Source of the DNA: an uncultured bacterium | Lineage (GTDB): Bacteria; Krumholzibacteriota; Krumholzibacteriia; LZORAL124-64-63 | Assembly (NCBI GenBank): GCA_963727525.1 | Contig: CAVSGO010000006.1 | Span: forward strand, 46,906-110,905 | Reading direction: 5' to 3' | Length of the DNA: 64,000 nucleotides | Shown here: positions 1 through 64,000 of the stretch, piece after piece | Position numbering within the stretch: position 1 is the first letter of the stretch | Layout of the letters: the number at the start of each line of letters is the position of its first letter | Notes under the pieces: generated by a model | Told to the model about the DNA's origin: nothing | The model's input: the letters and a program-made list of their open reading frames with translations, nothing else | Database searches by the model: none | Program-made: the position numbers and the translations under genes

Positions 1-1815
1 GATTTCGTGACGGCCGGCTTCCAGCGAACCGCGAACCAGGTTTGCGACCTCGCGTCCGGCCATGTCGTACACCGTCAGCGACACGGGCGCGGCCGAGTCG
101 AGGCGGAAGGCGATCAAGGTGGCCGGGTTGAACGGGTTGGGCGAGTTCTGCGCGAGGGCCACCGTGGCGCCGGCTCCTGGCACGTCGGTGATGCCGGCCG
201 TTTCGGCAAGGGTGACCGAGCGCGTCGTCTGCCCGTCCACGACACAGTGGTAGACGCCGTAGTCGGCTGCGGTCACGCCCGCGAGCGCGAGGTCGGCGGC
301 CGTTTCACCCGGGAGCGGCGCACCGTCGCGGTACCACTGGTAGCTGCTGCCGCTCAGCTCGGATTCGATCGCGAAGGTGACGACGGCGAGGCCCTGAGAT
401 CCGGCTCCGACTGCCTGATCGGTGGTGCCTGCCATCGTGATCTTGGTATTGGTGAATGCGCCCTGGTTCACGAGGTCACCCGTGGCGCGGATCCGCAGGG
501 GATAGGTGCCGTCCTGCACGGTGCCGGTGTTCTGCAGCGTGCCTTCGATGACCGCCTCGGCGCCCTGATAGTAGTCGCAGGTCACCGTGCCGACGATCGT
601 CAGCCCGGCGGTGAATGTGGTCGTGCCTGCGATCTTCGCATCGCCCAGCACGCCGTGGTCCACGGTCACGCCCGAGATGGAGCCGGACCCGGTCACGCGG
701 ATCACGTTGCCATTGGCGATCACGGTGCCCGATCCCAGACCGCCGAAGTTCGTGAACTCGAGCGAGCTCCCGGGAGCCAGTGCGAGGGTGCCGACGCCGA
801 GTCCGACGCCGCTGGCCAGGCGCAGCGGGGTGTCGGCGACGATGGTCGCCGCCTGGAACTCCGGCAGGAAGATCGGAGCCGTGCACACGGCGTCCGGGCT
901 CATGCTCAGGTGGTGGGTCGTACCCACGCCCGTGAGCTCGAGCGTCGGGTTGCTGATCGTGCCATTGTTCTCGACATCGCCTCTCACGCTGAGCGAGAAG
1001 CCGTAGTCGTCGTTGGTGATGAGCCCGTTATTGACGAGATCACCATTGACGACGACGCCACCACCGCCCGTGGCGGTGGGATTCCGCAGGCTGTTCATGA
1101 CGACCAGCCGCGTGACGACCGTCGCTCCCGCGGAGCGCGCGTCGCCGACGAAGACGACATCGTCGAGCGTGCAGGACTGGAGATACGAGTACGACTCGAA
1201 CCGCAGCTCGTTCCCGTTGGCGGCGATGGGGCCCTTGCAGATGGTGGCGGTGAGGGTGAGCGGGCAGTCGGGGGACAGGACGAGGCGGCCCCCGGTGAAG
1301 TCGATGTCGCCGCCCACACTGATGGGCGTGGTGGCGACCAGGTCGCCCGAGGCGCCGGCCGCGAACGACAGCGTCGTGTTGCAGTCGCTCCCGGCGCCCT
1401 GCGACATCATCCGCGTGGCACTTCCGGTGACGCGGGCCCGCCAGGGCGTGAAGACGCCGGAGTTGTGGAAGCTGCCGCCGAACTCGACCTCGAGATAGTA
1501 CCCATTCACGTTGCCGACGGCGCCGAGGTTTGTGAAGTCGCCGGCCACCTGCAACGTGCGCGGCGGCGCGACCAGGGCGCCGTTCACCGATCCCAGGGCT
1601 TCGACAGCGATGGTCTGGCACGGGTCGAGGCCATCGATGAGCACGGGCCCGGCGACCACGACATCGTCGCCGGCACCCGGAACGACGCCGCCAACCCACG
1701 TGGCCGCGCTCGACCAGTTGCCGCCGGCGGCAGTGGAAGTGATTGTGGCGGCCTCGGATAGCGAGGCCAGGGATATCAGGACAAGCGCCATGATGAGGAA
1801 CGAGCGAGTTCTCAT
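1..1815 (-). CDS. Secreted beta-helix/adhesin-like repeat protein, 5' partial in window (C-terminus runs off the window start); C-terminal FlgD-Ig-like/T9SS-like sorting domain begins near nt 150
   Basis: Manual reverse-complement translation from ATG 1815..1813 gives MRTRSFLIMALVLISLASLSEAATITS (signal peptide), then G/T/N-rich beta-helix-like repeats, and near the window start ...NSPNPFNPATLIAFRLDSAAPVSLTVYDMAGREV..., the same motif as the C-termini of five other proteins here. The frame is open to nt 1. The gene is absent from the supplied ORF track because no stop codon lies inside the window. Confidence 0.7.
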   Translation of the reverse strand, partial: MRTRSFLIMALVLISLASLSEAATITSTAAGGNWSSAATWVGGVVPGAGDDVVVAGPVLIDGLDPCQTIAVEALGSVNGALVAPPRTLQVAGDFTNLGAVGNVNGYYLEVEFGGSFHNSGVFTPWRARVTGSATRMMSQGAGSDCNTTLSFAAGASGDLVATTPISVGGDIDFTGGRLVLSPDCPLTLTATICKGPIAANGNELRFESYSYLQSCTLDDVVFVGDARSAGATVVTRLVVMNSLRNPTATGGGGVVVNGDLVNNGLITNDDYGFSLSVRGDVENNGTISNPTLELTGVGTTHHLSMSPDAVCTAPIFLPEFQAATIVADTPLRLASGVGLGVGTLALAPGSSLEFTNFGGLGSGTVIANGNVIRVTGSGSISGVTVDHGVLGDAKIAGTTTFTAGLTIVGTVTCDYYQGAEAVIEGTLQNTGTVQDGTYPLRIRATGDLVNQGAFTNTKITMAGTTDQAVGAGSQGLAVVTFAIESELSGSSYQWYRDGAPLPGETAADLALAGVTAADYGVYHCVVDGQTTRSVTLAETAGITDVPGAGATVALAQNSPNPFNPATLIAFRLDSAAPVSLTVYDMAGREVANLVRGSLEAGRHEI

Positions 1816-1940
1816 GATTCATCCCCTTGCTGGCGTCATATGGGTGAGGGCATGGTCGATGGCATAAAGGCTACCATAATTGTTCGTTTTAATTCAATGA
1901 AAATATGATATCAAAACCGGCGTCACGCGGCGCCGGGAGG

Positions 1941-1976
1941 ATCCTGTTGAAAACAGGATGAAAATTCATCTATAAT
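1941..1976 (+). promoter_or_regulatory. Candidate sigma-70 promoter TTGAAA-N18-TATAAT (1947-1952 / 1971-1976) overlapped by a perfect hairpin ATCCTGTT-gaa-AACAGGAT (1941-1959), upstream of the 2047 gene
   Basis: AT-rich island in a ~70% GC background; a perfect -10 hexamer with 18-nt spacing to a TTGAAA -35; the 8-bp inverted repeat over the -35/spacer could be an operator. Confidence 0.35.
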
Positions 1977-2046
1977 CCCTCATTCCATCGTGACCGCTGC
2001 ACATCCCGACGCGAAATCACGCATCTCCCTCAAAGGGAGGTCCAGG

Positions 2047-5000
2047 ATGGATACGAAGCTGCTCGTCTTGCTGGCCGCGCTCGCGCTTGCCGCGCCGGCT
2101 CTTGCCGTCACCCGGGTCGTCGATCTGGGTGGAGGTGGCGATTTCATGACCATTCAGCCGGCGATCGACGCATCCGCCAGTGGCGATGTCATCGTCGTGC
2201 ACGCCGGGACGTACACCGGCTCCGGCAACACCGGGCTCAATTTCGGTGGGCGCAATCTCACACTGCAGGCGTCGAGTGGTGCCGATGTCACCGTGATCGA
2301 CGCGGAGCAGTCGGCTCGCCTGTTCGTCTTCGCCAGCGGCGAGACCGCGGCGGCCCGGGTCGAGGGGTTCACACTCACGCATGGGCTGAGCGGGAGTGTC
2401 GGCGGGGCGGTGTACATCCAGGATGCGTCGCCAACCTTCGTGGACTGCTATCTCGTGGAGAACAGTAGCGATGCGCACGGCGGCGCCGTGTACGTGCAGG
2501 GTGGGGAACCCAGCTTCGACGGTTGCACCTTCGTGGGCAACACCACGCAGGGGCGCGGGGGCGCGCTCTGGATCGACGGCGCCGCCTTCGTCACCATCGA
2601 CCAGGCCACGATCACGGGCAACACGGCCAACCTGAGCGGCCTTTCGCACAACGGCGGTGGGCTGGTCGTTTCGGGCGATTCGCATCTCCAGCTCACGCGG
2701 TCGATTCTCTGGGGCAACCGCGCGGGCGACTTCGATGATCTCTACGTGCTCGGCACGTCGTCGGCGGCGATCTCGTGCTGCGATGTCGACAGCGGCGGGA
2801 TCGGCGGGGCAGGGGGCGTGGACTACGGCGCGGGTGTCGTCGTCAGCGATCCGCATTTCTGCCAGCCGGCCTATTGCCGCGCGTCGCCCTGGGGTGATGG
2901 CGACTATGGACTGGCCGCCAACTCGCCCTGCCTCCCCACGAACAACGCCTGCGGCGAGCGGATCGGCGCCTGGCCGCAGTCCTGTGGCGAGGTGGTGGTG
3001 TGGACCGGCGGTGCCGGCACCACGGCGTGGGAGAACCCGAACAACTGGAGCACGCACAATCTACCGGGACCGGGGGACAACGTGCAGATCACCACGGGGG
3101 ACGTGGTGCTGGCATCGACGGCCGAGATCGGTATTCTCACGCAGTGCAGTGAGAGCGACGACTCCGACCTCACGCTCACGATCACGACGGGCGGTCACCT
3201 GCTGCTCGCGTCCGGCGTCACCGACAAGGAAGTGCATGTGGCCACCGTCACTTCCGACAAGACGGTGATCGAGAACGGAGGTGAGGCGAGCACCGGCACG
3301 AACAACGTTCCGCAGCTCTGGCATCTCCTGGGCGAGTTCGATCTGAATAACGGTCACGTGAACGGCGCCCTCACCCTGGACGGTTCGGGGGCGGCCAATT
3401 CCAGTGGTAACAGTTCGCTGGGCCACGACACCAGTGTCATCAACCGCGGGCACACGCCGAACAAGGTGGCAGGCGCACCTGGTCTGAACGTGGTGAGCGG
3501 TACGCTCACGGTGGACGGCACGCTAAAGAACCACGGCGACATCAGCATCGCCGGCGGCGCCGCGCTGCAGCTCGGCGGCACGCTCGATAATCTCGCCGAC
3601 GGGGCCATCGCGCTGGAAGGCAGCATCACCGGCAACGGCAGCCTATCCAATCGCGGCGCCATGACCAAGACGGGTGCGACTGCGAGCGATGTCGTGCCCG
3701 GCGTGACCAACCTGCGCGACGCCGGTGGTGCCGGCACCATCGTCGTGAGCGAGAACGTGTGGCGCGTGGGTGGCGCGTTCAGCAACAGTGGACTCGTGGG
3801 CATCGCCGACGGCGCCACGCTGCGGCGTACGGGTACGATCACCAATGCGGCCGACGGCATCATCCAGCTTGCCGGCAACATCGGCGGTGGTGGCCTGCTC
3901 ACCAATCAGGGGCTGGTGCAGCGCAGTGGCGCCGGCACCAGTACCGTGACCGGCACCATCGCGAACACCGCCGACTTGGACACGGGCGACCGGGGTCGGT
4001 TGCTCGTGCCGACCGGGGCCTTGAACCTGACCACGCTACGCAGCGACGGCATCGTCGATGTGAGCGCGGGCGCCGCGCTCACCGTCACGAGTGAACTCAT
4101 CAGCGGCGACGACGCGCGGCTTTCCGGGGGCGGCTCCGTCGACGTGGTGACAGCCTCGTTCACCAACACCGGCCGCGTGCGGCCCGGCGCCTCGCCCGGT
4201 ACGCTCACCGTGGTGGGCGACTACCCGTCCACGCCGTCCACGCGCCTCTTCGTGGAGCTGGGCGGCACGGCGCCCGGCACCCAGTACGACCGGCTCGTCG
4301 CCACGGGCACGGCCACGCTCGGTGGTGCGATGCACGTGGCGCTGATCAACGGCTTCGTGCCCAGCGTCGGCGATACGTTCACCGTGCTCACGGCGGCGAG
4401 CGTGCTTGCGACGTTCGACTGCGTGTCCGGCCTGCCCGTGGCGCCCGGTTTGCGCCTGGTGCCGAGCGTGCTGAGCGACCGCGTGCTACTCGTGGCCACG
4501 GCGGGCGACGATGGCGATCAAGCCCCTCTGGCGGTGCGCGACGACGTGATCGTGTCCGACAGCCTACCCTCGACGTTGTCGCCGCTGGCCAACGATAGCG
4601 ATCCCGATGGCGACGGACTCACCCTGGTGAGCGTGATCGTGGCGGCCACCGCAGGCACGGCGCGGGTGAGCGTGGACGGCGAGACCATCACCTACTGGCC
4701 GCCGGCCGCGTCCACAGCGCTGGACAGCCTCGTCTACGTGGTCACCGACTGCGCCGGCGCAGTCGATTCGGCCACCGTGGTGCTGCACCTGGCCAACACC
4801 ACGGCCACGCCCGATCCGCCCGAGCCGTTGCCCGATGCGGCGTACAAGCTGTACCCGAACACGCCCAATCCGTTCAACCCGTTCACGAGCATCCGTTTCG
4901 ACGTGGCGCGGCCGGGGCCGATGCGCGTGGCGATCTACGATCTGCGCGGCCGCCTCGTGCAGACGCTCACCGATGGCTTCCACGCGGCCGGTACCTATGC

Positions 5001-5118
5001 CACGTCATGGCTCGGGCAGGACGCCCTCGGGCAGTCCGTGGCCTCGGGGGTGTACGTGGCGCGCCTCGAGGCGCCGGGCCGGGTGGTGGCCACGCGCAAG
5101 CTCACGCTCGTACGGTGA
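2047..5118 (+). CDS. Large secreted right-handed beta-helix (pectate-lyase-fold) repeat protein with a C-terminal FlgD-Ig-like/T9SS-like sorting domain (1023 aa)
   Basis: ORF 1990..5118; start moved to ATG 2047 (MDTKLLVLLAALALAAPALA signal peptide) with GGGAGG RBS 8 nt upstream. G/T/N-rich parallel beta-helix repeats (VVHAGTYTG, NTTQGRGGALWIDG...). C-terminus LYPNTPNPFNPFTSIRFDVARPGPMRVAIYDLRGRLVQTL...GVYVARLEAPGRVVATRKLTLVR. Confidence 0.85.
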   Translation: MDTKLLVLLAALALAAPALAVTRVVDLGGGGDFMTIQPAIDASASGDVIVVHAGTYTGSGNTGLNFGGRNLTLQASSGADVTVIDAEQSARLFVFASGETAAARVEGFTLTHGLSGSVGGAVYIQDASPTFVDCYLVENSSDAHGGAVYVQGGEPSFDGCTFVGNTTQGRGGALWIDGAAFVTIDQATITGNTANLSGLSHNGGGLVVSGDSHLQLTRSILWGNRAGDFDDLYVLGTSSAAISCCDVDSGGIGGAGGVDYGAGVVVSDPHFCQPAYCRASPWGDGDYGLAANSPCLPTNNACGERIGAWPQSCGEVVVWTGGAGTTAWENPNNWSTHNLPGPGDNVQITTGDVVLASTAEIGILTQCSESDDSDLTLTITTGGHLLLASGVTDKEVHVATVTSDKTVIENGGEASTGTNNVPQLWHLLGEFDLNNGHVNGALTLDGSGAANSSGNSSLGHDTSVINRGHTPNKVAGAPGLNVVSGTLTVDGTLKNHGDISIAGGAALQLGGTLDNLADGAIALEGSITGNGSLSNRGAMTKTGATASDVVPGVTNLRDAGGAGTIVVSENVWRVGGAFSNSGLVGIADGATLRRTGTITNAADGIIQLAGNIGGGGLLTNQGLVQRSGAGTSTVTGTIANTADLDTGDRGRLLVPTGALNLTTLRSDGIVDVSAGAALTVTSELISGDDARLSGGGSVDVVTASFTNTGRVRPGASPGTLTVVGDYPSTPSTRLFVELGGTAPGTQYDRLVATGTATLGGAMHVALINGFVPSVGDTFTVLTAASVLATFDCVSGLPVAPGLRLVPSVLSDRVLLVATAGDDGDQAPLAVRDDVIVSDSLPSTLSPLANDSDPDGDGLTLVSVIVAATAGTARVSVDGETITYWPPAASTALDSLVYVVTDCAGAVDSATVVLHLANTTATPDPPEPLPDAAYKLYPNTPNPFNPFTSIRFDVARPGPMRVAIYDLRGRLVQTLTDGFHAAGTYATSWLGQDALGQSVASGVYVARLEAPGRVVATRKLTLVR

Positions 5119-5140
5119 CGGCGCGCACCGGGAGGTGCCC

Positions 5141-5722
5141 ATGACGGAAGAATCGCGGGTCGACGTGACGCGCATGCTGCAGTCCATCGAAGGTTCGGCC
5201 GCCGACGAAGGCGCGGCCAATCGCCTCTTCGCGGCCGTCTATGACGAGCTGCACGGCATCGCCGCCGGGCTCATGCGCCGCGAGCGTGACGACCACACCC
5301 TGCAGCCCACGGCCCTCGTGCACGAGGCGTACATGCGCCTCGTCGACCAGACCCGGGCCGACTGGCAGAACCGTGCCCACTTCTACGGCATCGCCGCGCG
5401 CGCGATGCGCCAGATCCTGGTGGATCACGCGCGCAAGCACACCGCCGACAAGCGCGGTGGCCAGTGGCGCCGCGTGACCCTGGACGACAACGTGGCCGAG
5501 GCCGAGCAACTCTCCCTCGATATCCTCGCCGTACACGAGGCCCTCGAGCAACTCGCCCTCCGGGACGAGCGCATGGCGAAGGTGGTGGAGCTGCGCATCT
5601 TCGCGGGCCTGCACGCGCGCGAGGCCGCGCACGTGCTCGGGGTGTCGAAGCGCACCGTGGACGAGGACTGGCGCGTGGCGCGCATGCTGCTGGGCCGCGC
5701 GCTGTCGGCGGGCGCGGATTGA
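5141..5722 (+). CDS. ECF-type RNA polymerase sigma factor (TIGR02999-like sigma-70 subgroup usually paired with Ser/Thr kinases)
   Basis: MTEESRVDVTRMLQ...LVHEAYMRLVD (region 2) ...RIFAGLHAREAAHVLGVSKRTVDEDWRVARMLL (region 4 HTH). GGGAGG RBS 7 nt upstream of ATG 5141. The upstream part of ORF 4835..5722 is a read-through of the preceding gene's 3' end in another reading context. Confidence 0.85.
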   Translation: MTEESRVDVTRMLQSIEGSAADEGAANRLFAAVYDELHGIAAGLMRRERDDHTLQPTALVHEAYMRLVDQTRADWQNRAHFYGIAARAMRQILVDHARKHTADKRGGQWRRVTLDDNVAEAEQLSLDILAVHEALEQLALRDERMAKVVELRIFAGLHAREAAHVLGVSKRTVDEDWRVARMLLGRALSAGAD

Positions 5723-8382
5723 TGAACGACGAGCGCTTCGCCCGGTTGCGCGCCATCCTGCTGCATGCCGCCGACCTGCCGGTCGACGCGCGCAGTGCCT
5801 ACCTTGGCGATGCCTGCGCCGGCGACGCGGAGCTGCGGGCCGAGGTGGAGGCGCTTCTGCCCCATGACGTGGATGCGCCGTCGATCGTCGCCACGTCCGG
5901 CCTTGGCCGTCGTCTCGCCGCGGAGGCGGGGCAGGCATTCCTGCGCGCGCCGAACGCCGCACCCCCGGAGCGCATCGGTCCCTATCGTATCCTGGAGGTG
6001 CTCGGCGAGGGCGGCATGGGCGTGGTCTATCGCGCGGAGCAGGAGGAGCCCATACGCCGCGAGGTGGCGCTCAAGCTCGTGCGCTGGGGCTTCGACACCG
6101 ATCAGGTGGCCACGCGCTTCGCCGCCGAACGCCAGGTGCTGGCGCGCATGGAACACCCGCACATCGCGCGCGTGCTCGACGCCGGTCAGGACGACGCCGG
6201 CCGACCTTACTTCGTGATGGAGCTGGTGCGGGGTGTGCCCATCACGGCGTACTGCGAGCAGCACGCGCTGTCGGTCGACGGCCGGCTGGCCCTAATGCTC
6301 GCCATCTGTCGCGCCGTGCAGCATGCGCATCAGAAGGGCGTGATCCACCGCGACCTCAAGCCCTCGAACCTGCTCGTGAGCGAGAGCGATGGCGCGCCGC
6401 TGCCCAAGGTGATCGACTTTGGTATTGCCAAGGCTCTCGACCAGGCCGACGACGGTCTCACGCGCGAGGGCCAGCCCATCGGCACGGTGCGCTACATGAG
6501 CCCGGAGCAGGCGCGCGGCGTGAGCAGCGAGATCGACGTGCGCAGCGATGTGTATGCCCTCGGCGTGATCCTCTACGAGCTGCTCACCGGGGCGCCACCC
6601 TACGTCGCCGATGAGACCTCGCTGATCGGTCAGATGCGGGTGGTGATCGAGGCGCCGCCCCGGTCGTTTCGCGAGACCGCACCCGCCGATCGCCACCTCG
6701 ACGCTGACCTGGAGACGATCGTCCGCAAGGCCCTGGCGAAGGACCCGGCCGAACGCTACCAGAGCGCCGCTGCCCTGGGTGAGGACATCGAGCGCTTCCA
6801 GGCCTCGCTACCCATCCTCGCGCGCCCGCCCAGCGCCATGTATCAGCTCCGCAAACTGGTGGCGCGCAACCGCGTGCCATCGACATTGATCGCGGGCATC
6901 GTGCTGCTGATCGTGGGCTTCGGCATCTGGATGAGCGTGCTCTACGTGCGATCGGCGCGCAATCTGCGCCGCGCCGTCGTCGCCGAGAGCGAGTCGCGTC
7001 AGGTGACGGACTTCGTCACCGGTCTGTTCGAGATCTCGCATCCGAGCGAGTCGCGCGGCAATGCGGTGACGGCGCGCGAGATCCTCGACACCGGCGCCGA
7101 GAAGATCGAGACCGAACTGGGCGATCAGCCGGAGGTGCAGGAGCGGCTGCTGCACACGCTCGGCGTGGTGTACTCGGGTCTGGGGCTCTATGACAGATCG
7201 GGAGAGCTGCTGGAGGCCGCCCTCGCGCGCCGTCGCGCCGTCGGCCACGATGACAACCTCGAGGTCGCGTCGGTGCTCACCGACCTGGGCGCCATCTATC
7301 GCACGCGCGGCCAGGTCGCCCAGGCCGACACCGCCTACCAGGCTGCCCTGGACATCCGCCAGCGTCTGCTGCCCGCCACCGACTGGCGCGTGGCCGCGGC
7401 CGAGGCCAACGTCGGCGGGATCCGGGCGCTGCAGGGCCAGACCGACGAGGCGGCCCGGATGCTCGTGGACGCCGCCTCCTCGCTCGAAGCCCACGCGCCG
7501 GCCGGCTCGCTCGAGCTGCCGGCCACCTGGAACAGCCTGGCGCAGGTGCGCAAGGCGCAGCGCGATTTCGCCGCCGCCGAGTCGCTCGACACGCGGGCCC
7601 TCGCCCGTCGCGAGGAGCTGCTGCCGCCCGACCACCCGGAGATCGCCGAGTCGCTCAACAACCTCGCCGCCCTCTACTGGGCCCAGGGTCGTCTCGACGA
7701 GGCGGCACCCCTGGCCGAGCGCGCCCTCGCCATCCAGGAGAAGATCCTCGGCGCCGACCACCCCGACTTCGCCCTGGCGTTGCTCAACCAGGCCGCCATC
7801 GACCAGGACGTGGGCCGCCTCGAGATCGCCGAGCGCGAGCTGACGCGCGCGGTGGGCATTCTCGAGCGCAGCCTCGGCCCCGACGACGTGCAGGTGGCGT
7901 ACGCCCTGAACAACCTCGGCACCCTGTACCGCAAGCAGGACCGCCTGGATCTCGCCGCGTCCACCCTCGAGCGTTCCCTCGCGATCAAGCGCGCGAAGCT
8001 GGGCGACGATCACCTCTCGGTGGCTACCGCCCGCAACAACCTCGGTGAGGTGCGCCTGGCTCAGGGCCAGACCCGCATCGCCATCGCACTCTTCACCGAG
8101 GCCATGGCCATCCGCACGCAGCACTACGGCGGCGACGACGCCCGCACGGCATTGCCCATGCACAACCTCGGCCTCGCGTATCTGAAGTCCGGCCGGCTGG
8201 ACTCGGCAAGCGCCGACCTCGACCGCGCCCTCGCCATTCGCGTCGCGAAGCTGGGCCCGGTGCACGTGCGGATCGCGGAATCCCTGGAGGCCTGCGCCGA
8301 GCTGGCGCGGAAACTGGGGCAGAGTGCGAGGGCGGACTCCTTGCTGGCGCGAGCGAAGGCGGTACGGGGGAAGCTCGAGTAG
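5722..8382 (+). CDS. Membrane-spanning Hanks-type Ser/Thr protein kinase with a C-terminal TPR-repeat domain (886 aa)
   Basis: Start ATG overlaps the sigma-factor stop (TGATGA). Kinase motifs GEGGMGVVYRA, VALK, HRDLKPSNLL, DFGIAK, GTVRYMSPEQ; TM helix LIAGIVLLIVGFGIWMSVLYV; then multiple TPR repeats (LNNLAALYWAQGRLDEA, LNNLGTLYRKQDRLDLA ...). Confidence 0.9.
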   Translation: MNDERFARLRAILLHAADLPVDARSAYLGDACAGDAELRAEVEALLPHDVDAPSIVATSGLGRRLAAEAGQAFLRAPNAAPPERIGPYRILEVLGEGGMGVVYRAEQEEPIRREVALKLVRWGFDTDQVATRFAAERQVLARMEHPHIARVLDAGQDDAGRPYFVMELVRGVPITAYCEQHALSVDGRLALMLAICRAVQHAHQKGVIHRDLKPSNLLVSESDGAPLPKVIDFGIAKALDQADDGLTREGQPIGTVRYMSPEQARGVSSEIDVRSDVYALGVILYELLTGAPPYVADETSLIGQMRVVIEAPPRSFRETAPADRHLDADLETIVRKALAKDPAERYQSAAALGEDIERFQASLPILARPPSAMYQLRKLVARNRVPSTLIAGIVLLIVGFGIWMSVLYVRSARNLRRAVVAESESRQVTDFVTGLFEISHPSESRGNAVTAREILDTGAEKIETELGDQPEVQERLLHTLGVVYSGLGLYDRSGELLEAALARRRAVGHDDNLEVASVLTDLGAIYRTRGQVAQADTAYQAALDIRQRLLPATDWRVAAAEANVGGIRALQGQTDEAARMLVDAASSLEAHAPAGSLELPATWNSLAQVRKAQRDFAAAESLDTRALARREELLPPDHPEIAESLNNLAALYWAQGRLDEAAPLAERALAIQEKILGADHPDFALALLNQAAIDQDVGRLEIAERELTRAVGILERSLGPDDVQVAYALNNLGTLYRKQDRLDLAASTLERSLAIKRAKLGDDHLSVATARNNLGEVRLAQGQTRIAIALFTEAMAIRTQHYGGDDARTALPMHNLGLAYLKSGRLDSASADLDRALAIRVAKLGPVHVRIAESLEACAELARKLGQSARADSLLARAKAVRGKLE

Positions 8383-8512
8383 GAACGCGGATGACATGCC
8401 CCGGGCCCGACCTGTATCCTGGGCGAGCCAGCGGCCGCTGGAGGTGGGCGAAGATCCGATCCTGGCGTTCGTGACCCGCATGGTCGACGATAGCGCTACG
8501 GGAGGTGCGCCG

Positions 8513-9169
8513 ATGTCGATCACCGCAGACGAGGAACGCCGGATCCAGGCAACCGCCGATCAGCTCGAGGCGAGGACCGGCGTGCAGGTGCTCGCGGCCG
8601 TCATCGGGAAGGCGGATCACTATCCGGAGGTACCCTGGAAGGCGTTCGCCCTGGCCGCGGCTCTGGCGGCTTCCGTCCTCATCGTGCGAGCCTTCGTGGC
8701 TCCATCCTGGTTCGCACCCTTCGATGCCGCCATGGACGCCGTGGTCGTGCTCGGGGTCGGCATGCTCGCGGCCGTGCTGGCGGCCTGCTGGCCGCCGCTG
8801 GCCCGCCGGATCGTCGGGTCCCCACGGCTGCAGGGCGAGGTCGAGCAATATGCGCGAGCGTTCTTCCTCGAACGCGAGCTGTTCGCGACGCGCGAGCGCA
8901 ACGGCATCCTCCTGCTGATCAGTCTCTTCGAGCGCAAGGTCGTCGTGCTGCCGGACAGCGGCGTCGCGGCTCGGCTGAGCGACGGCGCCCTGGCCGGGGT
9001 GATCGATGGCATGCGCACTCCACTCGCTCGCGGTCGGCGAGCCGAGGCGGTGCTGGCGGGCCTCACGGCCCTCGAGAACGCGCTGCTCGCCGCCGGCGTG
9101 CGTGAGACAGCGGGAGGTCCGGACGAGATTCCGTCCGAGTTCGTCGAGGACAGGGGGGAGGAGCGATGA
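8513..9169 (+). CDS. TPM-domain-like membrane protein (first of a TPM pair)
   Basis: ATG 8513 with GGAGG RBS 7 nt upstream. Sequence MSITADEERRIQATADQLEARTGVQVLAAVIGKADHYPE..., hydrophobic TM stretches, and ERNGILLLISLFERKVVVLPDSG reminiscent of the TPM (TLP18.3/Psb32/MOLO-1) core. Domain assignment is tentative. Confidence 0.6.
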   Translation: MSITADEERRIQATADQLEARTGVQVLAAVIGKADHYPEVPWKAFALAAALAASVLIVRAFVAPSWFAPFDAAMDAVVVLGVGMLAAVLAACWPPLARRIVGSPRLQGEVEQYARAFFLERELFATRERNGILLLISLFERKVVVLPDSGVAARLSDGALAGVIDGMRTPLARGRRAEAVLAGLTALENALLAAGVRETAGGPDEIPSEFVEDRGEER

Positions 9170-10131
9170 GAACGCGCCTGCGCAACGCCGGCACCCTGGT
9201 CGTCACTCTCCTTGTCGTGACCATGGCCAGCGCCACGCGTGGCGAGGTGGCGGTTCCCTATCTTACCGGCCGCGTCGTCGACACGGCAGAGATCCTGGGT
9301 TCGGACGCCAGGGCACGGGTCACCGAGCACCTGCGTGCCCACGAGGAGCGTAGCGGCGACCAGATCGCAGTGCTCACGATACCCAGCCTCGAGGGCGAGA
9401 GCGTTGAAGACTTCGCCCAGCGGGTCTTCGAGGCATGGCGGCTGGGTCAAGCCGACCGCGATAACGGCGTGTTGATGGTGGTGGCCGCCGCGGATCGTCG
9501 GATGCGCATCCAGGTCGGATATGGCCTGGAGCCCACGCTCACGGATCTCGCCGCGGGGCGCATCATCCGCAACGTCATCACGCCGCCTTTCCGCGAGGGC
9601 GACTACGACGCGGGCGTCGAGGCCGGTGTGGACGCGATCGTCGCTGTTCTCGAAGGACAAGGTGCTCCTGCGGAAGCACCTGTGGCGGAGAGTCATCATG
9701 CGAATTTCCACATGGAAGGCCCCGACCTGTCGGTCATGGAACGCATTCTTTTCGGCGCCTTCATCTTCGGCATCATCGGTCTCTTCACGGTGCTCGGCGT
9801 GCTGATGCCGGGCGGCGGCTGGGCTCTCTACCCCTTCCTCATCCCCTTCTGGGCGACCTTCCCGATCGTCGTCGTCGGCGTGCGCGGGGCCTTCGTGCTG
9901 CTCATCGCCTACCTCGTGCTCTTCCCTGTTGCCAAGATCCTGGTGTCGCGGTCTCCCCGGTACCGGCACGCCCGCCACGCGCTGAAGACGAAGGGTGTCG
10001 CCCATGTCGGAGGTTTCACCTTCGGCGGCGGCGGTAGCGCCGGTTCGCATGGCTCGTGGAGCTCTGGCAGTAGCAGCTTCTCCGGCGGCGGCGGGCATTC
10101 CGGCGGCGGCGGTGCTTCCGGAAGCTGGTGA
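9166..10131 (+). CDS. TPM-domain protein (YgcG-like) with C-terminal TM helices and a Gly/Ser-rich tail
   Basis: ATG overlaps the previous stop (ATGA). Signal peptide, then PYLTGRVVDTAEILGSDARARVTEHLRAHEERSGDQIAVLTIPSLEGESVEDFAQRVFEAWRLGQADRDNGVLMVVAAADRRMRIQVGYGLEPTLTD (classic TPM domain). Three TM helices and a GGGGSAGSHGSWSSGSSSFSGGGGHSGGGGASGSW tail. Confidence 0.85.
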   Translation: MRTRLRNAGTLVVTLLVVTMASATRGEVAVPYLTGRVVDTAEILGSDARARVTEHLRAHEERSGDQIAVLTIPSLEGESVEDFAQRVFEAWRLGQADRDNGVLMVVAAADRRMRIQVGYGLEPTLTDLAAGRIIRNVITPPFREGDYDAGVEAGVDAIVAVLEGQGAPAEAPVAESHHANFHMEGPDLSVMERILFGAFIFGIIGLFTVLGVLMPGGGWALYPFLIPFWATFPIVVVGVRGAFVLLIAYLVLFPVAKILVSRSPRYRHARHALKTKGVAHVGGFTFGGGGSAGSHGSWSSGSSSFSGGGGHSGGGGASGSW

Positions 10132-10155
10132 TCTGCTGCGCTGGCCAGCAGATCC
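10130..10155 (+). terminator. Hairpin GATCTGCTG-cgctggc-CAGCAGATC immediately after the TPM gene stop (no U-tract)
   Basis: 9-bp perfect stem starting at the stop codon of the 9166..10131 gene; lacks a T-run, so intrinsic-terminator status is uncertain. Confidence 0.3.
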
Positions 10156-10337
10156 GGAATAAGTGCTGCAGCACGAGGCGCGGTTTCCGCCCGAACATCC
10201 AGGGATCAACGGAATCGGAGCGAAGTTGAGGCTGCGATGCCAGCAGGCGCGTTTGCGCCAGCGCGAATACCGGAGGATCATGGTGGCAAGGCAGGATGGT
10301 TCGACCTGCCTTCACCCTCGATCCGGAGGCGACGATC

Positions 10338-10790
10338 ATGGCGTTCGTGCACAACATGGCCGAAGACAGTGTCGGCATCGTGTGGATCTATGACGTGAAT
10401 TTCAGCGTGGGGCCCGGCCGCCGCAACCATCAGGCCGATGTCCAGCTCGTGCAGCACGGGCTCAACACGCTGCTGGCCCCGCTGGTCATCCCCGGCAAGA
10501 ACGGGTTGCCCATCAAGAACTACCTGAAGCGCGATGGTATCTACGGACGGAAGACGTCCGAGGCGATTCACGGATTCCAGAAACGGTTGCAACAGCTCGG
10601 CCTGTTCGTTGCTTCCGACGGGATCGTGAGTCCGTCCAGCCCGTCGGGCTGGAACAAGGACGGCTCCCGACAATACACCATCGTCTATCTCAACCGCATG
10701 CACCGCGATATCTATGGCACGATGATGGACGAAGAGCAGTTCCCGGAGCCGTTGAAGTCCAACGTGAAAGCGAATGCCGTCGTTGGATGA
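10338..10790 (+). CDS. Hypothetical protein with a peptidoglycan-binding-like (PG_binding_1-type) segment; locally lower GC
   Basis: ATG 10338 with GGAGG 8 nt upstream (ORF 10296..10790). DGIYGRKTSEAIHGFQKRLQQLGLFVASDGIV fits the DG.fG..T..AV..FQ...GL..DGivg PG-binding pattern. No signal peptide. Codon usage is less GC-biased than its neighbours. Confidence 0.6.
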   Translation: MAFVHNMAEDSVGIVWIYDVNFSVGPGRRNHQADVQLVQHGLNTLLAPLVIPGKNGLPIKNYLKRDGIYGRKTSEAIHGFQKRLQQLGLFVASDGIVSPSSPSGWNKDGSRQYTIVYLNRMHRDIYGTMMDEEQFPEPLKSNVKANAVVG

Positions 10791-10821
10791 CAGATGGTGA
10801 CTCGATTCGTCGCGGGCGCGA

Positions 10822-11463
10822 TCAGCGCCGATCCAGCGCCAGCCGCAGGCCGAGTCCCACGAGGACCAACCCGCATACCGCTTCCAGGCGACGACGCACC
10901 GCCGACCGCATGAGCTGGCGGCGGGCGGCGTCGGCCAGGAACGAGACGCCGGTGAGCCAGACGAGGCCCTCGGCGCCGTGGATAGCGGCCAGCAGGAGCG
11001 ACTTGCGCAGGACCGGGTCGCCGGGGCTGATGAACTGGGGCAGGAAGGCAAGGTAGAAGACGGCGACCTTCGGGTTCAGAACGTTGCAGAGAAAACCGTC
11101 GAGCAGGCATCGTCCGGTGGCTGTGGGCATCGGGACCGGCCCGTCCGGCGTCATGGCGGCGCCGTGGCGCTGACCACGGAAGGCTTCCCACAGGGACCGT
11201 GCGCCGAGCCAGACCAGGTAGCAAGCTCCCGCGAGCTTGACGGCGCCGAACAGCTCGGCCGAGCGGGTCAGGATCACGGAGACGCCGATGGCCGACAGGG
11301 TGGCGTGGACGAAGAGGCCGGCACAGATACCCCACATGGTGGCCAGTCCGTCGCGGCGACCGCCGCGCAGCACGCTGCGCAGGACGAGCATGGTGTCGGC
11401 GCCCGGCGTGATCGTCAGCACGCCGGCGACGAGGGTGAAGGCGAGGACCTGGGAGTCGAACAT
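10822..11463 (-). CDS. LysE/RhtB-family amino-acid exporter (213 aa)
   Basis: Start trimmed to ATG 11463 (MFDSQVLAFTLVAGVLTITPGADTMLVL...) with GGAAGG RBS; six-TM hydrophobic profile typical of LysE/RhtB translocators. Confidence 0.8.
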   Translation of the reverse strand: MFDSQVLAFTLVAGVLTITPGADTMLVLRSVLRGGRRDGLATMWGICAGLFVHATLSAIGVSVILTRSAELFGAVKLAGACYLVWLGARSLWEAFRGQRHGAAMTPDGPVPMPTATGRCLLDGFLCNVLNPKVAVFYLAFLPQFISPGDPVLRKSLLLAAIHGAEGLVWLTGVSFLADAARRQLMRSAVRRRLEAVCGLVLVGLGLRLALDRR

Positions 11464-11480
11464 CGCGAGGCCTTCCGTGT

Positions 11481-13718
11481 TCACACCTGGAACAGATACT
11501 GCAGCTTGAGAAAGTAGCTCCGTTCCGATAGCCGCCAGCCCGGCTGCGGCAACTCCGTCTCGCCGTAACCCCGGTAGTCCCGCGTGGACCCCACGTAGAA
11601 GATCGAGAACGGGTTGATGCGGTACGTGATCAGCGGATCCACTTCCCACAGGCGATCGAAGTCGTCGTACTGCAGCACGAGGCGTAGCGACAGCTCGCGG
11701 GTCAACTGCATGCCGAGGCGGGTGCGGGCGACCCAGCCGGAGAAGAGGGCCTCGCCGGTGCCGCGGTCGACGCTTCGCGTGAAGTCATAGGACGATTCCA
11801 GGATCAGGCGGTCCCAGGGCTTGAGGTTGAGCCACAGGCTCGTGCTGTTCTGACGACCGAGCACGAGGGCGGTGCGGGCGATGCGATGGCCGTGGGCGAG
11901 GTTGATGCCGCCGGAGACGGCGGAACTGGGCTTGGCCTCGATGTTGATGGAGGCCTGCCAGATGTCGTCGAACTGGATGTCGTGGAACAGCTCGTTGCTG
12001 TAGAGGACGTCGAGATTGATCTGGGTCTGGGCCCAGGCGAGGCGCAGGTAGAGGTGGGGATCGATCCACTCGTCCTTCTTCGTGCCGGCGAAGTTCCAGA
12101 CGCGGGCCACGTTGATCTGCGGTTGGACGCGGTCGACGAAGCCGTCGGTGTAGAACGTGTAACCCGTCCACACGCTCGTCTCGTGACGATCGTTCCGGGG
12201 CTCGAAACCGTTCTCGGCGCGGAAAGTGGGGCTGCGGCGCCAGTAGTCGAAGTCGAAGTCCCAGTGGCGAGCGCTGCGCTCGAGGCTGGCGTAGAGGCCG
12301 TGGCCCCAGAAGCGCTCGCCGTCGAAGGCGGCGGTGTGGGCGCCGCGGTCGAAGGTGAGGTCGTTGATGCCCGCGGTGAGCGTGGTGTCGTTCGGCTCGG
12401 CGGTGTGGGTGGCGAGGGCCTGCACCTCGATCTGCCAGTTGCGGTCGAGGCGCTGGCGCCAGTCGACGCCCATGAGCGAGCCGGAGCCGCCGTCGTCGTG
12501 GCGGCGATCGGTGATGACGAGGCCCACGTGGGAACCATCGCCGAGGCTGTGCTGGTAGCGTGCAAGGGTCGAGGTGCTCTTGCGGCCGGCGACGAAGACG
12601 CTGCGCTCGGCGAAGGGCAGGATGAAGGGCGAGTGCTCGTCGCGCGCCACGAGCACGGCGAGGTTATCGGCGCCGGGGCGCCCCACGAGCTTGGCGGCGA
12701 AGAGGGGGTCGTTGATCGTGCGCGTGTAGACGGTGGTGAACCAGCTTGCGAAGAGGTCGCTGCCCTCCTGGAAGAAGGGCCGCTTCTCGGAGTAGTACAG
12801 CGCGAAGGTGGAGTTGACGTCGATCTGCGCGGCGTCCGACTCCACCTGGCTGAAGTCGGGGTTGAGCGTGGCCTCGGCCGAGAGCGTGGAGCTGAGGTTG
12901 TCACGGACGCTGAGGCCGGCCTGGGCCGTGACGGCACCGTGGTCGAAGGCGCCGTCGTCCTGACGATGGGAGGCCTGCGTGGTGACCACCGAGGGCAACA
13001 CGGCGAGTCCCCTGCCTGGTTGCACGCCCGAGATGCCGCGCACCGTGCCCCACTTGCAGGGCCAGCACGGCTCGTCGCGATCGTAGGCGGCCCAGGAGTA
13101 CTGCTCGCGTACCTCGCGGGGACGGTTGCGCCAGAAGTCGACGCGCCACACCTGGTCGGTGGTGTCGGGGAAGCGCAGGCTGTTCCAGGGGATGGCCATC
13201 TCCACCTGCCAGCCGTCTGCCGTGATGCGGGAAGCGGTGGCGAAGACGAGGTCGTAGGTCAGGTCCTCGTCGCCGTTGAGCGACCAGAGCAGATCGCCCT
13301 GGATGCCGTAGGGGTTGGCGGCGATCTCGTAGGCCTGCGCCTGCTTCCCGAAGGTGTCGAGGCAGAGGATGACGTAGTCGTCGCTCCAGATACGGTCGCG
13401 CTCGGTGAAGCTGGCGCGTAGCTCGGTCGGGTCGTCGTGGCAGACGAAGGCGGCGTAGAGGTAGGTGTCGTCGTAGGTGAGCCAGGCTTCGGTGGCGACC
13501 GGCGGCTCCACCTGATCGCCCGGGTTGTGCTCGGCGAAGTTGTCGGCGCGGCCCGCGTATCGCCAGCCGGGATCGCCGAGATCGCCGTCGACGACGATGG
13601 CGGACGGCGTGCGCTGCACGGTGAGTTCGGGGTGGTAGACGGGGGTGAAGGCGCGCGCGCTGGCGGCACCGAGCACGACACCGAGCGTGGCGGCGAAAAG
13701 AAGGGCGCGGTGGGGCAT
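11481..13718 (-). CDS. Outer-membrane protein with an N-terminal CBM9-like carbohydrate-binding module and a DUF5916 beta-barrel (745 aa)
   Basis: Start trimmed to ATG 13718 (MPHRALLFAATLGVVLGAASARA signal peptide) with AGGACGA RBS. VVDGDLGDPGWRYAGRADNFAEHNPGDQ...TYLYAAFVCHDD (CBM9-like), then a long alternating-hydrophobic beta-barrel ending ...LKLQYLFQV. Confidence 0.75.
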   Translation of the reverse strand: MPHRALLFAATLGVVLGAASARAFTPVYHPELTVQRTPSAIVVDGDLGDPGWRYAGRADNFAEHNPGDQVEPPVATEAWLTYDDTYLYAAFVCHDDPTELRASFTERDRIWSDDYVILCLDTFGKQAQAYEIAANPYGIQGDLLWSLNGDEDLTYDLVFATASRITADGWQVEMAIPWNSLRFPDTTDQVWRVDFWRNRPREVREQYSWAAYDRDEPCWPCKWGTVRGISGVQPGRGLAVLPSVVTTQASHRQDDGAFDHGAVTAQAGLSVRDNLSSTLSAEATLNPDFSQVESDAAQIDVNSTFALYYSEKRPFFQEGSDLFASWFTTVYTRTINDPLFAAKLVGRPGADNLAVLVARDEHSPFILPFAERSVFVAGRKSTSTLARYQHSLGDGSHVGLVITDRRHDDGGSGSLMGVDWRQRLDRNWQIEVQALATHTAEPNDTTLTAGINDLTFDRGAHTAAFDGERFWGHGLYASLERSARHWDFDFDYWRRSPTFRAENGFEPRNDRHETSVWTGYTFYTDGFVDRVQPQINVARVWNFAGTKKDEWIDPHLYLRLAWAQTQINLDVLYSNELFHDIQFDDIWQASINIEAKPSSAVSGGINLAHGHRIARTALVLGRQNSTSLWLNLKPWDRLILESSYDFTRSVDRGTGEALFSGWVARTRLGMQLTRELSLRLVLQYDDFDRLWEVDPLITYRINPFSIFYVGSTRDYRGYGETELPQPGWRLSERSYFLKLQYLFQV

Positions 13719-13867
13719 CGCGGGTCGTCCTGATCCGGTGTGTGCGGCCGCGCCCGGGGGGCAGACGCGTCCGGTGACCGAACTCCTACGGGCGACCGGC
13801 CGGCGAGGTTTCATCGCGTCGTGGTCGTCGTCGCGACTGGGCTTGCGCCGGCCCGGAATGCCGACGT

Positions 13868-15619
13868 CTATCGCACCTTCACCACCCGTCCCGTCGCGGT
13901 CTCGACACCCGCGGTGAGCCGGTAAAGGTAGACGCCGCTCGCCATCGTGGTGCCGGCACCATTGCGGCCGTCCCAGACGAGCGTGTGCGAGCCCGCGGCG
14001 CCGTCATTCGCGACGAGTGTGCGCACGCGGCGGCCGGCGAGGTCGAAGATGTCGAGGCGGGCGGCGCCGTCGCGCGGCTGGGCGAAGCGGATCGTCGTGG
14101 TGCCGCTGAAGGGCGTCACCGCGCCGAGGAGGCGCAGGCCGCTCTTGCCGGCCACGTCGGGGGCTGGCGTGAGGGTCAGCAGCTGGCCTACGGCGGCGCC
14201 AAGGTCGGGGCGCGGGCCGATCAACTTCACCGTGTCGAGGGCGGGGATGCCCGTGTCGTGCAGGAGCGCGCGCAGCATGGCTGGCGTGAGGGCCTGGCCG
14301 AGGTTGGCCTTGGCGATGCCCTGCAGGCAGAGGGCGCTGCCGGTGATCATGGGCGATGCTCCGGAGGTGCCGCCAAAATCACTGGTGTAGCGCGTGCGCT
14401 CGGAGCCGGCCGTGTAGAGGTCGCCGTAGCCGGTGGTGACGATCGCCGAGCCCCATGCGTGTACGTCCATGCGGCTGCCATAGTTGGTGAACCACTCGGC
14501 CACGCGGCCCGTCGGTGTGCCGGCGCCCACCATGATGGCGCCCGAGTCGCGAACGTTGCGATCGAAGACGCCGTTCCAGGTGGGAGCGTCGAGGTCCTGG
14601 GACCCATTGGCGCCGGCCTCGACGCAGACCACGCCCTGCGACCAGCAGCCGGTCCAGATGACGTCGTAGTTCACCTGGAGCCACTCCATGGGCGTGGCGT
14701 CGCGGCTGGGCGGGAACATCTGCAGCTCGATGAGCCACACGTCGCCCGGTTGCAACTGGTCGACGGCTTCCTGGAAGTAGCTCGGCAGGGTGGGCCACTC
14801 GGCCCCGGGGATGCCGACGGTGCCCCACGCGACGTCGCCCGCGAAGCCGGTGACGCCGAAGCCGTTGTCCTGGGCGAGAATCTCGCCGAGCACCGCCGTA
14901 CCGTGGTCGCGGTAGCCTTCGATGTCGTTGCTGAAGCCGCCCTGATAGAACTGGCGCAGCGTGTCGAAATCCTCGTGGTCCCACACCCAGTCGAGTTCCA
15001 CGTCGACGAAGTGCATGCCCGCGCCGTGGCCGCCGGCCTGGGCCCAGGCGGCCGGAGCGGCCAGGCCCACGGGCGGATCATAGAGGTAGTCCTGCTGGCC
15101 CGTGAAATCGGGCGTGGGCAGCCACGCCGGCAGGAGGGGCTCCGCCACGGGGGCGATGACGGCGGGCTCGCACACCGGTGCCGGGTGCGCGATCTCCACC
15201 GCAGGCAACGCGTTGAGGGCGTTGATCACGTCGGCCAGGTGGGCGCGGCCGGTGGGAAGCTGCACGTCGTACCAGAGAGAGAGGTCGGGGCCGGTCTGGC
15301 CGCTGGCCAGTTCGCCCGCGTGCTTGCGCGCGCGCAGCACGTCAGGATCGCCGGCGAAGGTGCGACGCATGATGAGAGCATCGGCGAGGATATCGTTCAC
15401 GTTGGAGAGATCACGCCCGGCCGTGTCGGCGAAGCGTCCGCTCGCGAGCGACACGCGGGAGCCCTCTACGAATTTCAGGTGGAGCCAGGCGGGGTCGAAG
15501 CGGTCGAGGCCGGCGGTCGTCCAGGTGACGACGGGGCCGACGGGGCGGGTGGCCGTATCGAGAGCCGCGGCGGGCAAGGCCACGAGCAGGGCGAGGGCGA
15601 GAAGCCAGGGATAGCGCAT
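13868..15619 (-). CDS. Secreted subtilisin-like S8 serine peptidase with a C-terminal FlgD-Ig-like/T9SS-like sorting domain (583 aa)
   Basis: Start trimmed to ATG 15619 (MRYPWLLALALLVALPAAA) with GGAGG RBS. Catalytic-triad contexts DHGTAVLGEI and FGGTSGASPMITG. C-terminus ...FSGTTTIRFAQPRDGAARLDIFDLAGRRVRTLV...SGVYLYRLTAGVETATGRVVKVR. Confidence 0.85.
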   Translation of the reverse strand: MRYPWLLALALLVALPAAALDTATRPVGPVVTWTTAGLDRFDPAWLHLKFVEGSRVSLASGRFADTAGRDLSNVNDILADALIMRRTFAGDPDVLRARKHAGELASGQTGPDLSLWYDVQLPTGRAHLADVINALNALPAVEIAHPAPVCEPAVIAPVAEPLLPAWLPTPDFTGQQDYLYDPPVGLAAPAAWAQAGGHGAGMHFVDVELDWVWDHEDFDTLRQFYQGGFSNDIEGYRDHGTAVLGEILAQDNGFGVTGFAGDVAWGTVGIPGAEWPTLPSYFQEAVDQLQPGDVWLIELQMFPPSRDATPMEWLQVNYDVIWTGCWSQGVVCVEAGANGSQDLDAPTWNGVFDRNVRDSGAIMVGAGTPTGRVAEWFTNYGSRMDVHAWGSAIVTTGYGDLYTAGSERTRYTSDFGGTSGASPMITGSALCLQGIAKANLGQALTPAMLRALLHDTGIPALDTVKLIGPRPDLGAAVGQLLTLTPAPDVAGKSGLRLLGAVTPFSGTTTIRFAQPRDGAARLDIFDLAGRRVRTLVANDGAAGSHTLVWDGRNGAGTTMASGVYLYRLTAGVETATGRVVKVR

Positions 15620-15812
15620 CGTGAGCCTCCGGTTCGGGGGGCGGGGGGCAGGCATCGCGCCGGGATTATACCACGACGCGCGCCAGGTGCGCGAAGGAAA
15701 CGAGACGAGGAAGGCATGCGATACGGTGAACACGGCGGACCTGGCCGGTCGTGGTGCCGGCGTCATCGCCGTCGACCTGCAGGTCACGGCGGTGCGCAGG
15801 ATAGCGAATGGG

Positions 15813-16835
15813 CTACCCGATTTGCCCGCTGGCGTGGAGCTGTGCCGCCACACGGTAGAACGTGAAGGACGAGCACGTGGTGCCGCCGCAGACCTCGTCG
15901 AGCAGTCGGTCCTGCTTCAGGGCCACGAGGATGGCCTTGGCGATGTCGAGCGTGCAATCGTCGTCCCACTTCAGCTTCTTGGTCATGGCGCCATAGACCT
16001 TGGTGTCTGCCTGGAGCTGGTGCTTGATCTCGGCCAGTTCGTCGGCGCGGCGCATGGCCTCCATCATGAGGTGCACGGTGGGAACGGCGATCTCGACGGC
16101 GCTCACGGAATCAGGGTCCGACTCGGCCTGACTGCGGAAATAGAACTCTCCGTCGTCGCGGTGCAGGAAGATCTCGTGGAAAGCCTCCTCGCCCTCGAGT
16201 CCGGCGCAGCGGGCGCGATCGACCTGGCCGCCACGCAGCAGCACCTGGGCGAAGATCTCCTGCGTATCGTTCACCATGGCGAGGAGGCCGGTCTGGCCGG
16301 AATTGATGAGCGTCTGCACGACCGTGGGCATGTCGAAGTAACGGAGCTTGCCCGTCAGCTCGCGCCGTCGCGCCTGGCGCCGCATGTGGGTGATCATGTC
16401 CTGCAGACGCCGCGCGAACATGCGGGTCAGCTCCATGCCGTAGTCCGGAATGTCGCGCGCGAGCTGGTCGAACTGGGCGCGCGTGAGCGACCACACCCGG
16501 GCGTACTCGGGCACGCGACCGTCGGAACGGCGCGGGCTGCCGGTGAACAGGGCCATGTCGCCGATCAGCTCGCCGGGCGTGATGTAGGCCACCGGGACGG
16601 GCTCGGGACTCTCGGCGGTCGAACGTACGATCTCGATGGCGCCGTCGAGCAGCAGGTGCACGCAATCCGACGCTTCGCGGGTACGGAACAGGTACTCGCC
16701 CCGCTGGTACTCCTGGATCTGTCCCGCCGCGGCCGTTTCGCGGACCATGGCCTCGGACAGCATCTCGAACAGTTCGGTATTGCGAAGGGCATCAATGATT
16801 TCCTGGAGTTCGCAGGTCACGGTCTTCATCGCCAT
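15813..16835 (-). CDS. Cyclic-nucleotide-binding domain protein fused to a DUF4388 domain (probable start at the second ATG, 16829)
   Basis: cNMP-binding fold (ELFEMLSEAMVRETAAAGQIQEYQRGEYLFRTREASDCVHLLLDGAIEIVR...GELIGDMALF) followed by TVVQTLINSGQTGLLAMVNDTQEIFAQVLLRGGQV (DUF4388-like). A GAGGAG RBS sits 7 nt before the second ATG. Confidence 0.8.
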   Translation of the reverse strand: MAMKTVTCELQEIIDALRNTELFEMLSEAMVRETAAAGQIQEYQRGEYLFRTREASDCVHLLLDGAIEIVRSTAESPEPVPVAYITPGELIGDMALFTGSPRRSDGRVPEYARVWSLTRAQFDQLARDIPDYGMELTRMFARRLQDMITHMRRQARRRELTGKLRYFDMPTVVQTLINSGQTGLLAMVNDTQEIFAQVLLRGGQVDRARCAGLEGEEAFHEIFLHRDDGEFYFRSQAESDPDSVSAVEIAVPTVHLMMEAMRRADELAEIKHQLQADTKVYGAMTKKLKWDDDCTLDIAKAILVALKQDRLLDEVCGGTTCSSFTFYRVAAQLHASGQIG

Positions 16836-17098
16836 ACTCCTCTGCCATGACGTCGGATCCGCCCGCGGGGCGATCGGTTGTGCCGTATGTCCGCCCGGTC
16901 AGGTTCGGCAGCTCGTACGGGCATGTTAGGAATATCGAGCGCGATGGAAACCTCAGTAAGCAATGCCTTTACTCGATTTTCACTAAGGTCCGACGTCGAG
17001 TAGCCGATCGCTGAGGTCATGATTAGCCCGGGGGGCTGGGAGAGGCAGCAGATCGTTATGCCATACGCGCGGGATCTCGAAGCCATGTCGGTGCTGTG

Positions 17099-19087
17099 AT
17101 GGGGACTCCGTCCACCAGCACCCACGAACTCTCGACCGCCGTCGATCCCCAGGCGGCAGCCGACCTCATGGCCGCGATCGAGCGCGTGTTCAAGATCGGT
17201 GTCTATTACCCATCCGGTCACGCCCTCTGCGACCAGGCGGCCGACGTGTTTCTCACCGCGCTGGGCCGTGTGGTCGGCAAGGCGCCCACGTTGCGATTCA
17301 AGCTGAGCCAGGATGTCCTCACCGTGCAGGGGTTCGAACTGGACCCGACGCTCCGCGGCGTGCAGGGCTTCCGCGACCTCCTGAAGGAACTGGGCGTGGC
17401 GGCGGTCGACGTCGACAGCACCGTGGATGCGGCCGACCTGCACGTCTTCGTCACGCAGCTCCTCGCCTATCGCAATCGCGTGAAGGGCACCCATTCCTTC
17501 CAGCAGGTGGTCGTGGAGGGCATGCCGCCCACCATCGGCGTGGAGCATCTCGAATTCATCGCGCGCGAGGTCTACGGCGACGAGAATACCGAGGGCGGCG
17601 ACCCTTCGAACCCCAGCGTCGAGGCGTTGCTCGCCACGCTCGCCCGGCATGGACTCGGTCCCGAGGAGATCGATCGCTGCCGCCGCCTGCTGGAATCCAT
17701 CCCTGGGTACCTCGAGAACCGTGAGGGCGGCGGTGGGGCGCTCCCGCACGTGACCTGGGCCGACGTGGAGGCGCTGCTGGTGCGGGCGGCGCGAGAGCCG
17801 ATCGACCCCGAGAGGTCCGGGGCGACCGGACGGCGCTCGTCGCACGCGAGTCTGGACGCGCTGGCCGCGATCTTCGAGGCCCTGGGCAAGCGCGTGAAGA
17901 CATCGGGATCGCGCGAGGCCATCGACCTGTTGCTCTCGATCTCGCGACGCGACGAGGCGGCGACCGACGCGAACGCCAGCGAGAACGCGCCTTCGCCGGC
18001 GTCGCCCACGCCGCCGCCGAAACCGGCGCCGCCGCGTGAGGCGCAGGAGGCGCCGCTGAGCGCGCTGTACGATCAACTCGCCGCGTGCCGTGCGGCTGCG
18101 CCCGGGACGCCGACGCTGGCAACCGCCAATCGCTGCGAGGACCTCACGATCCTGTTCCAGATGTTCACACGGGATCAGACGCCGCAGGCCCAGCTGCGGA
18201 TCCAGAAGAGGATCCGCGACATCCTGCGCACGCCCCTGCAATCGTCGGAGTGGGACGTCGTGGTCGCCGGTACGCGCCAGCTCGTGGAGCTGGACGACCG
18301 GGAACACCTCACCGGGCCGCTGCGCATGGTGCTCGAGGCGCTGCGCGCCTCGGAATTCGCTTCGACATTGCGATACCTCGCCGACATCGGCCGCGGCCTC
18401 ACGCCCGAACGATTCATGGTGGTGTGGCCCCACCTCGTCAACGAATTGCTCATCGGAGGCCCCGGCGCCGATCCCGAAGTCTTCGCCGAGGTTGGCGCCA
18501 TGGTTTGCCGCCCGACGCATGCGGACATGGAGACGGCGTTGCCGATGCTGGAGTCGCTGGACGCGTTGCGGGATCGTCGCTGCGCGCGTGCGCTCTTCTC
18601 GCCGCCGCCGGTGGAACTGTATCCGGTGTTCGCGGCGCTGCTGCAGTCGCCACATGCCCCGTTCATCGGCAATCTTCTGCTCAGTGGCATGCGTTTCCGA
18701 CCGCTCAACTGGTTGAGCGAATCGGTGCTACCCTTGCTCGGACATTTCCAGCCGCAACATCGGCGATTCCTGGTCGACCTGCTCAATCTCGGCGCCCTCG
18801 ATACGCCGCCCCGCAGCACGGCCGAGATGGCCGGCAAGATCATCGCCGTTGCCCTGCCGCAGCTTCCGCGCTCGCGTCGCAACGAACCGTGGGTGGCGAC
18901 GTCGGTGCGCGCACTCGGAAAGCTCCCGACGCCCCGCGCCGGTCGAGTACTGCGTCAGATCGTCCGGGCCAGGCGGCTCTGGCTGATCCCGGAATGGCCG
19001 GATGCCGCGCGGCAAGCGGCGCGCCAGACGCTCGACCGTTTCCACGCGCTGACTGACGACGAGATCGATGAGACACCGAAAGAGTGA
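17099..19087 (+). CDS. Hypothetical 662-aa protein (no recognisable domain), immediately upstream of and co-directional with the HD-GYP gene
   Basis: Protein-like composition on the + strand, whereas the overlapping 609-aa reverse ORF is Arg-rich junk. Contains a Pro/Ala-rich linker (ENAPSPASPTPPPKPAPPREAQEAP). Stop codon abuts the next gene's start. Confidence 0.7.
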   Translation: MGTPSTSTHELSTAVDPQAAADLMAAIERVFKIGVYYPSGHALCDQAADVFLTALGRVVGKAPTLRFKLSQDVLTVQGFELDPTLRGVQGFRDLLKELGVAAVDVDSTVDAADLHVFVTQLLAYRNRVKGTHSFQQVVVEGMPPTIGVEHLEFIAREVYGDENTEGGDPSNPSVEALLATLARHGLGPEEIDRCRRLLESIPGYLENREGGGGALPHVTWADVEALLVRAAREPIDPERSGATGRRSSHASLDALAAIFEALGKRVKTSGSREAIDLLLSISRRDEAATDANASENAPSPASPTPPPKPAPPREAQEAPLSALYDQLAACRAAAPGTPTLATANRCEDLTILFQMFTRDQTPQAQLRIQKRIRDILRTPLQSSEWDVVVAGTRQLVELDDREHLTGPLRMVLEALRASEFASTLRYLADIGRGLTPERFMVVWPHLVNELLIGGPGADPEVFAEVGAMVCRPTHADMETALPMLESLDALRDRRCARALFSPPPVELYPVFAALLQSPHAPFIGNLLLSGMRFRPLNWLSESVLPLLGHFQPQHRRFLVDLLNLGALDTPPRSTAEMAGKIIAVALPQLPRSRRNEPWVATSVRALGKLPTPRAGRVLRQIVRARRLWLIPEWPDAARQAARQTLDRFHALTDDEIDETPKE

Positions 19088-20476
19088 GTGACCATGCAAG
19101 GAAATCTCGACAAGCTCGTCATCCTGCTCAGCAGCGGCTTCGCGCAGCGTCGCCTCTACTTCGCCGACCACCCGAAGGTGGCCGGCCATAGCCGGGAGTT
19201 CGTCGCTCAGCTCGGTCGTTATCTCGACGAGGTCGATCAGGACGAGATCTTCCTCGGCGTGATCGACGGCAAACTCGTCCACAATGGCCGTTACCTAATC
19301 GGACCGAGCATCGCCGGCGGCCCGCTCATCGAATTCGTGACCCGCATGCACGGTGGTGGACTCGCCTTCACGCGCCTCACCACGGATGCCGAGGTGCGGG
19401 CTCTCTTCTCCATGGCGGCGGAGCTGCGCGAACCGACGTCGGGCCTGACGGAGGCGCGGGCACTGCTGGCATCACGCGGCATCACCACCATTCACGTGGC
19501 GGCACCATACCATGAGGCATCCGGCCTGATGCCGGAGGACGCCCAGGTCTCGTGGCAGGGCAAGGATCAGGGCGGCGGGGGGCTCGAATCGCCGTTGCTC
19601 GTCTATCAGGCGCTCTTCGATGTCGTCACGGCCGCCCACGGCAATGCGTCGCTGAGTCGTGCGCTGGATATCGAGAGCACGCGTTCGGTGAGCGAGTATC
19701 TCCTGCACAGCACTCGTGCCAACTTCACCGACATCATGCATCTGATGCATTACCCGGACTTCGATTCTTACACGGTGGGGCATTCGGTACGCGTGGCCAC
19801 GCTGGCCGTGTTCGCGGGCGACCGGCTCGGATTGTCCGACGAGCACCTCCTCGATCTGGGCACCGCCGGACTGCTGCACGATGTCGGCAAGAGCAAGATC
19901 CCCGACGAGATCCTCTACAAGCCCGGCCGCCTCGACGCCGGCGAATTCGCGATCATGCAATCCCACGCGGCCATCGGCGCGGAGATCCTGCTCGAGCACA
20001 AGACCGCCACGCAGCTCGACGTCGCCGCGGCCTGGGGACACCACATCCGTCACGACGGCGGCGGTTACCCCAAGACGCCACCGTGGGGCGCGCGCAACAA
20101 GATCACGGCGCTCTTGCAGATCTGCGACGTCTTCGAGGCGTTGACGGCGGTACGTCCCTACAAGGCGCCGATGACACCACGCACCGCGTTCGAGATCATG
20201 CTGAAAGACCAGGGCGCCTTCGATCCTGGTCTGCTGGCCGTATTCGTGAACACGCTGGGTCTCTACCCGCCCGGAAACGTCGTACGCCTCAACGACGGCA
20301 CCTACGGCAGCGTTGTCGCCGCCACCGCCGACATCGAACGTCCACGGGTTCGCTTGACGCACGACCCCGAGGGCAAGCCGCTCCCCGACGAGAGCCGGGT
20401 CGAGTGCGACCTCACGAGCACGCCGGAGTGCAGCGTGGCCGAGCTCGTCCTCGAGCCGGACACGGTGCTGGCCTGA
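19088..20476 (+). CDS. HD-GYP domain phosphohydrolase (c-di-GMP phosphodiesterase family) with an N-terminal DUF3391-like region
   Basis: HSVRVATLAVFAGDRLGL...LGTAGLLHDVGKSKIP...FAIMQSHAAIGAEIL...HHIRHDGGGYPK (HD ... GYP signature). GTG 19088 or ATG 19094 as start. Confidence 0.85.
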   Translation: MTMQGNLDKLVILLSSGFAQRRLYFADHPKVAGHSREFVAQLGRYLDEVDQDEIFLGVIDGKLVHNGRYLIGPSIAGGPLIEFVTRMHGGGLAFTRLTTDAEVRALFSMAAELREPTSGLTEARALLASRGITTIHVAAPYHEASGLMPEDAQVSWQGKDQGGGGLESPLLVYQALFDVVTAAHGNASLSRALDIESTRSVSEYLLHSTRANFTDIMHLMHYPDFDSYTVGHSVRVATLAVFAGDRLGLSDEHLLDLGTAGLLHDVGKSKIPDEILYKPGRLDAGEFAIMQSHAAIGAEILLEHKTATQLDVAAAWGHHIRHDGGGYPKTPPWGARNKITALLQICDVFEALTAVRPYKAPMTPRTAFEIMLKDQGAFDPGLLAVFVNTLGLYPPGNVVRLNDGTYGSVVAATADIERPRVRLTHDPEGKPLPDESRVECDLTSTPECSVAELVLEPDTVLA

Positions 20477-20576
20477 GTCGCGCCTTGCTGGGCTCGCACG
20501 CGCCGTGGTAGAGTGAGTCGACGCGGCCGATGCCCGGCCGTCCCGTCAACGGCGTCTATCTCGAGAGCCAGGATCG

Positions 20577-21464
20577 TTGGTCATGGTTCGCGTTTCGCGG
20601 GTATTCCTCGTCGCTCTCGCGGGCTTCGTTCTGGCTGCGGCCCCAGCCGTCGCGGCGGTGTCGGCGGCCGATGCCGACTCGGTGGACATCGCATTCGTAC
20701 TCATACCCGCGGGATCCTACGTGAGCGGTAGCCCGGGCGACGAGTGGGGAAGCCGTGTCGACGAGAAACAGCACCGCGTCACGTTGAGCCACGCGTTCTA
20801 CCTCTCGACGACGGAGATCACCCAGACAATGTGGCGCGCGGTCATGGGCAACAACCCGAGCTATCTCTACGATTGCCCGCGATGCCCCGTGGAAGGCCTG
20901 AGCTGGTTCGACGCGATCGCCTTCTGCAACGCATTCTCGCAGCAAGCCGGTTTGGCGCCGGTCTACGCGATCCGCGACACACTCGTCACGTGGGACCGCA
21001 CTGCCGACGGCTACCGTCTGCCGACCGAGGCGGAATGGGAGTATGCGTGTCGTGCCGGCAGCGCCACGGCGTTCCACACGGGCGACTGCCTCGGTACCGA
21101 CAAGGCGAACTACAAGGGCTATGAACCGCAGGAAGGCTGCGCCAGCGGTCTCTGGCGCGGCCAGACGATCGACGTCGGGTCGTTTGCCGCCAATAACTGG
21201 GAGCTCTGCGACATGCACGGAAACGTCGGGGAATGGTGCTGGGACCGCTGGGACTTCTATCCGGACACCGCCACGGTGGATCCAGCCGGACCGGACCGCG
21301 GCGACGAGCGGGTCATCCGCGGCGGCAACTTCGATCGGCCGGCCTGGGACTGCCGTTCGGCCGCGCGCACCATGGCCCGTCCCCGGGCGTGGTTCCGGGA
21401 TGTGGGCGTACGTCTCGCGCGTACGGCCTTCACGGCGGCAGACATCCAGGGGGGCAGCCCATGA
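20577..21464 (+). CDS. Secreted formylglycine-generating-enzyme (FGE/SUMF1) family protein
   Basis: Signal peptide VSRVFLVALAGFVLAAAPAVAAV. YRLPTEAEWEYACRAGSATAFHTGD...HGNVGEWCWDRW...RVIRGGNFD (FGE-sulfatase fold motifs). Stop overlaps the sulfatase start (ATGA). Confidence 0.85.
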   Translation: MVMVRVSRVFLVALAGFVLAAAPAVAAVSAADADSVDIAFVLIPAGSYVSGSPGDEWGSRVDEKQHRVTLSHAFYLSTTEITQTMWRAVMGNNPSYLYDCPRCPVEGLSWFDAIAFCNAFSQQAGLAPVYAIRDTLVTWDRTADGYRLPTEAEWEYACRAGSATAFHTGDCLGTDKANYKGYEPQEGCASGLWRGQTIDVGSFAANNWELCDMHGNVGEWCWDRWDFYPDTATVDPAGPDRGDERVIRGGNFDRPAWDCRSAARTMARPRAWFRDVGVRLARTAFTAADIQGGSP

Positions 21465-22855
21465 GCGACGTCTCACGCCGCGACGCGTTGAAACTGATCG
21501 GCGCCGGCGCCGCCGCGCTGACGCTGCCTCGGCTGCTCGGATGCGGCGCCAAAGATATTGCGGGGCGACGCCCCAACGTCGTCGTCATCCTCGCGGACGA
21601 CCTGCGCTACGACGCCATCGGCTGCGCCGGAGATCGGCGCTTGCAGACGCCGAACATCGACCGCCTCGCCGGCGAAGGCGTGCGCTTCACGAACGCATTC
21701 GTGACCACGAGTCTCTGCAGCCCGTCGCGCGCGGCCTTTCTCACCGGTTGCTACGCCCATACCCAGGGCGTCTTCTACAACGAGATGCGCGATCCCCTGC
21801 CGTCGGTGCCCATGTTTCCCGAGCTGCTGCAACGCGCGGGCTACGAGACGGCGTTCGTCGGCAAGTGGCATATGCTGCGACGCGCCACGCCGAGACGCGG
21901 CTTCGATCACTGGGTGGCGTTCAATGGTCAGGGCGCGTACTTCCGGAATACCCTGAACGTCGACGGCGACTGGGTCTACTCCGAGAACTATATCACCGAC
22001 GAGCTCACGTCCCGCGCCGTGAACTACCTGGTGCGGGACCACGAGAAGCCGTTCTTCCTCATGCTCAGCCACAAGGCCGTGCACGCGCCATTCGTGCCGG
22101 CGCCGCGCCATGCGAATCGCTACGGCGACGTGACCTACACGTCCCGGGACGACAGTCGCGACCGGCTCGATGCCAAACCCGCCTGGGGTGGACGTGCCGC
22201 GGACGAGAACGTCGCTTCCGAGATGCGGAATTACCACCGCACGGTGCTGGGCATCGACGAGAGCGTGGGCACGATACGTGCCACCCTGCAGGAGCAGGGC
22301 GTGCTCGATGACACACTGGTGGTCTTTACCAGCGACAACGGCTACCTGTTCGGCGAGCACGGCGGACTCATGGACAAGCGTGCGGCCTACGAGCCGTCGA
22401 TCCGTATCCCGCTGATCCTGCGCTACCCGCCCCAGGGGGGCGCCGGAACGATCTGCGACGGGCTGGCGTTGAACATCGATCTCGCTCCCACCCTGGTCGA
22501 GCTGGCGGGCGCGCCGGCTTCCCCGACCATACAGGGCCAGAGCCTGATTCCGCTACTGCGCGGGGAGCCGGGTCGCGATGCGTTCCTCTACGAGTACTTT
22601 CATGAACTGGGCACCGTGCCCACGGCGCTGGCGGTTCGTACGCGCGAATGGAAGTACGTCACGTATCCCGACGACCCGGACCTGCCGTCCGAACTGTACG
22701 ACCTGCGGGCCGACCCCGGCGAGCTACGCAACCTCGCCGACCAGGCGACGCTCTCCGAAAAGCAGACCGAACTCGAGGAACGCCTGGCCGCCCTGCTCCG
22801 TGCGACGAACTTCAGAATGCCGGGACCACCGCGCCGCTCGCTGAGTCAGGGGTGA
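21461..22855 (+). CDS. Cys-type sulfatase with a twin-arginine (Tat) signal peptide (464 aa)
   Basis: MSDVSRRDALKLIGAGAAALTLPRLLG (Tat RR motif). PNVVVILADDLRYD...TTSLCSPSRAAFLTGCY (C-x-P-x-R formylglycine motif). GKWH. C-terminal sulfatase fold. Confidence 0.9.
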   Translation: MSDVSRRDALKLIGAGAAALTLPRLLGCGAKDIAGRRPNVVVILADDLRYDAIGCAGDRRLQTPNIDRLAGEGVRFTNAFVTTSLCSPSRAAFLTGCYAHTQGVFYNEMRDPLPSVPMFPELLQRAGYETAFVGKWHMLRRATPRRGFDHWVAFNGQGAYFRNTLNVDGDWVYSENYITDELTSRAVNYLVRDHEKPFFLMLSHKAVHAPFVPAPRHANRYGDVTYTSRDDSRDRLDAKPAWGGRAADENVASEMRNYHRTVLGIDESVGTIRATLQEQGVLDDTLVVFTSDNGYLFGEHGGLMDKRAAYEPSIRIPLILRYPPQGGAGTICDGLALNIDLAPTLVELAGAPASPTIQGQSLIPLLRGEPGRDAFLYEYFHELGTVPTALAVRTREWKYVTYPDDPDLPSELYDLRADPGELRNLADQATLSEKQTELEERLAALLRATNFRMPGPPRRSLSQG

Positions 22856-22857
22856 TC

Positions 22858-24084
22858 ATGAACGCGCAACCATTCACGCTCCTCGTCAAGCCGGCTGGAG
22901 CCGCCTGCAACCTGCATTGCGCCTACTGCTTCTACTTGCCAACGGCACAGCTCCATGCGCACGAAACCCACCGCTGCATGACCCCGCTGATCCTGCGCCG
23001 ACTCGTCACCGGCTACCTGGCCACGCGTCAACCGGTGTACGGCTTCTGCTGGCAGGGGGGCGAACCGACGCTGATGGGCCTCGATTTCTACGTGCAGGCC
23101 ACGAAGCTGCAGGAGCGCCTCGGCCGCACCGGTCAGCTCGTGAGCAACAGCCTGCAGACCAACGCGCTGCTGATCGACGACGCTTGGGCCGAACACCTCG
23201 CGCGCTATCGCTTCCTCGTGGGGTGCAGCCTCGATGGCCCCGCGGCGATGCACGATCGGTACCGCACGGCCGCCAATGGCGAGGCGAGCCACGCGCGCGT
23301 GCTGCACGGGATACGAACGTTGCAACGCCACGGCGTGGCCGTGAATGTGCTCGTGCTGGTGAGTCAGGCCAACGTGCGCCGTGCCGGCGAGGTGTTCGGC
23401 TACTTGCGCGATCTCGGACTCCTGCACCAGCAGTACATCCCATGTCTCGACGTCGACGACGATGGGGCGCCGCGGCCGTATGCGATCGGCAGCGAGGAAT
23501 GGGGCGCGTTCCTCGACGCGCTCTTCGTGGCCTGGGCGGCCGACGGGGAACGCGCCGCGATCCGCAATCTCGACGCTCTCGTGGGCCAGCTTCTGGGCGA
23601 TCCCCCCGCGGAATGCACGCTGGGGCAGGACTGTCGACAATACGTGGTGGTGGAGCACAACGGCGCCATCTATCCCTGCGATTTCTATGTGCGCGAGGAC
23701 CTGTGCCTGGGCAACGTGATGGACGTAGCGTGGGACACCGTGCTGGCGTCACCGGCGCATCGCCGGTTCGGGGCGACCAAGGCTGCCTGGCCCGAGGCGT
23801 GCGCCACCTGCGATTGCCTCGACCTCTGCGCCGGTGGCTGTCCGCGGCACCGCACGGGCAGTGCGGCCGAACCCAGCCGGCTTTGTGCGGGTTTGCGCGG
23901 ATTCCTGCGCGTGCGGCGGGAAGAATTGACGCGGATCGCGGCCCGGCGCGCCGGCGAACGCGCCGCCCGCCCCTTCGCGGTCATGACCGGTGCCAGAGCA
24001 GGCGGCGCGGCCGTCCAGTCCCGCAACGAACCGTGCCCGTGCGGCAGCGGGCGCAAGTTCAAGAAGTGCTGCGGCGGCGGTTGA
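22858..24084 (+). CDS. Anaerobic sulfatase-maturating enzyme (radical-SAM/SPASM) with a C-terminal SEC-C zinc-binding motif
   Basis: ATG 22858 (MNAQPFTLLVKPAGAACNLHCAYCFY = CxxxCxxC radical-SAM cluster). SPASM-like Cys clusters (CTLGQDCRQY...YPCDF...CATCDCLDLCAGGCP). Terminal CPCGSGRKFKKCCGGG (SEC-C motif). Confidence 0.85.
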   Translation: MNAQPFTLLVKPAGAACNLHCAYCFYLPTAQLHAHETHRCMTPLILRRLVTGYLATRQPVYGFCWQGGEPTLMGLDFYVQATKLQERLGRTGQLVSNSLQTNALLIDDAWAEHLARYRFLVGCSLDGPAAMHDRYRTAANGEASHARVLHGIRTLQRHGVAVNVLVLVSQANVRRAGEVFGYLRDLGLLHQQYIPCLDVDDDGAPRPYAIGSEEWGAFLDALFVAWAADGERAAIRNLDALVGQLLGDPPAECTLGQDCRQYVVVEHNGAIYPCDFYVREDLCLGNVMDVAWDTVLASPAHRRFGATKAAWPEACATCDCLDLCAGGCPRHRTGSAAEPSRLCAGLRGFLRVRREELTRIAARRAGERAARPFAVMTGARAGGAAVQSRNEPCPCGSGRKFKKCCGGG

Positions 24085-24115
24085 GCACCACCGCCGCCGC
24101 ACCACCGTACGCGCG

Positions 24116-27100
24116 TCACCGCACCAACATCATCTTGTGCAACATCGTCTCGCCCGTCGCTTCGAGGCGGCAGAAGTAGAGACCGCTCGCCGTCTCGCGC
24201 CCGGATCCGTCCCGTCCATCCCAGCGCACCTCGTGCCGGCCCGCCGGCAACACGTCGGCGACCAGCCTGCGCACCCGTACGCCGCGCACGTCGTAGATTT
24301 CGAGCTGTATGGGGCCGGGTGCGGCGAGGTCGAACGCGATCACCGTCTGGGGGTTGAAGGGATTCGGGGCGTTGCCCACGACCCGGGTGACGGTGGGGAG
24401 CGTCGCCGGCGCCGCCGTGGCGGTGGCGCTGCCGACCAGCAGGTTCAGTCCCCACGTCTGGAACGCGCCGAGCGCGCCGAAGGCGGTGTCGGCCACGAAG
24501 ATGGTCCAGTCGCCCTGAGGGTCCGCGCCCAGGAAGTCATCGAGTGATCCGGGACCGTCGACCACGAGGTTGGCGGGCCAGTTGCCCACGATGTCGTCGT
24601 TGATGCTGCCCGAGTGGTCGTGCAGCGTGACCACCGTACCCTGCGGATTCGTGAGCGTGACGACGAGCTGGCCGATCGAGGGATGCGTGATGGCGATGTC
24701 CACCGAAACGCCGAGCAGCGCGCCGGTGTCGCCGACGTTGATGTTGCTGGTCATGCCGGCGGGGTTGTTGTCGGGAATCGGCAGGTTCACGCTGGCTGTC
24801 TCGTGCACGGCGACCACGGGGAAGAGCGTGAAGTCCACGCCGGAGAGCGTCTGTCCGTCAGCCAGCGCCACGGTGCGAGTCGCTGGCGCGTAGCCGTCGC
24901 GGCTCACGGTCATCGCGTAGTTGCTCGCCCACAGACCGGCGATCGTGTAGGCCCCATCGGAACCGGTGTTGGCGCTGTGGAAGGGGCCCGCCGTGACGGT
25001 GATGCCGGACGCGTCACCGCCGTCCTCCAGGCTCACCACCCCGGAGATCGACGAGGTGCCGGGCGACTCGGGCGCCGTCAGGTAGGCCAGCGCGTTTTCA
25101 GTGAGCAAGCGGGCCTGATCCGGGTTCAAGTAGCCGAAGTCGAAGGGGAGGAAGACGATCTGTCCCGCGTCCGGCCCGGAGTTGTCGTCATAGAGGAGCA
25201 CGCCGGCGGAATCGATGCTGAACACGGAATGCATGATCACGAGCGCGTCGGCCGTCGGCAGTGCGAGGTCGCACGCTCCCACGTCGAAACCGGCATCCAC
25301 GCCGGTTTCGATGTCGTCGGGAAGGCGGTGCGGCCGGTTCAGGAACAGGTGGTGATCCTCATCCGGATTGGGCACGAGCAACGTGCCCGAATCACCCCAC
25401 CAGTCCGCGGTGTGCAGGACCGTGCGGGTGAAGGCGTCGCTGAACGGAGGACTCTGGTAGGCGCGGTACACGATATCGCCGCCCTCGATCATCAGACGGC
25501 CACCGCTCTGTACCCAGGCCAGCAGGCGGTCGCGCAACTCCGGATTCTGCAGGGGCTGTTGATTGTTGCCACACGAGATCACCACGGCATCGTGTCCGGG
25601 CAGACTGTTCTGGCCGACATCGGCCGCGTCCACCTGATCGACGACATAACCGGCATCGATCAGCCACTGCGCGATGTCCGCGGCCGAGGTGGCGGGTTCG
25701 ACGGGAACACCGCGGGGGGAGCCCGATGGCTCCTGCTCTCGCGCCGCGTAGTTGAAGAGGTTGTCGATCACGAGCACGCGGGCCAGGGCGGCGACCACGG
25801 TAAAGGTGAATGGGCCGGCGGTGGTCGTGTTGGGGATGGCGGCCACATCCTGTGCCGCCAGGCGGTACGTCACGGTGTCGCCCACCTGCAGCGATCCGGC
25901 CGCGAGCGGGAAGTCCACACCGTAGCCATCACCGTCGGGCGCCAGCGCGACGGGCCCTTGCTGCGCGCCACCGTTCACTGCGAACGTGAGCGTGACGTCG
26001 GCGATGCCGATGTTGTCGGATGCCAGCGCGAAGACCCGCGGCGGCCACGTTGCCAGGGTCTGGTCGATGAGCGGCGCGTGGAAGAGTTGCGGCGCGATGG
26101 TATCGACCCCGATACCGAAGCCGTACACGCCGGTGGGCGCGTTCAGCGGTGCCCGGATGGTGATGCCCTGTGCGTCGCTCGCCTCGAGGTAGTAGTCGAC
26201 GATGCCACCCGCCTGACCAGGGATCTCGCCCGTGTAGGCGTCGCCGCCCGCGGGGGTCAGTGGCGCCGTTTGCCAGGGGCCGCCATCCACGCGCCACACC
26301 AGGGAGAGCGTGGCGCCGGCCAGACCCTGGCGGTCGGTGATCGTCGCCGTGACGACGTATGGTCCCACAGTGTCCTCGGTGTCCACGAGCGGCGTGTGCG
26401 CGATGGAGGGGCCCCAGTAGGTGACGGCCGCGTAGGCGTCGACGATGCCCCAGCCGTAGTCGTTGTCGGGGTTGTCCGTGCGGTCGGCGGTGGCCTTGAG
26501 CGCGTCGCGCACCTGGGCCGGTGTGAGCGAGGGCACCCGCTCCAGAATGAGGGCGGCCACGCCCGCCACGAGCGGTGTCGCGAAACTGGTGCCGTCCACG
26601 GCAGAGTAGCCCGTCGCGCCGTCCCAGTAGGCCACGATGTTACTCACGCCCTGGGCGCTGAGGTCGGGCTTGATGCGGCCGTCGTAGGTGGGACCGGGCG
26701 AGCTGAACGAGGCGATGTTGCCGTCGAGGTCCACCGCCGCGAGGGCCAGCACGTTGTGGCCATCGGCAGGGGGCAGGATGTGGGGGAAGTCGGAATTCTG
26801 CCGCTCGTTGCCGGCGCTATTGAAGACGCAGACGCCCAGATCGAACGCCATGTCGGCCGCGATGGTGGTGACGGCCGTGTCGCCGTCGAGGTCGCTGAAG
26901 TCGTACCAGTAGTAGTAGCCCAGACTGCTGGTGACGACGTCCACGCCGAGCGACTCCTCCCACTCGATGCCCGCGACCCAGTTGTCCTCCTCGATGGGCG
27001 TCTCGCTCTCGATGTCCTCGGTCTTGGCGAGGATCGCCGAGGCGCCATAGGCCGTGCCGATCAGCTCGCCGTTCTTGAAGCCCATGACGAGTGAGAGCGT

Positions 27101-27886
27101 CTCGGTGCCGTGCCGGGCCTGCTGGAAGTAGTCGCCGGGTTCCTGCGCCACGATGGTGTCGTTGTCGACGAAGTCGTACTGGGCGATGACGTCGATGTTC
27201 TGCAACGCCATGTGGGTGCGGTTGAAGCCGGAGTCGAGCATACCCACGATCACGCCGTGTCCGCTGAGGCCCAGCTCGTGGGCGGGCGGCACGTCGATCT
27301 GCTCGAGGGTGGCCAGACTGGAGCCATAGCTGAGTTGCCAGCGATCTCCGGACGCGGCCCTGGCCGCATCGTTGCGGGCGGCAGCCCGGGCCTCGTCGGC
27401 TGGCGACACGGCCAGCTCGGGGCGGACGAACTTCGCCACCAGGTCCACCCTGGTCACGAAGGGCAAGCGCGCGATGGCGGCGATCTGGTCCGGCCTGGCG
27501 TTCACGCTGATGGCATCGAGCCAGCGCGACGTCCGGCGTAGGGCCGCGCCGGTGGCCGTGACGGCGCGCACGTAGGCGGCGTCCACGGGCAGGTCGTGGG
27601 TGTCCACGAGGCGGGACCCCGCCGGTTTCACCCTGGCGCGACGGGCCAGCGCGCGCGCCGTCAGGCGCTGCTCCTCGCGGTCGAGGGCGGCCGGCAGGTC
27701 GGATGCGCTCACGCCCTTGTCGGTGAACGAGACCCAGATGGCCCAGGTGCCGTCGGCCTGACGCAGGGGCGCTGCGGGATCGGTGAGCGCGTGGGCGAGG
27801 CGCGGCGAAACTTCGGCGCGCGCCGCGCTCGGCACGACCAGGACCACGGTCACGGCGAGGATCAGCGTCATCAGGAAACGGCGCAT
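24116..27886 (-). CDS. Large secreted subtilisin-like S8 peptidase with a proprotein-convertase-type P domain and a C-terminal FlgD-Ig-like/T9SS-like sorting domain (1256 aa)
   Basis: AAGGAG RBS. Signal peptide MRRFLMTLILAVTVVLVVPSAARA. S8 contexts HGTETLSLV and GTSFATPLVAGVAALI. P-domain-like QLVVTLTNPQGTVVTLHDH. C-terminus NAPNPFNPQTVIAFDLAAPGPIQLEIYDVRGVRVRRL...SGLYFCRLEATGETMLHKMMLVR. Confidence 0.9.
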   Translation of the reverse strand: MRRFLMTLILAVTVVLVVPSAARAEVSPRLAHALTDPAAPLRQADGTWAIWVSFTDKGVSASDLPAALDREEQRLTARALARRARVKPAGSRLVDTHDLPVDAAYVRAVTATGAALRRTSRWLDAISVNARPDQIAAIARLPFVTRVDLVAKFVRPELAVSPADEARAAARNDAARAASGDRWQLSYGSSLATLEQIDVPPAHELGLSGHGVIVGMLDSGFNRTHMALQNIDVIAQYDFVDNDTIVAQEPGDYFQQARHGTETLSLVMGFKNGELIGTAYGASAILAKTEDIESETPIEEDNWVAGIEWEESLGVDVVTSSLGYYYWYDFSDLDGDTAVTTIAADMAFDLGVCVFNSAGNERQNSDFPHILPPADGHNVLALAAVDLDGNIASFSSPGPTYDGRIKPDLSAQGVSNIVAYWDGATGYSAVDGTSFATPLVAGVAALILERVPSLTPAQVRDALKATADRTDNPDNDYGWGIVDAYAAVTYWGPSIAHTPLVDTEDTVGPYVVTATITDRQGLAGATLSLVWRVDGGPWQTAPLTPAGGDAYTGEIPGQAGGIVDYYLEASDAQGITIRAPLNAPTGVYGFGIGVDTIAPQLFHAPLIDQTLATWPPRVFALASDNIGIADVTLTFAVNGGAQQGPVALAPDGDGYGVDFPLAAGSLQVGDTVTYRLAAQDVAAIPNTTTAGPFTFTVVAALARVLVIDNLFNYAAREQEPSGSPRGVPVEPATSAADIAQWLIDAGYVVDQVDAADVGQNSLPGHDAVVISCGNNQQPLQNPELRDRLLAWVQSGGRLMIEGGDIVYRAYQSPPFSDAFTRTVLHTADWWGDSGTLLVPNPDEDHHLFLNRPHRLPDDIETGVDAGFDVGACDLALPTADALVIMHSVFSIDSAGVLLYDDNSGPDAGQIVFLPFDFGYLNPDQARLLTENALAYLTAPESPGTSSISGVVSLEDGGDASGITVTAGPFHSANTGSDGAYTIAGLWASNYAMTVSRDGYAPATRTVALADGQTLSGVDFTLFPVVAVHETASVNLPIPDNNPAGMTSNINVGDTGALLGVSVDIAITHPSIGQLVVTLTNPQGTVVTLHDHSGSINDDIVGNWPANLVVDGPGSLDDFLGADPQGDWTIFVADTAFGALGAFQTWGLNLLVGSATATAAPATLPTVTRVVGNAPNPFNPQTVIAFDLAAPGPIQLEIYDVRGVRVRRLVADVLPAGRHEVRWDGRDGSGRETASGLYFCRLEATGETMLHKMMLVR

Positions 27887-27908
27887 GGGGGGGCTCCTTG
27901 TCGGGCGC

Positions 27909-27936
27909 GGGCTCCGCCGTGGCGACGACGGAGCCC
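27909..27936 (-). terminator. Hairpin GGGCTCCG-N12-CGGAGCCC downstream of the HAF-repeat gene (no clear U-tract)
   Basis: 8-bp GC stem between the convergently oriented stop (27969) and the next start (27886) on the same strand. Confidence 0.25.
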
Positions 27937-27968
27937 GCTGGGGTGGAACGCGCGTGTGGAAGAGCGAC

Positions 27969-29342
27969 CTAGCGGACCAGCATCATCTTGCTGGCGCGTA
28001 CGGCCGTATCCGTCACCATCTGCAGCATGTAGGTGCCCGACGGCACGGCGCGGCCGGTCGTGTCGGTGCCCGGCCACAACAGCGCATGCTCGCCGGCGTC
28101 AAAAAGCTCGTTGGCTAGCTCGGTGACCTTGTGCCCGTGCATGTCGAACACGGTGAGGCGCACGTTCTGCGGCTGCGCGAGGCTGAACTTCACGTTCGTC
28201 ATCGGGTTGAACGGGTTCGGCGACGCGCCGAGCAGAGCCGTGGCCGGCTGCGGGGTGTCCTGGGGCTGGGTCTGGCCGTGGTCCTCGGTGCTTACCGAAT
28301 TGTCGAGGCGCGCCATGAAGGCGAGATTGAGGAAGCCGCCTTCCTCCACGTAAGACCCGGTGATCGTGTTGCCGTCGCCGGAAATACTCATCGCCCTCGT
28401 AAGCGTCAGACCATCGGCGCCCACCACGTTGTGCCCGGCGAAGTAGTCGGATAGGGTCTGCAGACCCTCGTCCACGGTCCAGATGATCGCCGTGACCGAG
28501 CTGAAGAACGGGTCGCCGCTGAAACCCACGACCTTGCCGTCGTCCGAAATGCTCAGGCCGGTGCTGCCGTAGGGCTCGTCACCCGGCAGCGTGCCGATCG
28601 GCACCACACCGACGACGTTGTCCCAGTAGAACGCCTCGTTGTTGATGACGCCCGTCATCTTGGTGCCGTCGCTGCTCACGGCATAGACCTCACCCGGCAA
28701 GTCGGGGTCGGCGAGCAACTGAGGGCCGCTGACGTCATCCGTCCAGAAGGCCGCTCGGCGGAAGCCCATGGTTGGATGTTCGTCGAAGCCCACCGTCACC
28801 GTGCCGTCGTCGGAAATATCGGTGGCGCGACTGCTGTTGCCCGAGGAGCCCAGGTTGACGGTGCCGACACCCTGGGTCCACTTGAAGGCCACGGCGTCGC
28901 AGCTGATCCAGCCGAGGCCCACGCCGATCGAACCGTCGAAGTTCAGCGCGTAGCCTGAGCTGAGATCGGAACCGCACGGGGCGCCACCGGGCATTTCGTC
29001 CATGAAGACGAAGCCGCCGGCGGGCGTCCAGTAAGCGGCAGCGTTGAGCCCGTCACTGTTCGGGCGCGTGAAGCACAGCGTGGAACCGTCGCCGGAGATG
29101 GTGCCGCCGCTCGTGGAGAGGCCGCCGGTGTCGATCGTCATGAAGCCGTCGGCCTCGGTCCAGTAAAAGTAGTCGTTCCAGGCGCCGCCCATGGCCTGGC
29201 CGTCGTACGACAGGTAGAGGGTGCCGCCAAAGAACGATCCAGGCAGGTCGGTCAACGGGATGAACGTACCGGTCGCGAACGCTCCGGTCGCGCCGATCGC
29301 GATGAGCGCGACCACACTCAGGATCATGAGCAGTTTCTTCAT
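27969..29342 (-). CDS. Secreted HAF-family extracellular-repeat protein with a C-terminal FlgD-Ig-like/T9SS-like sorting domain (457 aa)
   Basis: GGAGG RBS. Signal peptide MKKLLMILSVVALIAIGATGAFA. Repeated ...A(V/I)S.DG(T/K).(T/V)G... units (ATDISDDGTVTVGF, VYAVSSDGTKMTGV, LSISDDGKVVGF, MSISGDGNTITGS) as in TIGR02913 HAF repeats. C-terminus ASPNPFNPMTNVKFSLAQPQNVRLTVFDMHGHKV...GTYMLQMVTDTAVRASKMMLVR. Confidence 0.8.
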   Translation of the reverse strand: MKKLLMILSVVALIAIGATGAFATGTFIPLTDLPGSFFGGTLYLSYDGQAMGGAWNDYFYWTEADGFMTIDTGGLSTSGGTISGDGSTLCFTRPNSDGLNAAAYWTPAGGFVFMDEMPGGAPCGSDLSSGYALNFDGSIGVGLGWISCDAVAFKWTQGVGTVNLGSSGNSSRATDISDDGTVTVGFDEHPTMGFRRAAFWTDDVSGPQLLADPDLPGEVYAVSSDGTKMTGVINNEAFYWDNVVGVVPIGTLPGDEPYGSTGLSISDDGKVVGFSGDPFFSSVTAIIWTVDEGLQTLSDYFAGHNVVGADGLTLTRAMSISGDGNTITGSYVEEGGFLNLAFMARLDNSVSTEDHGQTQPQDTPQPATALLGASPNPFNPMTNVKFSLAQPQNVRLTVFDMHGHKVTELANELFDAGEHALLWPGTDTTGRAVPSGTYMLQMVTDTAVRASKMMLVR

Positions 29343-29488
29343 GATTGCCTCCAGGGGACATGGCTGGGATTGCCTTGGACACGGATGTGCGATTGGCCGA
29401 AGATCTTGCCAAGTGCCGCAGATCCTAGCAAAATCGGATGGGTCCTAGCAGATTTTCCGGATGGCGTTGACGTTTATGATTTAACAGA

Positions 29489-29524
29489 ATTGGCCGGCGT
29501 CACGGGGTCGCGACGCCGGCCAAT
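29489..29524 (-). terminator. Rho-independent terminator candidate for speA: perfect 13-bp stem ATTGGCCGGCGTC-N10-GACGCCGGCCAAT followed (on the minus strand) by TCTGTTAAATC
   Basis: Lies 9 nt downstream of the speA stop (29533) on the coding strand. GC-rich stem with a moderately U-rich tail. Confidence 0.55.
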
Positions 29525-29532
29525 GGGGCGGC

Positions 29533-31437
<1,905 letters not shown>

Positions 31438-31517
31438 CGTGCCTCCGGCTTCCTTCTCGCGTCCACGTGGTGTCTGGTGAGCGGGATATCTTAATACGAT
31501 TTCGGTCCGCGGTCAGG

Positions 31518-33308
31518 TCAAGATTGGGCGTCCAGCTCGGTCCAGCGGCTGTACAGCGCGGCGAGCTGACCCTCGAGGCCGGCGAGGGTGTCGCGCAGTC
31601 CGGCCACCGTGTCGCCGGCGTCCCGGTAGAGGTGCGGGTCGGCGAGGCGGGTCCGCACCCTGGCTTGCTCGATCTCGAGCGCCTCGATCCGTCCGGGCAG
31701 GGCCGCCAGCTCCTGCTGCTCCCGGTAACCGAGGCGCCGCGGCTTCGCGGCAAGGGACGGCGTGGGACGCGTCTTGCGCTCGCCGCGCTCGGCTCGGGGC
31801 TCGGCACTGGCCCGGGCGGTGCGCAGCCAGTCGCTGTACCCGCCCACCGTCTCCACCACGCGGCCGTCGCCGGCCAGGGCCAGGGTGCTGGTGGTGACAT
31901 TGTCGAGGAACTCGCGGTCGTGGCTCACCAGCAGGATCGTGCCCGCGAAGGTGCCGAGCAGTTCCTCGAGCAGCTCGAGCGTTTCCAGATCGAGGTCGTT
32001 CGTGGGTTCATCGAGCACCAGCAGATTGGCCGGCCGGGCGAAGAGGCGTGCCAGCAGGAGGCGGTTGCGCTCGCCTCCTGAGAGGCGGGTGATGGGGGCC
32101 CGGGCACGGTCGGGCGAGAAGAGGAAGCTGCCGAGGTAGCTGATGATGTGCACCGGCCTGCCGTCCACGATCACGGTATCGCCCTCGGCGCCCACGTTCT
32201 CCTGTACGGTGGCTGTTTCGTCGAGCTGGGCGCGTTGCTGGTCGAAGTAGGCGATCGCCAGGTTGGTGCCGTGGTGCACCTGGCCGCCGGCCGGGCTCAG
32301 TTCGCCCAGCAGCAAGCGCAGCAACGTCGTCTTGCCCGAGCCGTTGGGGCCGAGGATACCCACCTTGTCGCCGCGCAGCACCGTGCCGGAGAAGTCGTCC
32401 ACGACCGTTCGGTCCCCCCACGCGAAGTTCACGCGCTCCGCCCGGATTACCAGGCGACCGCTGCGGTCGGCCTCCTGCAGCGGCATCTGCACGTCGCCGG
32501 TTTGCACGCGTCGGTCGCGCCGCTCCTCGCGCATCTGCATCAAGGAGCGCACCCGTCCCTCGTTGCGCGTACGACGCGCGAGGATGCCCTGCCGGATCCA
32601 TGCCTCCTCCTGGGCGAGCTTCTTGTCGAACTGCGCCCACTGTTGCCGTTCGGTCTGCATCACGGCGTCGCGTCGCACCAGGAAGGTGGGATAGTCGCAG
32701 GCCCAGTCGCGCAGCCGGCCGCGGTCCAACTCGACGATACGTCCGGCGAGGCCGCGCAGGAACGCGCGATCGTGGGTGACGAAGAGCAGAGTGCCGCGAA
32801 AGCGTTGCAACTCGCTCTCGAGCCAGGTGATGGCCTCGACGTCGAGATGATTGGTGGGCTCGTCGAGCAGCAGCACGTCGGGGTCGATCACCAGGGCGCG
32901 TGCCAGGAGGGCACGACGTTTGGCCCCGGTGGACAGGGTGGCGAAGTCGGCGTCCATGGCCAGACCGGCCCGGGTGACGGCCTGCTCCACGAGGTGCTGC
33001 ATCTCCCAGGGCGTGTCGCCTCCCGGGAGGTCGGCGAGGGCAGCCGCCACCACCTGGCCCACCGTACCGCCGAGATCGGCCGGTACCTCCTGCGGCATCA
33101 ACCCTATCCGCAGCCCAGCCGTGCGCAAGATCTCGCCGCTGTCGGGCGCCAGCGCGGCGGAGAGCAGCCTCAGCAGTGTCGACTTGCCCTCGCCGTTGCG
33201 GCCCAGCAGCGCGATGTGATCCCCCTTCTCCACGCGCAGGTCGACGTCCACGAGCACGGGCGGCCCGCCGAGCGAGAGCGTCACGGACTTCAGCTCGAGT
33301 ATTGCCAT
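31518..33308 (-). CDS. ABC-F family ATPase (tandem ABC ATPase domains, no TM domain; Uup/YheS/EttA-like) (596 aa)
   Basis: Start trimmed to ATG 33308 (MAILELKSVTLSLGGPPVLVDVDLRVEKGDHIALLGRNGEGKSTLL). Two Walker A motifs (GRNGEGKS, GPNGSGKT) and two signature motifs (LSTGAKRR, LSGGERNR). The upstream 108 codons of ORF 31518..33632 are non-coding read-through. Confidence 0.85.
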   Translation of the reverse strand: MAILELKSVTLSLGGPPVLVDVDLRVEKGDHIALLGRNGEGKSTLLRLLSAALAPDSGEILRTAGLRIGLMPQEVPADLGGTVGQVVAAALADLPGGDTPWEMQHLVEQAVTRAGLAMDADFATLSTGAKRRALLARALVIDPDVLLLDEPTNHLDVEAITWLESELQRFRGTLLFVTHDRAFLRGLAGRIVELDRGRLRDWACDYPTFLVRRDAVMQTERQQWAQFDKKLAQEEAWIRQGILARRTRNEGRVRSLMQMREERRDRRVQTGDVQMPLQEADRSGRLVIRAERVNFAWGDRTVVDDFSGTVLRGDKVGILGPNGSGKTTLLRLLLGELSPAGGQVHHGTNLAIAYFDQQRAQLDETATVQENVGAEGDTVIVDGRPVHIISYLGSFLFSPDRARAPITRLSGGERNRLLLARLFARPANLLVLDEPTNDLDLETLELLEELLGTFAGTILLVSHDREFLDNVTTSTLALAGDGRVVETVGGYSDWLRTARASAEPRAERGERKTRPTPSLAAKPRRLGYREQQELAALPGRIEALEIEQARVRTRLADPHLYRDAGDTVAGLRDTLAGLEGQLAALYSRWTELDAQS

Positions 33309-33343
33309 GGCACCATATGCGTCGCGGAAGGAAAGGCGTCCGC

Positions 33344-33889
33344 TCAGATGCTCCAGTTGACGAGCGGCAGCACCGGGAGCTTCGACTTGCTCTGGATGAT
33401 GTTCAGCACCCCGATCTGCAACCCGTGCATTTTCTGGGCGACGTTCACCACGCCGACCTGGACGCCGTTGAAATCGTCGGACACGTTCACGAGACCCCAC
33501 TGCAGGCCCTCGGCCCGCCGGTTCACGTTGACGGCGCCTGACTGCACACCCTGCAGGAAGCCGTCGGTCCGGCTGTAGAACCCGGCCTGCCAGCCGCTGA
33601 AGTCGCCGTCGGTGAGTCCCACGAGAGCCCACTGCACGCCGACCTGGTCGCCGTGCGCGACGGTGATCAGGCCCCAGTCGAGTCCCTTGACGTCGCGGTT
33701 CACGCCATAGAGCAGGGCGAGACGCAGTGCGCTCACCGACGTCTCCTCGCCGGTGGTCTGGACCGGGCTGAACAGCGCGAGATTGAGCGGGCTGCGGGCC
33801 TCGTCGGCCGCGGCGGCCGTGGTCGGTGCGACCACGGCCGGCGTGGCCAGGGCGAGAACGAGGAACGCGTGGGCGAGCGCGTGTCTCAT
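33344..33889 (-). CDS. Secreted hypothetical protein with degenerate G-x-Q-x-G-x-x-N-V repeats
   Basis: Signal peptide MRHALAHAFLVLALATPAVVAP. Repeats GVQWALVGL, GLQWGLVNV, GVQVGVVNV, GLQIGVLNI. Confidence 0.6.
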   Translation of the reverse strand: MRHALAHAFLVLALATPAVVAPTTAAAADEARSPLNLALFSPVQTTGEETSVSALRLALLYGVNRDVKGLDWGLITVAHGDQVGVQWALVGLTDGDFSGWQAGFYSRTDGFLQGVQSGAVNVNRRAEGLQWGLVNVSDDFNGVQVGVVNVAQKMHGLQIGVLNIIQSKSKLPVLPLVNWSI

Positions 33890-33911
33890 GATCGGATCCT
33901 GTCGTTGCGAA

Positions 33912-34703
33912 CTATAGCGCGTCGCGCGTGACCGTGGCGTTCTCCACGATGACGTCGTACGCGTAACCCGCGCCGAAATCCTTGTTCGTGGCGACGGTGC
34001 CCTTGATCAGGACCACGTCGCCGACCTTGGCGTCGCCGTCGGTGGTGACGGTGAGGTCGCCGTCGGCGCCGTTGCTGCTGCCGTCCTGGATGTGCAGCCA
34101 GTTCTTGCCCATCACGTTGCCGGTGCGCTTGACCACCTGGCCGCGCACGAGCACCTGCTTGCCGGCGAGCTTGGCGGCATCGGCGTGGATCTCCGCCACG
34201 GTCACGCCACCGGCAGCCTTGGCCACGCTGCCGGCCGCCACGGTGACGTCGGCCTGATTCAGACCGGAGTGCGGATTGCTGCCACCGCTCATCGCGCCGC
34301 CGCCCATGGAGGCCGGCATGTTCGATGCGCCGCCCTTCTGGATGGCGTTGACGAAGTAGATCTCCGGGAAAGTGCGGTCGAGCGTCTTGCTGGCGAAGTC
34401 CTTCATCACCATGCCGGCGGGCATGGTCACCTCATCGCCCACGGCCACCTCGGTGGTGGGGCCGGCCGCCCAGACGTCGCCATCGGCGGTCTTCACGTGG
34501 ACGTAGGTATAGCCGCCGGAATCCATCGTCTCGGTGACCTCGCCGCTGATGCTGGCCGGGGTCGCGGACGGAGGCGCGGCCTGCTGGCCCTGCGCGGGGG
34601 TGTTCGCGCTGGCCTGCTGCTGGGCGCTGGTGTCGCTCTTGCCCCCGCAGCCGGCGAGCAGGGCGATCAAGGCGATGGCGGCAAGTAACGTACGGACCAT
34701 CAT
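33912..34703 (-). CDS. Lipoprotein of unknown function (263 aa)
   Basis: Start trimmed to ATG 34703 (GGGAGG RBS 6 nt upstream). MMVRTLLAAIALIALLAGC lipobox, Q/A/P-rich linker, then a Gly-rich soluble domain. Confidence 0.7.
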   Translation of the reverse strand: MMVRTLLAAIALIALLAGCGGKSDTSAQQQASANTPAQGQQAAPPSATPASISGEVTETMDSGGYTYVHVKTADGDVWAAGPTTEVAVGDEVTMPAGMVMKDFASKTLDRTFPEIYFVNAIQKGGASNMPASMGGGAMSGGSNPHSGLNQADVTVAAGSVAKAAGGVTVAEIHADAAKLAGKQVLVRGQVVKRTGNVMGKNWLHIQDGSSNGADGDLTVTTDGDAKVGDVVLIKGTVATNKDFGAGYAYDVIVENATVTRDAL

Positions 34704-34771
34704 CGTGAGCCTCCCAAGGGTTTCGAGATTGCCTAGCATGGCCACAAGATAGACCGTACGGGTGGTATTTC

Positions 34772-34954
34772 AACCCACCTAATTCATGCTGTCGCGTAGC
34801 GAGGCGAGTGGAACGGTCTCTGTGAGCGGGATCTCGCAGGGTTTGTGAGGGAGCCGTACCCGCTGGGGTACGGTGACCGCAGCAAACCCGAGAAAGCCCG
34901 CTCACAGAGACCCGTGACGCCGCCGCAGTAGCGATAGCATGAATTAGGTGGGTT
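34772..34954. repeat. ~183-bp imperfect inverted repeat (long hairpin) in the divergent intergenic region between the lipoprotein gene and the CDF transporter gene
   Basis: Arms pair symmetrically about nt 34863/34864: AACCCACCTAATTCATGCT (34772-34790) with AGCATGAATTAGGTGGGTT (34936-34954); GGTCTCTGTGAGCGGG (34815-34830) with CCCGCTCACAGAGACC (34898-34913); apical hairpin CCGTACCC-gctg-GGGTACGG (34854-34873). Intervening segments pair only partly. No other copy in the window. Confidence 0.7.
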
Positions 34955-35068
34955 CAAGTCGGGCGAGAACCCCCAGGTGCCCAGTTTCGCGCTTGTCGTG
35001 GCGGGACCGATGCCGTTTGCTAGAGTCTCCCGGTAGCCGCGACGGCGCCGGCCACGAGGGAGTGCGCC

Positions 35069-36487
35069 TTGTCCAGTCCGGTCGACCCGGCCGCCGTGCA
35101 TGCCAAGACCCGCGCCGCGACCATGTCCGTCATGGCGGCGGTCCTGCTCACCGTCTTGAAACTCACCGTCGGACTCGCCACCGGCAGTCTCGGTCTCCTG
35201 GCCGAGGCGGCGCACTCGGGCCTCGATCTCGTGGCGGCCATCGTCACCTACTTCGCCGTGCGCATCTCGGACCGGCCCGCCGACCACGTTCACCAGTACG
35301 GCCACGGCAAGGTGGAGAACCTGTCGGCGCTGTTCGAGACGGTCCTGCTGCTCGTGACCTGTGTGTGGATCGTCTTCGAGGCGGTGCAGCGCCTGGCGTA
35401 CAAGCACGCCCACGTGGAGGCTACGGTGTGGGCCTTCGTCGTGATCATGACGTCGATCGTGGTGGACATCAATCGCTCGCGTATGCTCTACCGCGCTGCT
35501 CGCGAGCACCATAGCCAGGCCCTGGAAGCCGACGCGCTCCATTTCTCCACCGACATCTGGAGTTCTGCCGTCGTCCTGGTGGGGTTGGCCCTGGTGTGGC
35601 TGAGCGGCCGCCTCGGACCCGACTGGCTCTGGCTCGCCAAGGCCGACGCCGTGGCGGCGCTGGGCGTGGCGTGCATCGTCGTCGTGATCAGCATTCGACT
35701 CGGCCAGCGCGCGGTGAACGTGCTGCTCGATGCCGCGCCGCACGGGCTGGTCGCTCGTATCGAGGCCGAGGTGGTGCAAGTGCCGGGCGTGCGCGAGGTG
35801 CGGGACACGCGTGTGCGTCAGAGCGGGGCCGCCACCTTCGTCGATCTCACCGTCGAGGTGGAGCGCAGCGTCGCCCTCGAGGAAGCGCACCGTATCGCCA
35901 CCGAGGTCCAGGAGGCCGTGGCGCAACTCGTGCCGCGCAGCGACGTGGTGGTGCACGTCGATCCGGTGCGGCCGCGCGGCGAGATCCTTCCCGACACCGT
36001 GAGCGCCATCGCCACGCGGATGGGGCTGCGTACCCACGACGTGGTGCTCCACGAGATCCGCGGCAGGTTCTACCTGGACATGCACGTCGACGTGCCGGCC
36101 GATCTCTCCCTCGCCGATGCGCACGTGGAGGTGTCCCGCCTGGAGGAGGCGATCCGGGCCGAGCTGCCGCATGGCACCACCATCAACAGCCACATCGAGC
36201 CGTACCACTCCACCACCCCGCGCGTGGCGGCGCTGGGCGCCGACACCGAGGCGCTCCTGCGTGACCGCATCCTGGCCGCAATGTCGCGTGTACCGGGCTT
36301 GCGTGGCTGCCACGCCTGCCATCTCCGCGCCGGGCTCACCGGCTACGACGTCGTGCTCGATTGCCACGCTCCCGCCGAGCTGTCGGTGGATGAGGCCCAT
36401 CGCCTCACCGAGATCGCGGAGTCGCGCTTGCGGGAAGAGATCCCGGGCATCGGGCAGGTCCTCATCCACGTCGAACCCGCCTCCTGA
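35069..36487 (+). CDS. Cation diffusion facilitator (CDF) family divalent-metal efflux transporter with an extended/duplicated C-terminal cytoplasmic domain (472 aa)
   Basis: TTG 35069 with GAGGGA RBS 8 nt upstream. LKLTVGLATGSLGLLAEAAHSGLDLVAAIVTYFAVRISDRPAD..HQYGHGKVENLSALFE (CDF TM signature with HxxxD metal site). Two successive C-terminal regulatory-domain-like segments (VREVRDTRVRQSG...VHVDP ; CHACHLRAGLTGYDVVLDCHA...IHVEP). Confidence 0.85.
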   Translation: MSSPVDPAAVHAKTRAATMSVMAAVLLTVLKLTVGLATGSLGLLAEAAHSGLDLVAAIVTYFAVRISDRPADHVHQYGHGKVENLSALFETVLLLVTCVWIVFEAVQRLAYKHAHVEATVWAFVVIMTSIVVDINRSRMLYRAAREHHSQALEADALHFSTDIWSSAVVLVGLALVWLSGRLGPDWLWLAKADAVAALGVACIVVVISIRLGQRAVNVLLDAAPHGLVARIEAEVVQVPGVREVRDTRVRQSGAATFVDLTVEVERSVALEEAHRIATEVQEAVAQLVPRSDVVVHVDPVRPRGEILPDTVSAIATRMGLRTHDVVLHEIRGRFYLDMHVDVPADLSLADAHVEVSRLEEAIRAELPHGTTINSHIEPYHSTTPRVAALGADTEALLRDRILAAMSRVPGLRGCHACHLRAGLTGYDVVLDCHAPAELSVDEAHRLTEIAESRLREEIPGIGQVLIHVEPAS

Positions 36488-36492
36488 CGCGG

Positions 36493-36936
36493 TCAGGGCT
36501 TCGGTGTGGCGGTCGTGCCCAGGCACAGCGGTGACGCGCCCGCCGAGCGATCGATGAGATCGACGATCGGTGTGCTGCCCATGGCCTCCTCGATGTGGGC
36601 CATGGCGTCGTCGAGCTTGCGGTGCAGGGGGCAGAGCTGCGAACCATGCGCGGGGATGCCCAGTGGGCAGCCATCGAGCCGAGGGATGGGATCGATGGCG
36701 TTGATCACGTCCAGCGGCGTGATCGTCAGCGGGTCGCGCGCGAGCGTGAAGCCGCCGTGCAGTCCACGCTGCGAGTTCACGAGTTTCGCGCGCACGAGGC
36801 TTTGCATCACCTTGGCGAGGTAGCCCGCCGGGATCTTCGTGGCGTCCGCGATCGCCCTGGTGGTCTGCGGGGCGTCGCCACGGCTGGCGATCCATACGAT
36901 CGTGCGGAGGGCGTACTCGGCAGTCCGGGAAATCAA
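36493..36936 (-). CDS. Rrf2-family transcriptional regulator (IscR/NsrR-like, three conserved Cys) (147 aa)
   Basis: Probable TTG start at 36936 with GGAGG 7 nt upstream (ORF extends to 37008). ISRTAEYALRTIVWIA...TKIPAGYLAKVMQSLVRAKLVNSQRGLHGGFTLAR (wHTH). Cys residues in DGCPLGIPAHGSQLCP.... Confidence 0.8.
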   Translation of the reverse strand: MISRTAEYALRTIVWIASRGDAPQTTRAIADATKIPAGYLAKVMQSLVRAKLVNSQRGLHGGFTLARDPLTITPLDVINAIDPIPRLDGCPLGIPAHGSQLCPLHRKLDDAMAHIEEAMGSTPIVDLIDRSAGASPLCLGTTATPKP

Positions 36937-37046
36937 CGCGCAGCCTCCGTCTTTCTGCTTACTGGACCTTGACATCCACAATGTGCCCGCTATCGTTGCC
37001 CCTGTCAAGAGGACAAAAGCATCCAGATATCGAGTGAGGCTTCCAG

Positions 37047-38132
37047 ATGGAGGCTGTGGTCATGCAAGGCACCGAGAACACGTCGGATACGATTCAAGCC
37101 ACCAGCCGGCCGCGTCGGCGTTCCCGGCCGCGCCGCGCCTACGGACCGCGCCTGGCCGTGCAACTCGTCACCCTCGGCATCTGCGTCGCGATGGGCGTCC
37201 AGTTCGGCACCTGGGTCGGTCGTCTCGAGGCTGGCTCCATCGCGGGTGTCCGGCCGCCAGGCGTGGAGGGTTTCCTGCCCATCTCGGGACTCATCAGCCT
37301 GCGCCAACTGATCGCAACGGGCGAGTTCTCGATGATCCATCCCGCGGCGCTGGTGATCCTCGCTCTCGCCTGCCTGAGCGCACTGCTGCTCAAGAAGTCG
37401 TTCTGCTCCTGGCTATGCCCCGTTGGCACGGTGTCGGAGTACGCGGCGCGTCTCGCGCATCGGGTGACGGGCTGGCGGGTGAAGCTGCCGCGCTGGCTCG
37501 ACTACCCGCTGATGGGCATCAAGTACCTGCTTCTGATCTTCTTCCTCCACGCGATCTTCTTCCGGATGGCGACGGCCGACGTGACGGCGTTCCTGCTCTC
37601 GCCGTACAACAAGGTCGCCGACATCAAGATGTTCTACTTCTTCGCCCATATCTCCGCGCTGGCGATCAAGGTCATCTTGGCACTCGTGGCGCTCAGCCTG
37701 GTGGTGCCGTATTTCTGGTGCCGCTACCTCTGCCCGTACGGCGCGCTGCTCGGGGCACTGTCCTGGTTCTCGCCCCTGAAGATCCGCCGCTCGCCCCTCG
37801 ACTGCACGAGCTGCGGCCGCTGCGCTGCCGTCTGTCCCGCGTTCTTGCCCGTCGACCTCAAGCTCGTGATCAACTCGCCCGAGTGCACCGGTTGCATGGA
37901 ATGCGCGGCGCATTGCCCGGTGCCCACCGCGCTGGCCTTCGGTCCACCGCCGCGCTGGCATCGCAAGGTGAAGCCGGCGGCGGTGGCCGTGCTCGTAATC
38001 GTGCTCTTCTACGGCGGCATCGGCGTGGCAAAGCTCGCCGGTCGCTGGCATTCGCGGGTCGATCCCGTGGAGTTGCAGCAGCGCGTGCAGCACGGACTGA
38101 ACGGGCCCGACTACGGGCATTTCGGGCGCTAG
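37047..38132 (+). CDS. Membrane polyferredoxin-like 4Fe-4S protein (NapH/MauN/NosR-C-like)
   Basis: TM helices with paired CxxxCP motifs (FCSWLCPVG, CRYLCPYG) plus two ferredoxin CxxCxxCxxxCP clusters (CTSCGRCAAVCP, CTGCMECAAHCP). Alternative start ATG 37062 (GGAGG RBS). Confidence 0.75.
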   Translation: MEAVVMQGTENTSDTIQATSRPRRRSRPRRAYGPRLAVQLVTLGICVAMGVQFGTWVGRLEAGSIAGVRPPGVEGFLPISGLISLRQLIATGEFSMIHPAALVILALACLSALLLKKSFCSWLCPVGTVSEYAARLAHRVTGWRVKLPRWLDYPLMGIKYLLLIFFLHAIFFRMATADVTAFLLSPYNKVADIKMFYFFAHISALAIKVILALVALSLVVPYFWCRYLCPYGALLGALSWFSPLKIRRSPLDCTSCGRCAAVCPAFLPVDLKLVINSPECTGCMECAAHCPVPTALAFGPPPRWHRKVKPAAVAVLVIVLFYGGIGVAKLAGRWHSRVDPVELQQRVQHGLNGPDYGHFGR

Positions 38133-38168
38133 AGCCCAGCGCGGCGGCGTTGGCCGGCCGGGCGCTGG

Positions 38169-38197
38169 CCCGCGGATACCGGCCGCGGGTGTTCTCC
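38169..38197 (+). terminator. Hairpin CCCGCGG-ataccgg-CCGCGGG followed by TGTTCTCC, downstream of the polyferredoxin gene
   Basis: 7-bp GC stem 37 nt after the stop, with a weak T-rich tail. Confidence 0.3.
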
Positions 38198-38306
38198 AAG
38201 CCTGTCGGCGACTGAAACCTCGCCTGGACGCGGTTTCGCGACTAGCTTGAACGGCAATCGTGCCACCCCGCCGATCGTCGATGACCATTCCGCCGAGCGA
38301 GAAGCC

Positions 38307-39359
38307 ATGCCGCATCTCATCGCCGTATCCACAGCGTCGCCCCCGCACCGGGTCGACCAGAGCGAAGCGCGGGAATTCGCGAGCAACCTCTTTCGCGAGC
38401 ACCTCTCGCACCTCGACCGGTTGCTGCCGGTGTTCACCAATGCGGGCATCGAGACGCGCTACTTCGCGATGCCGCCCGCCTGGTTTCGCGATCCGCCGCC
38501 CTTCGCCGAGAAGAACGCCATCTTCGTGGAGCAGGCCACAGCGCTCAGTGCGCGCGCCGTACGCCAGCTCCTCGAGACGACGGAGCTGAAACCCGGCGAC
38601 ATCGACATGATCATCTTCATCAACACCACGGGTCTGGCAACGCCGTCGATAGACGCGCGCCTGATCAACGTGCTCGGTCTGCGCACCGACGTGCGCCGCA
38701 CGCCGATCTGGGGCCTCGGCTGCGCGGGGGGCGCCGCGGGCCTGGCGCACGCCTATCACCATGCACTCGGCCATCCGCGCGAGCGCATCCTCGTGGTGGC
38801 CTGCGAGCTGTGCGGCCTCACCTTCCTGGCCGACGACTACACGAAGAGCAACCTCGTGGCCTGCGCCCTCTTCGCGGACGGCGCCGCTGCCGCACTCATA
38901 TGTGGCGACGATGTCGGCGCGCAGGGGCTGGAGTTGCTGGGCACCCAGTCGCGCTTCTATCCCGACTCGCTCGAGGTCATGGGCTGGAACATCGTCGCCC
39001 GCGGCATGCAGGTGGTGTTCGATCGCCGCATCCCCGACATCGTGACGCAGCACGCGGCCGACGAGCTGGACACCTTCCTCGCGCACCACGGCCTCGCGCG
39101 CGCCGGCGTGGCGGAGTACCTCTACCATCCCGGCGGTATCAAGGTGCTCGAGGCCTATGTCAACGCGTACGGTGTGGAGCCGGGCGCCCTGCGCTACTCG
39201 CGCGAGGTGCTGCGCGATTTCGGCAACATGTCGTCGGTCACGGTGCTCTACGTCCTGGCCCGCTACCTCAGCGAGCACCGTCCTGGCCGCGGCGTGCATG
39301 GCGTGATCTCGGCGCTGGGGCCGGGCTTCTCCTCGGAATCGTTGCTGGTGCGGCTGTAG
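38307..39359 (+). CDS. Type III polyketide synthase (chalcone/stilbene synthase family) (350 aa)
   Basis: ATG 38307 (MPHLIAVSTASPPHRV). Active-site Cys context GLGCAGGAAGLAHA; C-terminal FGNMSSVTVLYVL and GPGFSSESLLVRL. Confidence 0.85.
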   Translation: MPHLIAVSTASPPHRVDQSEAREFASNLFREHLSHLDRLLPVFTNAGIETRYFAMPPAWFRDPPPFAEKNAIFVEQATALSARAVRQLLETTELKPGDIDMIIFINTTGLATPSIDARLINVLGLRTDVRRTPIWGLGCAGGAAGLAHAYHHALGHPRERILVVACELCGLTFLADDYTKSNLVACALFADGAAAALICGDDVGAQGLELLGTQSRFYPDSLEVMGWNIVARGMQVVFDRRIPDIVTQHAADELDTFLAHHGLARAGVAEYLYHPGGIKVLEAYVNAYGVEPGALRYSREVLRDFGNMSSVTVLYVLARYLSEHRPGRGVHGVISALGPGFSSESLLVRL

Positions 39360-39365
39360 ATTTCG

Positions 39366-39381
39366 CTGGTGCCGGCACCAG
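39366..39381. terminator. Perfect 16-bp palindrome CTGGTGCCGGCACCAG between convergent genes (possible bidirectional terminator hairpin)
   Basis: Located between the PKS stop (39359) and the Crp-family gene stop (39409). Confidence 0.35.
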
Positions 39382-39408
39382 AATCGAGGAAGCGCGTGCT
39401 GGCCGTCG

Positions 39409-40086
39409 TCAGCCGGCGGCCAGCATCGCGCGCAACACCGTCTCGCGCTCGAGGATGATGCGGCCGCGGGCCAGCTTTACCGCGCGGGCGCGCTCGAAGT
39501 CCTTCAGCAGACGACTGATGACCTCGCGGGCCGAGCCGAGATCGGCCGCGATGCGTTCGTGGGTCACCGCCAGTTCGCGCACGGGTTCGCCATCGCCGAA
39601 GAAGCGCTTGCCGAGATACTCTGCGAGGCGGCGATCCATGCGCTTGAACGCCACCTCCTCCACCAGGGACATGATGCCCGCGATGTGCGTGGAGAGCAGC
39701 GTGAACACGTACGTACGCAGCACCGGGTTGAGGTCGATCCAGCGCCGGAAATCGGGACCGCGGAATGCCACGGCCTGCACGTCCTCCTCGACGACGGCCG
39801 ACGCCGGACACGGCTCGCCTGACAGGAGGCACGACAGGTTGAGCAGGCACACCTCGCCGGCCTGGACGTGGTAGAGGGTGATCTCGCGTCCGGTGTCACC
39901 CAGCTTGTAGACACGCAGCTTCCCCTGACCGACCAGGGCGATCACCTCGGAATGCCGTCCCTCGGAGGCGTAGTGCGTGCCCCGTTTGAGTTCGGTGCGG
40001 ACGCCGACCGCGAGCATCTCCTTCTGGAACGCCGGGTCGCAATCGCGGAAGAATGGGTAGTGCTCGAGGATCCGTCGCTTGTCCAT
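39409..40086 (-). CDS. Crp/Fnr-family transcriptional regulator (no N-terminal Fnr-type Cys cluster evident)
   Basis: cNMP-binding beta-roll (GQGKLRVYKLGDTGREITLYHVQAGEV) and C-terminal HTH (RIAADLGSAREVISRLLKDFERARAV). Confidence 0.8.
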   Translation of the reverse strand: MDKRRILEHYPFFRDCDPAFQKEMLAVGVRTELKRGTHYASEGRHSEVIALVGQGKLRVYKLGDTGREITLYHVQAGEVCLLNLSCLLSGEPCPASAVVEEDVQAVAFRGPDFRRWIDLNPVLRTYVFTLLSTHIAGIMSLVEEVAFKRMDRRLAEYLGKRFFGDGEPVRELAVTHERIAADLGSAREVISRLLKDFERARAVKLARGRIILERETVLRAMLAAG

Positions 40087-40300
40087 GGGCGTCGCTTTCG
40101 CATGGGCGTGAGGGGCGGCGGTCCCGGCGCTGTCGGCGGGCTGCAGGACGCAACCTGCGGTACCAACGGGTCGCGCCGGAATGAAGATATTCTATGTCAC
40201 GATTTGCGTTCCGGCAACGTACCTGGCGTGAGTGACCGGGATCACAGACGTCAGTCGCACCGATCCTGATCATGAAGACACCGGAGGTCGGAGGTGCCGT

Positions 40301-41413
40301 CTAATCTGGGTGGGGCGGACGGCGCTTCCGATCGTCCGGATCGAGATCCCCATCGTCCGTGAAGATACGCAGGTCCCGCGGGGCGACATACATGACGTCG
40401 CCGGCGACCACGTTCAGCTCCTGGAATCGCTCCGGCGCGACCGCGGCCTCGAACTGCTCGCCGGTCGGTGTCCGCAATGCGAGCCTCACCGTAGGCCCCG
40501 CCGCGTGGACCGCCATGACCTCGGCCCGCAGGCTCGGGACCATTGGGGGGTGCCTTTCCAGGGTCAGTTCGTGCGGCCTGATGAAGACACGCACCGCGCT
40601 CGCGGATCGCGCCTGGTGAGCCGGCGCGTCCAGCACGACACTCGCGAACATCACCTTGCCGTCGGCCACGCGACCCCGGAACACGTTGACGTCTCCAAGG
40701 AAGTTCATCACGAATTCCGTCGCCGGTTCGTGGAATACAGCGTCGGGCTTCCCGACCTGTTCGATGTGGCCCTCGTTCATCACGACGATGCGATCGGCCA
40801 CCTCGAGGGCTTCGTCCTGGTCGTGGGTGACGAAGACGCTGGTGACGTGGATATGTTCGTGCAACTGTCGCAACCAGATGCGAAGCTGCTTGCGCACGCG
40901 TGCGTCGAGCGCGCCGAAGGGTTCGTCGAGCAGCAGCACGCGCGGCTCCACGGCGAGCGCCCGCGCCAGGGCCACCCGCTGGCGCTGGCCTCCGGAGAGC
41001 TGAGCCGGGAAACGATCGGCCATGGGTTCGAGCTGAACGAGTTGTAACAACTCCTGCACGCGCGCCGCGATCGCGCGGCGCGAGGGCCGTTCGCCTCGTG
41101 GCCTCACTCGCAGGCCGAAGGCCACGTTCTCGAACACCGTCAGGTGCCGGAACAGCGCGTAATGCTGGAACACGAATCCCACGCGGCGCTCCTGCACGCG
41201 CCGCCCGGCGACGTCCTGATCGTGGAAACGGACGGGACCGCTGCCGGCATCGGGAAGCTCGAGGCCGGCGATGATACGCAGCAACGTGGTCTTGCCGGAG
41301 CCGGAGGGTCCGAGCAACGCGGTGAGCTCGCCGGCCGGCAGGGTGACGCTCACGTTGCGCAACGCCGTGAACGTGCCATAGGTCTTGCTGACGTGTTCGA
41401 TGGTGATGCCCAT
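40301..41413 (-). CDS. cysA: Sulfate/thiosulfate ABC transporter ATP-binding protein
   Basis: Start trimmed to ATG 41413 ([13 protein letters not shown]). Walker [10 protein letters not shown], signature [15 protein letters not shown], Walker B LLLDEP, C-terminal TOBE-like domain. Confidence 0.85.
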
Positions 41414-41414
41414 G

Positions 41415-42296
41415 TCATGCGACCTCCGTCGCGCCATCGTGGCTGTGGACCTGCGCGGCTTGCGGTTCACCGGTCTGCTGTTCCATCAGCGCCCTGGCGG
41501 CCAGCGTCGCCAGAGCCAGGAGCGCGAGGAGCGAAGCTGCCGCGAAGGCGGCGACGAAGTTGTACTCGTTGTAGAGGATTTCTACCTGAAGCGGCAGCGT
41601 AATGGTCTTGCCGCGAATGTGGCCGGAGACCACCGAGACCGCTCCGAACTCGCCCATGGCGCGCGCATTGCAGAGAATCACGCCATAGAGCAGGGCCCAC
41701 TTCACGTTGGGAATGGTCACCCGCCACAGCGTTTGCCAGCCCGAGGCTCCGAGCGTGAGCGCGGCTTCCTCGTCGTCGGTGCCCTGGGCCGCCATGAGCG
41801 GGATCAGCTCGCGTGCCACGTATGGCAGCGTCACGAAGACCGTCGCCATCACGATGCCGGGCACCGCAAAGATCACCTGCAGATCGTGCGCGGCCAGCCA
41901 CGGGCCCAACCAGCCATGAAGGCCGTACACCAGCACGTAGACGAGGCCCGAGATCACGGGCGAGATGGCTAGCGGCAGGTCGATCAAGGTCGTCAGCACG
42001 GTCTTGCCGCGGAACTCGAACTTGGCGACGGCCCACGCCGCCGCGAGGCCGAACACCAGGTTCACGGGCACGGCGATCGCCGCGACGAACAGCGTGAGTC
42101 GGATCGCGGCGCGTACGGCCGGGTCGCCGAAGCTCGCCACGTAGGCGCGCGCACCGCGACGCAGGGCCTCGGCGAAGACGGCGGCCAGGGGCGCCAGCAG
42201 GAAGACCGCGAGAATCACCAGCGTTGCCGCCAGGGCCAGCCGGCGCGCCCAGCGAGGATCGGCGATGGCGACGCGCGGCGTCGATGCAACGGGCAT
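41415..42296 (-). CDS. cysW: Sulfate ABC transporter permease
   Basis: Start trimmed to ATG 42296 (MPVASTPRV...). Permease EAA-like loop [16 protein letters not shown]. The upstream 230 codons of ORF 41415..42998 are antisense/read-through junk. Confidence 0.8.
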
Positions 42297-42298
42297 GA

Positions 42299-43132
42299 TC
42301 AGACTCTCCCGCGCCGGGCCCAGCGCTGTAGCAGATTGATCGTCAGCAACAGGCCGAACGAGACGGCAAGCAGCGCCACCGCGATCGCCGTGGCGCCCGC
42401 CTCGTCGTACTGCTCGAGCTTGGTCACGATCAGGAGCGGCGCGATCTCGGTACGCATGGGAAGATTGCCGCTGATGAAGACCACGGAACCGTACTCGCCG
42501 AGCGCCCGTGCCAGGGCCAGACCGAAGCCGGTGAGCACGGCCGGCGCAAGGCCGGGCAGTACGACATATCGCAGGGTCTGTCGACGCCGCGCGCCGAGGC
42601 TGGCGGCGGCCTCCTCCATTTCGGGATCGAGGTCCGCCACGGCAGGCTGGAGTGTCCGAACGACGAAAGGTAGACCAACGAAGGCGAGCGCGATCACCAC
42701 GCCCAGGGGCGAGAACGCTGCTCGGATGCCCACATGTGCCAGCAAGCCGCCGAGCCAGCCCGTGGGAGCATAGATGGTTGTGAGTGCGATCCCGGACACT
42801 GCCGTGGGCAGGGCGAAGGGCAGGTCGATGAGGGCGTCGAGGATCCGTTGGCCGGGAAAGCGATATCGCACGAGCGCCCACGCCACCACCGTACCGCACA
42901 GCGTGTCGACGAATGCGGCGATCAGGGCGCTGCCGATGCTGAGCCGGCACGCCGCGACGACCCGCGGCGCGGTCACGATGTCCCAGAATCCGGTCCAACC
43001 AAACGTCGCGGAGCGCAGAACCAGCGCCGCCAGCGGCACGAGGGCCACGACCGAGAGCGTGAACAGCGTGACACCGAGCGTCAGCTCGAAGCCGGGAAGC
43101 ACCGTATGCTTGCGCGCCAGGAGGGCCATCAT
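42299..43132 (-). CDS. cysT: Sulfate ABC transporter permease
   Basis: MMALLARKHTVLPGFELTLGVTLFTLSVVALVP... ; EAA-like loop SLGARRRQTLRYVVLP; six-TM profile. Confidence 0.8.
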   Translation of the reverse strand: MMALLARKHTVLPGFELTLGVTLFTLSVVALVPLAALVLRSATFGWTGFWDIVTAPRVVAACRLSIGSALIAAFVDTLCGTVVAWALVRYRFPGQRILDALIDLPFALPTAVSGIALTTIYAPTGWLGGLLAHVGIRAAFSPLGVVIALAFVGLPFVVRTLQPAVADLDPEMEEAAASLGARRRQTLRYVVLPGLAPAVLTGFGLALARALGEYGSVVFISGNLPMRTEIAPLLIVTKLEQYDEAGATAIAVALLAVSFGLLLTINLLQRWARRGRV

Positions 43133-43139
43133 GGTTGCC

Positions 43140-44226
43140 TCATCGCCGCGCGGCCATCATCGCATCGAAGACGCCGCCGTCGACGAAATGCGTCTGCTGC
43201 GCGACTGTCCAGCCACCGAAGACATCATCGACGCTCATGCGCTGCAACGCCGGGAAGCGCGCGAGATCGGCCGGGTCGGCATTCGTGGGATCGACCGGCC
43301 GGTAGTAATGCTTCGCTGCGAGCCGCTGAGCGACGGGCGAGTACAGCCACTGCAGGTAGGCCGTGGCCACCGCACGCGTGCCGTGCTTGTCGGCCCACGA
43401 ATCCACGAGGGCCACGGGCGGTTCCGCGAGGATGCTCACCGATGGCACGACGATGTCGACGCGGTCGGGGCCGAACTCGTTGACCGCGAGAAATGCCTCG
43501 TTCTCCCAGGTGAGGAGCACGTCGCCGATGCCGCGCGCCACGAATGTGCCGGTGGCGCCTCGAGCCCCCGAATCGAGCACCGGCACGTGGGCGTAGAGCG
43601 CGGCGACGAAGGCGCGCGCGCTGTCCTCGGCCGCGGCAACGGCGCCGGCGGCGGCCGTGTCGTGCAGCCGTGCGAGGTCGCCGAGCTGCCGCTGCAGCGC
43701 CGCCGCCCACGCGGCGAGGTAGATCCAGCGCGCACCCCCCGAGGTCTTGGGATTGGGGGTGATCACCGTCACGCCCGGCGCGAGCAGGTCTGCGCCAATC
43801 GTGGATGCCGCGGGGATTCCCCTTGCGCACCAGGAACACCACGGTCGAGGTGTACGGCGTGCTGCCGTTCGGTAGCCGCTGTCGCCAGTTCCCGGGCAAG
43901 GTGCCGGCATGTGAGGCGATCGCGTCGATATCGTGGGCCAGCGCCAGCGTCACGACGTCGGCTTCCAGCCCCTCGATCACGGCCCGCGCCTGGGCGCCGG
44001 AGCCGCCATGCGACATCGCGATCGTCACTGTCTGCCCGGTCTCCAGCCGCCAGTGCTCCGCGAACGTCGAGTTGACGTCCCTGTAGAATTCGCGGGTCGG
44101 ATCGTAGGAGACATTGAGCAGGGTGAGCGGCCTTTCCGATGCCGCGGCGGGCTCGCTCCGACGGCACCCGATCGGGAATGTCATGATGGCCAGCAGCGCC
44201 AGGATCATGAGGGATGCGCGGGACAT
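43140..44226 (-). pseudogene. sbp: Periplasmic sulfate/thiosulfate-binding protein (Sbp/CysP), split by a +1 frameshift near nt 43785-43803
   Basis: N-terminal part (ATG 44226, AGGAGG RBS, lipoprotein-like signal [21 protein letters not shown] ... [19 protein letters not shown]) lies in the ORF 43225..44364 frame. The C-terminal part ([29 protein letters not shown] ... LTWENEA ... FGGW) lies in the ORF 43140..43910 frame. Removing one base from tggCgcagacctg restores ...HDWADLLAPG.... Confidence 0.75.
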
Positions 44227-44263
44227 GTTGCCTCCTTCCGGTGGGTTCTCCAGCAGATAAGAG

Positions 44264-44278
44264 GCAAATGATGGGCCA
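44264..44278 (-). promoter_or_regulatory. Sigma-54-type promoter candidate TGGCCCatcatTTGC (GG-N10-GC) 38 nt upstream of sbp
   Basis: Minus-strand reading of 44278..44264 gives TGGCCC-N5-TTGC, which matches the TGGCAC-N5-TTGC consensus at the -24 GG, the -12 GC and the TTGC element. Confidence 0.45.
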
Positions 44279-44382
44279 ATCGCATGATGATATACAACTT
44301 GTTGCCGCACAATAAATAGCTTATTTAGTATGCCGTATACCGTGAAATGTGGTAGCTTTGCCATGAAATATCATGGTATGAT

Positions 44383-44400
44383 CCGTGATATATCACGGAG
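44383..44400. promoter_or_regulatory. Perfect 18-bp palindrome TCCGTGATATATCACGGA (with nearby CCATGA-aata-TCATGG, 44361-44376) in the divergent sbp / sigma-54-activator intergenic region; candidate activator (UAS) or autoregulatory site
   Basis: Seen directly. Lies about 105 bp upstream of the putative sigma-54 -24 element of sbp and abuts the RBS of the activator gene. Confidence 0.45.
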
Positions 44401-44410
44401 GAGGCCTGCC

Positions 44411-45976
44411 ATGGCGACCGATTCCTGGCTGCTCGACGTCTGGCGAGAAGCCTGCCAGCATCTTGACCTCGGCGAGCTGATCGCGCGGCTCGCCCCGCTC
44501 GTCAAATGCCGCTGGCCCGTGAGCGCGGTCGCCGTGGCGCGCCAGTCGCCCGACGCCAAGGTGATGGAACTTGTCGGCCCGCTTGGCGACGGCGACGTCG
44601 CGGCGGACCAGCGCCGCGAGCTGACGTCTGCCGATTCCCGCTTGCTCGGCGCCTGGCTTGCACAGGGGCAGACGGAGATCATCGCGAACGACGGCCGGGT
44701 GCCGTCCGGTGTGGCCACGCTTCTGCCCGCTGCGTACACCCGGGCCGGTACCGTCATCGCGCCGCTCACCTCGTCCGATGAGGCGCGCGGGCTACTCGTG
44801 GTCGTACCCGCGGATTCCGAGGCGCCGCACGGGGTGCTTCCGGCTGTCGAGCAGCTGCGGGCTCCGCTCGCCGCAGCCCTGGCGAACGACCGTCGGTTGC
44901 GTGAGCTGGTGGATCTGCGCCGGGCTGCCGAAGCCGATCGGCGATCCTTGCTCACGCGTCTCGGCCGCGACGAGTTGCTCGAGACCATCGTCGGCGCCGA
45001 CGGCGGCCTGCGTGGTGTGATGGCACGCGTCGCCATGGTCGCGGCGTCGGACATACCGGTGCTGATCCTGGGCGAGACCGGTGCCGGCAAGGAGGTCGTG
45101 GCGCGCGCCGTGCACGCGCGGTCGCGACGCGCGCACGGGCCGTTCACGCGCGTGAACTGCGGTGCCATCCCGCCAGAGCTGGTGGATTCCGAACTCTTTG
45201 GCCACGAGAAGGGGAGCTTCACCGGCGCCATGTCCCGCCGCCGCGGCTGGTTCGAGCGCTCGGACCAGGGCACCCTGTTGCTCGACGAGGTCGGCGAACT
45301 GCCGAAAGCGGCGCAGGTGCGGTTGCTACGAGTGATCCAGGACGGCATGCTCCAGCGTGTGGGGGGGGAGTCGATGCTCCGGGTCGACGTGCGGATCATC
45401 GCAGCCACCCATGCCGATCTTGCCGCCATGGTGCAGCGCGGCGAGTTTCGCGAGGACCTGTGGTACCGGCTCGCTGTTTTTCCGCTGGTGTTGCCTCCCC
45501 TGCGTGAACGGACCGAGGATATTCCCGACCTCGTTGCCATGCTCGCGCGACGCGCCTCGCGACGATTCGGCCTCAGGCCGCAGCGACCGACGGCTGCCGA
45601 TCTCGCCCTGCTTGCGGCCTATCCGTGGCCGGGAAACGTCCGGGAACTGGGTTCGGTAATCGATCGTGCCGCCATCCTGGGCGATGGCAAGTGTCTGGAT
45701 ATCGCGAAGGCGCTCGGCAGCGGCGGTCCCGGCATGCACGCGGGGGCATGGGCGTCGTCGCCACGTGCGACGAGCGCGACGCCCGAGGCGCTCGCGTCGC
45801 TGGACGCGGCGATGGCTGCGCACATTCGCGCCGCCCTCATTGCCTGCGATGGTCGTATCGAGGGGGCGCAGGGCGCGGCCGTTCTCCTGTGCATCAACCC
45901 GCACACGCTGCGCGCGCGCATGCGAAAGCTCGGTCTCGAGTGGGCCCGATATCGGGTCCATCGATCCACAGGCTGA
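44411..45976 (+). CDS. Sigma-54-dependent transcriptional activator (bacterial enhancer-binding protein): N-terminal GAF-like sensor, AAA+ sigma-54 interaction domain, C-terminal HTH
   Basis: ATG 44411 with GGAGGAGG RBS. Walker A GETGAGKE, sigma-54 contact motif GSFTGA, RVDVRIIAATH, PWPGNVREL, C-terminal HTH (AQGAAVLLCINPHTLRARMRKLGL). Confidence 0.85.
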   Translation: MATDSWLLDVWREACQHLDLGELIARLAPLVKCRWPVSAVAVARQSPDAKVMELVGPLGDGDVAADQRRELTSADSRLLGAWLAQGQTEIIANDGRVPSGVATLLPAAYTRAGTVIAPLTSSDEARGLLVVVPADSEAPHGVLPAVEQLRAPLAAALANDRRLRELVDLRRAAEADRRSLLTRLGRDELLETIVGADGGLRGVMARVAMVAASDIPVLILGETGAGKEVVARAVHARSRRAHGPFTRVNCGAIPPELVDSELFGHEKGSFTGAMSRRRGWFERSDQGTLLLDEVGELPKAAQVRLLRVIQDGMLQRVGGESMLRVDVRIIAATHADLAAMVQRGEFREDLWYRLAVFPLVLPPLRERTEDIPDLVAMLARRASRRFGLRPQRPTAADLALLAAYPWPGNVRELGSVIDRAAILGDGKCLDIAKALGSGGPGMHAGAWASSPRATSATPEALASLDAAMAAHIRAALIACDGRIEGAQGAAVLLCINPHTLRARMRKLGLEWARYRVHRSTG

Positions 45977-46044
45977 ACTCCCATGTTTTTTGTAAGTGAT
46001 GTATGTCTTTATATTTACACGAATCGGCACATGCGATTTTATTT

Positions 46045-46058
46045 GTTAAATTTTTAAC
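46045..46058. promoter_or_regulatory. AT-rich palindrome GTTAAA-tt-TTTAAC within the AT-rich promoter island (45980-46124) upstream of the cytochrome-rnf gene string
   Basis: Perfect 6-bp arms with a 2-nt spacer. The island also contains TTTACA-N17-TTTTAT (46012-46040) as a possible sigma-70-like promoter. Confidence 0.25.
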
Positions 46059-46124
46059 CTATGACTAGGTTACATCACGAGCACGTTCCCTGAACACAGG
46101 CCGCACACGATGCGAGGTGGTCTC

Positions 46125-46598
46125 ATGACTTCTGACACGCCCTCCAATGGCGACCACTGGGAATGCATGGTCTGGGAGAAGCACCGGTACAATGACCGTA
46201 CTGTCATCAAATCCGGTTCCTATCTCCGCGCATCCTGTCCCTACTGCGCGGAATGTCTGATTGCCGAGGGCATGATCCGCCTCGCGTCCGTCTCGCGAGA
46301 CGGGCGCAAGGGCTGGGTGGAACTGAGTCCGTACCTCAACGTCTTCGAGCGGCGCAGCGACATCCACCTTTCCGAGACCGCCGACTTTTCGGACCTGGTC
46401 TGTCCCCACTGCCACCGCTCGCTCAGGGTCCCGGAGCGCAAGTGCGGACGCGGCGATGCGAGCGTCGCCGTGGTGATGGTGGGCATCTCCACGATCAACG
46501 TGCCCTTCTACTTCTGCATGCAGACGGGCTGCACATGGCACCTCATCGATCCAGAGGACGAGCACCGGATCATCCTGGACGACAGCCTGGAATGGTGA
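46125..46598 (+). CDS. Cys-rich hypothetical protein (paired CxxC zinc-ribbon-like motifs, including CPHCH) (157 aa)
   Basis: ATG 46125 with GAGGTGG RBS. CPYCAEC ... CPHCHRSL ... CMQTGC. No signal peptide. First gene after the AT-rich island. Confidence 0.6.
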   Translation: MTSDTPSNGDHWECMVWEKHRYNDRTVIKSGSYLRASCPYCAECLIAEGMIRLASVSRDGRKGWVELSPYLNVFERRSDIHLSETADFSDLVCPHCHRSLRVPERKCGRGDASVAVVMVGISTINVPFYFCMQTGCTWHLIDPEDEHRIILDDSLEW

Positions 46599-46602
46599 CG
46601 CG

Positions 46603-47256
46603 ATGCCCTTCGCTGGACGCGATGATCATGGTTCGCCGGTTCGCGGTCACGCTCGCAGCAATGCGGTGCTGATCGTCGTTGCGGTCGTGGCCGCCGCCGT
46701 CGCCGCCGGCGGATACTTGCGGGGGGCGCCGCCGCCGACGACTGATCGCATCTACCTGCGCAGCATCGGCGGCGCGGTTGTCTTCGGACATGCGGAGCAC
46801 CAGGCTCGGGTCGCAAGCTGCCTGCCCTGCCACCATGAACTGATCCTGGGCGATCCGATCGCCTGCGCCACGTGCCACGATGCGGATGTCACGTTCGATC
46901 TGGCGTCGCATGACGAACTCGTGCAGATCGATGGCCACACCTGCGACGGCTGTCACGCGAGCGCAGATGCCACGGGTGCGCGCAACTGCCGCGCCTGCCA
47001 TGCCTCTGAGGTCGAAGGCGCAACGAGCGTGCATGCCTGCAGCGATTGCCACGATGATGCGACATACGGGCCGGCGACGTTGCCGCACGCGAGTCTCGTG
47101 ACCATCGAAGGACACAGTTGCGATGGGTGCCACACACCTCGCGCCCTTGCAGAAGCGTACCACGCGACCTGCAACGGCTGTCACCTGCGAGCCGCCCCGC
47201 AGCGATTCGCTGCAGCCGATGGTGGCGCGACGTGCGCAGCGTGCCACCTGAAGTGA
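46603..47256 (+). CDS. Membrane-anchored octahaem c-type cytochrome (cytochrome c3-like) immediately upstream of rnfC
   Basis: N-terminal TM/signal-anchor AVLIVVAVVAAAVAAGG. Eight CxxCH motifs (CLPCH, CATCH, CDGCH, CRACH, CSDCH, CDGCH, CNGCH, CAACH) in 217 aa. Confidence 0.85.
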   Translation: MPFAGRDDHGSPVRGHARSNAVLIVVAVVAAAVAAGGYLRGAPPPTTDRIYLRSIGGAVVFGHAEHQARVASCLPCHHELILGDPIACATCHDADVTFDLASHDELVQIDGHTCDGCHASADATGARNCRACHASEVEGATSVHACSDCHDDATYGPATLPHASLVTIEGHSCDGCHTPRALAEAYHATCNGCHLRAAPQRFAAADGGATCAACHLK

Positions 47257-47272
47257 AACGCGGAGGTCGATC

Positions 47273-48577
47273 GTGAGCTTGCTCAACCTGTTCAAGACAC
47301 CCGCGGCTCGCGTCCCCCGCGTGGCGCTCGGGTCCACGGCGATCGTCGACCTGCCCGATCCCGACCACGTGGTGATCCCCCTCGAGTATCCCGGTCAGAT
47401 TCGCTTTCGACCCGCGGTCCAGGCCGGAGACTCCGTGGCGCGCGGGCAGGTGATCGGCCGTTCCGAACTGGGCAACTGCGTGCACGCCTCGATCAGCGGG
47501 CTGATCAAGGAGATCCGGACAATCTGGTCGGCTAGTGGCTACCACGTTCCGGCGGTCGTCATCACCCGCGGCGACGCACCCGCGCTCACACCCACCGAGT
47601 GCCTCGGACAGTGCGGGCTCGATCTGGCCTCGGCGACACGCATCGCATTGCTCAAAGCGGGCGGTGTGATTTCCCCGTGGACCACGCCGGGCCAGGACCA
47701 CCGAGAAGCGGACATCGGCGAGTTCCCGGACATCCAGCACATCGTCGTGAAGGGGCTGAACGAGGAGCCCACGATCGTAAATTTCGAGCTGCTCATGGTG
47801 GAGGGAGCCGGCAGGCTGAAGGACGCGTTGCAACGGCTGTGCGATTTCGTGCCCCGCGCCACGATATGGTTGACGGTGGCGCGCCGCCTCGAGCCGTGGG
47901 CGCGCGAGACCTTCGAGGACCTCGTACGCGTGGTGGGCCTCGCCGAGGAGTATCGCCATCGCATCGAGCGGATGGTGGTGCCGCGCGTGACGGGCGTGGC
48001 CATTGCGAATACCGAGGCGTTCCGGTCGCGCGGTGTCGCCGTGCTCTCCGTCGAACACCTGCTGACCGCGGCCGATGCGCTTGCCGGCAAGCCATTCACG
48101 CACAAGACGGCGACGATAGCCGGAGGCCTTCTGCGCGAGCCGGTGACCGTGCGCACACCGGTCGGAACGACGATCGGGACCTTGCTCGCGAGCCAGGGCA
48201 TGAGCGCCGCCGACTACGGTCGTCTGATCGTCGGCGGCCCGATGCGCGGCATGACGCAGTATACCGACGAGACGCCGTTGAGCAAGTTCCAGCACGGCGT
48301 ATTGGTGATGGCAGCGTCCGAGCTGCCGGCGGAGCTGAACCGTACCTGTGTGAACTGCGGCCGCTGCACGCGCGCCTGTCCCGTGCACCTGCAGGTGCAC
48401 CTCATCGGGCGTTGCGTGGAGTACAACCTGCTTGCCGAAGTGCCTTCGCGCCACCCAGAGGCCTGTCACGAGTGCGGGCTCTGCGCCTTCGTCTGTCCGG
48501 CTCATCGGCCCCTGGTGCAGATGATGAAGATCGCCAAGCGTGCGGGCGTGACCGAGACGAGCGAGGCGGTGGCATGA
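47273..48577 (+). CDS. rnfC: Rnf electron-transport complex subunit C
   Basis: GTG 47273 with GGAGG RBS. RnfC_N-like N-terminus, IVGGPMRG, C-terminal 2x[4Fe-4S] (CVNCGRCTRACP, CHECGLCAFVCP). Not evaluated: no canonical GGxGFP FMN/NADH motif was seen by eye. Confidence 0.8.
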   Translation: MSLLNLFKTPAARVPRVALGSTAIVDLPDPDHVVIPLEYPGQIRFRPAVQAGDSVARGQVIGRSELGNCVHASISGLIKEIRTIWSASGYHVPAVVITRGDAPALTPTECLGQCGLDLASATRIALLKAGGVISPWTTPGQDHREADIGEFPDIQHIVVKGLNEEPTIVNFELLMVEGAGRLKDALQRLCDFVPRATIWLTVARRLEPWARETFEDLVRVVGLAEEYRHRIERMVVPRVTGVAIANTEAFRSRGVAVLSVEHLLTAADALAGKPFTHKTATIAGGLLREPVTVRTPVGTTIGTLLASQGMSAADYGRLIVGGPMRGMTQYTDETPLSKFQHGVLVMAASELPAELNRTCVNCGRCTRACPVHLQVHLIGRCVEYNLLAEVPSRHPEACHECGLCAFVCPAHRPLVQMMKIAKRAGVTETSEAVA

Positions 48578-49608
48578 TCCCGACGATCATCGACACGCGG
48601 CCGGCGACCGACCAGGCGCCCAGGAACGATCGCGACGCTCAGCACGACCACAAGCTGAGCGTAGCCGAGGGGCCGCACTGGCACGACGGCAGTTCGCTCA
48701 CGCGGACACAGATTCTCTGGCTTATGGCGCTGCTTCCCGCGGGCGTGGCGAGCGGCGTCATGCTCGGCGCACCGGCGTTGCGGGTGATGGCGCTGGCGGT
48801 CGCGGCCGCGATCGCCTTCGATGCCCTCGCCAACCGCGTGATGTCCCTGCCGGATGCCACCTCGAACGGCAGCAGCATCACTCTCGGCCTGCTGCTCGCC
48901 TTTCTCCTGCCGGTCGACGCGCCGTGGTGGTTGGTGGTCGTGGGCTGTTTCCTGACCATCGTGATCGGCAAGAAGCTCTTCGGTGGCTGGGGCGGCTATC
49001 CCGTGCATCCGGTGGCGCTGAGCTACGCGATGCTCGTCGTGTCGTGGCCAGCGCGGATGGACGTCACGGCGTCGCTCGTGCACGCGACCTGGCGCGCCGC
49101 ACCGGTGGAACCTCTACGGCTCGTCAAGACCCTCGGCGCGGCCGCCGCCGCGCAATACGACCTCCACGACCTCCTGCTCGGCGTGCAGACCGCTGGCGTG
49201 GGCGACGCGATGGTGCTGTGGCTTCTCGCGGGCGGTGTCTTCCTATTCCTCGTCCGGCAGGTGCCCTGGCAGATTCCGATCGGTGTCGTCGCCGGCGTGG
49301 TGCTCTGCGCCTGGCTGCTCGGCATGGCCGACCCCGGGCGCACGGCCACGCCGGCCTTCCAGCTCCTGGCGGGCGGTACGGTGTTCATGGCGTTCTTTCT
49401 GGCGCCGGAGCACACGACATCGCCGGTCAACCCGTGGCCGATGTTCCTCTACGGGTGGTTGGGCGGCGTGTTGCTCGTGCTGATCCGCGCGTTCTCGAGT
49501 CACATCGACGGCACGGTATTCGCCGTGCTGCTGATGAACGTCGCCTGTCCGCTGCTCGACCGCCTGGGGCCCCGGATCGTCGGCCTGGAGGTGCCACGCG
49601 ATGCGTGA
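48574..49608 (+). CDS. rnfD: Rnf complex subunit D (NqrB-like integral membrane subunit)
   Basis: ATG overlaps the rnfC stop (ATGA). Polytopic membrane profile with the conserved GGWGGYPVHPVAL-type segment and the FMN-attachment-region context (TSPVNPWP). Confidence 0.8.
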   Translation: MIPTIIDTRPATDQAPRNDRDAQHDHKLSVAEGPHWHDGSSLTRTQILWLMALLPAGVASGVMLGAPALRVMALAVAAAIAFDALANRVMSLPDATSNGSSITLGLLLAFLLPVDAPWWLVVVGCFLTIVIGKKLFGGWGGYPVHPVALSYAMLVVSWPARMDVTASLVHATWRAAPVEPLRLVKTLGAAAAAQYDLHDLLLGVQTAGVGDAMVLWLLAGGVFLFLVRQVPWQIPIGVVAGVVLCAWLLGMADPGRTATPAFQLLAGGTVFMAFFLAPEHTTSPVNPWPMFLYGWLGGVLLVLIRAFSSHIDGTVFAVLLMNVACPLLDRLGPRIVGLEVPRDA

Positions 49609-50206
49609 AATCGGTCGCCTGGTGCTGGTGCTCGGGCTCATCGGCGTGGTGAGCGCGTCGTCGCTGGCATACGTGCGCACGACCCTCGCTCCCCGGATCG
49701 AGCGGCAGAACGATTTCTACGTGCGCGGGCCGGCGCTCGAACGGCTGTTCCAGCAGCCGGCACGCACTCTCCTGGGCAACAAGGTGACGCTGGATGCGGC
49801 CGGCACCCGCTACCTGATCTTCTTTCGGCGAGTGGACGGCGACGTCACGGGTCTCGCCGTGGAAGCGCCTGGCCACGGCGGCTACGCCGGCGACGTGGTG
49901 ATGATGGTCGGACTCGATCTTGTCACCGAACGGATGCTCGGCGTGGAGATCGTCTCGCACGGCGAGACCCCGGGCGTGGGTGCCCGGATCGAGAGACCGA
50001 CATTCCGCAAGCAGTGGCGAGGCTTGCCGATGGACGACACGCTGAATCTGCGCACTGCGGGCGGCAACATCGACGCGATCAGCGGTGCCACCTTCTCGTC
50101 GCGTGCCATGATCGACGGCACCAACCAGGTCGATGGCCCTGATGCGGGATCACAGGGCCGACATCCTGGCGCGCATAGCCGGGAACTAGACGGAGAGCGG
50201 TCATGA
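49601..50206 (+). CDS. rnfG: Rnf complex subunit G (FMN-binding); last ~20 codons possibly frameshifted
   Basis: N-terminal TM anchor ([19 protein letters not shown]), FMN-binding-domain motif [14 protein letters not shown]. From about nt 50130 the +1 frame reads ...[18 protein letters not shown] (protein-like, RnfG-like C-terminus), whereas the called frame reads [23 protein letters not shown]. Confidence 0.7.
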
Positions 50207-50815
50207 CGTTCAGGCAGGCACTCACTCACGGGTTCTGGCGAGACCTGCCGCCTTTCCGGCTGGTGCTTGGCCTCTGCCCGGCTCTGGCCGTCACCTCGGC
50301 CGCGCCCAACGGGCTGGGCATGGGGTTGGCGGTGACCTTCGTGCTGATCTTCTCCAACATGTTCATCTCGCTGCTGCGCCGGGTGATCCCCGAGCGAGGT
50401 ACGGATCGCCAGCTACATCGTGGTGATCGCCAGCCTCGTGGTGCTCGTGGAACTGGGCATGAAGGCGTTCTTCTTCTCGCTCTCCCAGCAGTTGGGGATC
50501 TACATCCCGCTCATCGTCGTGAACTGCATCCTGCTGGGGCGCGCCGAGGCGTTCGCCTCGCGCAATCCTGTGCTGCTGTCCGTGGCCGACGGGGTGAGCG
50601 TGGGGCTGGGCTACACGGTCTCGCTCACGTTGATGGCGTCGGTGCGCGAGGTCCTGGGCGCCGGCACGTGGTTCGGCCATACAGTGTTCGGACATGGTTT
50701 CGAGCCCTTCGGTTTCATGGTCAGGGCGCCGGGGGCGTTCCTCTGCCTGGGCCTGCTCCTCGGACTGATGAATGCCTGGAGCCGCAAGCGCGGCGAGTTC
50801 TTCGTGCAGACGTGA
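50203..50815 (+). pseudogene. rnfE: Rnf complex subunit E, interrupted by a +1 frameshift at about nt 50392-50404
   Basis: ATG 50203 (GGAGAG RBS): [64 protein letters not shown], then junk in-frame. The conserved continuation (E)[43 protein letters not shown]... is in the next frame (ORF 50420..50815). Removing one G from gagcgaGgtacgg joins them. Confidence 0.8.
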
Positions 50816-50829
50816 CGGGAGACCGTGCC

Positions 50830-51405
50830 ATGAACCTGATTCTGCTGACCGTGAGTGCGATCTTCGTACACAACATCCTGCTGGCGCAATACCTGGGCAA
50901 CTGCCCGTTCTGCGGCGTATCGAAGAGGATCGAAACCGCGACCGGCATGGCGGTGGCCGTGGTATTCGTGACCACTCTGGCGTCGATCTTCACCTGGGGC
51001 ACGTATCACCAGATTCTCGTGCCATTGCACCTGGAGTACCTGCAAACGCTGGTCTTCATCCTGGTGATCGCGGCCCTCGTGCAGTTCGTGGAGATCTTCC
51101 TCAAGAAGAAGAGCCGTTCCCTCTACAACGCGCTCGGGATCTACCTGCCACTGATCACCACGAACTGCGCCGTGCTGGGGATCGCGTTGCTCAATATCAA
51201 GAACAACTTCGGCTTCGTGCACATGGTGGTGTATTCCGCCGCCAGCTCGGCGGGATTCGGCCTTGCCATCGTGCTGTTCGCCGGGGTGCGCGAGCGCCTC
51301 TTCCTGTCGCCGGTGCCGCGGTCCATGCAGGGGACGGCGATCGCCCTCGTCACGGCCGGCATCATGTCGCTCGCGTTCCTGGGGTTCGCGGGCATGGTCG
51401 AGTAG
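50830..51405 (+). CDS. rnfA: Rnf complex subunit A
   Basis: ATG 50830. [27 protein letters not shown]...[19 protein letters not shown] (RnfA/RnfE family signature). Confidence 0.85.
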
Positions 51406-51420
51406 CCACGGAGACGCACC

Positions 51421-53511
51421 ATGTGGATCCCCGCTGTCGTCCTCGGAGGTATCGCCGCGATCGCGGCGGTGGTGCTGGGCATTGCGGCGCGCGTCTTCCA
51501 CGTTCAGGAAGATCCGCGGATCAAGGCCGTCAATGACCTGCTCGCCGGCGCCAACTGCGGGGGCTGCGGCTACGCGGGCTGCGTCGCCTGTGCGGAGGCG
51601 ATCGTCCGCGGCGAGGTGGAGCCCAACGCATGCGTGGTCGGTCAGGCCGATGTGGCGCGCGCCGTCGCCTCGTTTCTGGGCATGGAACTGGCCGACACGG
51701 AGCCGCAGATCGCGTGCCCCGACTGCCAGGGAGGGTTGCGCGCCTCGCGCAAGTACGCCTACGCCGGCTTTGACGACTGCCGCGCTGCTATGCTCTATTT
51801 CCACGGCCCCGTGTCATGCCAGCACGGATGCCTCGGGCTGGGCACCTGCATCCGCGCCTGCAAGTTCGGGGCGATCACGATGGGGCCCGCCGGGTTGCCC
51901 CTCTTCGATCCTACGCGCTGCGTGGCCTGCGGCGCCTGCGCTCGCGCTTGCCCCAAGGGCATCATCTCGATCATTTCCGAGACGACCAAGATCCTGCACT
52001 GGAATCGCTACACCGAATGCCTGGCCCCGTGCCGGCAGAAGTGTCCGGCGCAGATCAACATCCCCAAGTACATCGAGCACCTGAAGCGCGGCGAGTTCGC
52101 CGAGGCGTTGCTGACGATCAAGGAGAGCAACCCGCTACCGCTCTCCACGGGCCGGGTATGCCCCGAGCCGTGTGCCCTGGCCTGCCGGCGACATATCGGC
52201 GACGAACCGGTAGCGATCAACTATCTCAAGCGCTTCGCGGCCGACTGGGAAATGAGCTCGGGGCGCCGCCTGCACATCCCTGTGCTTCCGGATACCGGCC
52301 GGAAGGTCGCGGTGATCGGAGGCGGGCCAGCCGGACTGTCCGCGGCCTACTTCCTGCGCCGCCTCGGCCACGCCGTCACCATCTATGATCAGATGCCGGC
52401 GCTCGGCGGCATGCTGCGCTACGGCATTCCGGAGTACCGTCTTCCCAAGCGTGTTCTCGACTGGGAGATCGAGGGCATCCTGGCACTCGGCATCCAGGCC
52501 GCGACCGGTGTCGCTCTGGGCAAGGACTTCACCATCGATTTCCTGCGCGCCAATGGTCACGACGCGATCTTCCTCGCCGTGGGTGCATGGCGCGACAATG
52601 GCCTTGGCCTCGAGGACGACGGCGTCTCTGGTATCGTGAGCGGCATCGAGTTGCTGCGGCGCATGCAGACGTCCGCGCCGATCCCCTTACGTGGACACGT
52701 GATCGTGATCGGCGGCGGCAACACCGCCATCGATGCCGCGCGCACCGCCCTGCGAGCCGGCGCGAGTCGGGTGAGCATCGTGTATCGCCGTTCGCGCGAC
52801 GAGATGCCGGCGAATCCGGCCGAGATCGTGGCCGCTGACGAGGAGGGCGTGCGATACCGCTTCCTCAGCGCGCCCAACCGCATCGTATCCGACGCCGGCC
52901 ACGTCACCGGGCTCGAGATTCTGCGCATGGAGCTGGGCGAACCCGATCCCAGCGGTCGGCGAAGGCCCGTGGCGATCGCGGGATCGGAAGAGACGATCCC
53001 GTGCGACCTGATCATCGAGGCCGTGGGCCAGATGCCCGACATCGATTTCCTTGCGGTGCCGGGCATGCCGTCGTTGCCGACAACGCGCTGGAACACGATC
53101 GACGCCAGCGAGGACACGCTACAGACCGATGTGCCCTACATCTTCACCGGTGGTGATTGCTTCACGGGACCCTCGCTCATGGTCAACGCGATCGGTGCTG
53201 GTCGGTATGCGGCACGATCGATCCACTATTACGTGACCGAGGGCAGGATTCCGCCAATCGAGCACCGACAGACCGAACTCATCAGCGACTCGCTCTACGA
53301 GTCCATCGCGGGTGTGGCACCCCGCCCTCGGGTGCACGAGCCCGTCGTGACGCTGCAGGACCGCCTCGGCACTTTCAATGAGGTCGAGGGCACGATCGAC
53401 GAAGAGGATGCCCTCTACGAGGCCGCGCGTTGCCTGCATTGCGGCACCTACTGCTATGACCACGATCTGGAGCAGGAACGTCTGCGGCAGGAGACCGAGC
53501 AGCCGGCGTGA
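51421..53511 (+). CDS. rnfB: RnfB (N-terminal membrane anchor + Fe-S/ferredoxin domains) fused to a GltD/NfnB-like NAD(P)H-dependent FAD oxidoreductase (696 aa)
   Basis: GGAGA RBS. MWIPAVVLGGIAAIAAVVLGIAA, NCGGCGYAGC (RnfB cluster), two 4Fe-4S ferredoxin motifs (CIRACKFGAI / CVACGACARACP); then KVAVIGGGPAGLSAAYFL (FAD GxGxxG) ... VIVIGGGNTAIDAARTA (NAD(P) GxGxxA) ... TGGDC as in glutamate-synthase small-subunit-like flavoproteins. Confidence 0.8.
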   Translation: MWIPAVVLGGIAAIAAVVLGIAARVFHVQEDPRIKAVNDLLAGANCGGCGYAGCVACAEAIVRGEVEPNACVVGQADVARAVASFLGMELADTEPQIACPDCQGGLRASRKYAYAGFDDCRAAMLYFHGPVSCQHGCLGLGTCIRACKFGAITMGPAGLPLFDPTRCVACGACARACPKGIISIISETTKILHWNRYTECLAPCRQKCPAQINIPKYIEHLKRGEFAEALLTIKESNPLPLSTGRVCPEPCALACRRHIGDEPVAINYLKRFAADWEMSSGRRLHIPVLPDTGRKVAVIGGGPAGLSAAYFLRRLGHAVTIYDQMPALGGMLRYGIPEYRLPKRVLDWEIEGILALGIQAATGVALGKDFTIDFLRANGHDAIFLAVGAWRDNGLGLEDDGVSGIVSGIELLRRMQTSAPIPLRGHVIVIGGGNTAIDAARTALRAGASRVSIVYRRSRDEMPANPAEIVAADEEGVRYRFLSAPNRIVSDAGHVTGLEILRMELGEPDPSGRRRPVAIAGSEETIPCDLIIEAVGQMPDIDFLAVPGMPSLPTTRWNTIDASEDTLQTDVPYIFTGGDCFTGPSLMVNAIGAGRYAARSIHYYVTEGRIPPIEHRQTELISDSLYESIAGVAPRPRVHEPVVTLQDRLGTFNEVEGTIDEEDALYEAARCLHCGTYCYDHDLEQERLRQETEQPA

Positions 53512-53541
53512 TCCGGCCGCCATGCAGAAAGGTACGGCAAG

Positions 53542-53949
53542 GTGTATCTACGGACCGCGCGAAATCGCCTGCAGTTCGTGCTCTGGCTCGTCGCGGTGCA
53601 CTCTGCCGCCGTTGCCGTGGGACTCATGGCGCATCCCGTAGCGCTGCTGGAACGCCTCGGCTTCGCCGCCGTGGGCGAGCCGTTCTTCCCGACCCAGGGC
53701 GGCGTCTTCCATCTGGTCATGGCGGTAGGCTACGCGATGGCTGCCTGGTCGCCGGATCGCAACCGCTGCCTGGCCGTGTTCTCGATCGTGGTCAAGGTTC
53801 TGGCCACGCTCTTTCTGCTCGTCTATTGGTTCGTGATCTCTCGTCTACCGGCGGTGCTGCTTTCCGGCCTGGTCGACGGCGCCATGGCGGTAATGATCGC
53901 GCTCGCGTACGCGGCATGGCGACGCGAGCAAGCACGCGAGGTGTCGTGA
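53542..53949 (+). CDS. Small hydrophobic membrane protein of unknown function (135 aa)
   Basis: GTG 53542. Four predicted TM helices (FVLWLVAVHSAAVAVGLMA..., VFHLVMAVGYAMAAW..., VFSIVVKVLATLFLLVYWFVI..., VDGAMAVMIALAYAAW). Stop overlaps the next start (GTGATGG). Confidence 0.5.
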   Translation: MYLRTARNRLQFVLWLVAVHSAAVAVGLMAHPVALLERLGFAAVGEPFFPTQGGVFHLVMAVGYAMAAWSPDRNRCLAVFSIVVKVLATLFLLVYWFVISRLPAVLLSGLVDGAMAVMIALAYAAWRREQAREVS

Positions 53950-55619
53950 TGGACACGAAGCTGCCCGGAATCGTCGTGACCGGCGCCTCCGGCTTCATCG
54001 GTCGGCACTTCCTGGCCAGTGCGGCCGGACGCTACCGGCTGTTCTGTCTGGCGCGCCGCTCGCGCGAGGAGTCGCAGATTCCCGCCTACGAAAACCTGCA
54101 TTGGTCGCAGGTTGACGTTGCGCGCTGGGACGACCTACGCGAGGTCGTGCATTGCGTGAAGAGCCATGGAGGCGCGTCTGCCGTGCTTCATCTCGCCGGC
54201 TACTACGACTTCCACAACATGGAGCACCCCGAATACGAACGCACGAACGTGAAGGGGACCCGCAACGTTCTCAAACTGGCGCGTCAGCTCGGTGTCGGTC
54301 GCTTCATCTTCGCCAGCTCCCTGGCCGCGTGCCGGTTTCCGCCGGCGGGCCTGGCGATCACCGAGGATTCGCCGGCCGACGCCGGATTCGCCTATGCCCG
54401 GAGCAAGCGCGACGCGGAGGAACTCATCTGCGCGCATACCCAATGGATCCCAGCGTCCATCGTGCGCCTCGCTGCGGTCTATAGCGACTGGTGCGAGTAT
54501 CCACCGCTCTATGTCTTCCTGAAGACGTGGCTATCGGACGGCTGGAACGCCTGCATTCTCGGGGGGCGCGGCGAATCGGCGGTGCCGTACATTCACGTCC
54601 AGGATCTGGTGAAGCTCTTTCATGTGATCCTCGAGCGCAGCGCTACGCTGCCGCGACTGGCCGTGTACAACGCCAGCCCGAATTCAGTGGCCAGCCATCG
54701 GGATCTGTTCCAGATGGCGACGCGTGCATACTACGGCACGGACATCCAGCCGCGATGCGTGCCGCGCGTACTGGCGGTACCGGGCGTGTTCCTGCGCTGG
54801 TGGCTCGGCAAGGCCCGAGGGGCGGCGCCGTTCGAGGCGCCCTGGATGATGCGGTATGTGGACGCGCAGCTCCGGGTCGATGCCAACCGCACCCATGCGG
54901 CGCTCGATTGGCGCCCGGCGCCGCGCATGGACGTCGTACGACGGCTACTGGTGATGATCGAGAATATGAAGACGCACTCCGAAATATGGCATCAGCGCAA
55001 TGAGGCGGCTCTACGGCGCGTGGCATACCGTCCCAATCTCGTCATCGCCCGGATCCTCGACGACCTGCGCGAGGAGTTGATCGCCCGGATCGCCGAACGG
55101 GTGAATTCACCGGATCTGGCCTCGCAATTCGCCGGATATCACGACATGGAGCGCGAGACGCTCCGCTGGTACCTCGCGTTGCTCTACCAGGTGCTCGTGG
55201 CGTCCGTGCGCACGCGCGACCGGCAGCTCATCCGGCACTACGCCCAGGTCATCGCCACGAGACGCCAGCAGGAGGGTTTCTCGTCCGACGAAGTGCGCGA
55301 CTTCCTGATCCTGGTGGGCAAGATCGTGACTGAGACGTTGCGCACGCATGCCGAGCTTGTGGGGCACGAGCAGCCCATTCACGACAATGTCGGTCTGGCG
55401 TTCCAGCTCGCGGTCGACGGCATCGAGGACGTCTACGAAGCTCACGAGGCGCTCAATCCGGAATTGATTGCGCGGGGGCAGGGCTTCGCGGAACTGGGCT
55501 CGAACCGCGACCTCGAGCATATGGTTCACCAGCTCCGCGATCTCTGTGGCGATGTGTTCCCGACGCCCGGTGTCCACGCGAACACGGCCACGACGGATCG
55601 TCCCGTCATCGGACCATGA
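53949..55619 (+). CDS. NAD-dependent epimerase/dehydratase (extended SDR) family protein with a ~250-aa C-terminal helical extension (556 aa)
   Basis: ATG 53949 (MDTKLPGIVVTGASGFIGRHF = GxxGxxG Rossmann). YARSKRDAEE (YxxxK). The upstream part of ORF 53508..55619 is read-through. Confidence 0.8.
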   Translation: MDTKLPGIVVTGASGFIGRHFLASAAGRYRLFCLARRSREESQIPAYENLHWSQVDVARWDDLREVVHCVKSHGGASAVLHLAGYYDFHNMEHPEYERTNVKGTRNVLKLARQLGVGRFIFASSLAACRFPPAGLAITEDSPADAGFAYARSKRDAEELICAHTQWIPASIVRLAAVYSDWCEYPPLYVFLKTWLSDGWNACILGGRGESAVPYIHVQDLVKLFHVILERSATLPRLAVYNASPNSVASHRDLFQMATRAYYGTDIQPRCVPRVLAVPGVFLRWWLGKARGAAPFEAPWMMRYVDAQLRVDANRTHAALDWRPAPRMDVVRRLLVMIENMKTHSEIWHQRNEAALRRVAYRPNLVIARILDDLREELIARIAERVNSPDLASQFAGYHDMERETLRWYLALLYQVLVASVRTRDRQLIRHYAQVIATRRQQEGFSSDEVRDFLILVGKIVTETLRTHAELVGHEQPIHDNVGLAFQLAVDGIEDVYEAHEALNPELIARGQGFAELGSNRDLEHMVHQLRDLCGDVFPTPGVHANTATTDRPVIGP

Positions 55620-57078
55620 CCATCTTGCGCGTGAGCACGTGGCCCGCCTGCTCGAGGCGGTACACGTAGACCCCGGCCGGCATCGCGGCGCCTTGGTCGT
55701 CGGTGCCGGCCCACATCGTCACGTGGTGGCCGCCGTCGCGTTCGGCGTCGACGAGGGTCCGTATCCGTCGGCCGCGCTGGTCGAAGATGGCAAGTGTGAC
55801 GTGATCTCCGCCGCGCCGCACGTCGTACCCGATCGTGGTCTGGGGATTGAAGGGGTTGGGAATGTTCTGCTCGAGGGCGATGGCGTTGGGCACGCTGTCG
55901 ATGTTGACCGTGGTGCCCGTGATGCGGTAGACCGTATCGCCGCCGACGTCGACCACGTACAGTTCGCCGAGCCCATCCTGGCCGATCGACGCGAGCCCGC
56001 CGAAGCCGCCCGGCGGCGTGATCTGGTCGGTCCAGTCCGTGACCGGTCCGAATCCGCTCGCTGCCGACCACGCGCCACTCCAGATCTGACCGCTGCAGTA
56101 ATCGGCGAAAAAATACTGGCCGGCAAGCGCCGGTAAGGCGTCGCCGCGATAGACGTAGCCGCCTGAGATGGAGCATCGAAACGGGGTGCCGCCGTGCGAG
56201 TACTCGTGGACCGGCAACACCAGGGTGCCGTCGTTGCAATCACTCGGCGGATCGTAGCAACTCGTGCCTTCCATCAGGTGCCAACCGTAGTTCTCACCAC
56301 CGCTCGAGCTGGCGGGTTGGACGTCGATTTCCTCCAGCTCACCCTGGCCCACGTCGGCGATGTAGAGATCTCCGGTCTGTCGATCGAAGGAGAAGCACCA
56401 GGGGTTGCGCAGGCCGTAGGCCCAGATCTCGTCACGCCCGGGCTGGCCCACCAGGGGATTCGAGGGCGGATTGGTGTAGCCGGGTGCCATGGCCACGTTG
56501 ATGCGCAGGATCTTGCCCAGCAACAGGTCGACATTCTGCGCCCTGTTCTGCGGGTCGCCGGCTGAGCCACCGTCGCCCAGGCCGATGTAGAGCATGCCGT
56601 CCGGCCCGAACTGCAGGCACCCGCCGTTGTGGTTGCTGTACGGCTGTGTCACCGAGATCAGGTGCTCGGCGCTCGTGGGGTCGGCGACGTCGGGATCGGC
56701 GCTGACATGGTAGCGTACGATCTGCGTGTCGCCGTTGACGTCGGTGTAGTCGACGTAGAAGCGACCCGAGATGTCATAGTCGGGCGCGAAGGCGAGCCCC
56801 AGGAGTCCACGTTCGCTCCCCGTGCCGACCAGATCGGAGATGTCGAGGAAGACATCGAGTCGGTTGCCGCCCTGGTCGTAGACCTCGATACGTCCACCCT
56901 GCCGCACGACGAAGAGGCGAGGATCGCCATCCGGCGCGACGAGCCGCACGGGCTGAGCGATGTTCGTGATCACCGGTTCAACCGCAAGGACGGCCGCAGC
57001 CAACTGCGGGCGCATGGTTATCGCAACGAGGATGATAACGAGCGCGGCCAGTACGGGCCGCGAGAATGTGCGTAGCAT
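55606..57078 (-). CDS. Secreted PQQ-dependent sugar dehydrogenase (soluble glucose/sorbosone dehydrogenase family beta-propeller) with a C-terminal FlgD-Ig-like/T9SS-like sorting domain (490 aa)
   Basis: GGAGG RBS. Signal peptide. GLLGLAFAPDY, HNGGCLQFGPDGMLYIGLGDGG, YGLRNPWCFSFD, ENYGWHLMEG (sGDH-family motifs). C-terminus QNIPNPFNPQTTIGYDVRRGGDHVTLAIFDQRGRRIRTL...GVYVYRLEQAGHVLTRKMVMVR. Confidence 0.85.
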   Translation of the reverse strand: MLRTFSRPVLAALVIILVAITMRPQLAAAVLAVEPVITNIAQPVRLVAPDGDPRLFVVRQGGRIEVYDQGGNRLDVFLDISDLVGTGSERGLLGLAFAPDYDISGRFYVDYTDVNGDTQIVRYHVSADPDVADPTSAEHLISVTQPYSNHNGGCLQFGPDGMLYIGLGDGGSAGDPQNRAQNVDLLLGKILRINVAMAPGYTNPPSNPLVGQPGRDEIWAYGLRNPWCFSFDRQTGDLYIADVGQGELEEIDVQPASSSGGENYGWHLMEGTSCYDPPSDCNDGTLVLPVHEYSHGGTPFRCSISGGYVYRGDALPALAGQYFFADYCSGQIWSGAWSAASGFGPVTDWTDQITPPGGFGGLASIGQDGLGELYVVDVGGDTVYRITGTTVNIDSVPNAIALEQNIPNPFNPQTTIGYDVRRGGDHVTLAIFDQRGRRIRTLVDAERDGGHHVTMWAGTDDQGAAMPAGVYVYRLEQAGHVLTRKMVMVR

Positions 57079-57229
57079 GCCGTTCCTCCGGATTTCGGTC
57101 GAGATTCCGTCAATACGACGATCGTCAAGTCAGATATTTATACAGGATATTACTCGTCATGTATGGCGCCAGGCAAGTTTTTGACCGGTGGCGGGAAGAT
57201 CTTGCCCGATCACGATCAGAACACGCCAT

Positions 57230-57247
57230 TGCGACGTGCGACGCACG
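57230..57247. promoter_or_regulatory. Tandem TGCGACG TGCGACG overlapping the perfect palindrome CGTGCG-a-CGCACG, ~190 bp upstream of the sigma-54-type promoter; enhancer (UAS) candidate
   Basis: Seen directly within the 410-bp AT-rich intergenic island 57079-57488. Confidence 0.3.
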
Positions 57248-57423
57248 ATCTCTCCCCGTCCTGGTCGGCACAATTCGAGGAGCGAGTAGAGCGCGAAACC
57301 TCTACCTGTATTACGAAACGGAAAAAGACGACTTTGGTCATGATAACTGATTGCAATATCGCTCGTTACAGCAATATTTTCTCAGTAATTTCTTCATTTT
57401 CTTCTTTCTCCGAGCGATACTAT

Positions 57424-57439
57424 TGGTGTACGTTTTGCA
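57424..57439 (+). promoter_or_regulatory. Sigma-54-type promoter TGGTGTacgttTTGCA (GG 57425-57426, GC 57437-57438, 10-nt spacing) ~50 nt upstream of the decahaem cytochrome gene
   Basis: Matches TGGCAC-N5-TTGCA at the TGG, spacing and TTGCA elements. A/T-tract between it and the upstream repeats (possible IHF bend). Direct repeats CAACACCT x2 (57439-57470) in the leader. Confidence 0.5.
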
Positions 57440-57488
57440 ACACCTGTCAGCGTATCAACACCTTGATGACCCTGTTCAAGGAGACGGC

Positions 57489-58457
57489 ATGCGCACGAAC
57501 GGCGGATCACCAACCTTCCACGTGATGGCCTTGGCCACGTGCACGGTGCTCTGCCTGGGCCTGATCGCCCTCCTTCCCGGAGTGGCAACGGCCCAGGACG
57601 CGATGCGAACGACCGAGACCTGCCTCGGATGCCACGACGGTCAGGCCGCGAACCTGGTGGGGAGTCCTCACCAGATCACGGCACTGACGGACGCGGCCGG
57701 GGCACGCATTGCTTGCACCGACTGTCACAAGGGCCCTGCCAGCCACTGGGAGGACGACCCCGAATCGAATCCAATGGGCAATCCGGCCACGGTCTCGGCC
57801 GATGCGGCGGCGAAGCTTTGCGCCGGTTGCCACGTCAACCCTCACCAGCAATCGATGATGACCGGCGATCCGCACAACACCGCCGGCGTGTCCTGCACGA
57901 GCTGCCACCAGGTGCATGGTGGAGCGAACCGCGCCGATCTGCTGAAGCAGCCGGAGCCCGGTCTCTGCTACAGCTGCCATGGCGCCGTGCAGGGGCAATT
58001 CGCGCAGCCGTCGCGTCATCCCGTCGCCGATGGGGTCATGACGTGCAGCGACTGCCACCTCAAGTCTGCGGACGCGCGCGGTGCGCTCACATGGTCGGGC
58101 ACCAACGCGATGTGCGTGAGCTGCCACGACCAGTTCCAGGGACCGTTTCCCTTCGAGCACCAGGCAACCATGGACTTCTCCACGGAAGAGGGCGGATGTC
58201 TGAGCTGTCACGACCCGCACGGATCGGCCCTGCCGCGTCTGCTCAAGCAGCCGTACGAGTCGCCTCACTACAACCTCTGTACCCAGTGCCACGCGGTTCC
58301 CAAGCACAACTTCAATCAGGAGCACGGCACCGCCTGGGCGGGCGTGGCCTGCACAGAGTGTCACGTCGACGTTCACGGATCCTACGAGAACCGGCTGTTC
58401 CTGACGCCGGCTCTGCGGGCTCAGGGCTGTTCCGCCGTGGGCTGCCACCATTTCTAG
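57489..58457 (+). CDS. Periplasmic decahaem c-type cytochrome (MtrA/OmaB-like size and haem density) (322 aa)
   Basis: ATG 57489 with AGGAGA RBS. Signal peptide MALATCTVLCLGLIALLPGVATAQDA. Ten CxxCH (CLGCH, CTDCH, CAGCH, CTSCH, CYSCH, CSDCH, CVSCH, CLSCH, CTQCH, CTECH) plus a terminal CSAVGCH (Cx4CH). Confidence 0.85.
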   Translation: MRTNGGSPTFHVMALATCTVLCLGLIALLPGVATAQDAMRTTETCLGCHDGQAANLVGSPHQITALTDAAGARIACTDCHKGPASHWEDDPESNPMGNPATVSADAAAKLCAGCHVNPHQQSMMTGDPHNTAGVSCTSCHQVHGGANRADLLKQPEPGLCYSCHGAVQGQFAQPSRHPVADGVMTCSDCHLKSADARGALTWSGTNAMCVSCHDQFQGPFPFEHQATMDFSTEEGGCLSCHDPHGSALPRLLKQPYESPHYNLCTQCHAVPKHNFNQEHGTAWAGVACTECHVDVHGSYENRLFLTPALRAQGCSAVGCHHF

Positions 58458-58469
58458 AAGGGGCGACCA

Positions 58470-60038
58470 ATGCGACGATCGACTGCGACGACAACCTGTC
58501 TGGCTCTGTTGCTGGGCCTGTTGTACGCGGCGCCCGTCCACTGCGCGACGCTGAATGGAACGCTCACGCTCGGAAACATCAGTCTGGACGAGGATGCCGG
58601 CGATCTGTCCGCGATGCAGGAGACGTACAACATCCACGACGGATTCTCCGTCTCGCAGATCCTGCTCAACGGCCAGCTCAGCGACCGGAACATGTTCCAG
58701 CTCGACCTGCGTGAGATCAACCTGGACAGCCGCAAGGGGCTCTTCACCTACCGGCTGGCCGACGTCGGCGACGTGACGGTGCGCTATGACCAGCATCGGC
58801 AGCTCTTCGATGCCGATGGTGCCGTCAGTTCCGAGCGCAAGGATCTGCGCATCGGAGCCAGGGCGGCCATGACACCGTGGCTGCGCGTGTCGGGCAACTA
58901 CAATCACCAGACGCGCGCGGGCGACCGACTGGGCTATCCAGCCGGCAACATCGGCTGGCTGGGCAACGGCTACGACTACACGCTGCAGACCGGCCGCGTG
59001 GAGGCCGAGGTGCATGACCACGTCCGCGGTCTGGCCGTGGGCTACGAGATGTCGGACTATGCCGACACTGAGCACAACGGTACCGACCGCCAGGGCCATG
59101 TGGTCTCGGTGCGTGGTCACATGCCCTGCCTGTTCTTGCCCGATCACGTGTCGCACTACGTGCGCGCGGCGTTCGGCCAGCAGGAACTGGTGGGCAGCGG
59201 CCTGCAGTACGACATGGCGTCATTCCAGTACGTGGGCGTGGTCAAGCCGGTGGATCAGTTCAAGTTCAAGTACGACCTGTACCTGAGCCGCGTGGACGAC
59301 GACGCCACCGATCTGAAGACGGACGACATCCGCAACAACTTCGACCTGACCTACTTCTTCAAGTACGGCCAGGTCTTCGGTGGTTATAGCTACGTGACTG
59401 CCGACGACGACCGCACCCTCACCAGCTCCAATGTCTGGCGTGTGGGAGCGGCGGGCGGCTATCACCATGCGATCCGCGCCAAGGTGAGCTACGCCACGTC
59501 GGACAAGACCGACACCGAGCAGCTCACCTTGCTCAAGGACGTGGAGCAGGACCGTTTCCGGGCGAGCCTGCAGTCGCAACCGGTTGAGAATCTGACGGTC
59601 GGCGCGTCCTATGCCGACCGCACGCGGGAGTTCCCTGTCATCAACGTGAAGGCCACCGGCAAGCAGGTGAGCACCTTCGCGCGGGTGACGGTGCCCGGCT
59701 GGGGCGGCTTCGGTGCCGACTACACCTATAGCCGTGACGAGTATGACGACCTGGTGGCGGGATACGACGCCGAGAGCAACGTCGTGACCGGCCGTGTCGA
59801 CGTGGATTACATCAAGAATCTGCGTCTGTCCGCCGCCGTGTCCTATCTGGATATCGGAAAGGACCTCGATATCGAGAAGTCGATCCTCTCCTTCGAGGGG
59901 CGTTACAACCTGCTCGACGACTATCACATCGAGGTCAAGTACAACGTCTACAACTACGACGACTACATCCTGCTGGACCGCTACTACACGGCCAACGTCG
60001 TGTGGGTGAACATCGGTTACGATTTCTCGGTGGAGTAG
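58470..60038 (+). CDS. Predicted outer-membrane beta-barrel protein (porin-like, MtrB/OmbB-type role inferred from context) (522 aa)
   Basis: AAGGGG RBS. Signal peptide MRRSTATTTCLALLLGLLYAAPVHCA. Long series of amphipathic Y/D/T-rich beta-strand-like segments (VSVRGHM, KFKYDLYLSRV, DLTYFFKYGQVFGGYSYVT, KVSYATSD, HIEVKYNVYNY, ANVVWVNIGYDFSVE). Confidence 0.65.
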   Translation: MRRSTATTTCLALLLGLLYAAPVHCATLNGTLTLGNISLDEDAGDLSAMQETYNIHDGFSVSQILLNGQLSDRNMFQLDLREINLDSRKGLFTYRLADVGDVTVRYDQHRQLFDADGAVSSERKDLRIGARAAMTPWLRVSGNYNHQTRAGDRLGYPAGNIGWLGNGYDYTLQTGRVEAEVHDHVRGLAVGYEMSDYADTEHNGTDRQGHVVSVRGHMPCLFLPDHVSHYVRAAFGQQELVGSGLQYDMASFQYVGVVKPVDQFKFKYDLYLSRVDDDATDLKTDDIRNNFDLTYFFKYGQVFGGYSYVTADDDRTLTSSNVWRVGAAGGYHHAIRAKVSYATSDKTDTEQLTLLKDVEQDRFRASLQSQPVENLTVGASYADRTREFPVINVKATGKQVSTFARVTVPGWGGFGADYTYSRDEYDDLVAGYDAESNVVTGRVDVDYIKNLRLSAAVSYLDIGKDLDIEKSILSFEGRYNLLDDYHIEVKYNVYNYDDYILLDRYYTANVVWVNIGYDFSVE

Positions 60039-60075
60039 CATTCGCGTTCTCGAGTACGAGGCAAGGAGGAAGACA

Positions 60076-61101
60076 ATGTCCGCTCTCAGGAATCTCAGTC
60101 TAATCACGATCGTGCTACTGCTCCTGGTCGGTGTGACCGCATGCGACCGCACGATCACCCGTGTCGAGCAGGTGGCGGATCAGCCCAGCAGCTGCTTCAA
60201 CTGCCATGGCGACGACAACACCGCGCTCATCTCGGCCCAGCTGGCATGGGAGAACTCGCGCCACGCGAGCGGCCTCAATACCAACCGGGCCACGGCCGAC
60301 TGCTCCGGTTGCCATACCGGCGACGGCTTCATCGCGCGCGCCGAAGGGAACATCCCCGAGGCCTACGACAACCCGTCGGTCATCCATTGCTTCACCTGCC
60401 ACGCGCCGCACAGCAACGGCGACTTCGGTCTGCGCTGGACGGAAATGGCCACGCTCGAGGACGGCACCACGTTCGATCTCCACGCTGGCAACCTCTGCGT
60501 GGCTTGCCACCATGCGCGCGACGACGTCAACACCTTCGTGCGCACGGGCGGCGACGTGACGATCAGCAGCACCCACTGGGGTCCGCACCATGGCCCGCAG
60601 GGCGACATGCTGCTGGGCTCCAACGGCTACGAGTACGACAGCTACGGCTACGAGCAGACGCCATACCACCGCACCCTCACCCAGGACGGCTGCGTGGACT
60701 GCCACTTCAAGACCACGCGCAACTTCGTGGTGGGCGGCCACTCGTTCAACATGGAGGCCGATCTCGAGGGCTCCACGGTGCGCAACACCGCGGCCTGCGC
60801 GGCGTGCCACACCGGCCTCAGCGATTTCAACTACAACTCCGTGCAGGACAGCGTGGCCACCATGCTGACGACGCTGGAGACTTCGCTCGAGGATGCGGGC
60901 CTGTTCACCAGTGGCCACCCGGTCGCACAGACCGTGGCCGAGGCCGACGCGGGCGCCATGTGGAACTACCTGCTGGTCGAGGAAGACCGCAGCATGGGCG
61001 TTCACAACTCGAAGTACATCATCGGACTTCTTGACTCTTCCATTCAATATTTGGCGGACAAGAAGTCGGTTGCACCGCTGGCTCTGGTTGACCAAGATTA
61101 G
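60076..61101 (+). CDS. Lipoprotein hexahaem c-type cytochrome (341 aa)
   Basis: AAGGAGGA RBS. Lipoprotein signal LLLLVGVTAC. Six CxxCH (CFNCH, CSGCH, CFTCH, CVACH, CVDCH, CAACH). Confidence 0.85.
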   Translation: MSALRNLSLITIVLLLLVGVTACDRTITRVEQVADQPSSCFNCHGDDNTALISAQLAWENSRHASGLNTNRATADCSGCHTGDGFIARAEGNIPEAYDNPSVIHCFTCHAPHSNGDFGLRWTEMATLEDGTTFDLHAGNLCVACHHARDDVNTFVRTGGDVTISSTHWGPHHGPQGDMLLGSNGYEYDSYGYEQTPYHRTLTQDGCVDCHFKTTRNFVVGGHSFNMEADLEGSTVRNTAACAACHTGLSDFNYNSVQDSVATMLTTLETSLEDAGLFTSGHPVAQTVAEADAGAMWNYLLVEEDRSMGVHNSKYIIGLLDSSIQYLADKKSVAPLALVDQD

Positions 61102-61145
61102 ACCAGACCAGTAGGACTGCGCGAGCAGCATACTCGCTGAATCAC

Positions 61146-61180
61146 ACACGGGCGGGGACGGTCTCCGCCCGTGTTTTCTG
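61146..61180 (+). terminator. Rho-independent terminator: ACACGGGCGG-ggacggtct-CCGCCCGTGT followed by TTTTCTG
   Basis: 10-bp GC-rich perfect stem and T-run, 45 nt after the hexahaem cytochrome stop and 13 nt before the next gene's RBS. Confidence 0.7.
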
Positions 61181-61192
61181 AGAGGGATCACC

Positions 61193-63814
61193 GTGAACTT
61201 GAGAGCTTCACTGCGTGCGCTGGCCGTGTTTATTCTCGCCGCGACACTGTCCAGCATCACCTCTCTCTCCTCGGCGTACGCCGACAACGACACGTGCTTC
61301 ATGTGCCACGACGATGCGTCGCTCAAGAGCGAGTCGGGCAAGTCCGTCGGCGTTCTGGCGAAGTTGTTCGATGCGAGTGTTCACGCCGGCCTGGAGTGCA
61401 CCGACTGCCACACGCAGGACGCGAACTTCGATGACGTGCCGCATTTCTCGCGTTACCAGCCGGTCAATTGCGCGATGTGCCACGAGGACGCGGCGCACAG
61501 CTTCGGATTGAATTTTCACGCCAAGGCGGCTACCCAGGGCAACACCAATGCTCCGAACTGCAAGGACTGCCACGGCGTCGACGGCAATCCCCACGCGATG
61601 CGCGCCCTTACCGCGCGCACGGCGGAGTCGGCGTGCCGACGGTGCCACGCTTCGGAAGCCAAGATCTATGACACCGGTGTGCATGCGATCGCCGACAAGG
61701 GTGGTCGCGAGAGGGCCGGATGCGTGACCTGCCACCAGTCGCACGGCCCGGGTCTGCCGCCCTCGTCCGGCGCCGTGAACGGCCTCTGCGAGAAGTGCCA
61801 CAAGGGCGCCATGGAGGACGTCCAGCGCGGTGGCCACGTGGCCATTGGCGAGGGACTCAACCAGACGCTGAACTGCGCTTCGTGCCACGACGTGCATGGC
61901 ACGCACAAGCCGCACCTGTCCGCGCGCGTGGCCCAGGCGTGCGTCACCTGCCACCAGAAGGAACGCGATGCCTTCATAGGGTCGGTACACGAGACGCTCA
62001 TCGCCGGCGGCACGATGCATTGCCTTTCCTGTCACAGCACGCACAAGGACGAGGCGGCGGCGCGGCAGTACGACGCGGGCTGCGGCAGTTGCCACGGCGA
62101 CGTGGAAAAGATCTACCGCGGTAGCGTGCACCGTTTCGGCCGCTTGCGCGGCGATGACGGTGCCGCGACGTGTGCCAACTGTCACCACGGACACCATATC
62201 CTCCCGGCGACCGATCCGGCGTCGCCGACGAATCGCTTGAACATTCCCAGCACCTGCGGCGAATGCCACACCGATGAGAGCATCGTCACCAAGGACTTCG
62301 TGCGTCTGCCGATCACGCTGCCAAACTACATGAACTCGGTGCACGGCAAGGGGCTCGTGGCGGGCAAACCCACCGCGACCTGCACCGACTGCCATGGCAC
62401 GCACGACCTGCAGACCGCCCAGGATCCGAATTCGAAGATCAATCGGTTCCACATCGCGCAGACGTGCAGCAAGTGCCACGCGGATATCGCGGAGAAATAC
62501 GAGAACTCGATCCACGGCAAGGCTGTGCAGGTGGGTATCGAGGATTCGCCGACCTGCATCGATTGCCACGACGAGCACCTGATCAAGGACGTCAAGGACC
62601 CCACCGCGCGGCAGAATCCAGAGAACATCGCGCGCGAGCTGTGCGGTGACTGCCACAACAACTCGGACATGGTGTCGAAGTACGGCATCGCCGCGGGCGT
62701 CGTGAGCAGCTATCTCGACAGCTACCACGGGTGGGCGATCAGCCGCGGGGGAACCCTCGTGGCCACCTGCGTCGATTGCCACACGACCCACGAGATCCGG
62801 GCCCCGCAGGATCCCGAGTCGTCGGTCTTCGTGGACAACGTGACAAAAACGTGCGGCAAGTGCCACGCGAATGCCAACGAGACGTTTTCCCGCTCTTACA
62901 CGCACGCGGGCGCGCTAGCGGCGCGCGGGCCGCACGGCTGGGCGAAGCTGATCTACCTCATCCTGATCGCCGTGGTGCTTGGCGGCATGGCGCTGCACAA
63001 CTTCGTGATCGCGCGCTTCGAGATCATCAAGCACCGCGTGCGCCGGCGCCGGGAGGCGTACGTCGTGCGCTGGCAGCGCGTGGAGCGCGTGCAGCACCTG
63101 ATCCTGCTCACGTCGTTCTTCGGCCTGGCCATCACCGGCTTCGCGCTGCGCATGCACGACGCCTGGTGGGTCAAGGTGATCGGCCTCGGTGGCTCCGAGT
63201 CGGTGCGCGCCAACCTGCACCGCGCGCTGGCCGTGATCCTCACCGGAGCAGCGTTCTTCCACCTGTGGTGGATCATCGCCACCCGGCGCGGTCGTTACGC
63301 CGTCAAGGAGATGGCGCCCGGCGCGCACGACATCGTGCACTTCATCAAGAACATGGGCTTCCACCTGGGCTTCACGTCCGAGCGACCGAAGTTCCGACGG
63401 TTCGATTACACGCAGAAGGCGGAGTACTGGGCGGTCGTCTGGGGCACCATGGTCATGGCTCTCACCGGGCTCGTGCTGTGGTTCCCCGTGCTGGTGACCA
63501 CCTGGACGCCCGCCTGGGTGGTGCGCGTGGCCGAGGTGGTGCACTACTACGAGGCCATCCTCGCGGTCTCGGCCATCATCATCTGGCACTTCTTCTACGT
63601 CATCTTCATGCCATCGGAGTACCCGGTGAGCACCGTGTGGCTCGACGGCCGCATGCCGGAGCACGACTGGAAGGAATTCCACGCGGCCGAGCACGAGACC
63701 GACGGCGACGCAGTGGTGCAGCAGCCCGGGCCCAGCACCGATCTGCCCGGCATCGCGGTGTTCGTGCCCAAGGCGTTGCGCAGCAAGCGTCCTCCCGACC
63801 CGAAACACGGGTGA
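61193..63814 (+). CDS. Fusion of a 19-haem periplasmic c-type cytochrome domain with a C-terminal membrane dihaem cytochrome b (FdnI/HydC-like); CbcL-like inner-membrane quinol:cytochrome oxidoreductase candidate (873 aa)
   Basis: GTG 61193 with GAGAGGGA RBS. Signal peptide. 19 CxxCH motifs (CFMCH ... CGKCH). Then four TM helices with conserved Arg/His (VVRWQRVERVQHLILLTSFFGLAITGFALRMHD..., HRALAVILTGAAFFHLWW..., EYWAVVWGTMVMALTGLVLWF..., HYYEAILAVSAIIIWHFFYVIF), as in cytochrome b subunits of formate dehydrogenase / NiFe hydrogenase. Confidence 0.85.
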   Translation: MNLRASLRALAVFILAATLSSITSLSSAYADNDTCFMCHDDASLKSESGKSVGVLAKLFDASVHAGLECTDCHTQDANFDDVPHFSRYQPVNCAMCHEDAAHSFGLNFHAKAATQGNTNAPNCKDCHGVDGNPHAMRALTARTAESACRRCHASEAKIYDTGVHAIADKGGRERAGCVTCHQSHGPGLPPSSGAVNGLCEKCHKGAMEDVQRGGHVAIGEGLNQTLNCASCHDVHGTHKPHLSARVAQACVTCHQKERDAFIGSVHETLIAGGTMHCLSCHSTHKDEAAARQYDAGCGSCHGDVEKIYRGSVHRFGRLRGDDGAATCANCHHGHHILPATDPASPTNRLNIPSTCGECHTDESIVTKDFVRLPITLPNYMNSVHGKGLVAGKPTATCTDCHGTHDLQTAQDPNSKINRFHIAQTCSKCHADIAEKYENSIHGKAVQVGIEDSPTCIDCHDEHLIKDVKDPTARQNPENIARELCGDCHNNSDMVSKYGIAAGVVSSYLDSYHGWAISRGGTLVATCVDCHTTHEIRAPQDPESSVFVDNVTKTCGKCHANANETFSRSYTHAGALAARGPHGWAKLIYLILIAVVLGGMALHNFVIARFEIIKHRVRRRREAYVVRWQRVERVQHLILLTSFFGLAITGFALRMHDAWWVKVIGLGGSESVRANLHRALAVILTGAAFFHLWWIIATRRGRYAVKEMAPGAHDIVHFIKNMGFHLGFTSERPKFRRFDYTQKAEYWAVVWGTMVMALTGLVLWFPVLVTTWTPAWVVRVAEVVHYYEAILAVSAIIIWHFFYVIFMPSEYPVSTVWLDGRMPEHDWKEFHAAEHETDGDAVVQQPGPSTDLPGIAVFVPKALRSKRPPDPKHG

Positions 63815-63842
63815 ACGCCCGCTGATTAGTCGCATTCCTCAA

Positions 63843-63878
63843 TGAGGCCCCGGAGATCCTTACCGGGGCCTCTTGATA
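63843..63878 (+). terminator. Rho-independent terminator: GAGGCCCCGG-agatccttac-CCGGGGCCTC followed by TTGATATTCC
   Basis: 10-bp perfect GC stem 29 nt after the stop of the 873-aa cytochrome gene, with a T-rich tail. Confidence 0.6.
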
Positions 63879-64000
63879 TTCCGTTGTCACAGCTGCTGCC
63901 CGGACTCGTAATCTGTGATACCCTGGAGAGCGCCGCGCCTATCGGGAGCGGCGACCTCGCCGGCCTGATGGTGGATCACCCCAATGAAAGGCCACATGAT

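Follow-up and report, generated by a model that had tools for sequence, protein, structure and literature searches.

A C-terminal domain of approximately 86 amino acids is common to six secreted proteins with otherwise unrelated cargo encoded in the window, which here denotes the whole 64,000-nt stretch of DNA that was analyzed. [quoted passage not shown] The homology of the copies, their strictly C-terminal position, their fold, their motifs, and a borderline-to-clear membership in TIGR04183 are established. The shared tail is a real but ordinary observation, that of a probable lineage variant of a well-known C-terminal sorting domain of the T9SS; the kind of system is already known and no new kind is revealed.

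The six carriers are denoted (a) through (f). Gene (a) (positions 1 to 1815, minus strand) is cut by the window edge, and its full sequence, which includes 96 nt beyond position 1 and encodes a protein of 636 amino acids, was taken from an identical Logan contig (L044). Its signal peptide is MRTRSFLIMALVLISLASLSEA, the visible part of its tail is encoded by nt 1 to 150 (minus strand), and its cargo yielded weak Ig-like matches. Gene (b) (2047 to 5118, plus strand) encodes 1,023 amino acids with the signal peptide MDTKLLVLLAALALAAPALA, a Big_9/cadherin-like domain at approximately residues 825 to 915, and a tail at nt 4855 to 5115 (plus strand) that ends in TRKLTLVR; a recorded product begins at this same start. 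Gene (c) (13868 to 15619, minus strand) encodes an S8 subtilase of 583 amino acids with the signal peptide MRYPWLLALALLVALPAAA and a tail at nt 13871 to 14128 (minus strand), which begins with the most divergent start motif, VTPFSG, and ends in TGRVVKVR. The start positions of genes (b) and (c) were corrected to 2047 and 15619, respectively.

Gene (d) (24116 to 27886, minus strand) encodes 1,256 amino acids comprising an S8 subtilase, a CarboxypepD_reg domain, and a proprotein-convertase P domain, with the signal peptide MRRFLMTLILAVTVVLVVPSAARA and a tail at nt 24119 to 24376 (minus strand) ending in LHKMMLVR. Full-length orthologues that retain the tail were identified in Krumholzibacteriota and in other FCB phyla. 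The adjoining gene (e) (27969 to 29342, minus strand) encodes a HAF-repeat protein of 457 amino acids (TIGR02913, 26.6 bits against a cutoff of 22.65) with the signal peptide MKKLLMILSVVALIAIGATGAFA and a tail at nt 27972 to 28229 (minus strand) ending in ASKMMLVR; the (d)/(e) pair is kept in L002. Gene (f) (55606 to 57078, minus strand) encodes a glucose/sorbosone (PQQ-type) dehydrogenase (GSDH) of 490 amino acids with the signal peptide MLRTFSRPVLAALVIILVAITMRPQLAAA and a tail at nt 55609 to 55869 (minus strand) ending in TRKMVMVR. A seventh tailed gene (884 amino acids) starts at position 63984 on the plus strand, extends in the window to position 64000, and runs off the right edge. Within 10 kb after it follow an eighth (313 amino acids) and a ninth (675 amino acids, with a beta-helix/NosD domain), all three being read from an identical contig (L045).

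The sequence-only reading had proposed that six proteins share one C-terminal domain, and this was borne out by six open reading frames and by leave-one-out HMMs, which recovered every copy at E values of 1e-15 to 3e-29, whereas, of 790 six-frame segments, the best one outside the family reached 0.5 to 1.6; the resemblance far exceeds what chance would give. Pairwise identity among the six tails ranged from 31 to 53% (BLAST E values of 6e-7 to 3e-25). Similarity among the cargo regions was not significant (best BLAST E value of 0.05), and whole-protein paralogy was rejected as the source of the common tail. All six carriers encode a Sec-type signal peptide and a single tail with 0 residues after it, and a six-frame search of the window revealed no further copies. 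The consensus proposed earlier, (N/S)PNPFNP..T.I.F...D..GR.V..L...G.H..W.G.D..G...SGVY..RL...K....VR, agrees with the alignment of the tails, and the high local density that had been claimed goes on past the window edge, with nine tailed genes in approximately 75 kb (window plus flanks). The earlier cargo labels were confirmed for the S8 proteases (c) and (d), the HAF-repeat protein (e), and the PQQ dehydrogenase (f). The label of beta-helix adhesin for (a) and (b) found no support in Pfam, NCBIfam, or PDB sequence searches, which returned Ig/cadherin-like domains only; specifically, a PDB sequence search with the cargo of (b) gave no match to a beta-helix.

Profile searches support the earlier description of the tail as both FlgD-Ig-like and T9SS CTD-like. 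Pfam FlgD_ig (PF13860) matched all five copies that are complete in the window at 27.9 to 41.3 bits (e.g., 27.9 in (b), 34.5 in (f), and 41.3 in (c)) against a cutoff of 27. TIGR04183 aligned end to end (positions 3 to 70 of 72) and passed its cutoff of 23 bits in four of the six in-window proteins, namely (a) when complete (33.9), (e) (24.9), (c) (24.8), and (d) (23.3), with (b) (22.6) and (f) (22.4) falling short by less than 1 bit. The seventh, eighth, and ninth tailed genes scored 24.4, 32.9, and 19.2 bits, respectively. Among the profiles named in the sequence-only reading, PF13860 and TIGR04183 were matched to these extents and Por_Secre_tail (PF18962) was not, reaching 20.2 bits in (e) against a cutoff of 27. 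Homologues grade from those matching FlgD_ig alone, through those matching FlgD_ig and PF18962, to those matching PF18962 alone, and annotated homologues carry the NCBI name ‘T9SS type A sorting domain-containing protein.’ The identification of any tailed protein as PorU or PorZ was rejected, given that the CTD regions alone match.

The tail was modelled as an all-beta domain of 86 residues (pLDDT of 90.7), and the model is a compact Ig-like beta-sandwich that superposes on solved T9SS CTDs, one of which was the best match in a structural comparison. A profile built from 53 tails matched the CTDs of PorU, RgpB, PorZ, and the Flavobacterium johnsoniae substrates 8glj and 8glk in the PDB. The strongest sequence matches were to FlgD Ig domains (E value of 3e-9, versus 1.7e-3 for PorU); however, FlgD matched only the core (profile positions 40 to 99), whereas the T9SS CTDs matched across both ends of the domain.

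The type A CTDs of the T9SS that have been solved (Porphyromonas gingivalis RgpB, PorU, and PorZ; Tannerella forsythia mirolase; F. johnsoniae NucA and RemZ) share with the tail a strictly C-terminal position, a length of approximately 70 to 90 amino acids, an Ig-like beta-sandwich, and an occurrence on Sec-exported proteases, adhesins, and enzymes. They also share a ‘(Y)PNP...’ N-terminal strand, a central G-x-Y, a conserved Lys near the end followed by hydrophobic residues, and a restriction to the FCB group. The tail differs from them in being nearer to Pfam FlgD_ig than to PF18962, in TIGR04183 scores that straddle the cutoff, in an extra conserved WDG-x-D-x-x-G loop in common with FlgD, and in a rigid PNPFNP start and [LV]-[KR] end (mostly VR in this genome). 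With the FlgD Ig-like domain the tail shares the core beta-sandwich and the pattern D..G..V..L.....G.H...WDG.D..G..V..G.Y; however, FlgD aligned to the core only (71 of 88 residues) and has neither the PNPFNP start nor the basic terminal strand. The NCBIfam FlgD equivalogs likewise matched only a core of approximately 55 residues, at 20 to 27 bits versus cutoffs of 230 to 383.

The sequence-only reading had described an invariant terminal Arg as a potential part of the recognition or cleavage signal. Five tail termini are visible in the window and that of gene (a) lies outside it; the full protein ends in TRKCTLLK, i.e., in Lys, and the claim of invariance is therefore wrong. The seventh, eighth, and ninth tailed genes end in KLSLVR, KLTMLK, and CMLLVR, such that VR ends seven and LK two of the nine tails in the approximately 75 kb, and across the family tails end in K or R, more often in K. 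All copies have S-G-[VLT]-Y and a K or R at position -6, and the consensus of the end strand is RKM-x-L-[LV]-[KR]. A role for the last residue in cleavage is unlikely because PorU cuts where the CTD begins, at its N-terminal side, and not at its C-terminus. The functionally important basic residue of T9SS CTDs is a Lys that precedes the end by a few residues (PMC10994853), and a C-terminal motif with this conserved Lys is needed for export and contacts PorV (PMC10994853, PMC11285876). In an alignment with the CTD of mirolase, which is short and not significant alone, the canonical Lys lies opposite the K at -6; a 23-residue C-terminal profile was too short for significance against the PDB. The basic end strand probably matches the motif that canonical CTDs conserve at their C-terminus, with the K at -6, and not the final residue, as the apparent equivalent of the near-invariant, PorV-contacting Lys.

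The host is an uncultured member of the Krumholzibacteriota within the FCB group, in line with the earlier view of the tail as typical of several FCB-group candidate phyla. The nearest named relatives of SpeA (67 to 77% identity) and of protease (d) (51 to 54% identity) are from Candidatus Krumholzibacteriia or Krumholzibacteriota. A sequence identical to the arginine decarboxylase (634 amino acids) is present in the protein collection. One study (PMC5317091, citing Rinke 2013) describes TIGR04183 as confined to the FCB superphylum, and a review indicates that several non-Bacteroidota FCB phyla may have a T9SS (PMC11285876).

The same core fold is widespread outside of the window. The tail family comprises more than 500,000 cluster representatives, and elsewhere the core, with the same core motifs, is found in hundreds of internal copies arranged in tandem within very large surface proteins, at up to 15 per protein in the database matches. 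This, together with Pfam FlgD_ig being the sole model over cutoff in all five complete in-window copies and FlgD supplying the best PDB sequence matches, would be expected if the tail were no more than a FlgD-type Ig-like domain of general structural or adhesive use, C-terminal by chance and with no sorting role. We consider this improbable, since each of the six unrelated Sec-exported cargoes bears the tail once, with nothing following, and since only C-terminal copies combine a PNPFNP start with a basic end strand, a systematic difference from internal ones. Among the best 150 database proteins, the last strand was present in all 40 C-terminal copies, of which 30 had the PNPFNP start and 34 a K/R end, whereas it was absent from 857 of 869 internal copies, of which 56 had and 813 were without a PNPFNP-like start. 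Related FCB loci totalling 675 kb held 44 copies, every one of them C-terminal and nearly all with a K/R end. The internal copies are presumably structural spacers and not signals. The partial coverage by FlgD, as opposed to the coverage of both ends by T9SS CTDs, also argues against a generic domain. In the Pfam description of the flagellar protein, a Tudor-like domain harbors the Ig domain as an insertion; the FlgD N-terminal/Tudor part is absent here, where the tail forms the end of secreted enzymes, and no flagellar genes were identified in the window. An anchor of the exosortase, sortase, or rhombosortase type (PEP-CTERM, LPXTG, or GlyGly-CTERM class) was also weighed on account of the basic terminus and of the HAF repeat in protein (e), given that HAF-repeat proteins often carry PEP-CTERM. 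It was rejected as exceedingly improbable because the hydrophobic helix is absent: no segment of the tail is transmembrane-like (maximum 19-residue Kyte-Doolittle-type [KD19] hydropathy of 0.5 to 1.35, versus 2.5 to 3.1 in the signal peptides). The predicted 86-residue all-beta fold and the lack of a match to any PEP-CTERM, LPXTG, or similar NCBIfam model point in the same direction.

The tail might instead truly act from the C-terminus in export or attachment, but be served by strongly divergent or reduced machinery, or by another outer-membrane system, and not by a canonical Bacteroidota T9SS. We regard this as unlikely, if somewhat less so than a generic domain. In its favor, SprA/Sov, PorV, PorU, PorZ, and PorK/L/M/N were not identified in the window or its flanks of approximately 11 kb (approximately 75 kb in total, or 2% of the genome), and no T9SS components were found beside the clusters of tailed genes in two Krumholzibacteriota MAGs, where the neighbors screened for PorV and other T9SS parts were identified instead as a BamA-like protein, IspH, a flippase, and glycosyltransferases. 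In the literature searched, no paper tied Krumholzibacteriota to the T9SS or to type IX secretion and none addressed the T9SS in uncultured FCB MAGs. The closer affinity of the tails to FlgD_ig than to Pfam Por_Secre_tail is also compatible with divergent machinery. Moreover, Caldithrix abyssi encodes TIGR04183 proteins, yet reportedly has no gliding machinery of the Bacteroidetes type (PMC5317091), and the presence of the tail may therefore not always mean a full canonical T9SS. However, the absence of T9SS genes from 2% of a genome weighs little because such genes are normally scattered, the tails resemble type A CTDs in the motifs, length, and fold that they retain, and TIGR04183 scores reach 33 to 34 bits in two of nine tails. 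The best structural match to a T9SS CTD and the listing of several non-Bacteroidota FCB phyla with T9SS genes in reviews also favor a canonical system. That Krumholzibacteriota, and perhaps other non-Bacteroidota FCB phyla with tails scoring as FlgD_ig, use the tail with non-canonical outer-membrane export or attachment machinery (a reduced, ancestral, or different translocon) is a slim prospect. If true, the FlgD-like tail would offer a view of how T9SS signals arose out of a generic Ig repeat of the FlgD type.

If the tail is a variant of the T9SS type A CTD, as we favor, the N-terminal Sec signal peptide seen on each carrier would take the protein across the inner membrane and the protein would fold in the periplasm. 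The beta-sandwich tail of approximately 86 residues would then be recognized by a SprA/PorV-type translocon in the outer membrane and cut off at the Pro/Thr/Ala-rich linker that is visible immediately upstream of PNPFNP in the carriers. The cargo, i.e., the S8 proteases (c) and (d), the HAF-repeat protein (e), the Ig/cadherin-like surface proteins (a) and (b), and the PQQ-type sugar dehydrogenase (f), would either be released or become attached to the cell surface.

The value of these findings is modest and practical, and lies in better secretome prediction for Krumholzibacteriota, where the tag is borne by a large share of the local secretome. The source of one database homologue calls it a ‘flagellar hook assembly protein FlgD.’ Copies of the sorting type can be told from internal repeats by a PNPFNP start, an RKMxL[LV][KR] end, and a location at the extreme C-terminus, and a C-terminal ‘FlgD_ig’ match in Krumholzibacteriota MAGs is to be read as a T9SS-type sorting tag and not as a flagellar protein.

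The tail, a C-terminal domain of about 86 aa, was identified by a motif scan and a tail-built profile HMM across all six reading frames in six ORFs of the window, with no copy elsewhere in it. These are gene (a), at 1-1815(-) and incomplete at the window edge; gene (b), at 2047-5118(+); two genes that family models assign to S8 subtilases, (c) at 13868-15619(-) and (d) at 24116-27886(-); a HAF-repeat protein gene, (e), at 27969-29342(-); and a glucose/sorbosone (PQQ-type) dehydrogenase gene, (f), at 55606-57078(-). The start codons of two tailed genes were corrected before these coordinates were finalized. Each of the six carriers begins with a classic Sec signal peptide, and a ribosome-binding site precedes each gene. 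The sequence-only reading had described six secreted proteins sharing one tail, and this holds. That reading also labeled the cargo correctly in the case of the subtilases, the HAF-repeat protein, and the dehydrogenase. In contrast, family and PDB searches gave no support for the label "beta-helix adhesin" in the products of (a) and (b), where Ig/cadherin-like domains alone were detected.

Several neighbors of the tailed genes are also of note. An ECF sigma factor gene (193 aa; 5141-5722(+)) directly follows gene (b), is also present in the gene calls of L044 (a Logan contig that matches the window and extends beyond its left edge), and is followed, up to 8382, by genes for a Ser/Thr kinase-TPR protein and two TPM-domain proteins. 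A 777-aa CBM9 and DUF5916 protein, without a match to any recognized T9SS part, is encoded at 11481-13814(-). Since this gene lies 53 bp downstream of protease gene (c) on the same strand, the two may be co-transcribed.

A common tail could arise by chance similarity or through paralogy of whole proteins, and both possibilities were rejected. The tails share 31-53% pairwise identity (BLAST E 6e-7 to 3e-25), and every copy was recovered by leave-one-out HMMs (E 1e-15 to 3e-29, as compared to E 0.5-1.6 for the top-scoring unrelated one of 790 six-frame segments), which argues against chance. Once the tails were removed, the cargo regions showed no significant mutual similarity (best E 0.05), which argues against whole-protein paralogy. 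Collectively, these observations show that the tail is a single homologous module borne by unrelated carriers. An anchor of the PEP-CTERM or LPXTG type was also excluded because no tail has a transmembrane-like segment.

Model searches place the module in a FlgD-Ig-like/T9SS CTD-like family, as had been proposed, although the individual models differ in their support. All five complete in-window copies exceed the Pfam FlgD_ig cutoff (27.9-41.3 bits versus 27). The NCBIfam model TIGR04183 (‘T9SS type A sorting domain-containing protein’) matches the tails along its entire length and straddles its cutoff of 23, with 22.4-24.9 bits for the same five copies, whereas Por_Secre_tail reached at most 20.2 bits against a cutoff of 27, in one copy. 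In a database search with one tail, near homologs carried FlgD_ig alone or together with PF18962 and farther homologs carried PF18962 alone; those annotated by NCBI, from Rhodothermales, Zixibacteria, and unclassified bacteria, are named T9SS type A sorting domain proteins. One database protein, P0010, is an 89-aa fragment comprising the tail alone under the name ‘flagellar hook assembly protein FlgD’, likely a misannotation via the FlgD_ig model. A confident AlphaFold2 model of the tail (pLDDT 90.7) is all-beta, and Foldseek did not separate FlgD from T9SS CTDs. When a 53-tail profile was searched against PDB, the strongest match was to FlgD Ig domains (E 3e-9), but this covered the core alone (profile positions 40-99), whereas weaker matches to solved T9SS CTDs (PorU 6za2, RgpB 5hfs, PorZ 5m11, and the translocon-bound F. 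johnsoniae substrate CTDs 8glj and 8glk) jointly covered positions 27-108, towards both domain ends. The tail is therefore best described, from these comparisons, as a probable T9SS type A-class C-terminal sorting domain of FlgD_ig-like flavor.

The tail family is enormous: when 1.84 billion cluster representatives were searched in full with the HMM, 517,793 matched at E <= 1e-3 and 350,608 at E <= 1e-10. Giant proteins, with as many as 15 copies in tandem, scored highest. Among the best 150 representatives, the last strand was absent in 857 of 869 internal copies and a PNPFNP-like start was present in 56, while all 40 C-terminal copies reached the model end, 30 with a PNPFNP start and 34 with a K/R end. 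Since internal copies mostly lack both features, the Ig core that Pfam models as FlgD_ig is generic, and a distinct sorting-type subclass, to which all window copies belong, is defined by a position at the extreme C-terminus together with a PNPFNP start and a basic last strand. Several of the giant proteins (P0056-P0205), whose internal tandem Ig cores lack the terminal strand, have an aromatic end (...ELGF, ...EIVF, ...ELVY, ...RLLF) reminiscent of the outer-membrane beta-barrel signal.

An invariant terminal Arg had been put forward as a possible recognition or cleavage signal. Five window tails end in VR, and the sixth, that of (a), leaves the window. Sample ERR11594398 supplied two matching Logan contigs that together extend the sequence past both window edges: L044 includes the first 200 nt of the window and encodes an identical gene (b) product, and L045, on the right, is identical base for base across a 4,050-nt overlap. 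Full-length protein (a), encoded at 363-2273 of L044, comprises 636 aa and ends ...TRKCTLLK. Three more tailed genes lie within 10 kb to the right of the window on L045, the first beginning at window position 63984, with the ends KLSLVR, KLTMLK, and CMLLVR. At least nine tailed genes thus occur in ~75 kb of this genome, and the terminal Arg is not invariant because Lys ends two of the nine tails, including (a), and Arg the other seven. Related FCB loci totaling 675 kb contain 44 copies, each at the extreme C-terminus (0-2 residues remaining in nearly all), and almost all have K or R last. Database homologs together with three window proteins gave K 30, R 16, and other 4, and the 40 C-terminal copies from the best 150 database representatives gave K 22 and R 12. 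Across relatives, the final residue is K or R, K being commoner, and the consensus end is RKM-x-L-[LV]-[KR].

The PorU cleavage site lies where the CTD begins, at its N-terminal edge, which makes it unlikely that the last residue is a cleavage signal, and the role proposed for Arg in cleavage was judged to be wrong. Export by T9SS requires a motif at the C-terminus that includes a conserved last-strand lysine (PMC11285876), and in every substrate-translocon structure a near-invariant, near-C-terminal lysine contacts PorV (PMC10994853). A short alignment to the mirolase CTD (GLYFVRVVKNGQTYTQKLI versus GlYFyRLeAggftatRKMv), non-significant alone, pairs this canonical lysine with the K at -6, counted back from the last residue of the tail, and not with the last residue itself. 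The two Lys-ended tails, (a) and that of a 313-aa right-flank neighbor (L045 7474-8415), are the top TIGR04183 scorers at 33.9 and 32.9 bits (cutoff 23), and tail (a) lacks the WDG-x-D-x-x-G loop common to FlgD; ‘canonical-like’ and ‘FlgD-like’ tail flavors thus coexist in one genome.

Pfam and NCBIfam scans detected no SprA, PorV, PorU, PorZ, or PorK/L/M/N among the about 47 window genes, and no T9SS components in the recovered flanks (L044 and L045). Neither PorU nor PorZ is among the nine tailed proteins, the genes beside clusters of tailed genes in two MAGs of Krumholzibacteriota bear no relation to T9SS, and no mention of T9SS in this phylum was found in the literature searched. However, T9SS genes are scattered in Bacteroidota genomes, so that failing to find them in about 2% of a genome carries little weight, and we consider it improbable that divergent or different machinery serves Krumholzibacteriota tails in place of a canonical T9SS. 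One candidate component, an FGE-sulfatase protein (20577-21464) considered as GldK, was rejected and read as a true FGE because it adjoins a sulfatase and a radical-SAM maturase. The three genes lie in a row at 20577-24084(+), the radical-SAM/SPASM protein carrying a C-terminal SEC-C motif, such that two alternative sulfatase-maturation routes adjoin one sulfatase.

Elsewhere in the window, an Rnf-like cluster at 46603-53511(+) encodes a cytochrome c7-like protein, an RnfC-like protein, an FMN-binding protein, and Rnf/Nqr membrane subunits, followed by a GltD-like Fe-S flavoprotein. A cluster of multihaem c-type cytochromes spans 57351-63814(+) and continues into L045; its members have 368, 341, and 873 aa, and the 873-aa protein is a fusion with a cytochrome b561-like membrane domain. 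The cytochromes flank a 522-aa protein (58470-60038) without a family match, and together these proteins may serve extracellular electron transfer as a porin-cytochrome conduit. According to a published survey, multihaem proteins are unusually numerous in MAGs of Krumholzibacteriota (PMC11495043).

The FCB-group context of the tail is borne out by two proteins. Protease (d) has full-length, tail-retaining orthologs in Candidatus Krumholzibacteriota/Krumholzibacteriia (51-54% identity) and unclassified MAGs (up to 59%), with more distant orthologs in Kryptonia, Calditrichia, Marinimicrobia, and Bacteroidota-labeled MAGs; a KSB1 locus also has tail copies. The nearest named relatives of the arginine decarboxylase are nearly all Krumholzibacteriia/Krumholzibacteria (67-77% identity; one at 80% is labeled Latescibacteria), which confirms the Krumholzibacteriota placement. 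Tailed genes form conserved tandem blocks of 3-4 in three Krumholzibacteriota-like MAGs (L003, L011, and L021), and the pair (d) and (e) is conserved in a related locus (L002), so that tail-bearing genes tend to cluster. Several non-Bacteroidota FCB phyla may have T9SS (PMC11285876), and a passage in PMC5317091, citing Rinke et al. (2013), describes TIGR04183 as a C-terminal domain of extracellular proteinases that is exclusive, though not universal, to the FCB superphylum. Most of the biology of the tail is already covered in the literature, and the feature is of a known kind, correctly observed. It marks a set of secreted proteins encoded at high local density in the genome of a Krumholzibacteriota member, which is of some practical value for annotation.

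Follow-up and report, generated by a model that had tools for sequence, protein, structure and literature searches.

A sulfatase operon with a SEC-C-tailed anaerobic maturase and an FGE-fold protein lacking the canonical catalytic residues

An operon in which a sulfatase gene lies between a gene of the FGE fold and one for an anaerobic sulfatase-maturating enzyme (anSME) raises the question whether a single sulfatase is served by two maturation systems, and what function a SEC-C-type tail at the end of the anSME might have. In the analyzed window, a DNA stretch of 64 kb that probably belongs to a member of the Krumholzibacteriota, three plus-strand genes are tightly coupled in the order FGE-fold protein, sulfatase, anSME (Table 1). 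The ATG of the sulfatase gene overlaps the TGA of the upstream FGE-fold gene (ATGA at 21461-21464), and the anSME start follows 2 nt after the sulfatase stop. The open reading frame of the FGE-fold protein spans 20577/20583-21464, with the database gene call (P0272) beginning at ATG 20583 and yielding 293 aa, while TTG at 20577 represents an alternative start. Gene order, overlap and 2-nt gap as well as the CSPSR motif of the sulfatase and the CxxxCxxC and SPASM cysteines of the anSME had been reported in a preliminary description of this DNA, and all are borne out by the open reading frames and by motif reading, as are the gene identities at Pfam level (PF03781, PF00884 and the combination of Radical_SAM, SPASM and SEC-C, respectively). 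No further sulfatase, FGE-fold, anSME or SEC-C motif was found in the 64-kb window.

Table 1 Positions of the three genes and of their functional elements within the window
Feature	Position	Strand	Basis
Predicted exported protein of 293 aa with FGE fold (PF03781), distinct from canonical FGEs	20583..21464	+	Pfam, PDB sequence and fold matches
N-terminal signal peptide of FGE-fold protein (approximate), MVRVSRVFLVALAGFVLAAAPAVAAVSAAD	20583..20672	+	Direct reading
C-P-R-C-P motif of FGE-fold protein	20874..20888	+	Ortholog alignment
Degenerate 'catalytic loop' of FGE-fold protein, IRGGNFDRPAWDCRSAAR	21315..21368	+	Alignment to human FGE
S1 formylglycine-dependent sulfatase, GlcNAc-6-sulfatase-like, 464 aa	21461..22855	+	PF00884, SGSH_C, PDB
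Twin-arginine signal (SRRDALK) with lipobox-like LLGC at its end	21461..21544	+	TIGR01409, orthologue conservation
CSPSR formylglycine motif, residues 86-90, with Cys86 as oxidation target	21716..21730	+	Direct reading
SEC-C-tailed anSME of the radical SAM/SPASM type, 408 aa	22858..24084	+	TIGR03942, PDB, AF2
CX3CX2C radical-SAM cluster motif CNLHCAYC (C17, C21, C24), residues 17-24	22906..22929	+	Direct reading; invariant in 56 homologues
SPASM region with eight auxiliary-cluster cysteines and Asp275, the catalytic base equivalent	23614..23886	+	Homologue alignment
Variable low-confidence linker from last core helix to tail	23968..24021	+	pLDDT, homologue alignment
SEC-C / SecA-type metal-binding domain, RNEPCPCGSGRKFKKCCG	24022..24075	+	PF02810, PDB peptides, conservation

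The sulfatase itself matches PF00884 (2.7e-65) and SGSH_C (3e-32), and its nearest solved relative is the N-acetylglucosamine-6-sulfatase (GlcNAc-6-O-sulfatase) BT4656 from B. thetaiotaomicron (5g2v, 2.6e-82), which shares the SGSH_C domain and an active-site motif aligned with CSPSR. Unlike BT4656, the window sulfatase carries a putative twin-arginine signal followed by a lipobox-like stretch, and both elements, in the form S/T-R-R-x-x-L-K and L-x-G-C, are kept in five sulfatase orthologues (L003, L004, L085, L086, L087). The Tat export claimed for this enzyme in the preliminary description stands as far as the SRRDALK sequence and TIGR01409 are concerned (17.4 against a cutoff of 16.7), while the Pfam model TAT_signal scores 18.8 and thus stays below its cutoff of 22.7.

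Downstream of the sulfatase, the third gene is an anSME gene for which formylglycine formation is predicted. This identity is based on the TIGR03942 score, the match to a solved anSME, the invariant cluster motifs together with Asp275, and the adjoining CSPSR sulfatase. With 345.7 bits, the protein falls 3.7 bits short of the equivalog cutoff of TIGR03942 (349.45), which is the best family by far (230 bits for the next anSME model), and homologues of the same clade are named 'anaerobic sulfatase maturase' by NCBI. Residues 5-352 match anSMEcpe from Clostridium perfringens (4k37, 2.6e-58; structures 4k36-4k39), with which the window enzyme has the radical-SAM core, the SPASM domain, the CX3CX2C motif, eight auxiliary cysteines and the catalytic Asp in common. 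Across 56 homologues, C253, C259, C274, D275, C315, C318, C324, C328 and C343 are invariant, and these SPASM cysteines align with the auxiliary-cluster cysteines of anSMEcpe. The AF2 model (pLDDT 92.5) is confident for the core up to about residue 370. In contrast to anSMEcpe, whose 370 aa do not extend past the core, the window enzyme continues with an unconserved linker of ~20 residues and a SecA-type domain of 20 residues.

A second maturation system would have to be provided by the upstream gene. According to the preliminary description, an O2-dependent FGE and the O2-independent anSME both generate formylglycine here, so that the sulfatase matures under oxic as well as anoxic conditions, and the strong match of the upstream product to PF03781 (1.4e-43) along with the translational coupling of its gene to the sulfatase gene speaks for this reading. 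However, the same Pfam domain is found in PvdO, PorK and EgtB, none of which are FGEs, and PF03781 genes are abundant even in strict anaerobes, an occurrence already called paradoxical by authors who consider these genes probably not to encode FGEs (PMC6388578). The copper FGEs (human SUMF1, S. coelicolor 2q17, T. curvata 6s07) share the Pfam domain and the overall fold with the window protein, whereas the catalytic residues differ. Compared with the human loop GGSYMC336HRSYC341YRYRC346AAR, Cys336 is replaced by Arg, three residues are deleted and a single Cys is left; the Cu(I)-binding pair formed by human Cys336 and Cys341 is missing. The same holds for the orthologues: in the window protein and 19 of 19 aligned orthologues, that is in 20/20 sequences, the Cys336 position is occupied by a residue other than Cys (Arg, Glu, Asp or other), the loop is three residues shorter with at most one Cys, and Trp299 (numbered from the chain offsets of the PDB alignment) is exchanged for Gly, Ser or Ala. 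The human sequence GNAWEW reads GNVGEW in the window protein and GNVSEW or GNVAEW in the orthologues and in TvpA. Close orthologues additionally have a CPxCP motif in common (CPDCP in most), where human FGE has RPDHP. Together with the single Cys of the loop, this motif might conceivably make up a metal site at a shifted position.

Sequence and fold comparisons place the protein nearer to TvpA from Treponema denticola, a non-enzymatic binding protein, than to the FGEs. TvpA (2y3c) is the top PDB sequence match (2e-27) as well as the top fold match of the AF2 model (pLDDT 88.6; TMq 0.74, 30% identity), while FGE structures reach TMq values of 0.62-0.66 at 22-25% identity. Both TvpA and pFGE/SUMF2 (1y4j) display the FGE/C-type-lectin-like fold without the catalytic Cys pair. 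Unlike TvpA, however, the window protein is encoded by a gene that is regularly paired with a sulfatase gene, contains the conserved CPxCP motif and is not accompanied by a diversity-generating retroelement. A search for template and variable repeats in the region 14000-31000 gave only GC-rich repeats of 30-39 nt at chance level, and no reverse transcriptase was present among the neighbouring genes scanned with Pfam; a role as variable protein of a diversity-generating retroelement, as known for TvpA, was rejected for these two reasons.

Localization has to be considered as well. Another difference from the copper FGEs is the signal peptide, a stretch with low pLDDT in the AF2 model, to which hydrophobic N-termini correspond in 17 of 19 aligned orthologues; the remaining two (P0273 and P0310) lack the N-terminal region in question. 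Tat substrates fold in the cytoplasm before export. An FGE-fold protein leaving the cytoplasm by its own signal peptide would therefore not encounter the sulfatase in the unfolded state, and its predicted site is not one at which it would meet an unfolded Tat-signal substrate.

Comparison of gene neighbourhoods reveals that the overlapping pair of FGE-fold and sulfatase genes also occurs at L003, L085, L086, L087 and L088, and the full trio with the anSME at L003 and L088; an anSME gene just downstream of the sulfatase is likewise found at L003, L004 and L088. The FGE-fold protein thus accompanies this sulfatase subfamily as a conserved partner, both where an anSME gene comes next and where none does. 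In L085-L087 the pair stands without an adjacent anSME, and cytochrome oxidase genes lie near it in L086, which would suit an aerobic maturase. Taken together, a canonical FGE is ruled out by the missing Cys pair, the exchange of Trp299, the loop deletion and the likeness to TvpA, and two working systems appear very improbable. As it lacks the catalytic cysteines, the FGE-fold gene probably does not represent a second maturation system, and with it the proposed sulfatase activity across oxic and anoxic conditions loses its foundation. An operon with one real maturation system, the anSME, explains the locus best as a whole.

The second part of the question concerns the anSME tail, which was described as SEC-C-type in the preliminary description. 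A Pfam scan confirms this assignment, with PF02810 matching residues 389-406 of 408 at 38.1 bits (gathering score 20.4, E 1.4e-9), and the motif CxCxSx6C[CH] can be read directly in the tail as CPCGSGRKFKKCC. The tail has 16 of 20 residues in common with the H. influenzae SecA peptide from a SecB co-crystal (1ozb_I) and 17 of 20 with the C-terminal metal-binding domain of YchJ (9l6b_C). Within the 56 homologues, C393, P394, C395, G396, S397, G398, K400 and C404 are invariant, as are the CxCxSx6CC ligands with the conserved Ser, while the linker sequence is not conserved. In the AF2 model, linker residues 376-384 have pLDDT values below 50 and are followed by a small separate C-terminal unit; among homologues, a median of 46 residues (range 33-60) with positive net charge separates the last cluster Cys from the first tail Cys. 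The tail is, by its sequence, a genuine SecA-type metal-binding domain, for which metal and partner binding are predicted. As in the SecA tail and in YecA/AscA, RN[DE]PCPCGSG[KR]K[YF]K.C[CH]G forms the very end of the protein and is preceded by a linker of low conservation, and this layout of linker plus metal-binding domain is the one described for SecA (10.1101/613315). In contrast to SecA and YecA/AscA, the domain is fused here to a radical-SAM modifying enzyme instead of a translocation ATPase or chaperone, its binding is a prediction, and the client adjoining the window anSME is a Tat rather than a Sec substrate.

Contrary to the view that such a tail is unusual on an anSME, all but three of the 120 nearest homologues in a database survey have it (117/120, at 46-56% identity), and so do 42 of 150 diverse representatives (about 30%), the latter being the best 50%-identity clusters obtained with the tail-less anSME core as query. 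SEC-C-tailed anSMEs are spread over several phyla. The tail is therefore standard in this large clade, of which the window enzyme is an ordinary member, and this wide occurrence is the outcome that the preliminary description itself had named as refuting its view. Its retention in the nearest homologues and the cluster representatives indicates, at the sequence level, that it is under selection. No paper describing a SEC-C tail on anSMEs was found. On the deep anSME tree, tail presence is patchy (34 state changes compared to 36 with shuffled labels), so an anSME as such can do without the tail, and anSMEcpe, for which structures are available, has none. Most tail-bearing anSMEs are not adjacent to a sulfatase (L001, L002, L005, L006, L008-L014, L089), and their gene context offers no additional hint. 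These points weigh against the docking account given below.

One could regard the tail as a generic small zinc knuckle without a specific partner, which aids stability or solubility or is left over from domain shuffling and has no relevance for maturation. Many unrelated families carry such tails, as a genome scan with the pattern KFKKCCGG also returned dozens of non-anSME loci and the literature counts SEC-C tails on proteins of at least 18 functions, and characterised anSMEs function without one. Yet about 20 tail residues are near-perfectly conserved in proteins of 46-56% identity elsewhere, directly beside an unconserved linker. This implies that purifying selection acts strongly on a defined surface for interaction, and a generic knuckle is highly unlikely.

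Alternatively, the tail might sense redox state or metal instead of serving as a docking module. Oxidation or demetallation of its Cys4 Zn/Fe site under O2, reactive oxygen species (ROS) or iron limitation would then switch off the O2-labile anSME with its three [4Fe-4S] clusters, e.g. by disulfide-linked dimerisation or auto-inhibition. SecA-like metal-binding domains bind iron in vivo, and the SecA tail auto-inhibits SecA until bound (10.1101/613315), while YchJ undergoes ROS-induced dimerisation via a Cys149 disulfide (PMC13377102); judged from sequence, Cys149 probably sits in the SEC-C-type stretch that is 17/20 identical to the anSME tail. The patchy phylogenetic distribution would also suit an optional regulatory add-on. 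Conversely, the conserved residues that are not ligands (RND-P, GSG and the basic K/R-K-F/Y-K-K) are shared with the SecB-contacting SecA peptide and would be superfluous in a pure redox sensor, and the anSME model gives no sign of contact between tail and core, the linker being of low confidence. A sensor function is accordingly considered unlikely.

Docking is in agreement with published work, since SecA-type metal-binding domains, including those of SecA and AscA, bind SecB and ribosomes, and fusion of such domains has been proposed as a 'toolkit' for coupling diverse functions to the Sec machinery (10.1101/613315, 10.1101/2020.07.21.215244). Coupling of the anSME to ribosome or SecB, as suggested in the preliminary description, would, by analogy, fit these reports. 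As the sulfatase is a Tat and not a Sec substrate, SecB coupling is not obviously useful, and only the ribosome-docking version suits this locus.

From what is observed, namely the gene identities, the motifs, the conservation of the tail, the loss of FGE catalytic residues and the conservation of gene pair and trio, we infer a pathway in which all binding and activity steps, notably docking to ribosome or SecB and whatever the FGE-fold protein does, are proposals. The sulfatase precursor, a GlcNAc-6-sulfatase-like S1 enzyme with twin-arginine signal and lipobox, would be translated in the cytoplasm, where the radical-SAM anSME alone would convert Cys86 in the CSPSR motif into formylglycine, independently of O2 and on a chain that is still unfolded. 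Through its SecA-type tail, tethered by some 20 flexible residues of basic character, the anSME might dock on the ribosome, or on SecB in cells that have it, and thus meet the N-terminal CSPSR motif as it emerges and before folding; the position of this motif at residues 86-90 implies early emergence during translation. The matured and folded sulfatase would subsequently be exported via Tat and lipid-anchored. Anaerobic maturation by a docked anSME, combined with an exported partner that is not an FGE, is a reading in which we place confidence and doubt in equal measure. For the FGE-fold protein, separate export by its own signal peptide would lead to a role outside the cytoplasm as a non-FGE sulfatase partner, for example as a lectin-like binder of substrate or partner similar to TvpA or pFGE/SUMF2. 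Among FGE paralogues, pFGE is known to be inactive and to associate with sulfatases.

The trio of co-directional genes at 20577-24084 of the window, arranged as in the preliminary description when the open reading frames are read directly, is a typical example of the large and conserved variant of anaerobic sulfatase-maturating enzymes (anSMEs) with a SecA-type metal-binding tail. It comprises a gene of the formylglycine-generating enzyme (FGE) fold, a sulfatase and the anSME, and the rest of the 64-kb window has no further sulfatase, anSME, SEC-C motif or protein of the FGE fold. A promoter and terminator scan of positions 20300-24300 gave no signal above shuffled expectation.

Coordinates of the sulfatase operon, its surroundings and related loci in other genomes (L-numbers; positions are those of the respective locus)
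Feature	Position	Strand	Remarks
FGE-fold gene	20577 (TTG) or 20583 (ATG, public gene call P0272) to 21464	+	Pfam FGE-sulfatase PF03781, 1.4e-43
CPxCP motif in FGE-fold gene	20874-20888		
Sulfatase	21461-22855	+	464 aa; start within the stop of the FGE-fold gene (ATGA); Sulfatase PF00884, 2.7e-65, and SGSH_C
anSME	22858-24084	+	408 aa; 2 nt past the sulfatase stop; Radical_SAM, SPASM and SEC-C matches
FlgD_ig protein	13868-15853	-	PF13860 C-terminal domain
ORF without Pfam match	17096-19087	+	663 aa; upstream of the sulfatase operon
HD_5/HD-domain protein	19088-20476	+	just 5' of the sulfatase operon; start abuts the stop of the 663-aa ORF
FlgD_ig protein	24116-27886	-	PF13860 C-terminal domain
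FlgD_ig protein	27969-29342	-	PF13860 C-terminal domain
ABC-F protein	31518-33632	-	704 aa; shorter public gene call P0392, 596 aa
FGE-fold/sulfatase pair, L085	5001-7270		other genome
FGE-fold/sulfatase pair, L086	5001-7255		other genome
FGE-fold/sulfatase pair, L087	5001-7227		other genome
PilZ-domain gene, L003	7286-7975	-	convergent, after SEC-C anSME
PilZ-domain gene, L004	2960-3649	-	convergent, after SEC-C anSME
PilZ-domain gene, L088	6251-6931	-	convergent, after SEC-C anSME

The third gene is assigned as an anSME by its core. TIGR03942, the NCBIfam anaerobic sulfatase maturase, is by far the best family (345.7 bits, just below the cutoff of 349.45), and residues 5-352 can be aligned to the anSME of C. 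perfringens for which a crystal structure exists (2.6e-58). Among 56 aligned homologues, there is no variation in the CX3CX2C radical-SAM motif, in the eight cysteines of the auxiliary clusters or in the Asp beside the third of these. The SEC-C motif noticed at the C-terminus is confirmed by Pfam (residues 389-406, 38.1 bits; gathering score 20.4); the tail, RNEPCPCGSGRKFKKCCG, shares 16 of 20 residues with the SecA peptide of H. influenzae in its crystal structure with SecB (1ozb_I) and 17 of 20 with the YchJ C-terminal domain (9l6b_C). An AlphaFold model computed from the 56-sequence alignment (mean pLDDT 92.5) stays confident as far as residue ~370, the end of a long C-terminal helix (residues 343-370); pLDDT falls below 50 at residues 376-384 and amounts to 61-80 over the final 20 residues. 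As modelled, the tail would be a small module joined to the core by a flexible linker.

Such a tail is not peculiar to the anSME of the window. Among 5.8 billion proteins, 117 of the 120 best matches (46-56% identity) carry a precomputed SEC-C domain, their C-termini reading ...GRNDPCPCGSG[RK]K[FY]KKCCG after non-alignable linkers. When the tail-less core (residues 1-360) was searched against 1.84 billion representatives at 50% identity, 16,002 matches reached E≤1e-3 and 1,163 reached E≤1e-30, and the tail motif terminates 42 of the 150 best representatives. Together with the window core, the representatives no shorter than 350 aa gave a tree set of 138 sequences, 42 of them with the tail (~30%), and scoring the tail on a p-distance/UPGMA tree, which is crude at 35-45% identity, required 34 changes as compared to 36 for shuffled labels, i.e. 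a clustering no greater than shuffled. From these sequences, the tail appears near-universal in the clade of the window anSME and patchy at depth, a distribution that hints weakly at repeated gain and loss. The earlier view of the SEC-C tail as unusual on an anSME therefore had to be abandoned: being near-universal in the clade and frequent among diverse representatives, it is a common feature, undescribed in the literature searched.

Tail-bearing anSMEs were found in metagenome-assembled genomes (MAGs) labelled Victivallales, Verrucomicrobiota, Rhodospirillaceae, Acidobacteriota, Pseudomonadota, Calditrichota and delta-proteobacteria, and the named protein matches include Kiritimatiellia, KSB3 and Desulfobacterales. 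The former list originates from a scan of genomes queried with this anSME alone, in which the pattern KFKKCCGG dominated and which returned 80 loci, mostly unrelated SEC-C proteins with only 12 anSME relatives; hence, it is biased to tail carriers and yields no frequency. Most tail-bearing anSMEs in other genomes are solitary without an adjoining sulfatase, as expected if one anSME serves many sulfatases. The KFKKCCGG pattern alone (L017-L084) retrieved dozens of unrelated genes with a near-identical terminal SEC-C motif from Planctomycetota, Acidobacteriota, Verrucomicrobiota, Pseudomonadota, Bacillota and candidate phyla.

The second claim of the preliminary description, that O2-dependent and O2-independent maturation are combined in one operon, did not survive closer inspection of the FGE-fold protein, and a second maturation system in the adjoining PF03781 protein is not supported. 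Its best PDB sequence match is the Treponema denticola variable protein TvpA (2y3c; 2e-27), with human FGE behind at ~1e-15. According to HMMER and MAFFT alignments, the human loop GGSYMC336HRSYC341YRYRC346AAR corresponds to GGNFDRPAWDC---RSAAR, with Arg at the position of Cys336, a three-residue deletion and a single remaining Cys, while Trp299 (human GNAWEW) is replaced by Gly (GNVGEW). Loss of Cys336 and Trp299 together with the loop deletion is common to all 19 aligned orthologues (45-61% identity). The AlphaFold model (pLDDT 88.6) likewise has TvpA as its top fold match (TMq 0.74, 30% identity), followed by FGEs (TMq 0.62-0.66, 22-25% identity) alongside PvdO, CarF, pFGE, PorK and EgtB, and NCBIfam gives only sub-threshold matches to GldK, PvdO and EgtB. 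In addition, the protein and 17 of the 19 orthologues carry a hydrophobic N-terminal signal sequence. The sulfatase carries SRRDALK followed by LLGC, and all sulfatase orthologues compared keep [ST]RR[DEQ][AF]L[KR] and L-x-G-C. Substrates of the twin-arginine (Tat) pathway leave the cytoplasm folded, whereas formylglycine formation needs an unfolded chain. Since the sulfatase carries a probable twin-arginine signal and would thus already be folded on export, the FGE-fold protein, itself predicted to be exported, would not meet it in the unfolded state. In strictly anaerobic Kiritimatiellales, many PF03781 genes were called paradoxical and their function was regarded as probably another one (PMC6388578). 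For annotation, this implies caution, as a PF03781 gene beside a sulfatase is no evidence for aerobic maturation. A role in a diversity-generating retroelement, prompted by the TvpA match, was considered and rejected; neither a template/variable repeat in the 14-31 kb region of the window nor a reverse transcriptase among the neighbour genes scanned was found.

What the FGE-fold protein has kept is its association with the sulfatase. In three other genomes (L085-L087), an overlapping or near-abutting pair of an FGE-fold gene and a Tat-lipobox sulfatase with SGSH_C is present with no anSME adjoining, and L003/L004 and L088 have the complete trio, in which the anSME again bears the SEC-C tail. 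This exported FGE-fold subfamily, which lacks the Cys pair, accompanies this sulfatase subfamily as a conserved partner and is probably not an aerobic maturase. By analogy to TvpA and to the inactive FGE paralogue pFGE (SUMF2, 1y4j), our best guess, held with low certainty, is a non-catalytic, lectin-like partner outside the cytoplasm. The closest solved relatives of the sulfatase are a B. thetaiotaomicron GlcNAc-6-sulfatase and a mucin-desulfating sulfatase. A CPxCP motif, absent from human FGE, is shared by close orthologues of the FGE-fold protein (P0274-P0289, P0299, P0310) and could form a disulfide or metal site. Two of the three L085-L087 pairs adjoin a cluster of TonB-dependent receptor, thiamine pyrophosphokinase and SSF transporter. 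Past the SEC-C anSME of L003, L004 and L088 there is a convergent PilZ-domain gene, and GGDEF-EAL is encoded in the vicinity, whereas an HD-domain gene precedes the operon in the window; trio loci may be loosely linked to c-di-GMP signalling.

The route by which a cytoplasmic maturase meets sulfatases before their folding or export is poorly understood. A strictly conserved SecA-type module on a large fraction of environmental anSMEs offers a concrete hypothesis here, which is cheap and easy to test. The SecA metal-binding domain (MBD) binds SecB and ribosomes as well as Zn or Fe, the YecA/AscA chaperone gains SecB and ribosome binding from a nearly identical domain, and such domains, with at least 18 associated functions, have been proposed as a 'toolkit' linking new functions to the Sec machinery (bioRxiv 10.1101/613315 and 10.1101/2020.07.21.215244). 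Accommodated to anSMEs, the tail would dock the enzyme at the ribosome, or on SecB where sulfatases go by Sec, so that the CSPSR motif could be caught early on the unfolded chain. Because formylglycine formation needs such a chain and CSPSR (sulfatase residues 86-90) lies ~60 residues past the signal peptide, we infer docking to be the most economical reading of the tail; as the client is a probable Tat substrate, the ribosome would fit the window locus better than SecB. The tail might alternatively act as redox or metal sensor: YchJ undergoes ROS-induced dimerisation through a Cys149 disulfide (PMC13377102), a residue which presumably falls in its SEC-C-type C-terminus, and SecA-like domains bind iron in vivo (bioRxiv 10.1101/613315). 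The docking hypothesis, in the form of the coupling first suggested for the window anSME, remains plausible when widened to the whole clade and moved towards the ribosome. Its strongest version, to which we give clearly less than an even chance, is that MBD-tailed anSMEs are a distinct, undescribed class of ribosome- or SecB-docked co-translational radical-SAM maturases, the tail placing the enzyme at the exit tunnel and the N-terminal C/S-x-P-x-R motif being oxidised ahead of sulfatase folding or export. If true, this would provide the first demonstrated case of a radical-SAM enzyme working on nascent chains and would explain how a single anSME can suffice for hundreds of sulfatases in genomes of the PVC type. 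The tail is also of practical relevance where sulfatases of uncultured, sulfatase-rich bacteria are to be produced in active form in a heterologous host. In the literature searched, outside which most subscription-journal papers lay, no prior publication of the coupling hypothesis was found, nothing meaningful on SEC-C with anSMEs or radical-SAM enzymes and maturases, and nothing relevant on anSME coupling to Tat or signal peptides or on SecA-like MBDs and methionine aminopeptidase.

Around the operon, the 663-aa ORF and the HD-domain protein may form a signalling pair. The convergent neighbour downstream of the anSME is, according to Pfam, a large S8 peptidase with an FlgD_ig tail. Three secreted proteins of the window end in this domain, namely a 1256-aa S8 peptidase with a proprotein-convertase P-domain, an S8-like protein and one of unknown function, and a weak match to Por_Secre_tail was obtained for one of the three as well; the shared end looks like a common sorting or anchoring tail. 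The window probably derives from the candidate phylum Krumholzibacteriota, as the best named relatives of the ABC-F protein (64-68% identity) belong to MAGs of Krumholzibacteria/Krumholzibacteriota.

Follow-up and report, generated by a model that had tools for sequence, protein, structure and literature searches.

The palindrome analyzed in this work lies between two divergently transcribed genes in a stretch of DNA of 64 kb, which was studied over its whole length and is referred to here as the window. To its left, the minus strand carries an open reading frame for a lipoprotein of 263 amino acids (positions 33912 to 34703 of the window), with a signal peptide bearing the lipobox LLAGC and with the ribosome-binding site GGGAGG, both read from the sequence. 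This protein matched no Pfam family above the cut-off. The lipoprotein family is large, with 2815 matches at E ≤ 1e-5, and has no Pfam domain; a few sources name the homologues "OB-fold nucleic acid binding" or "DNA-binding protein". The gene just downstream of the lipoprotein gene (33344 to 33889), which encodes 181 amino acids, could be assigned to no family. To the right of the palindrome, the plus strand carries a CDF transporter gene (35069 to 36487; 472 amino acids; PF01545, E 4.9e-42, and PF16916, E 4.3e-45), which starts with TTG and has the ribosome-binding site GAGGGAG at 35056 to 35062. The open reading frames and the Pfam matches agree with the preliminary description of this DNA, which had placed the palindrome between divergent genes for a lipoprotein and a CDF transporter. 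From the end of the element it is 99 nt to the CDF ribosome-binding site, a distance put there at about 115 nt, and 112 nt to the TTG start codon. The CDF transporter is long, and its cytoplasmic ZT_dimer domain was matched in three stretches, which suggests that the C-terminal metal-binding domain may be duplicated. The architecture of this protein is shared by thousands of homologues, some of which are labelled Anaerolineae/Chloroflexota by their sources.

Farther out lie genes for an ABC-F ATPase, for the 181-aa protein mentioned above, for an Rrf2 regulator and for a NapH-like membrane protein of the 4Fe-4S type; the Rrf2 gene converges with the CDF gene and diverges from the NapH-like one. 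The divergent pair formed by the Rrf2-family regulator and the NapH-like polyferredoxin membrane protein occupies 36493 to 38132 and is followed by a type III polyketide synthase gene (38247 to 39359). Over the whole window there were no tRNA genes, no notable tandem repeat and no Rfam family at its gathering score. Elsewhere in the window, several large secreted proteins (1990 to 5118, 13868 to 15853 and 24116 to 27886), including two subtilases and one Ig/cadherin-like protein, end in a domain of the FlgD_ig type, possibly a tag for C-terminal sorting and perhaps a clue to the lineage of the host. In a protein of 873 amino acids (61193 to 63814), numerous motifs of multihaem cytochrome c (c7, c3, paired CXXCH and MtrC-like) are combined with a C-terminal membrane domain of the cytochrome b561 type; it appears to be a fusion for extracellular or transmembrane electron transfer. 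Sequences identical to the CDF and lipoprotein products occur in the source record and, beyond it, in a single Logan run (ERR11594398) only; the source organism is rare in public data.

The feature itself is an imperfect DNA palindrome of 189 bp (34769 to 34957) whose centre falls at 34863/34864, as delimited by a repeat search, and it is the longest and top-ranking inverted repeat in the whole 64-kb window. A palindrome of about 183 bp, from 34772 to 34954 and centred on 34863, with nested perfect arms of 19, 16 and 8 bp, had been described previously; the repeat search recovered all three perfect blocks and extended the borders as given above. The outer arms (34769 to 34795 and 34931 to 34957) are 27 nt long and 93% complementary, and the perfect block of 19 nt corresponds to 34772 to 34790. 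The left inner arm (34815 to 34861), which holds the 16-nt block and the central 8-nt block, pairs with the right inner arm (34866 to 34912) over 47 nt with 77% complementarity. The inner arms are separated by the four nucleotides GCTG (34862 to 34865), which the repeat search and the fold identify as symmetry centre and apical loop. The 16-nt block, GGTCTCTGTGAGCGGG, pairs 34815 to 34830 with 34897 to 34912 and was confined to these two opposite arms in a search of the window, and the 8-nt block consists of CCGTACCC (34854 to 34861) and GGGTACGG (34866 to 34873). Between outer and inner arms, the left linker (34796 to 34814) is partially complementary, with indels, to the right linker (34913 to 34930), as seen in the arm alignment and, for the left linker, also in the folds.

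Within the outer arms, a left terminal inverted repeat of 22 nt, CCCACCTAATTCATGCTGTCGC (34774 to 34795), matches the reverse complement of the right one, GCGATAGCATGAATTAGGTGGG (34931 to 34952), at 21 of 22 positions, according to the repeat search and the arm alignment. The element is bracketed by two copies of the pentamer TTCAA (34769 to 34773 and 34953 to 34957), read from the sequence, which constitute a putative target-site duplication and enclose a core of 179 bp (34774 to 34952). TTCAA differs from its own reverse complement, TTGAA, at the central base alone, and this near self-complementarity means that a target duplication is only weakly discriminated from the outermost part of a palindrome with one mismatch. 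The sequence immediately to the left, GGGTGG-TAT-TTCAA (34760 to 34773), resembles the right end of the element, GGTGGG-TTCAA (34947 to 34957), and its GGGTGG can pair with the initial 6 nt of the left terminal repeat, which gives a small hairpin across the boundary. This end-like flank could reflect an insertion beside an end-like sequence, a longer duplication that has since decayed, or chance.

The GC content is 59.8% in the element and 54.5% in the terminal repeat, compared with 66.9% in the window and 71% in the right intergenic flank. A gapped alignment of one arm against the other gave 75 identical columns out of 97; the 22 columns that differ include 5 with indels, and many of the differences are transversions and indels. 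The best-conserved part of the palindrome is found at its extreme ends. The mismatches between the arms cluster marginally (permutation p 0.04-0.09), and the blockwise conservation of the arms is only a marginal sign of selection. An assembly artefact was rejected as the origin of the palindrome, since artefactual inverted joins have perfect arms and here more than a fifth of the alignment columns differ, indels included. Two Logan contigs from the same organism (L122 and L121, run ERR11594398) agree with the window at 100% identity but leave a gap between 34821, where the sequence stops, and 34986, where it resumes; the 164 nt missing there include the palindrome core and the right arm. A repeat-induced break of the assembly graph was rejected as the cause, since the break points do not match the borders of the element plus k-1, and a coverage drop over the strong hairpin, or a generally low coverage, is as likely. 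We take the gap for an effect of coverage or of the hairpin and not for a sign of multiple copies.

Folding calculations confirmed that the sequence can form the very long extended hairpin announced in the preliminary description, and that it does so far beyond shuffled sequences and on both strands. As RNA, the plus strand from 34760 to 34965 folds with -139.1 kcal/mol, compared with -74.6 ± 4.3 kcal/mol for the shuffles (z = -15.2; none of 200 was as good), and the minus strand of the same region with -122.3 kcal/mol (z = -12.4), which leaves the plus-strand fold 17 kcal/mol more stable. As single-stranded DNA, the element (34769 to 34957) folds with -73 kcal/mol (z = -13.3). The structure is one continuous rod-like stem with small internal loops and without a junction, in which G-U pairs number 4 in the plus-strand fold and 2 in the minus-strand fold. 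The lack of a strand bias in G-U pairs, together with arm differences in the form of transversions and indels, indicates that the symmetry belongs to the DNA and not to one transcript.

A consensus scan of 34600 to 35150 returned a lone match of the sigma-70 type, where shuffled sequences led to an expectation of 0.0. This promoter-like site lies on the minus strand, upstream of the lipoprotein gene (34746 to 34773), and consists of TTGAAA (34773 to 34768), a spacing of 16 nt and TATCTT, which ends at 34746; it is suitably placed to drive the lipoprotein gene. The left TTCAA forms most of the -35-like hexamer TTGAAA, and the site abuts and overlaps the left edge of the element. No CDF promoter was called by the same scan; a candidate extended -10 sequence for this gene, TGcTAGAGT on the plus strand (35018 to 35026), was recognized by eye only and has no -35 match. 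If both promoters were real, the palindrome would lie between back-to-back promoters and would be contained in neither mRNA.

The comparison with related loci points to an element that is present, among the loci compared, in this lineage only. For the CDF protein about 8000 homologues were found, the nearest being 74-76%, 68% and 66% identical. The upstream regions of the closest of them (135 to 210 nt) contain neither similarity to the element nor a comparable hairpin, and their neighbour genes differ from those in the window. The closest lipoprotein homologue is 72% identical and is encoded on Logan contig L129, which retains the stretch CACAAGATAGACCGTAyGGGT, holding the -10-like TATCTT, at about 383-410, together with TTGTAT, a hexamer of the -35 type, which is spaced by 16 nt as in the window; the rest of the spacer cannot be aligned. 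The similarity to this contig stops at window position 34773, where we propose that the element has its left edge, and the aligned position ends in the same CAA, which favours, as a weak point, the reading of TTCAA as a duplicated host target sequence. Beyond it, the relative has a spacer of 198 nt followed by a different divergent gene, and no palindrome. The right flank of the element is unrelated to this contig (alignment score 19 versus 16.6 ± 2.5 for shuffled sequences, 99 of 500 of which were as good) because the neighbouring gene differs. Conservation of the pairing in orthologous intergenic regions, the lack of which the preliminary description had named as refuting its reading, is absent near both the CDF and the lipoprotein homologues, at loci that are not fully syntenic. 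The relatives compared are distant, and a clean empty site is not reconstructable from them.

Searches for further copies gave a uniform picture. The earlier statement that the window holds a single copy was borne out by nhmmer with its filters off and by blastn with a word size of 7, neither of which detected any further copy in the 64 kb, however degenerate. At a density of 20-50 copies per genome of several Mb, less than one further copy would be expected in 64 kb, and a single copy in a stretch of this length is thus uninformative. Multiple copies in metagenomes had been proposed as an indication of a MITE; in JGI metagenome contigs no match was found either with the 22-nt terminus or with the two-arm gapped pattern CTAATTCATGC-N132-162-GCATGAATTAG. 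Three patterns had no match in IMG/VR, and the whole element and a 35-nt terminus had none in PLSDB. In INPHARED, only two chance matches of 31 nt (E 0.7) were obtained. In 596 Gb of genome contigs, the 15-mer CCACCTAATTCATGC occurred at 120 loci, all of them single chance matches that do not extend, because a 15-mer is too short for a collection of this size. The concatenated open frames of the element matched nothing at E ≤ 0.001 among 5.8 billion protein clusters. No transposase was present among ten large proteins from elsewhere in the window, and no parent insertion sequence or transposase was identified.

Although no second copy was found, the anatomy of the element leads us to consider a MITE-like palindromic insertion, or the relic of one, from a family not described before and without a known second copy, as the best explanation, which we put forward tentatively and at somewhat less than an even chance. 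The MITEs of prokaryotes are shorter than 500 bp, have terminal inverted repeats of about 4-30 bp and flanking direct repeats, are AT-richer than the genome, intergenic and non-coding, and form stable stem-loops (PMC10969869). The element measures 179-189 bp and has no coding capacity, its open frames being short or part of spurious ORFs that overlap real genes. Its terminal repeats span 22 nt with 21 matches, or 27 nt with 25 matches (93%) if TTCAA is included, and TTCAA stands at both edges, with the reservation that the pentamer is nearly self-complementary. It is intergenic, poorer in GC than the window (59.8% compared with 66.9%) and folds into a stable stem-loop (z of -12 to -15). Thus the suggestion of a MITE- or REP-like relic in the preliminary description gains from the terminal repeats, the direct repeat, the low GC content and the lack of coding capacity, and loses from the lack of a second copy. 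The full-length similarity of the arms, which is untypical of a simple derivative of an insertion sequence by internal deletion, also speaks against the MITE reading, as does the fact that no further copy was found in any collection searched, multiplicity being the defining feature of a mobile repeat family.

We hypothesize that the element is a non-autonomous, non-coding copy, or relic, of a palindromic mobile element of the MITE or "foldback" type, with a core of 179 bp (34774 to 34952), terminal inverted repeats of 22 nt and a 5-bp duplication of TTCAA. Recognition of the terminal repeats by a transposase acting in trans would have led to insertion into the divergent promoter spacer, where a staggered cut would have duplicated TTCAA and kept the -35-like hexamer of the lipoprotein gene intact; TTCAA as a duplicated target would in this way explain how the lipoprotein promoter survived the insertion. 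Since then, the element would have been largely neutral DNA, with arms that now differ at about 23% of positions. Transposition, the transposase, the history of insertion and neutrality are all features that we infer.

The position of the palindrome, 112 nt upstream of the CDF start codon, is also compatible with an RNA acting in cis as a leader, or with a small RNA, which would be part of the CDF transcript or be made on its own and would control expression, either as a long double-stranded substrate of RNase III or by responding to metal. Riboswitches that target CDF genes are known, as in the case of czcD/NiCo (PMC9389577), and MITE-derived hairpins in mRNA, such as those of the Correia elements, are known RNase III substrates (PMC10969869). 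In addition, the greater stability of the plus-strand fold, by 17 kcal/mol, and the absence of a convincing CDF promoter downstream of the element in the consensus scan would suit a leader. Nevertheless, an Rfam scan of 34300 to 35400 found no riboswitch or bacterial RNA family at E ≤ 10, czcD/NiCo included, which agrees with the earlier remark that the element does not resemble the czcD/NiCo motif by eye. The only Rfam matches over the element were to microRNA-precursor models, far below gathering (25 bits versus 100 for mir-734), and these merely reflect the long hairpin. The czcD (NiCo) riboswitch resembles the present case in its position upstream of a CDF transporter gene; it is built as a four-helix junction, however, whereas the element is a rod-like hairpin with no covariance-model match, no expression platform and no conservation in homologous loci. 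This single rod has no junction, conserved internal loops, terminator or anti-RBS pairing, the CDF ribosome-binding site lying about 100 nt beyond the hairpin, and neither strand is enriched in G-U pairs. Furthermore, the element is absent upstream of all closest CDF homologues, and the candidate extended -10 at 35018 to 35026, recognized by eye, would start transcription downstream of the hairpin. For these reasons the metal-responsive leader proposed in the preliminary description is unsupported, as is the structured non-coding RNA proposed with it, for which there was no Rfam match and of which both strands fold about equally into a rod; we regard a leader or small RNA as rather improbable. 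An intrinsic terminator or attenuator was rejected, since no terminator-like site occurs between 34600 and 35150 and the hairpin is followed by GTCGGGCGAG and not by a T-run. A retron msr-msd RNA was rejected as well, since the six nearest proteins contain no reverse transcriptase domain.

Two explanations at the level of DNA have to be weighed against the MITE-like insertion. A local, non-mobile palindrome could have arisen by an inverted duplication, for example through template switching in replication, and have decayed since then without any function. The single copy in all collections searched, the similarity of the arms over their full length (75 of 97 columns) and the marginal clustering of mismatches (p 0.04-0.09), which is compatible with near-uniform decay, are in line with such an origin. 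It is more difficult to reconcile with termini whose AT content clearly exceeds that of the intergenic DNA around them, with conservation that is best at the extremities, where transposase-binding sites would be expected, and with a perfect 5-bp direct repeat that brackets the element. Moreover, an initially perfect long palindrome would be expected to be unstable in bacteria, where hairpin cleavage of the SbcCD type acts against such sequences. We therefore hold a local origin to be unlikely. The second explanation assigns the palindrome a role in the divergent promoters themselves, as a cruciform-prone or protein-bound element, for example with two distant operator copies located in the AT-rich termini, that would couple or insulate both of them. 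It would account for the fact that the element abuts the -35-like hexamer of the lipoprotein promoter, for termini that constitute identical 19-mers 147 bp apart and for the very stable DNA fold. There is, however, no adjacent regulator gene, the Rrf2 gene nearby converging with the CDF gene; the termini are not dyads themselves, the element is absent from related loci in spite of the conservation of the lipoprotein promoter stretch, and none of the results speaks for protein binding. A role of this kind appears very improbable to us. Slightly more credible, and still of low probability, is a lineage-specific regulatory device of the lipoprotein/CDF promoter pair, which would be no selfish relic and would act as a long double-stranded leader whose processing by an RNase III-type enzyme determines the amount of CDF mRNA, or as a supercoiling-sensitive cruciform through which both promoters are coupled; its origin might be a domesticated MITE. 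Two other identities were dropped on anatomy and context: an integron attC site and an operator of the LacI type, the latter with TGTGAGCGG half-sites 66 nt apart.

Returning to the MITE-like insertion, its closest analogues are the ERIC/IRU elements of Enterobacteriaceae (about 127 bp) and the Correia elements of Neisseria, which are palindromic over their whole length. Like them, the element is short, non-coding and intergenic near promoters, carries terminal inverted repeats and forms one long imperfect hairpin on either strand. Unlike them, it occurs once in 64 kb, in an uncultured high-GC host, and neither an IHF site nor an internal promoter was identified in it; its sequence resembles nothing in the collections searched. 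The target-site duplication of Correia elements is TA, compared with the 5 bp of the putative TTCAA duplication. REP and REPIN sequences, which are mobilized by RAYT, share with the element the nature of an extragenic palindrome with hairpins in DNA and RNA. REP units have a length of about 20-40 nt and the REPIN doublets one of roughly 100 nt; both are G+C-rich, and a genome holds tens to hundreds of copies of them. The element, at 189 bp, does not fit them in size, has ends that are AT-rich and occurs once in the window. No RAYT gene was present among the window proteins covered by a non-exhaustive scan. Correia elements are also located upstream of efflux genes, and they can carry promoter hexamers or be cut by RNase III (PMC10969869).

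For the CDF gene, these results remove a riboswitch candidate and provide evidence against a conserved RNA metal sensor at this position, and they raise no new question about metal sensing. If the element is indeed a MITE-like insertion, it would be the first sighting of an undescribed family of small mobile elements in a poorly sampled, uncultured lineage of high GC content. It would then be of use mainly in annotation and as a marker of insertion polymorphism, and it would illustrate how insertions can be tolerated between divergent promoters.

Follow-up and report, generated by a model that had tools for sequence, protein, structure and literature searches.

Three conserved genes, sbp, rnfG, and rnfE, are each broken by a shift of reading frame within the 64-kb stretch of DNA analysed here (hereafter, the window), which is part of a 378-kb metagenome-assembled contig from an uncultured bacterium. 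An annotator who took the shifts at face value would conclude that the organism has no sulfate import and no working Rnf complex. The question that the locus raises is whether the shifts are genuine loss-of-function alleles, sites at which the genes are recoded during expression, or errors in the deposited sequence, and, if they are errors, whether a sequence motif common to the three sites accounts for them, as the initial annotation had proposed.

The break in sbp

On the minus strand, sbp runs from an ATG at 44226 (with a GGAGG 5 nt upstream) to a stop codon at 43140-43142, and translation of this interval yields two reading frames. The first (frame A; 43795-44226) opens with MSRASLM... and extends to the Trp codon of ...GIHDW, past which it turns to Arg/Gly-rich nonsense, while the second (frame B; 43140-43790) carries the remainder of the protein to the stop codon. 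The Pfam profile SBP_bac_11 is split accordingly, with its positions 9-102 matched in frame A and 80-227 in frame B. A single uninterrupted reading frame for sbp is absent in the window; rather, the two frames join at 43791-43794, a four-base slot (c-g-c-a in the minus-strand sense) that lies between the Trp codon (43795-43797) and the Asp codon (43788-43790), i.e., between ...IHDW and DLLAPGV..., where one codon is expected. Since a single residue separates the W from the DL in every one of the 188 homologues in which the junction could be parsed, and the window has four bases there, the lesion is a +1 insertion. Removing the g restores a Pro, as in the closest homologue (P0001; IHDWPDLL), and removing the first c instead gives an Ala. 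The repaired protein matches the family model NF008022 over positions 20-327 of 329 (438.6 bits against a cut-off of 288) and TIGR00971 over its full length (401.3 bits; cut-off 155.5). The initial annotation had stated that the two termini of Sbp lie in different frames, that deleting one base restores continuity, and that the fault falls within 43785-43803, and all of this is borne out by the full-length match to NF008022 after repair and by the position of the slot. In contrast to the repaired gene, the annotation in the source record is limited to a 210-aa fragment with a GTG start at 43772.

Apart from the extra base, the gene shows no sign of decay: it has no stops and no second shift, and conservation is equal on both sides of the junction (71-81% overall), with identity to the closest homologues of 71-77% for the N-terminal half and 74-81% for the C-terminal half. 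Further, the two halves share the same GC3 (0.875), compared to 0.52 for the wrong-frame continuation. That is, one inserted base accounts for the break, and the sulfate-binding protein gene is otherwise undamaged.

The rest of the transporter is undamaged as well. The sbp-cysT-cysW-cysA operon occupies the minus strand from 44226 down to 40301, and cysT (42299-43132, minus strand), cysW (41415-42296, minus strand), and cysA (40301-41413, minus strand) are all intact, with scores above the cut-offs of TIGR02139, TIGR02140, and TIGR00968, respectively. The gene order is the same as that of the E. coli type Sbp/CysP + CysTWA ABC transporter, and the repaired Sbp, CysT, CysW, and CysA all exceed the cut-offs of the corresponding family models. 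The differences from the E. coli type are that the Sbp gene of the window is split in two frames, that its best homologue is just 78% identical, and that its N-terminus, judging from the sequence, may be a lipoprotein signal ending in Cys. The intergenic region from which sbp and a sigma-54 activator gene (44411-45976) diverge contains two 16-nt palindromes, CCATGAAATATCATGG (44361-44376) and CCGTGATATATCACGG (44383-44398), whose starts are 22 nt apart and which likely form a regulator binding site. A sulfate-ester utilisation cluster, 20 kb from the sulfate transporter (20517-24084, plus strand), comprises adjacent genes for a formylglycine-generating enzyme-like protein, a sulfatase, and a radical-SAM/SPASM protein with a SEC-C motif, the last of which is a possible anaerobic sulfatase maturase.

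Several routes were taken to find independent DNA that spans the sbp insertion. The Logan contigs recovered for the region (see below) stop at 42831 and resume at 45200, so that 42832-45199 is uncovered. Exact-product look-ups with the 333-aa, 256-aa, and 210-aa Sbp fragments, as well as with three repaired versions of the protein (carrying Ala, Pro, or Arg at the junction), returned no match on contigs other than the source contig, a result that carries no information on alleles confined to the window, and homology searches of protein collections with the full repaired Sbp and with a 143-aa junction segment returned nothing above 78% identity. A DNA pattern scan over the site in JGI metagenomes gave 0 matches, and protein-guided scans for Sbp reached at best 67% in GTDB genomes (a Phycisphaerae MAG) and 75% in JGI metagenomes, with no close relative in either collection. 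A literature search on the sequencing run that supplied the Logan contigs (ERR11594398) likewise found nothing.

The search with the frameshifted 333-aa product did match frameshifted Sbp calls of other organisms. Dozens of such products (P0241-P0273 and others), encoded on long contigs in ENA/NCBI, are frameshifted at varied positions, often with several shifts per gene, and several of them go in and out of frame; one product from another organism (P0249) shifts right after ...IHDW, as the window does. These calls indicate widespread indel errors in deposited long-contig assemblies. It is important to note, however, that we read them as a sign that such breaks are common and not as evidence on the sbp site of the window itself.

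The rnf operon and an independent assembly

The rnfCDGEAB operon lies on the plus strand at 47273-53511, and its rnfC, rnfD, rnfA, and rnfB genes are all intact. The window version of rnfG (49601-50206, plus strand) encodes 201 aa, of which the last 24 residues are aberrant although the FMN_bind domain is kept; with one base fewer, the gene would stop at 50187-50189 and encode 195 aa. The rnfE gene (50203-50815, plus strand) is split, with frame 1 running to ...LLRRVIP and frame 2 running from SEVRIASY... to the stop at 50813-50815, and the Pfam Rnf-Nqr profile is matched over positions 3-62 in one frame and 61-173 in the next.

For these two genes, independent sequence was available in the form of Logan contigs of run ERR11594398, which we reached by exact-product look-ups; the comparison is one between assemblies. 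The longest of these contigs (L001; 11,226 bp) corresponds to window positions 45200-56427 at 99.93% identity, with six substitutions and two one-base gaps, and these two gaps, the only ones, are the frameshift bases of rnfG and rnfE. In rnfG, the window carries an extra A at 50133 (plus strand; GGTCG[A]TGG) that is missing from L001, precisely where the initial annotation had located the shift. In rnfE, the window has a CCCC run at 50388-50391 (plus strand) where L001 has CCC (compare GATCCCCGAG in the window with GATCCCGAG in L001), that is, one extra C. The shift had previously been assigned to an AGGTA context; the indel is instead the fourth C of this run, 6 nt upstream of the AGGT that had been cited. 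The RnfE of L001 is intact (203 aa) and matches the TIGR01948 profile over positions 2-194 of 196 with 226.6 bits (cut-off 213.4), while its RnfG (195 aa) matches the NF045876 profile over positions 1-186 of 190 and can be aligned with solved RnfG chains as far as residues 179-185, thereby passing residue 178, where the shift occurs in the window. Therefore, for rnfG and rnfE, the earlier preference for error over independent pseudogenisation gains support from an assembly that is free of both extra bases and encodes both proteins intact. By exact look-ups, the 201-aa RnfG product of the window, like the 210-aa Sbp fragment, was found on the source contig only, a single contig of 378,181 bp in NCBI and ENA that also encodes the other proteins of the window.

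In-frame alleles of this kind bear on the reading that the genes are expressed as written, with ribosomal +1 frameshifting or transcriptional slippage restoring the frame. The rnfE site (AUC CCC G) does provide a proline CCC-N context, in which +1 slips can occur. Nonetheless, the same population has rnfG and rnfE alleles that are in frame, the 188 homologues parsed at the sbp junction are all in frame, the frameshifted Sbp products of other assemblies shift at differing positions, and the sequence shows no recoding signal, since a stop or an obviously slow codon is missing from the shift, as is any long A/T run on which slippage could occur. Programmed recoding is effectively ruled out by the in-frame alleles together with the in-frame homologues, and we assign it next to no probability.

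Three further Logan contigs from the same run (39408-40936, 40973-42831 [L075], and 59951-64000) are 100% identical to the window over 7,438 bp, and hence the run samples the same population. In total, 18.7 kb could be compared, with eight differences, so that, apart from the indels, the window is about 0.03% off its sister assembly. Six of these eight differences fall within a patch of only 383 bp (50133-50515, plus strand), which holds the two indels and the substitutions at 50217, 50346, 50417, and 50515, three of them synonymous and one an Ile/Val exchange; the density of differences in the patch is about 50 times the background. Counted over the whole comparison, the six substitutions comprise four synonymous changes, a Phe/Tyr exchange in rnfD, and an Ile/Val exchange in rnfE. 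Because four are synonymous and two conservative, a second haplotype is present at 50133-50515; that is, the pattern is one of real strain variation under purifying selection, with at least two haplotypes where the rnf indels sit. The Logan contigs end at 40936/40973, 42831, 45200, 56427, and 59951, with breaks around sbp. The clustering within the patch and these breaks near sbp provide a hint of strain-level heterogeneity in the stretch.

A few additional features of the operon deserve mention. RnfB (51421-53511, plus strand; 696 aa) combines in one chain an N-terminal RnfB Fe-S part (PF04060; NF005503 profile positions 7-262) and a GltD-like NAD(P)-binding flavoprotein module (NF009410, 500.9 bits; Fer4_20 + Pyr_redox_2), and this domain composition suggests that the B subunit has a pyridine-nucleotide site of its own. 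Directly upstream of rnfC (46125-47256, plus strand) are a 157-aa ORF without a Pfam match and a gene for a 217-aa cytochrome c7-like protein, and the best model for RnfG is the Desulfovibrio-type NF045876 (RnfG_DVU2794). The rnf operon may thus be a cytochrome-associated one here.

The shared motif and the clustering of the shifts

The initial annotation had held that the three sites share a CAGGTC/AGGT context and that this points to a systematic sequencing or assembly error mode. Such a mode would be, for example, a context-dependent sequencing or base-calling error at a methylated motif. What speaks for this reading is that, on the plus strand, CAGGTC stands immediately 5' of the inserted base in both sbp and rnfG, within 1-4 nt; the copy adjoining the sbp insertion is at 43785-43790. 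However, the hexamer is common to these two sites only. The rnfE site lacks it and shares no 5-mer with either of the others; its indel is in a C-run, and the AGGT that had been cited is 6 nt away. The offset of the inserted base after the hexamer also differs, being +2 in rnfG and +3 or +4 in sbp for the Pro or Ala repair, respectively (+1 to +4 overall). Further, neither sequence is rare in the window (G+C content of 66.9%): CAGGTC/GACCTG occurs in 66 copies, or about one per 970 nt, of which the copy at sbp is simply one, and AGGT/ACCT occurs in 473. The hexamer is not enriched at discrepancies either; of the 20 CAGGTC/GACCTG copies covered by the independent contigs, 19 are without a discrepancy, and one is next to a discrepancy. 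Finally, in 30-45% of simulated triples of random sites, the three had a hexamer in common within ±8 to 10 nt, meaning that a coincidence of this sort is to be expected rather often. Hence, the shared motif is no more than chance, neither the common context nor the error mode tied to it is supported by the comparison, and we regard a context-dependent error at CAGGTC/AGGT, which could still apply to two of the sites but has no statistical backing, as very unlikely.

The clustering of the three shifts is by itself only mildly unusual, since three random points would fall within 6.6 kb of 64 kb with a probability of about 0.03, and this value should be read with the fact that breaks elsewhere in the window were detected via the splitting of Pfam domains alone. 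That screen revealed no further split domains across the window among about 45 ORFs, of which only those with Pfam matches were informative. Rfam and tRNA scans of the window returned no matches.

Origin of the insertions and other features of the window

We favor the hypothesis that the insertions in sbp, rnfG, and rnfE are consensus errors, introduced during assembly or polishing in a strain-mixed stretch of the metagenome-assembled contig, and we give this reading a probability of roughly two in three. Under this hypothesis, the reads behind the consensus would have come from two or more closely related strains, or from a minor haplotype with thin coverage, and such a consensus would have left single extra bases in the three genes, which would then be neither true pseudogenes nor motif-driven errors. 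The organism would, in that case, possess both working sulfate uptake and a working Rnf complex. The rnf indels share the 383-bp variant patch, and it is for this reason that we point to strain mixture or local consensus quality, and not to sequence context, as the probable source. All three lesions are +1 insertions; the one in rnfE is a change of homopolymer length (CCC to CCCC), and those in sbp and rnfG are outside homopolymers. For 18.7 kb with six substitutions, two indels that shift the frame are far too many for natural variation in conserved coding DNA, but a consensus drawn from mixed strains or from a thinly covered haplotype would be expected to show such a ratio.

Errors of this kind have been documented. 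Nearby allelic variants in collapsed assemblies lead to misalignment and to INDEL errors that are seen as frameshifts (PMC8445201), and indel errors that pseudogenise genes are a known failure mode of long-read assemblies, with deletions usually dominating among nanopore homopolymer errors (PMC12007338). As in the known collapsed-haplotype and long-read errors, single-base indels split conserved genes here; two of the window indels likewise sit among nearby allelic variants, as described for collapsed haplotypes (PMC8445201), and, as with long-read indel errors, one lesion falls in a short homopolymer and an independent assembly is in frame. Unlike the nanopore homopolymer pattern, however, all three lesions here are insertions, and two of the three are not associated with a homopolymer.

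At sbp, the shift is read as the same kind of error by analogy to the rnf sites and because it is a single +1 insertion without other decay. Thus, while the three +1 insertions, the intact independent rnfG and rnfE, the co-location of indels with substitutions, and the absence of other decay were each observed directly, we infer that the extra bases are errors and not alleles of a second strain, and that sbp probably behaves like the two rnf sites.

Alternatively, the insertions might be real, with the window faithfully reporting a strain of this population in which sbp, rnfG, and rnfE have recently become loss-of-function alleles. The window does represent a distinct haplotype, whose substitutions relative to the independent contig resemble true strain variation, two of the insertions are outside homopolymers, and, once rnfE was broken, a second hit in rnfG would have been neutral. 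Very young bacterial pseudogenes, moreover, have the same appearance, with one disabling frameshift as the sole lesion of a conserved gene. In contrast to such pseudogenes, however, there are three lesions in 6.6 kb here, and two of them are missing from the sister assembly; no lesion was found to be shared by related genomes or assemblies, and L001 has both rnfG and rnfE intact. For real alleles, a ratio of three frameshifts to six substitutions is also implausible in DNA that is otherwise identical, and random mutation would not predict that both rnf indels fall in one 383-bp variant patch. In addition, the synonymous or conservative nature of the substitutions in rnfE and rnfD is an argument for ongoing selection, none of the three genes shows further decay, and the remainder of both operons is intact. 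On balance, we consider real alleles unlikely. If the insertions were nonetheless genuine, they would represent fresh knock-outs of sbp and of two Rnf subunits in a strain that coexists with an intact-allele strain, and the population would then be segregating for the loss of sulfate uptake and of ferredoxin:NAD+ energy coupling.

The consensus-error reading implies an ordinary assembly-quality issue and no new biology, but one with practical consequences, since a metabolic reconstruction would inherit a false loss of sulfate import and of Rnf. Therefore, for future studies, we recommend that broken conserved genes in metagenome-assembled contigs be checked against reads or a second assembly. 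The informative signal in the present case was the co-location with strain variants, not a sequence motif.

Two other features of the window are worth reporting. A run of multihaem cytochrome genes at 57351-63814 (plus strand) looks like an extracellular electron-transfer module; it includes a CxxCH-rich ORF (57351-58457), a possible outer-membrane barrel of 522 aa without a Pfam match (58470-60038), an MtrC/MtrF-like cytochrome of 341 aa, and a fusion of a multihaem protein with cytochrome b561 (873 to 899 aa). Finally, many large secreted proteins, including subtilases, a glucose/sorbosone dehydrogenase, and Ig-domain proteins, end in a FlgD_ig-type C-terminal domain (1951-5115, 13871-15916, 24119-27982, 27972-29444, and 55609-57129; one weak Por_Secre_tail match was also seen), and this domain may be a lineage-specific sorting tag.
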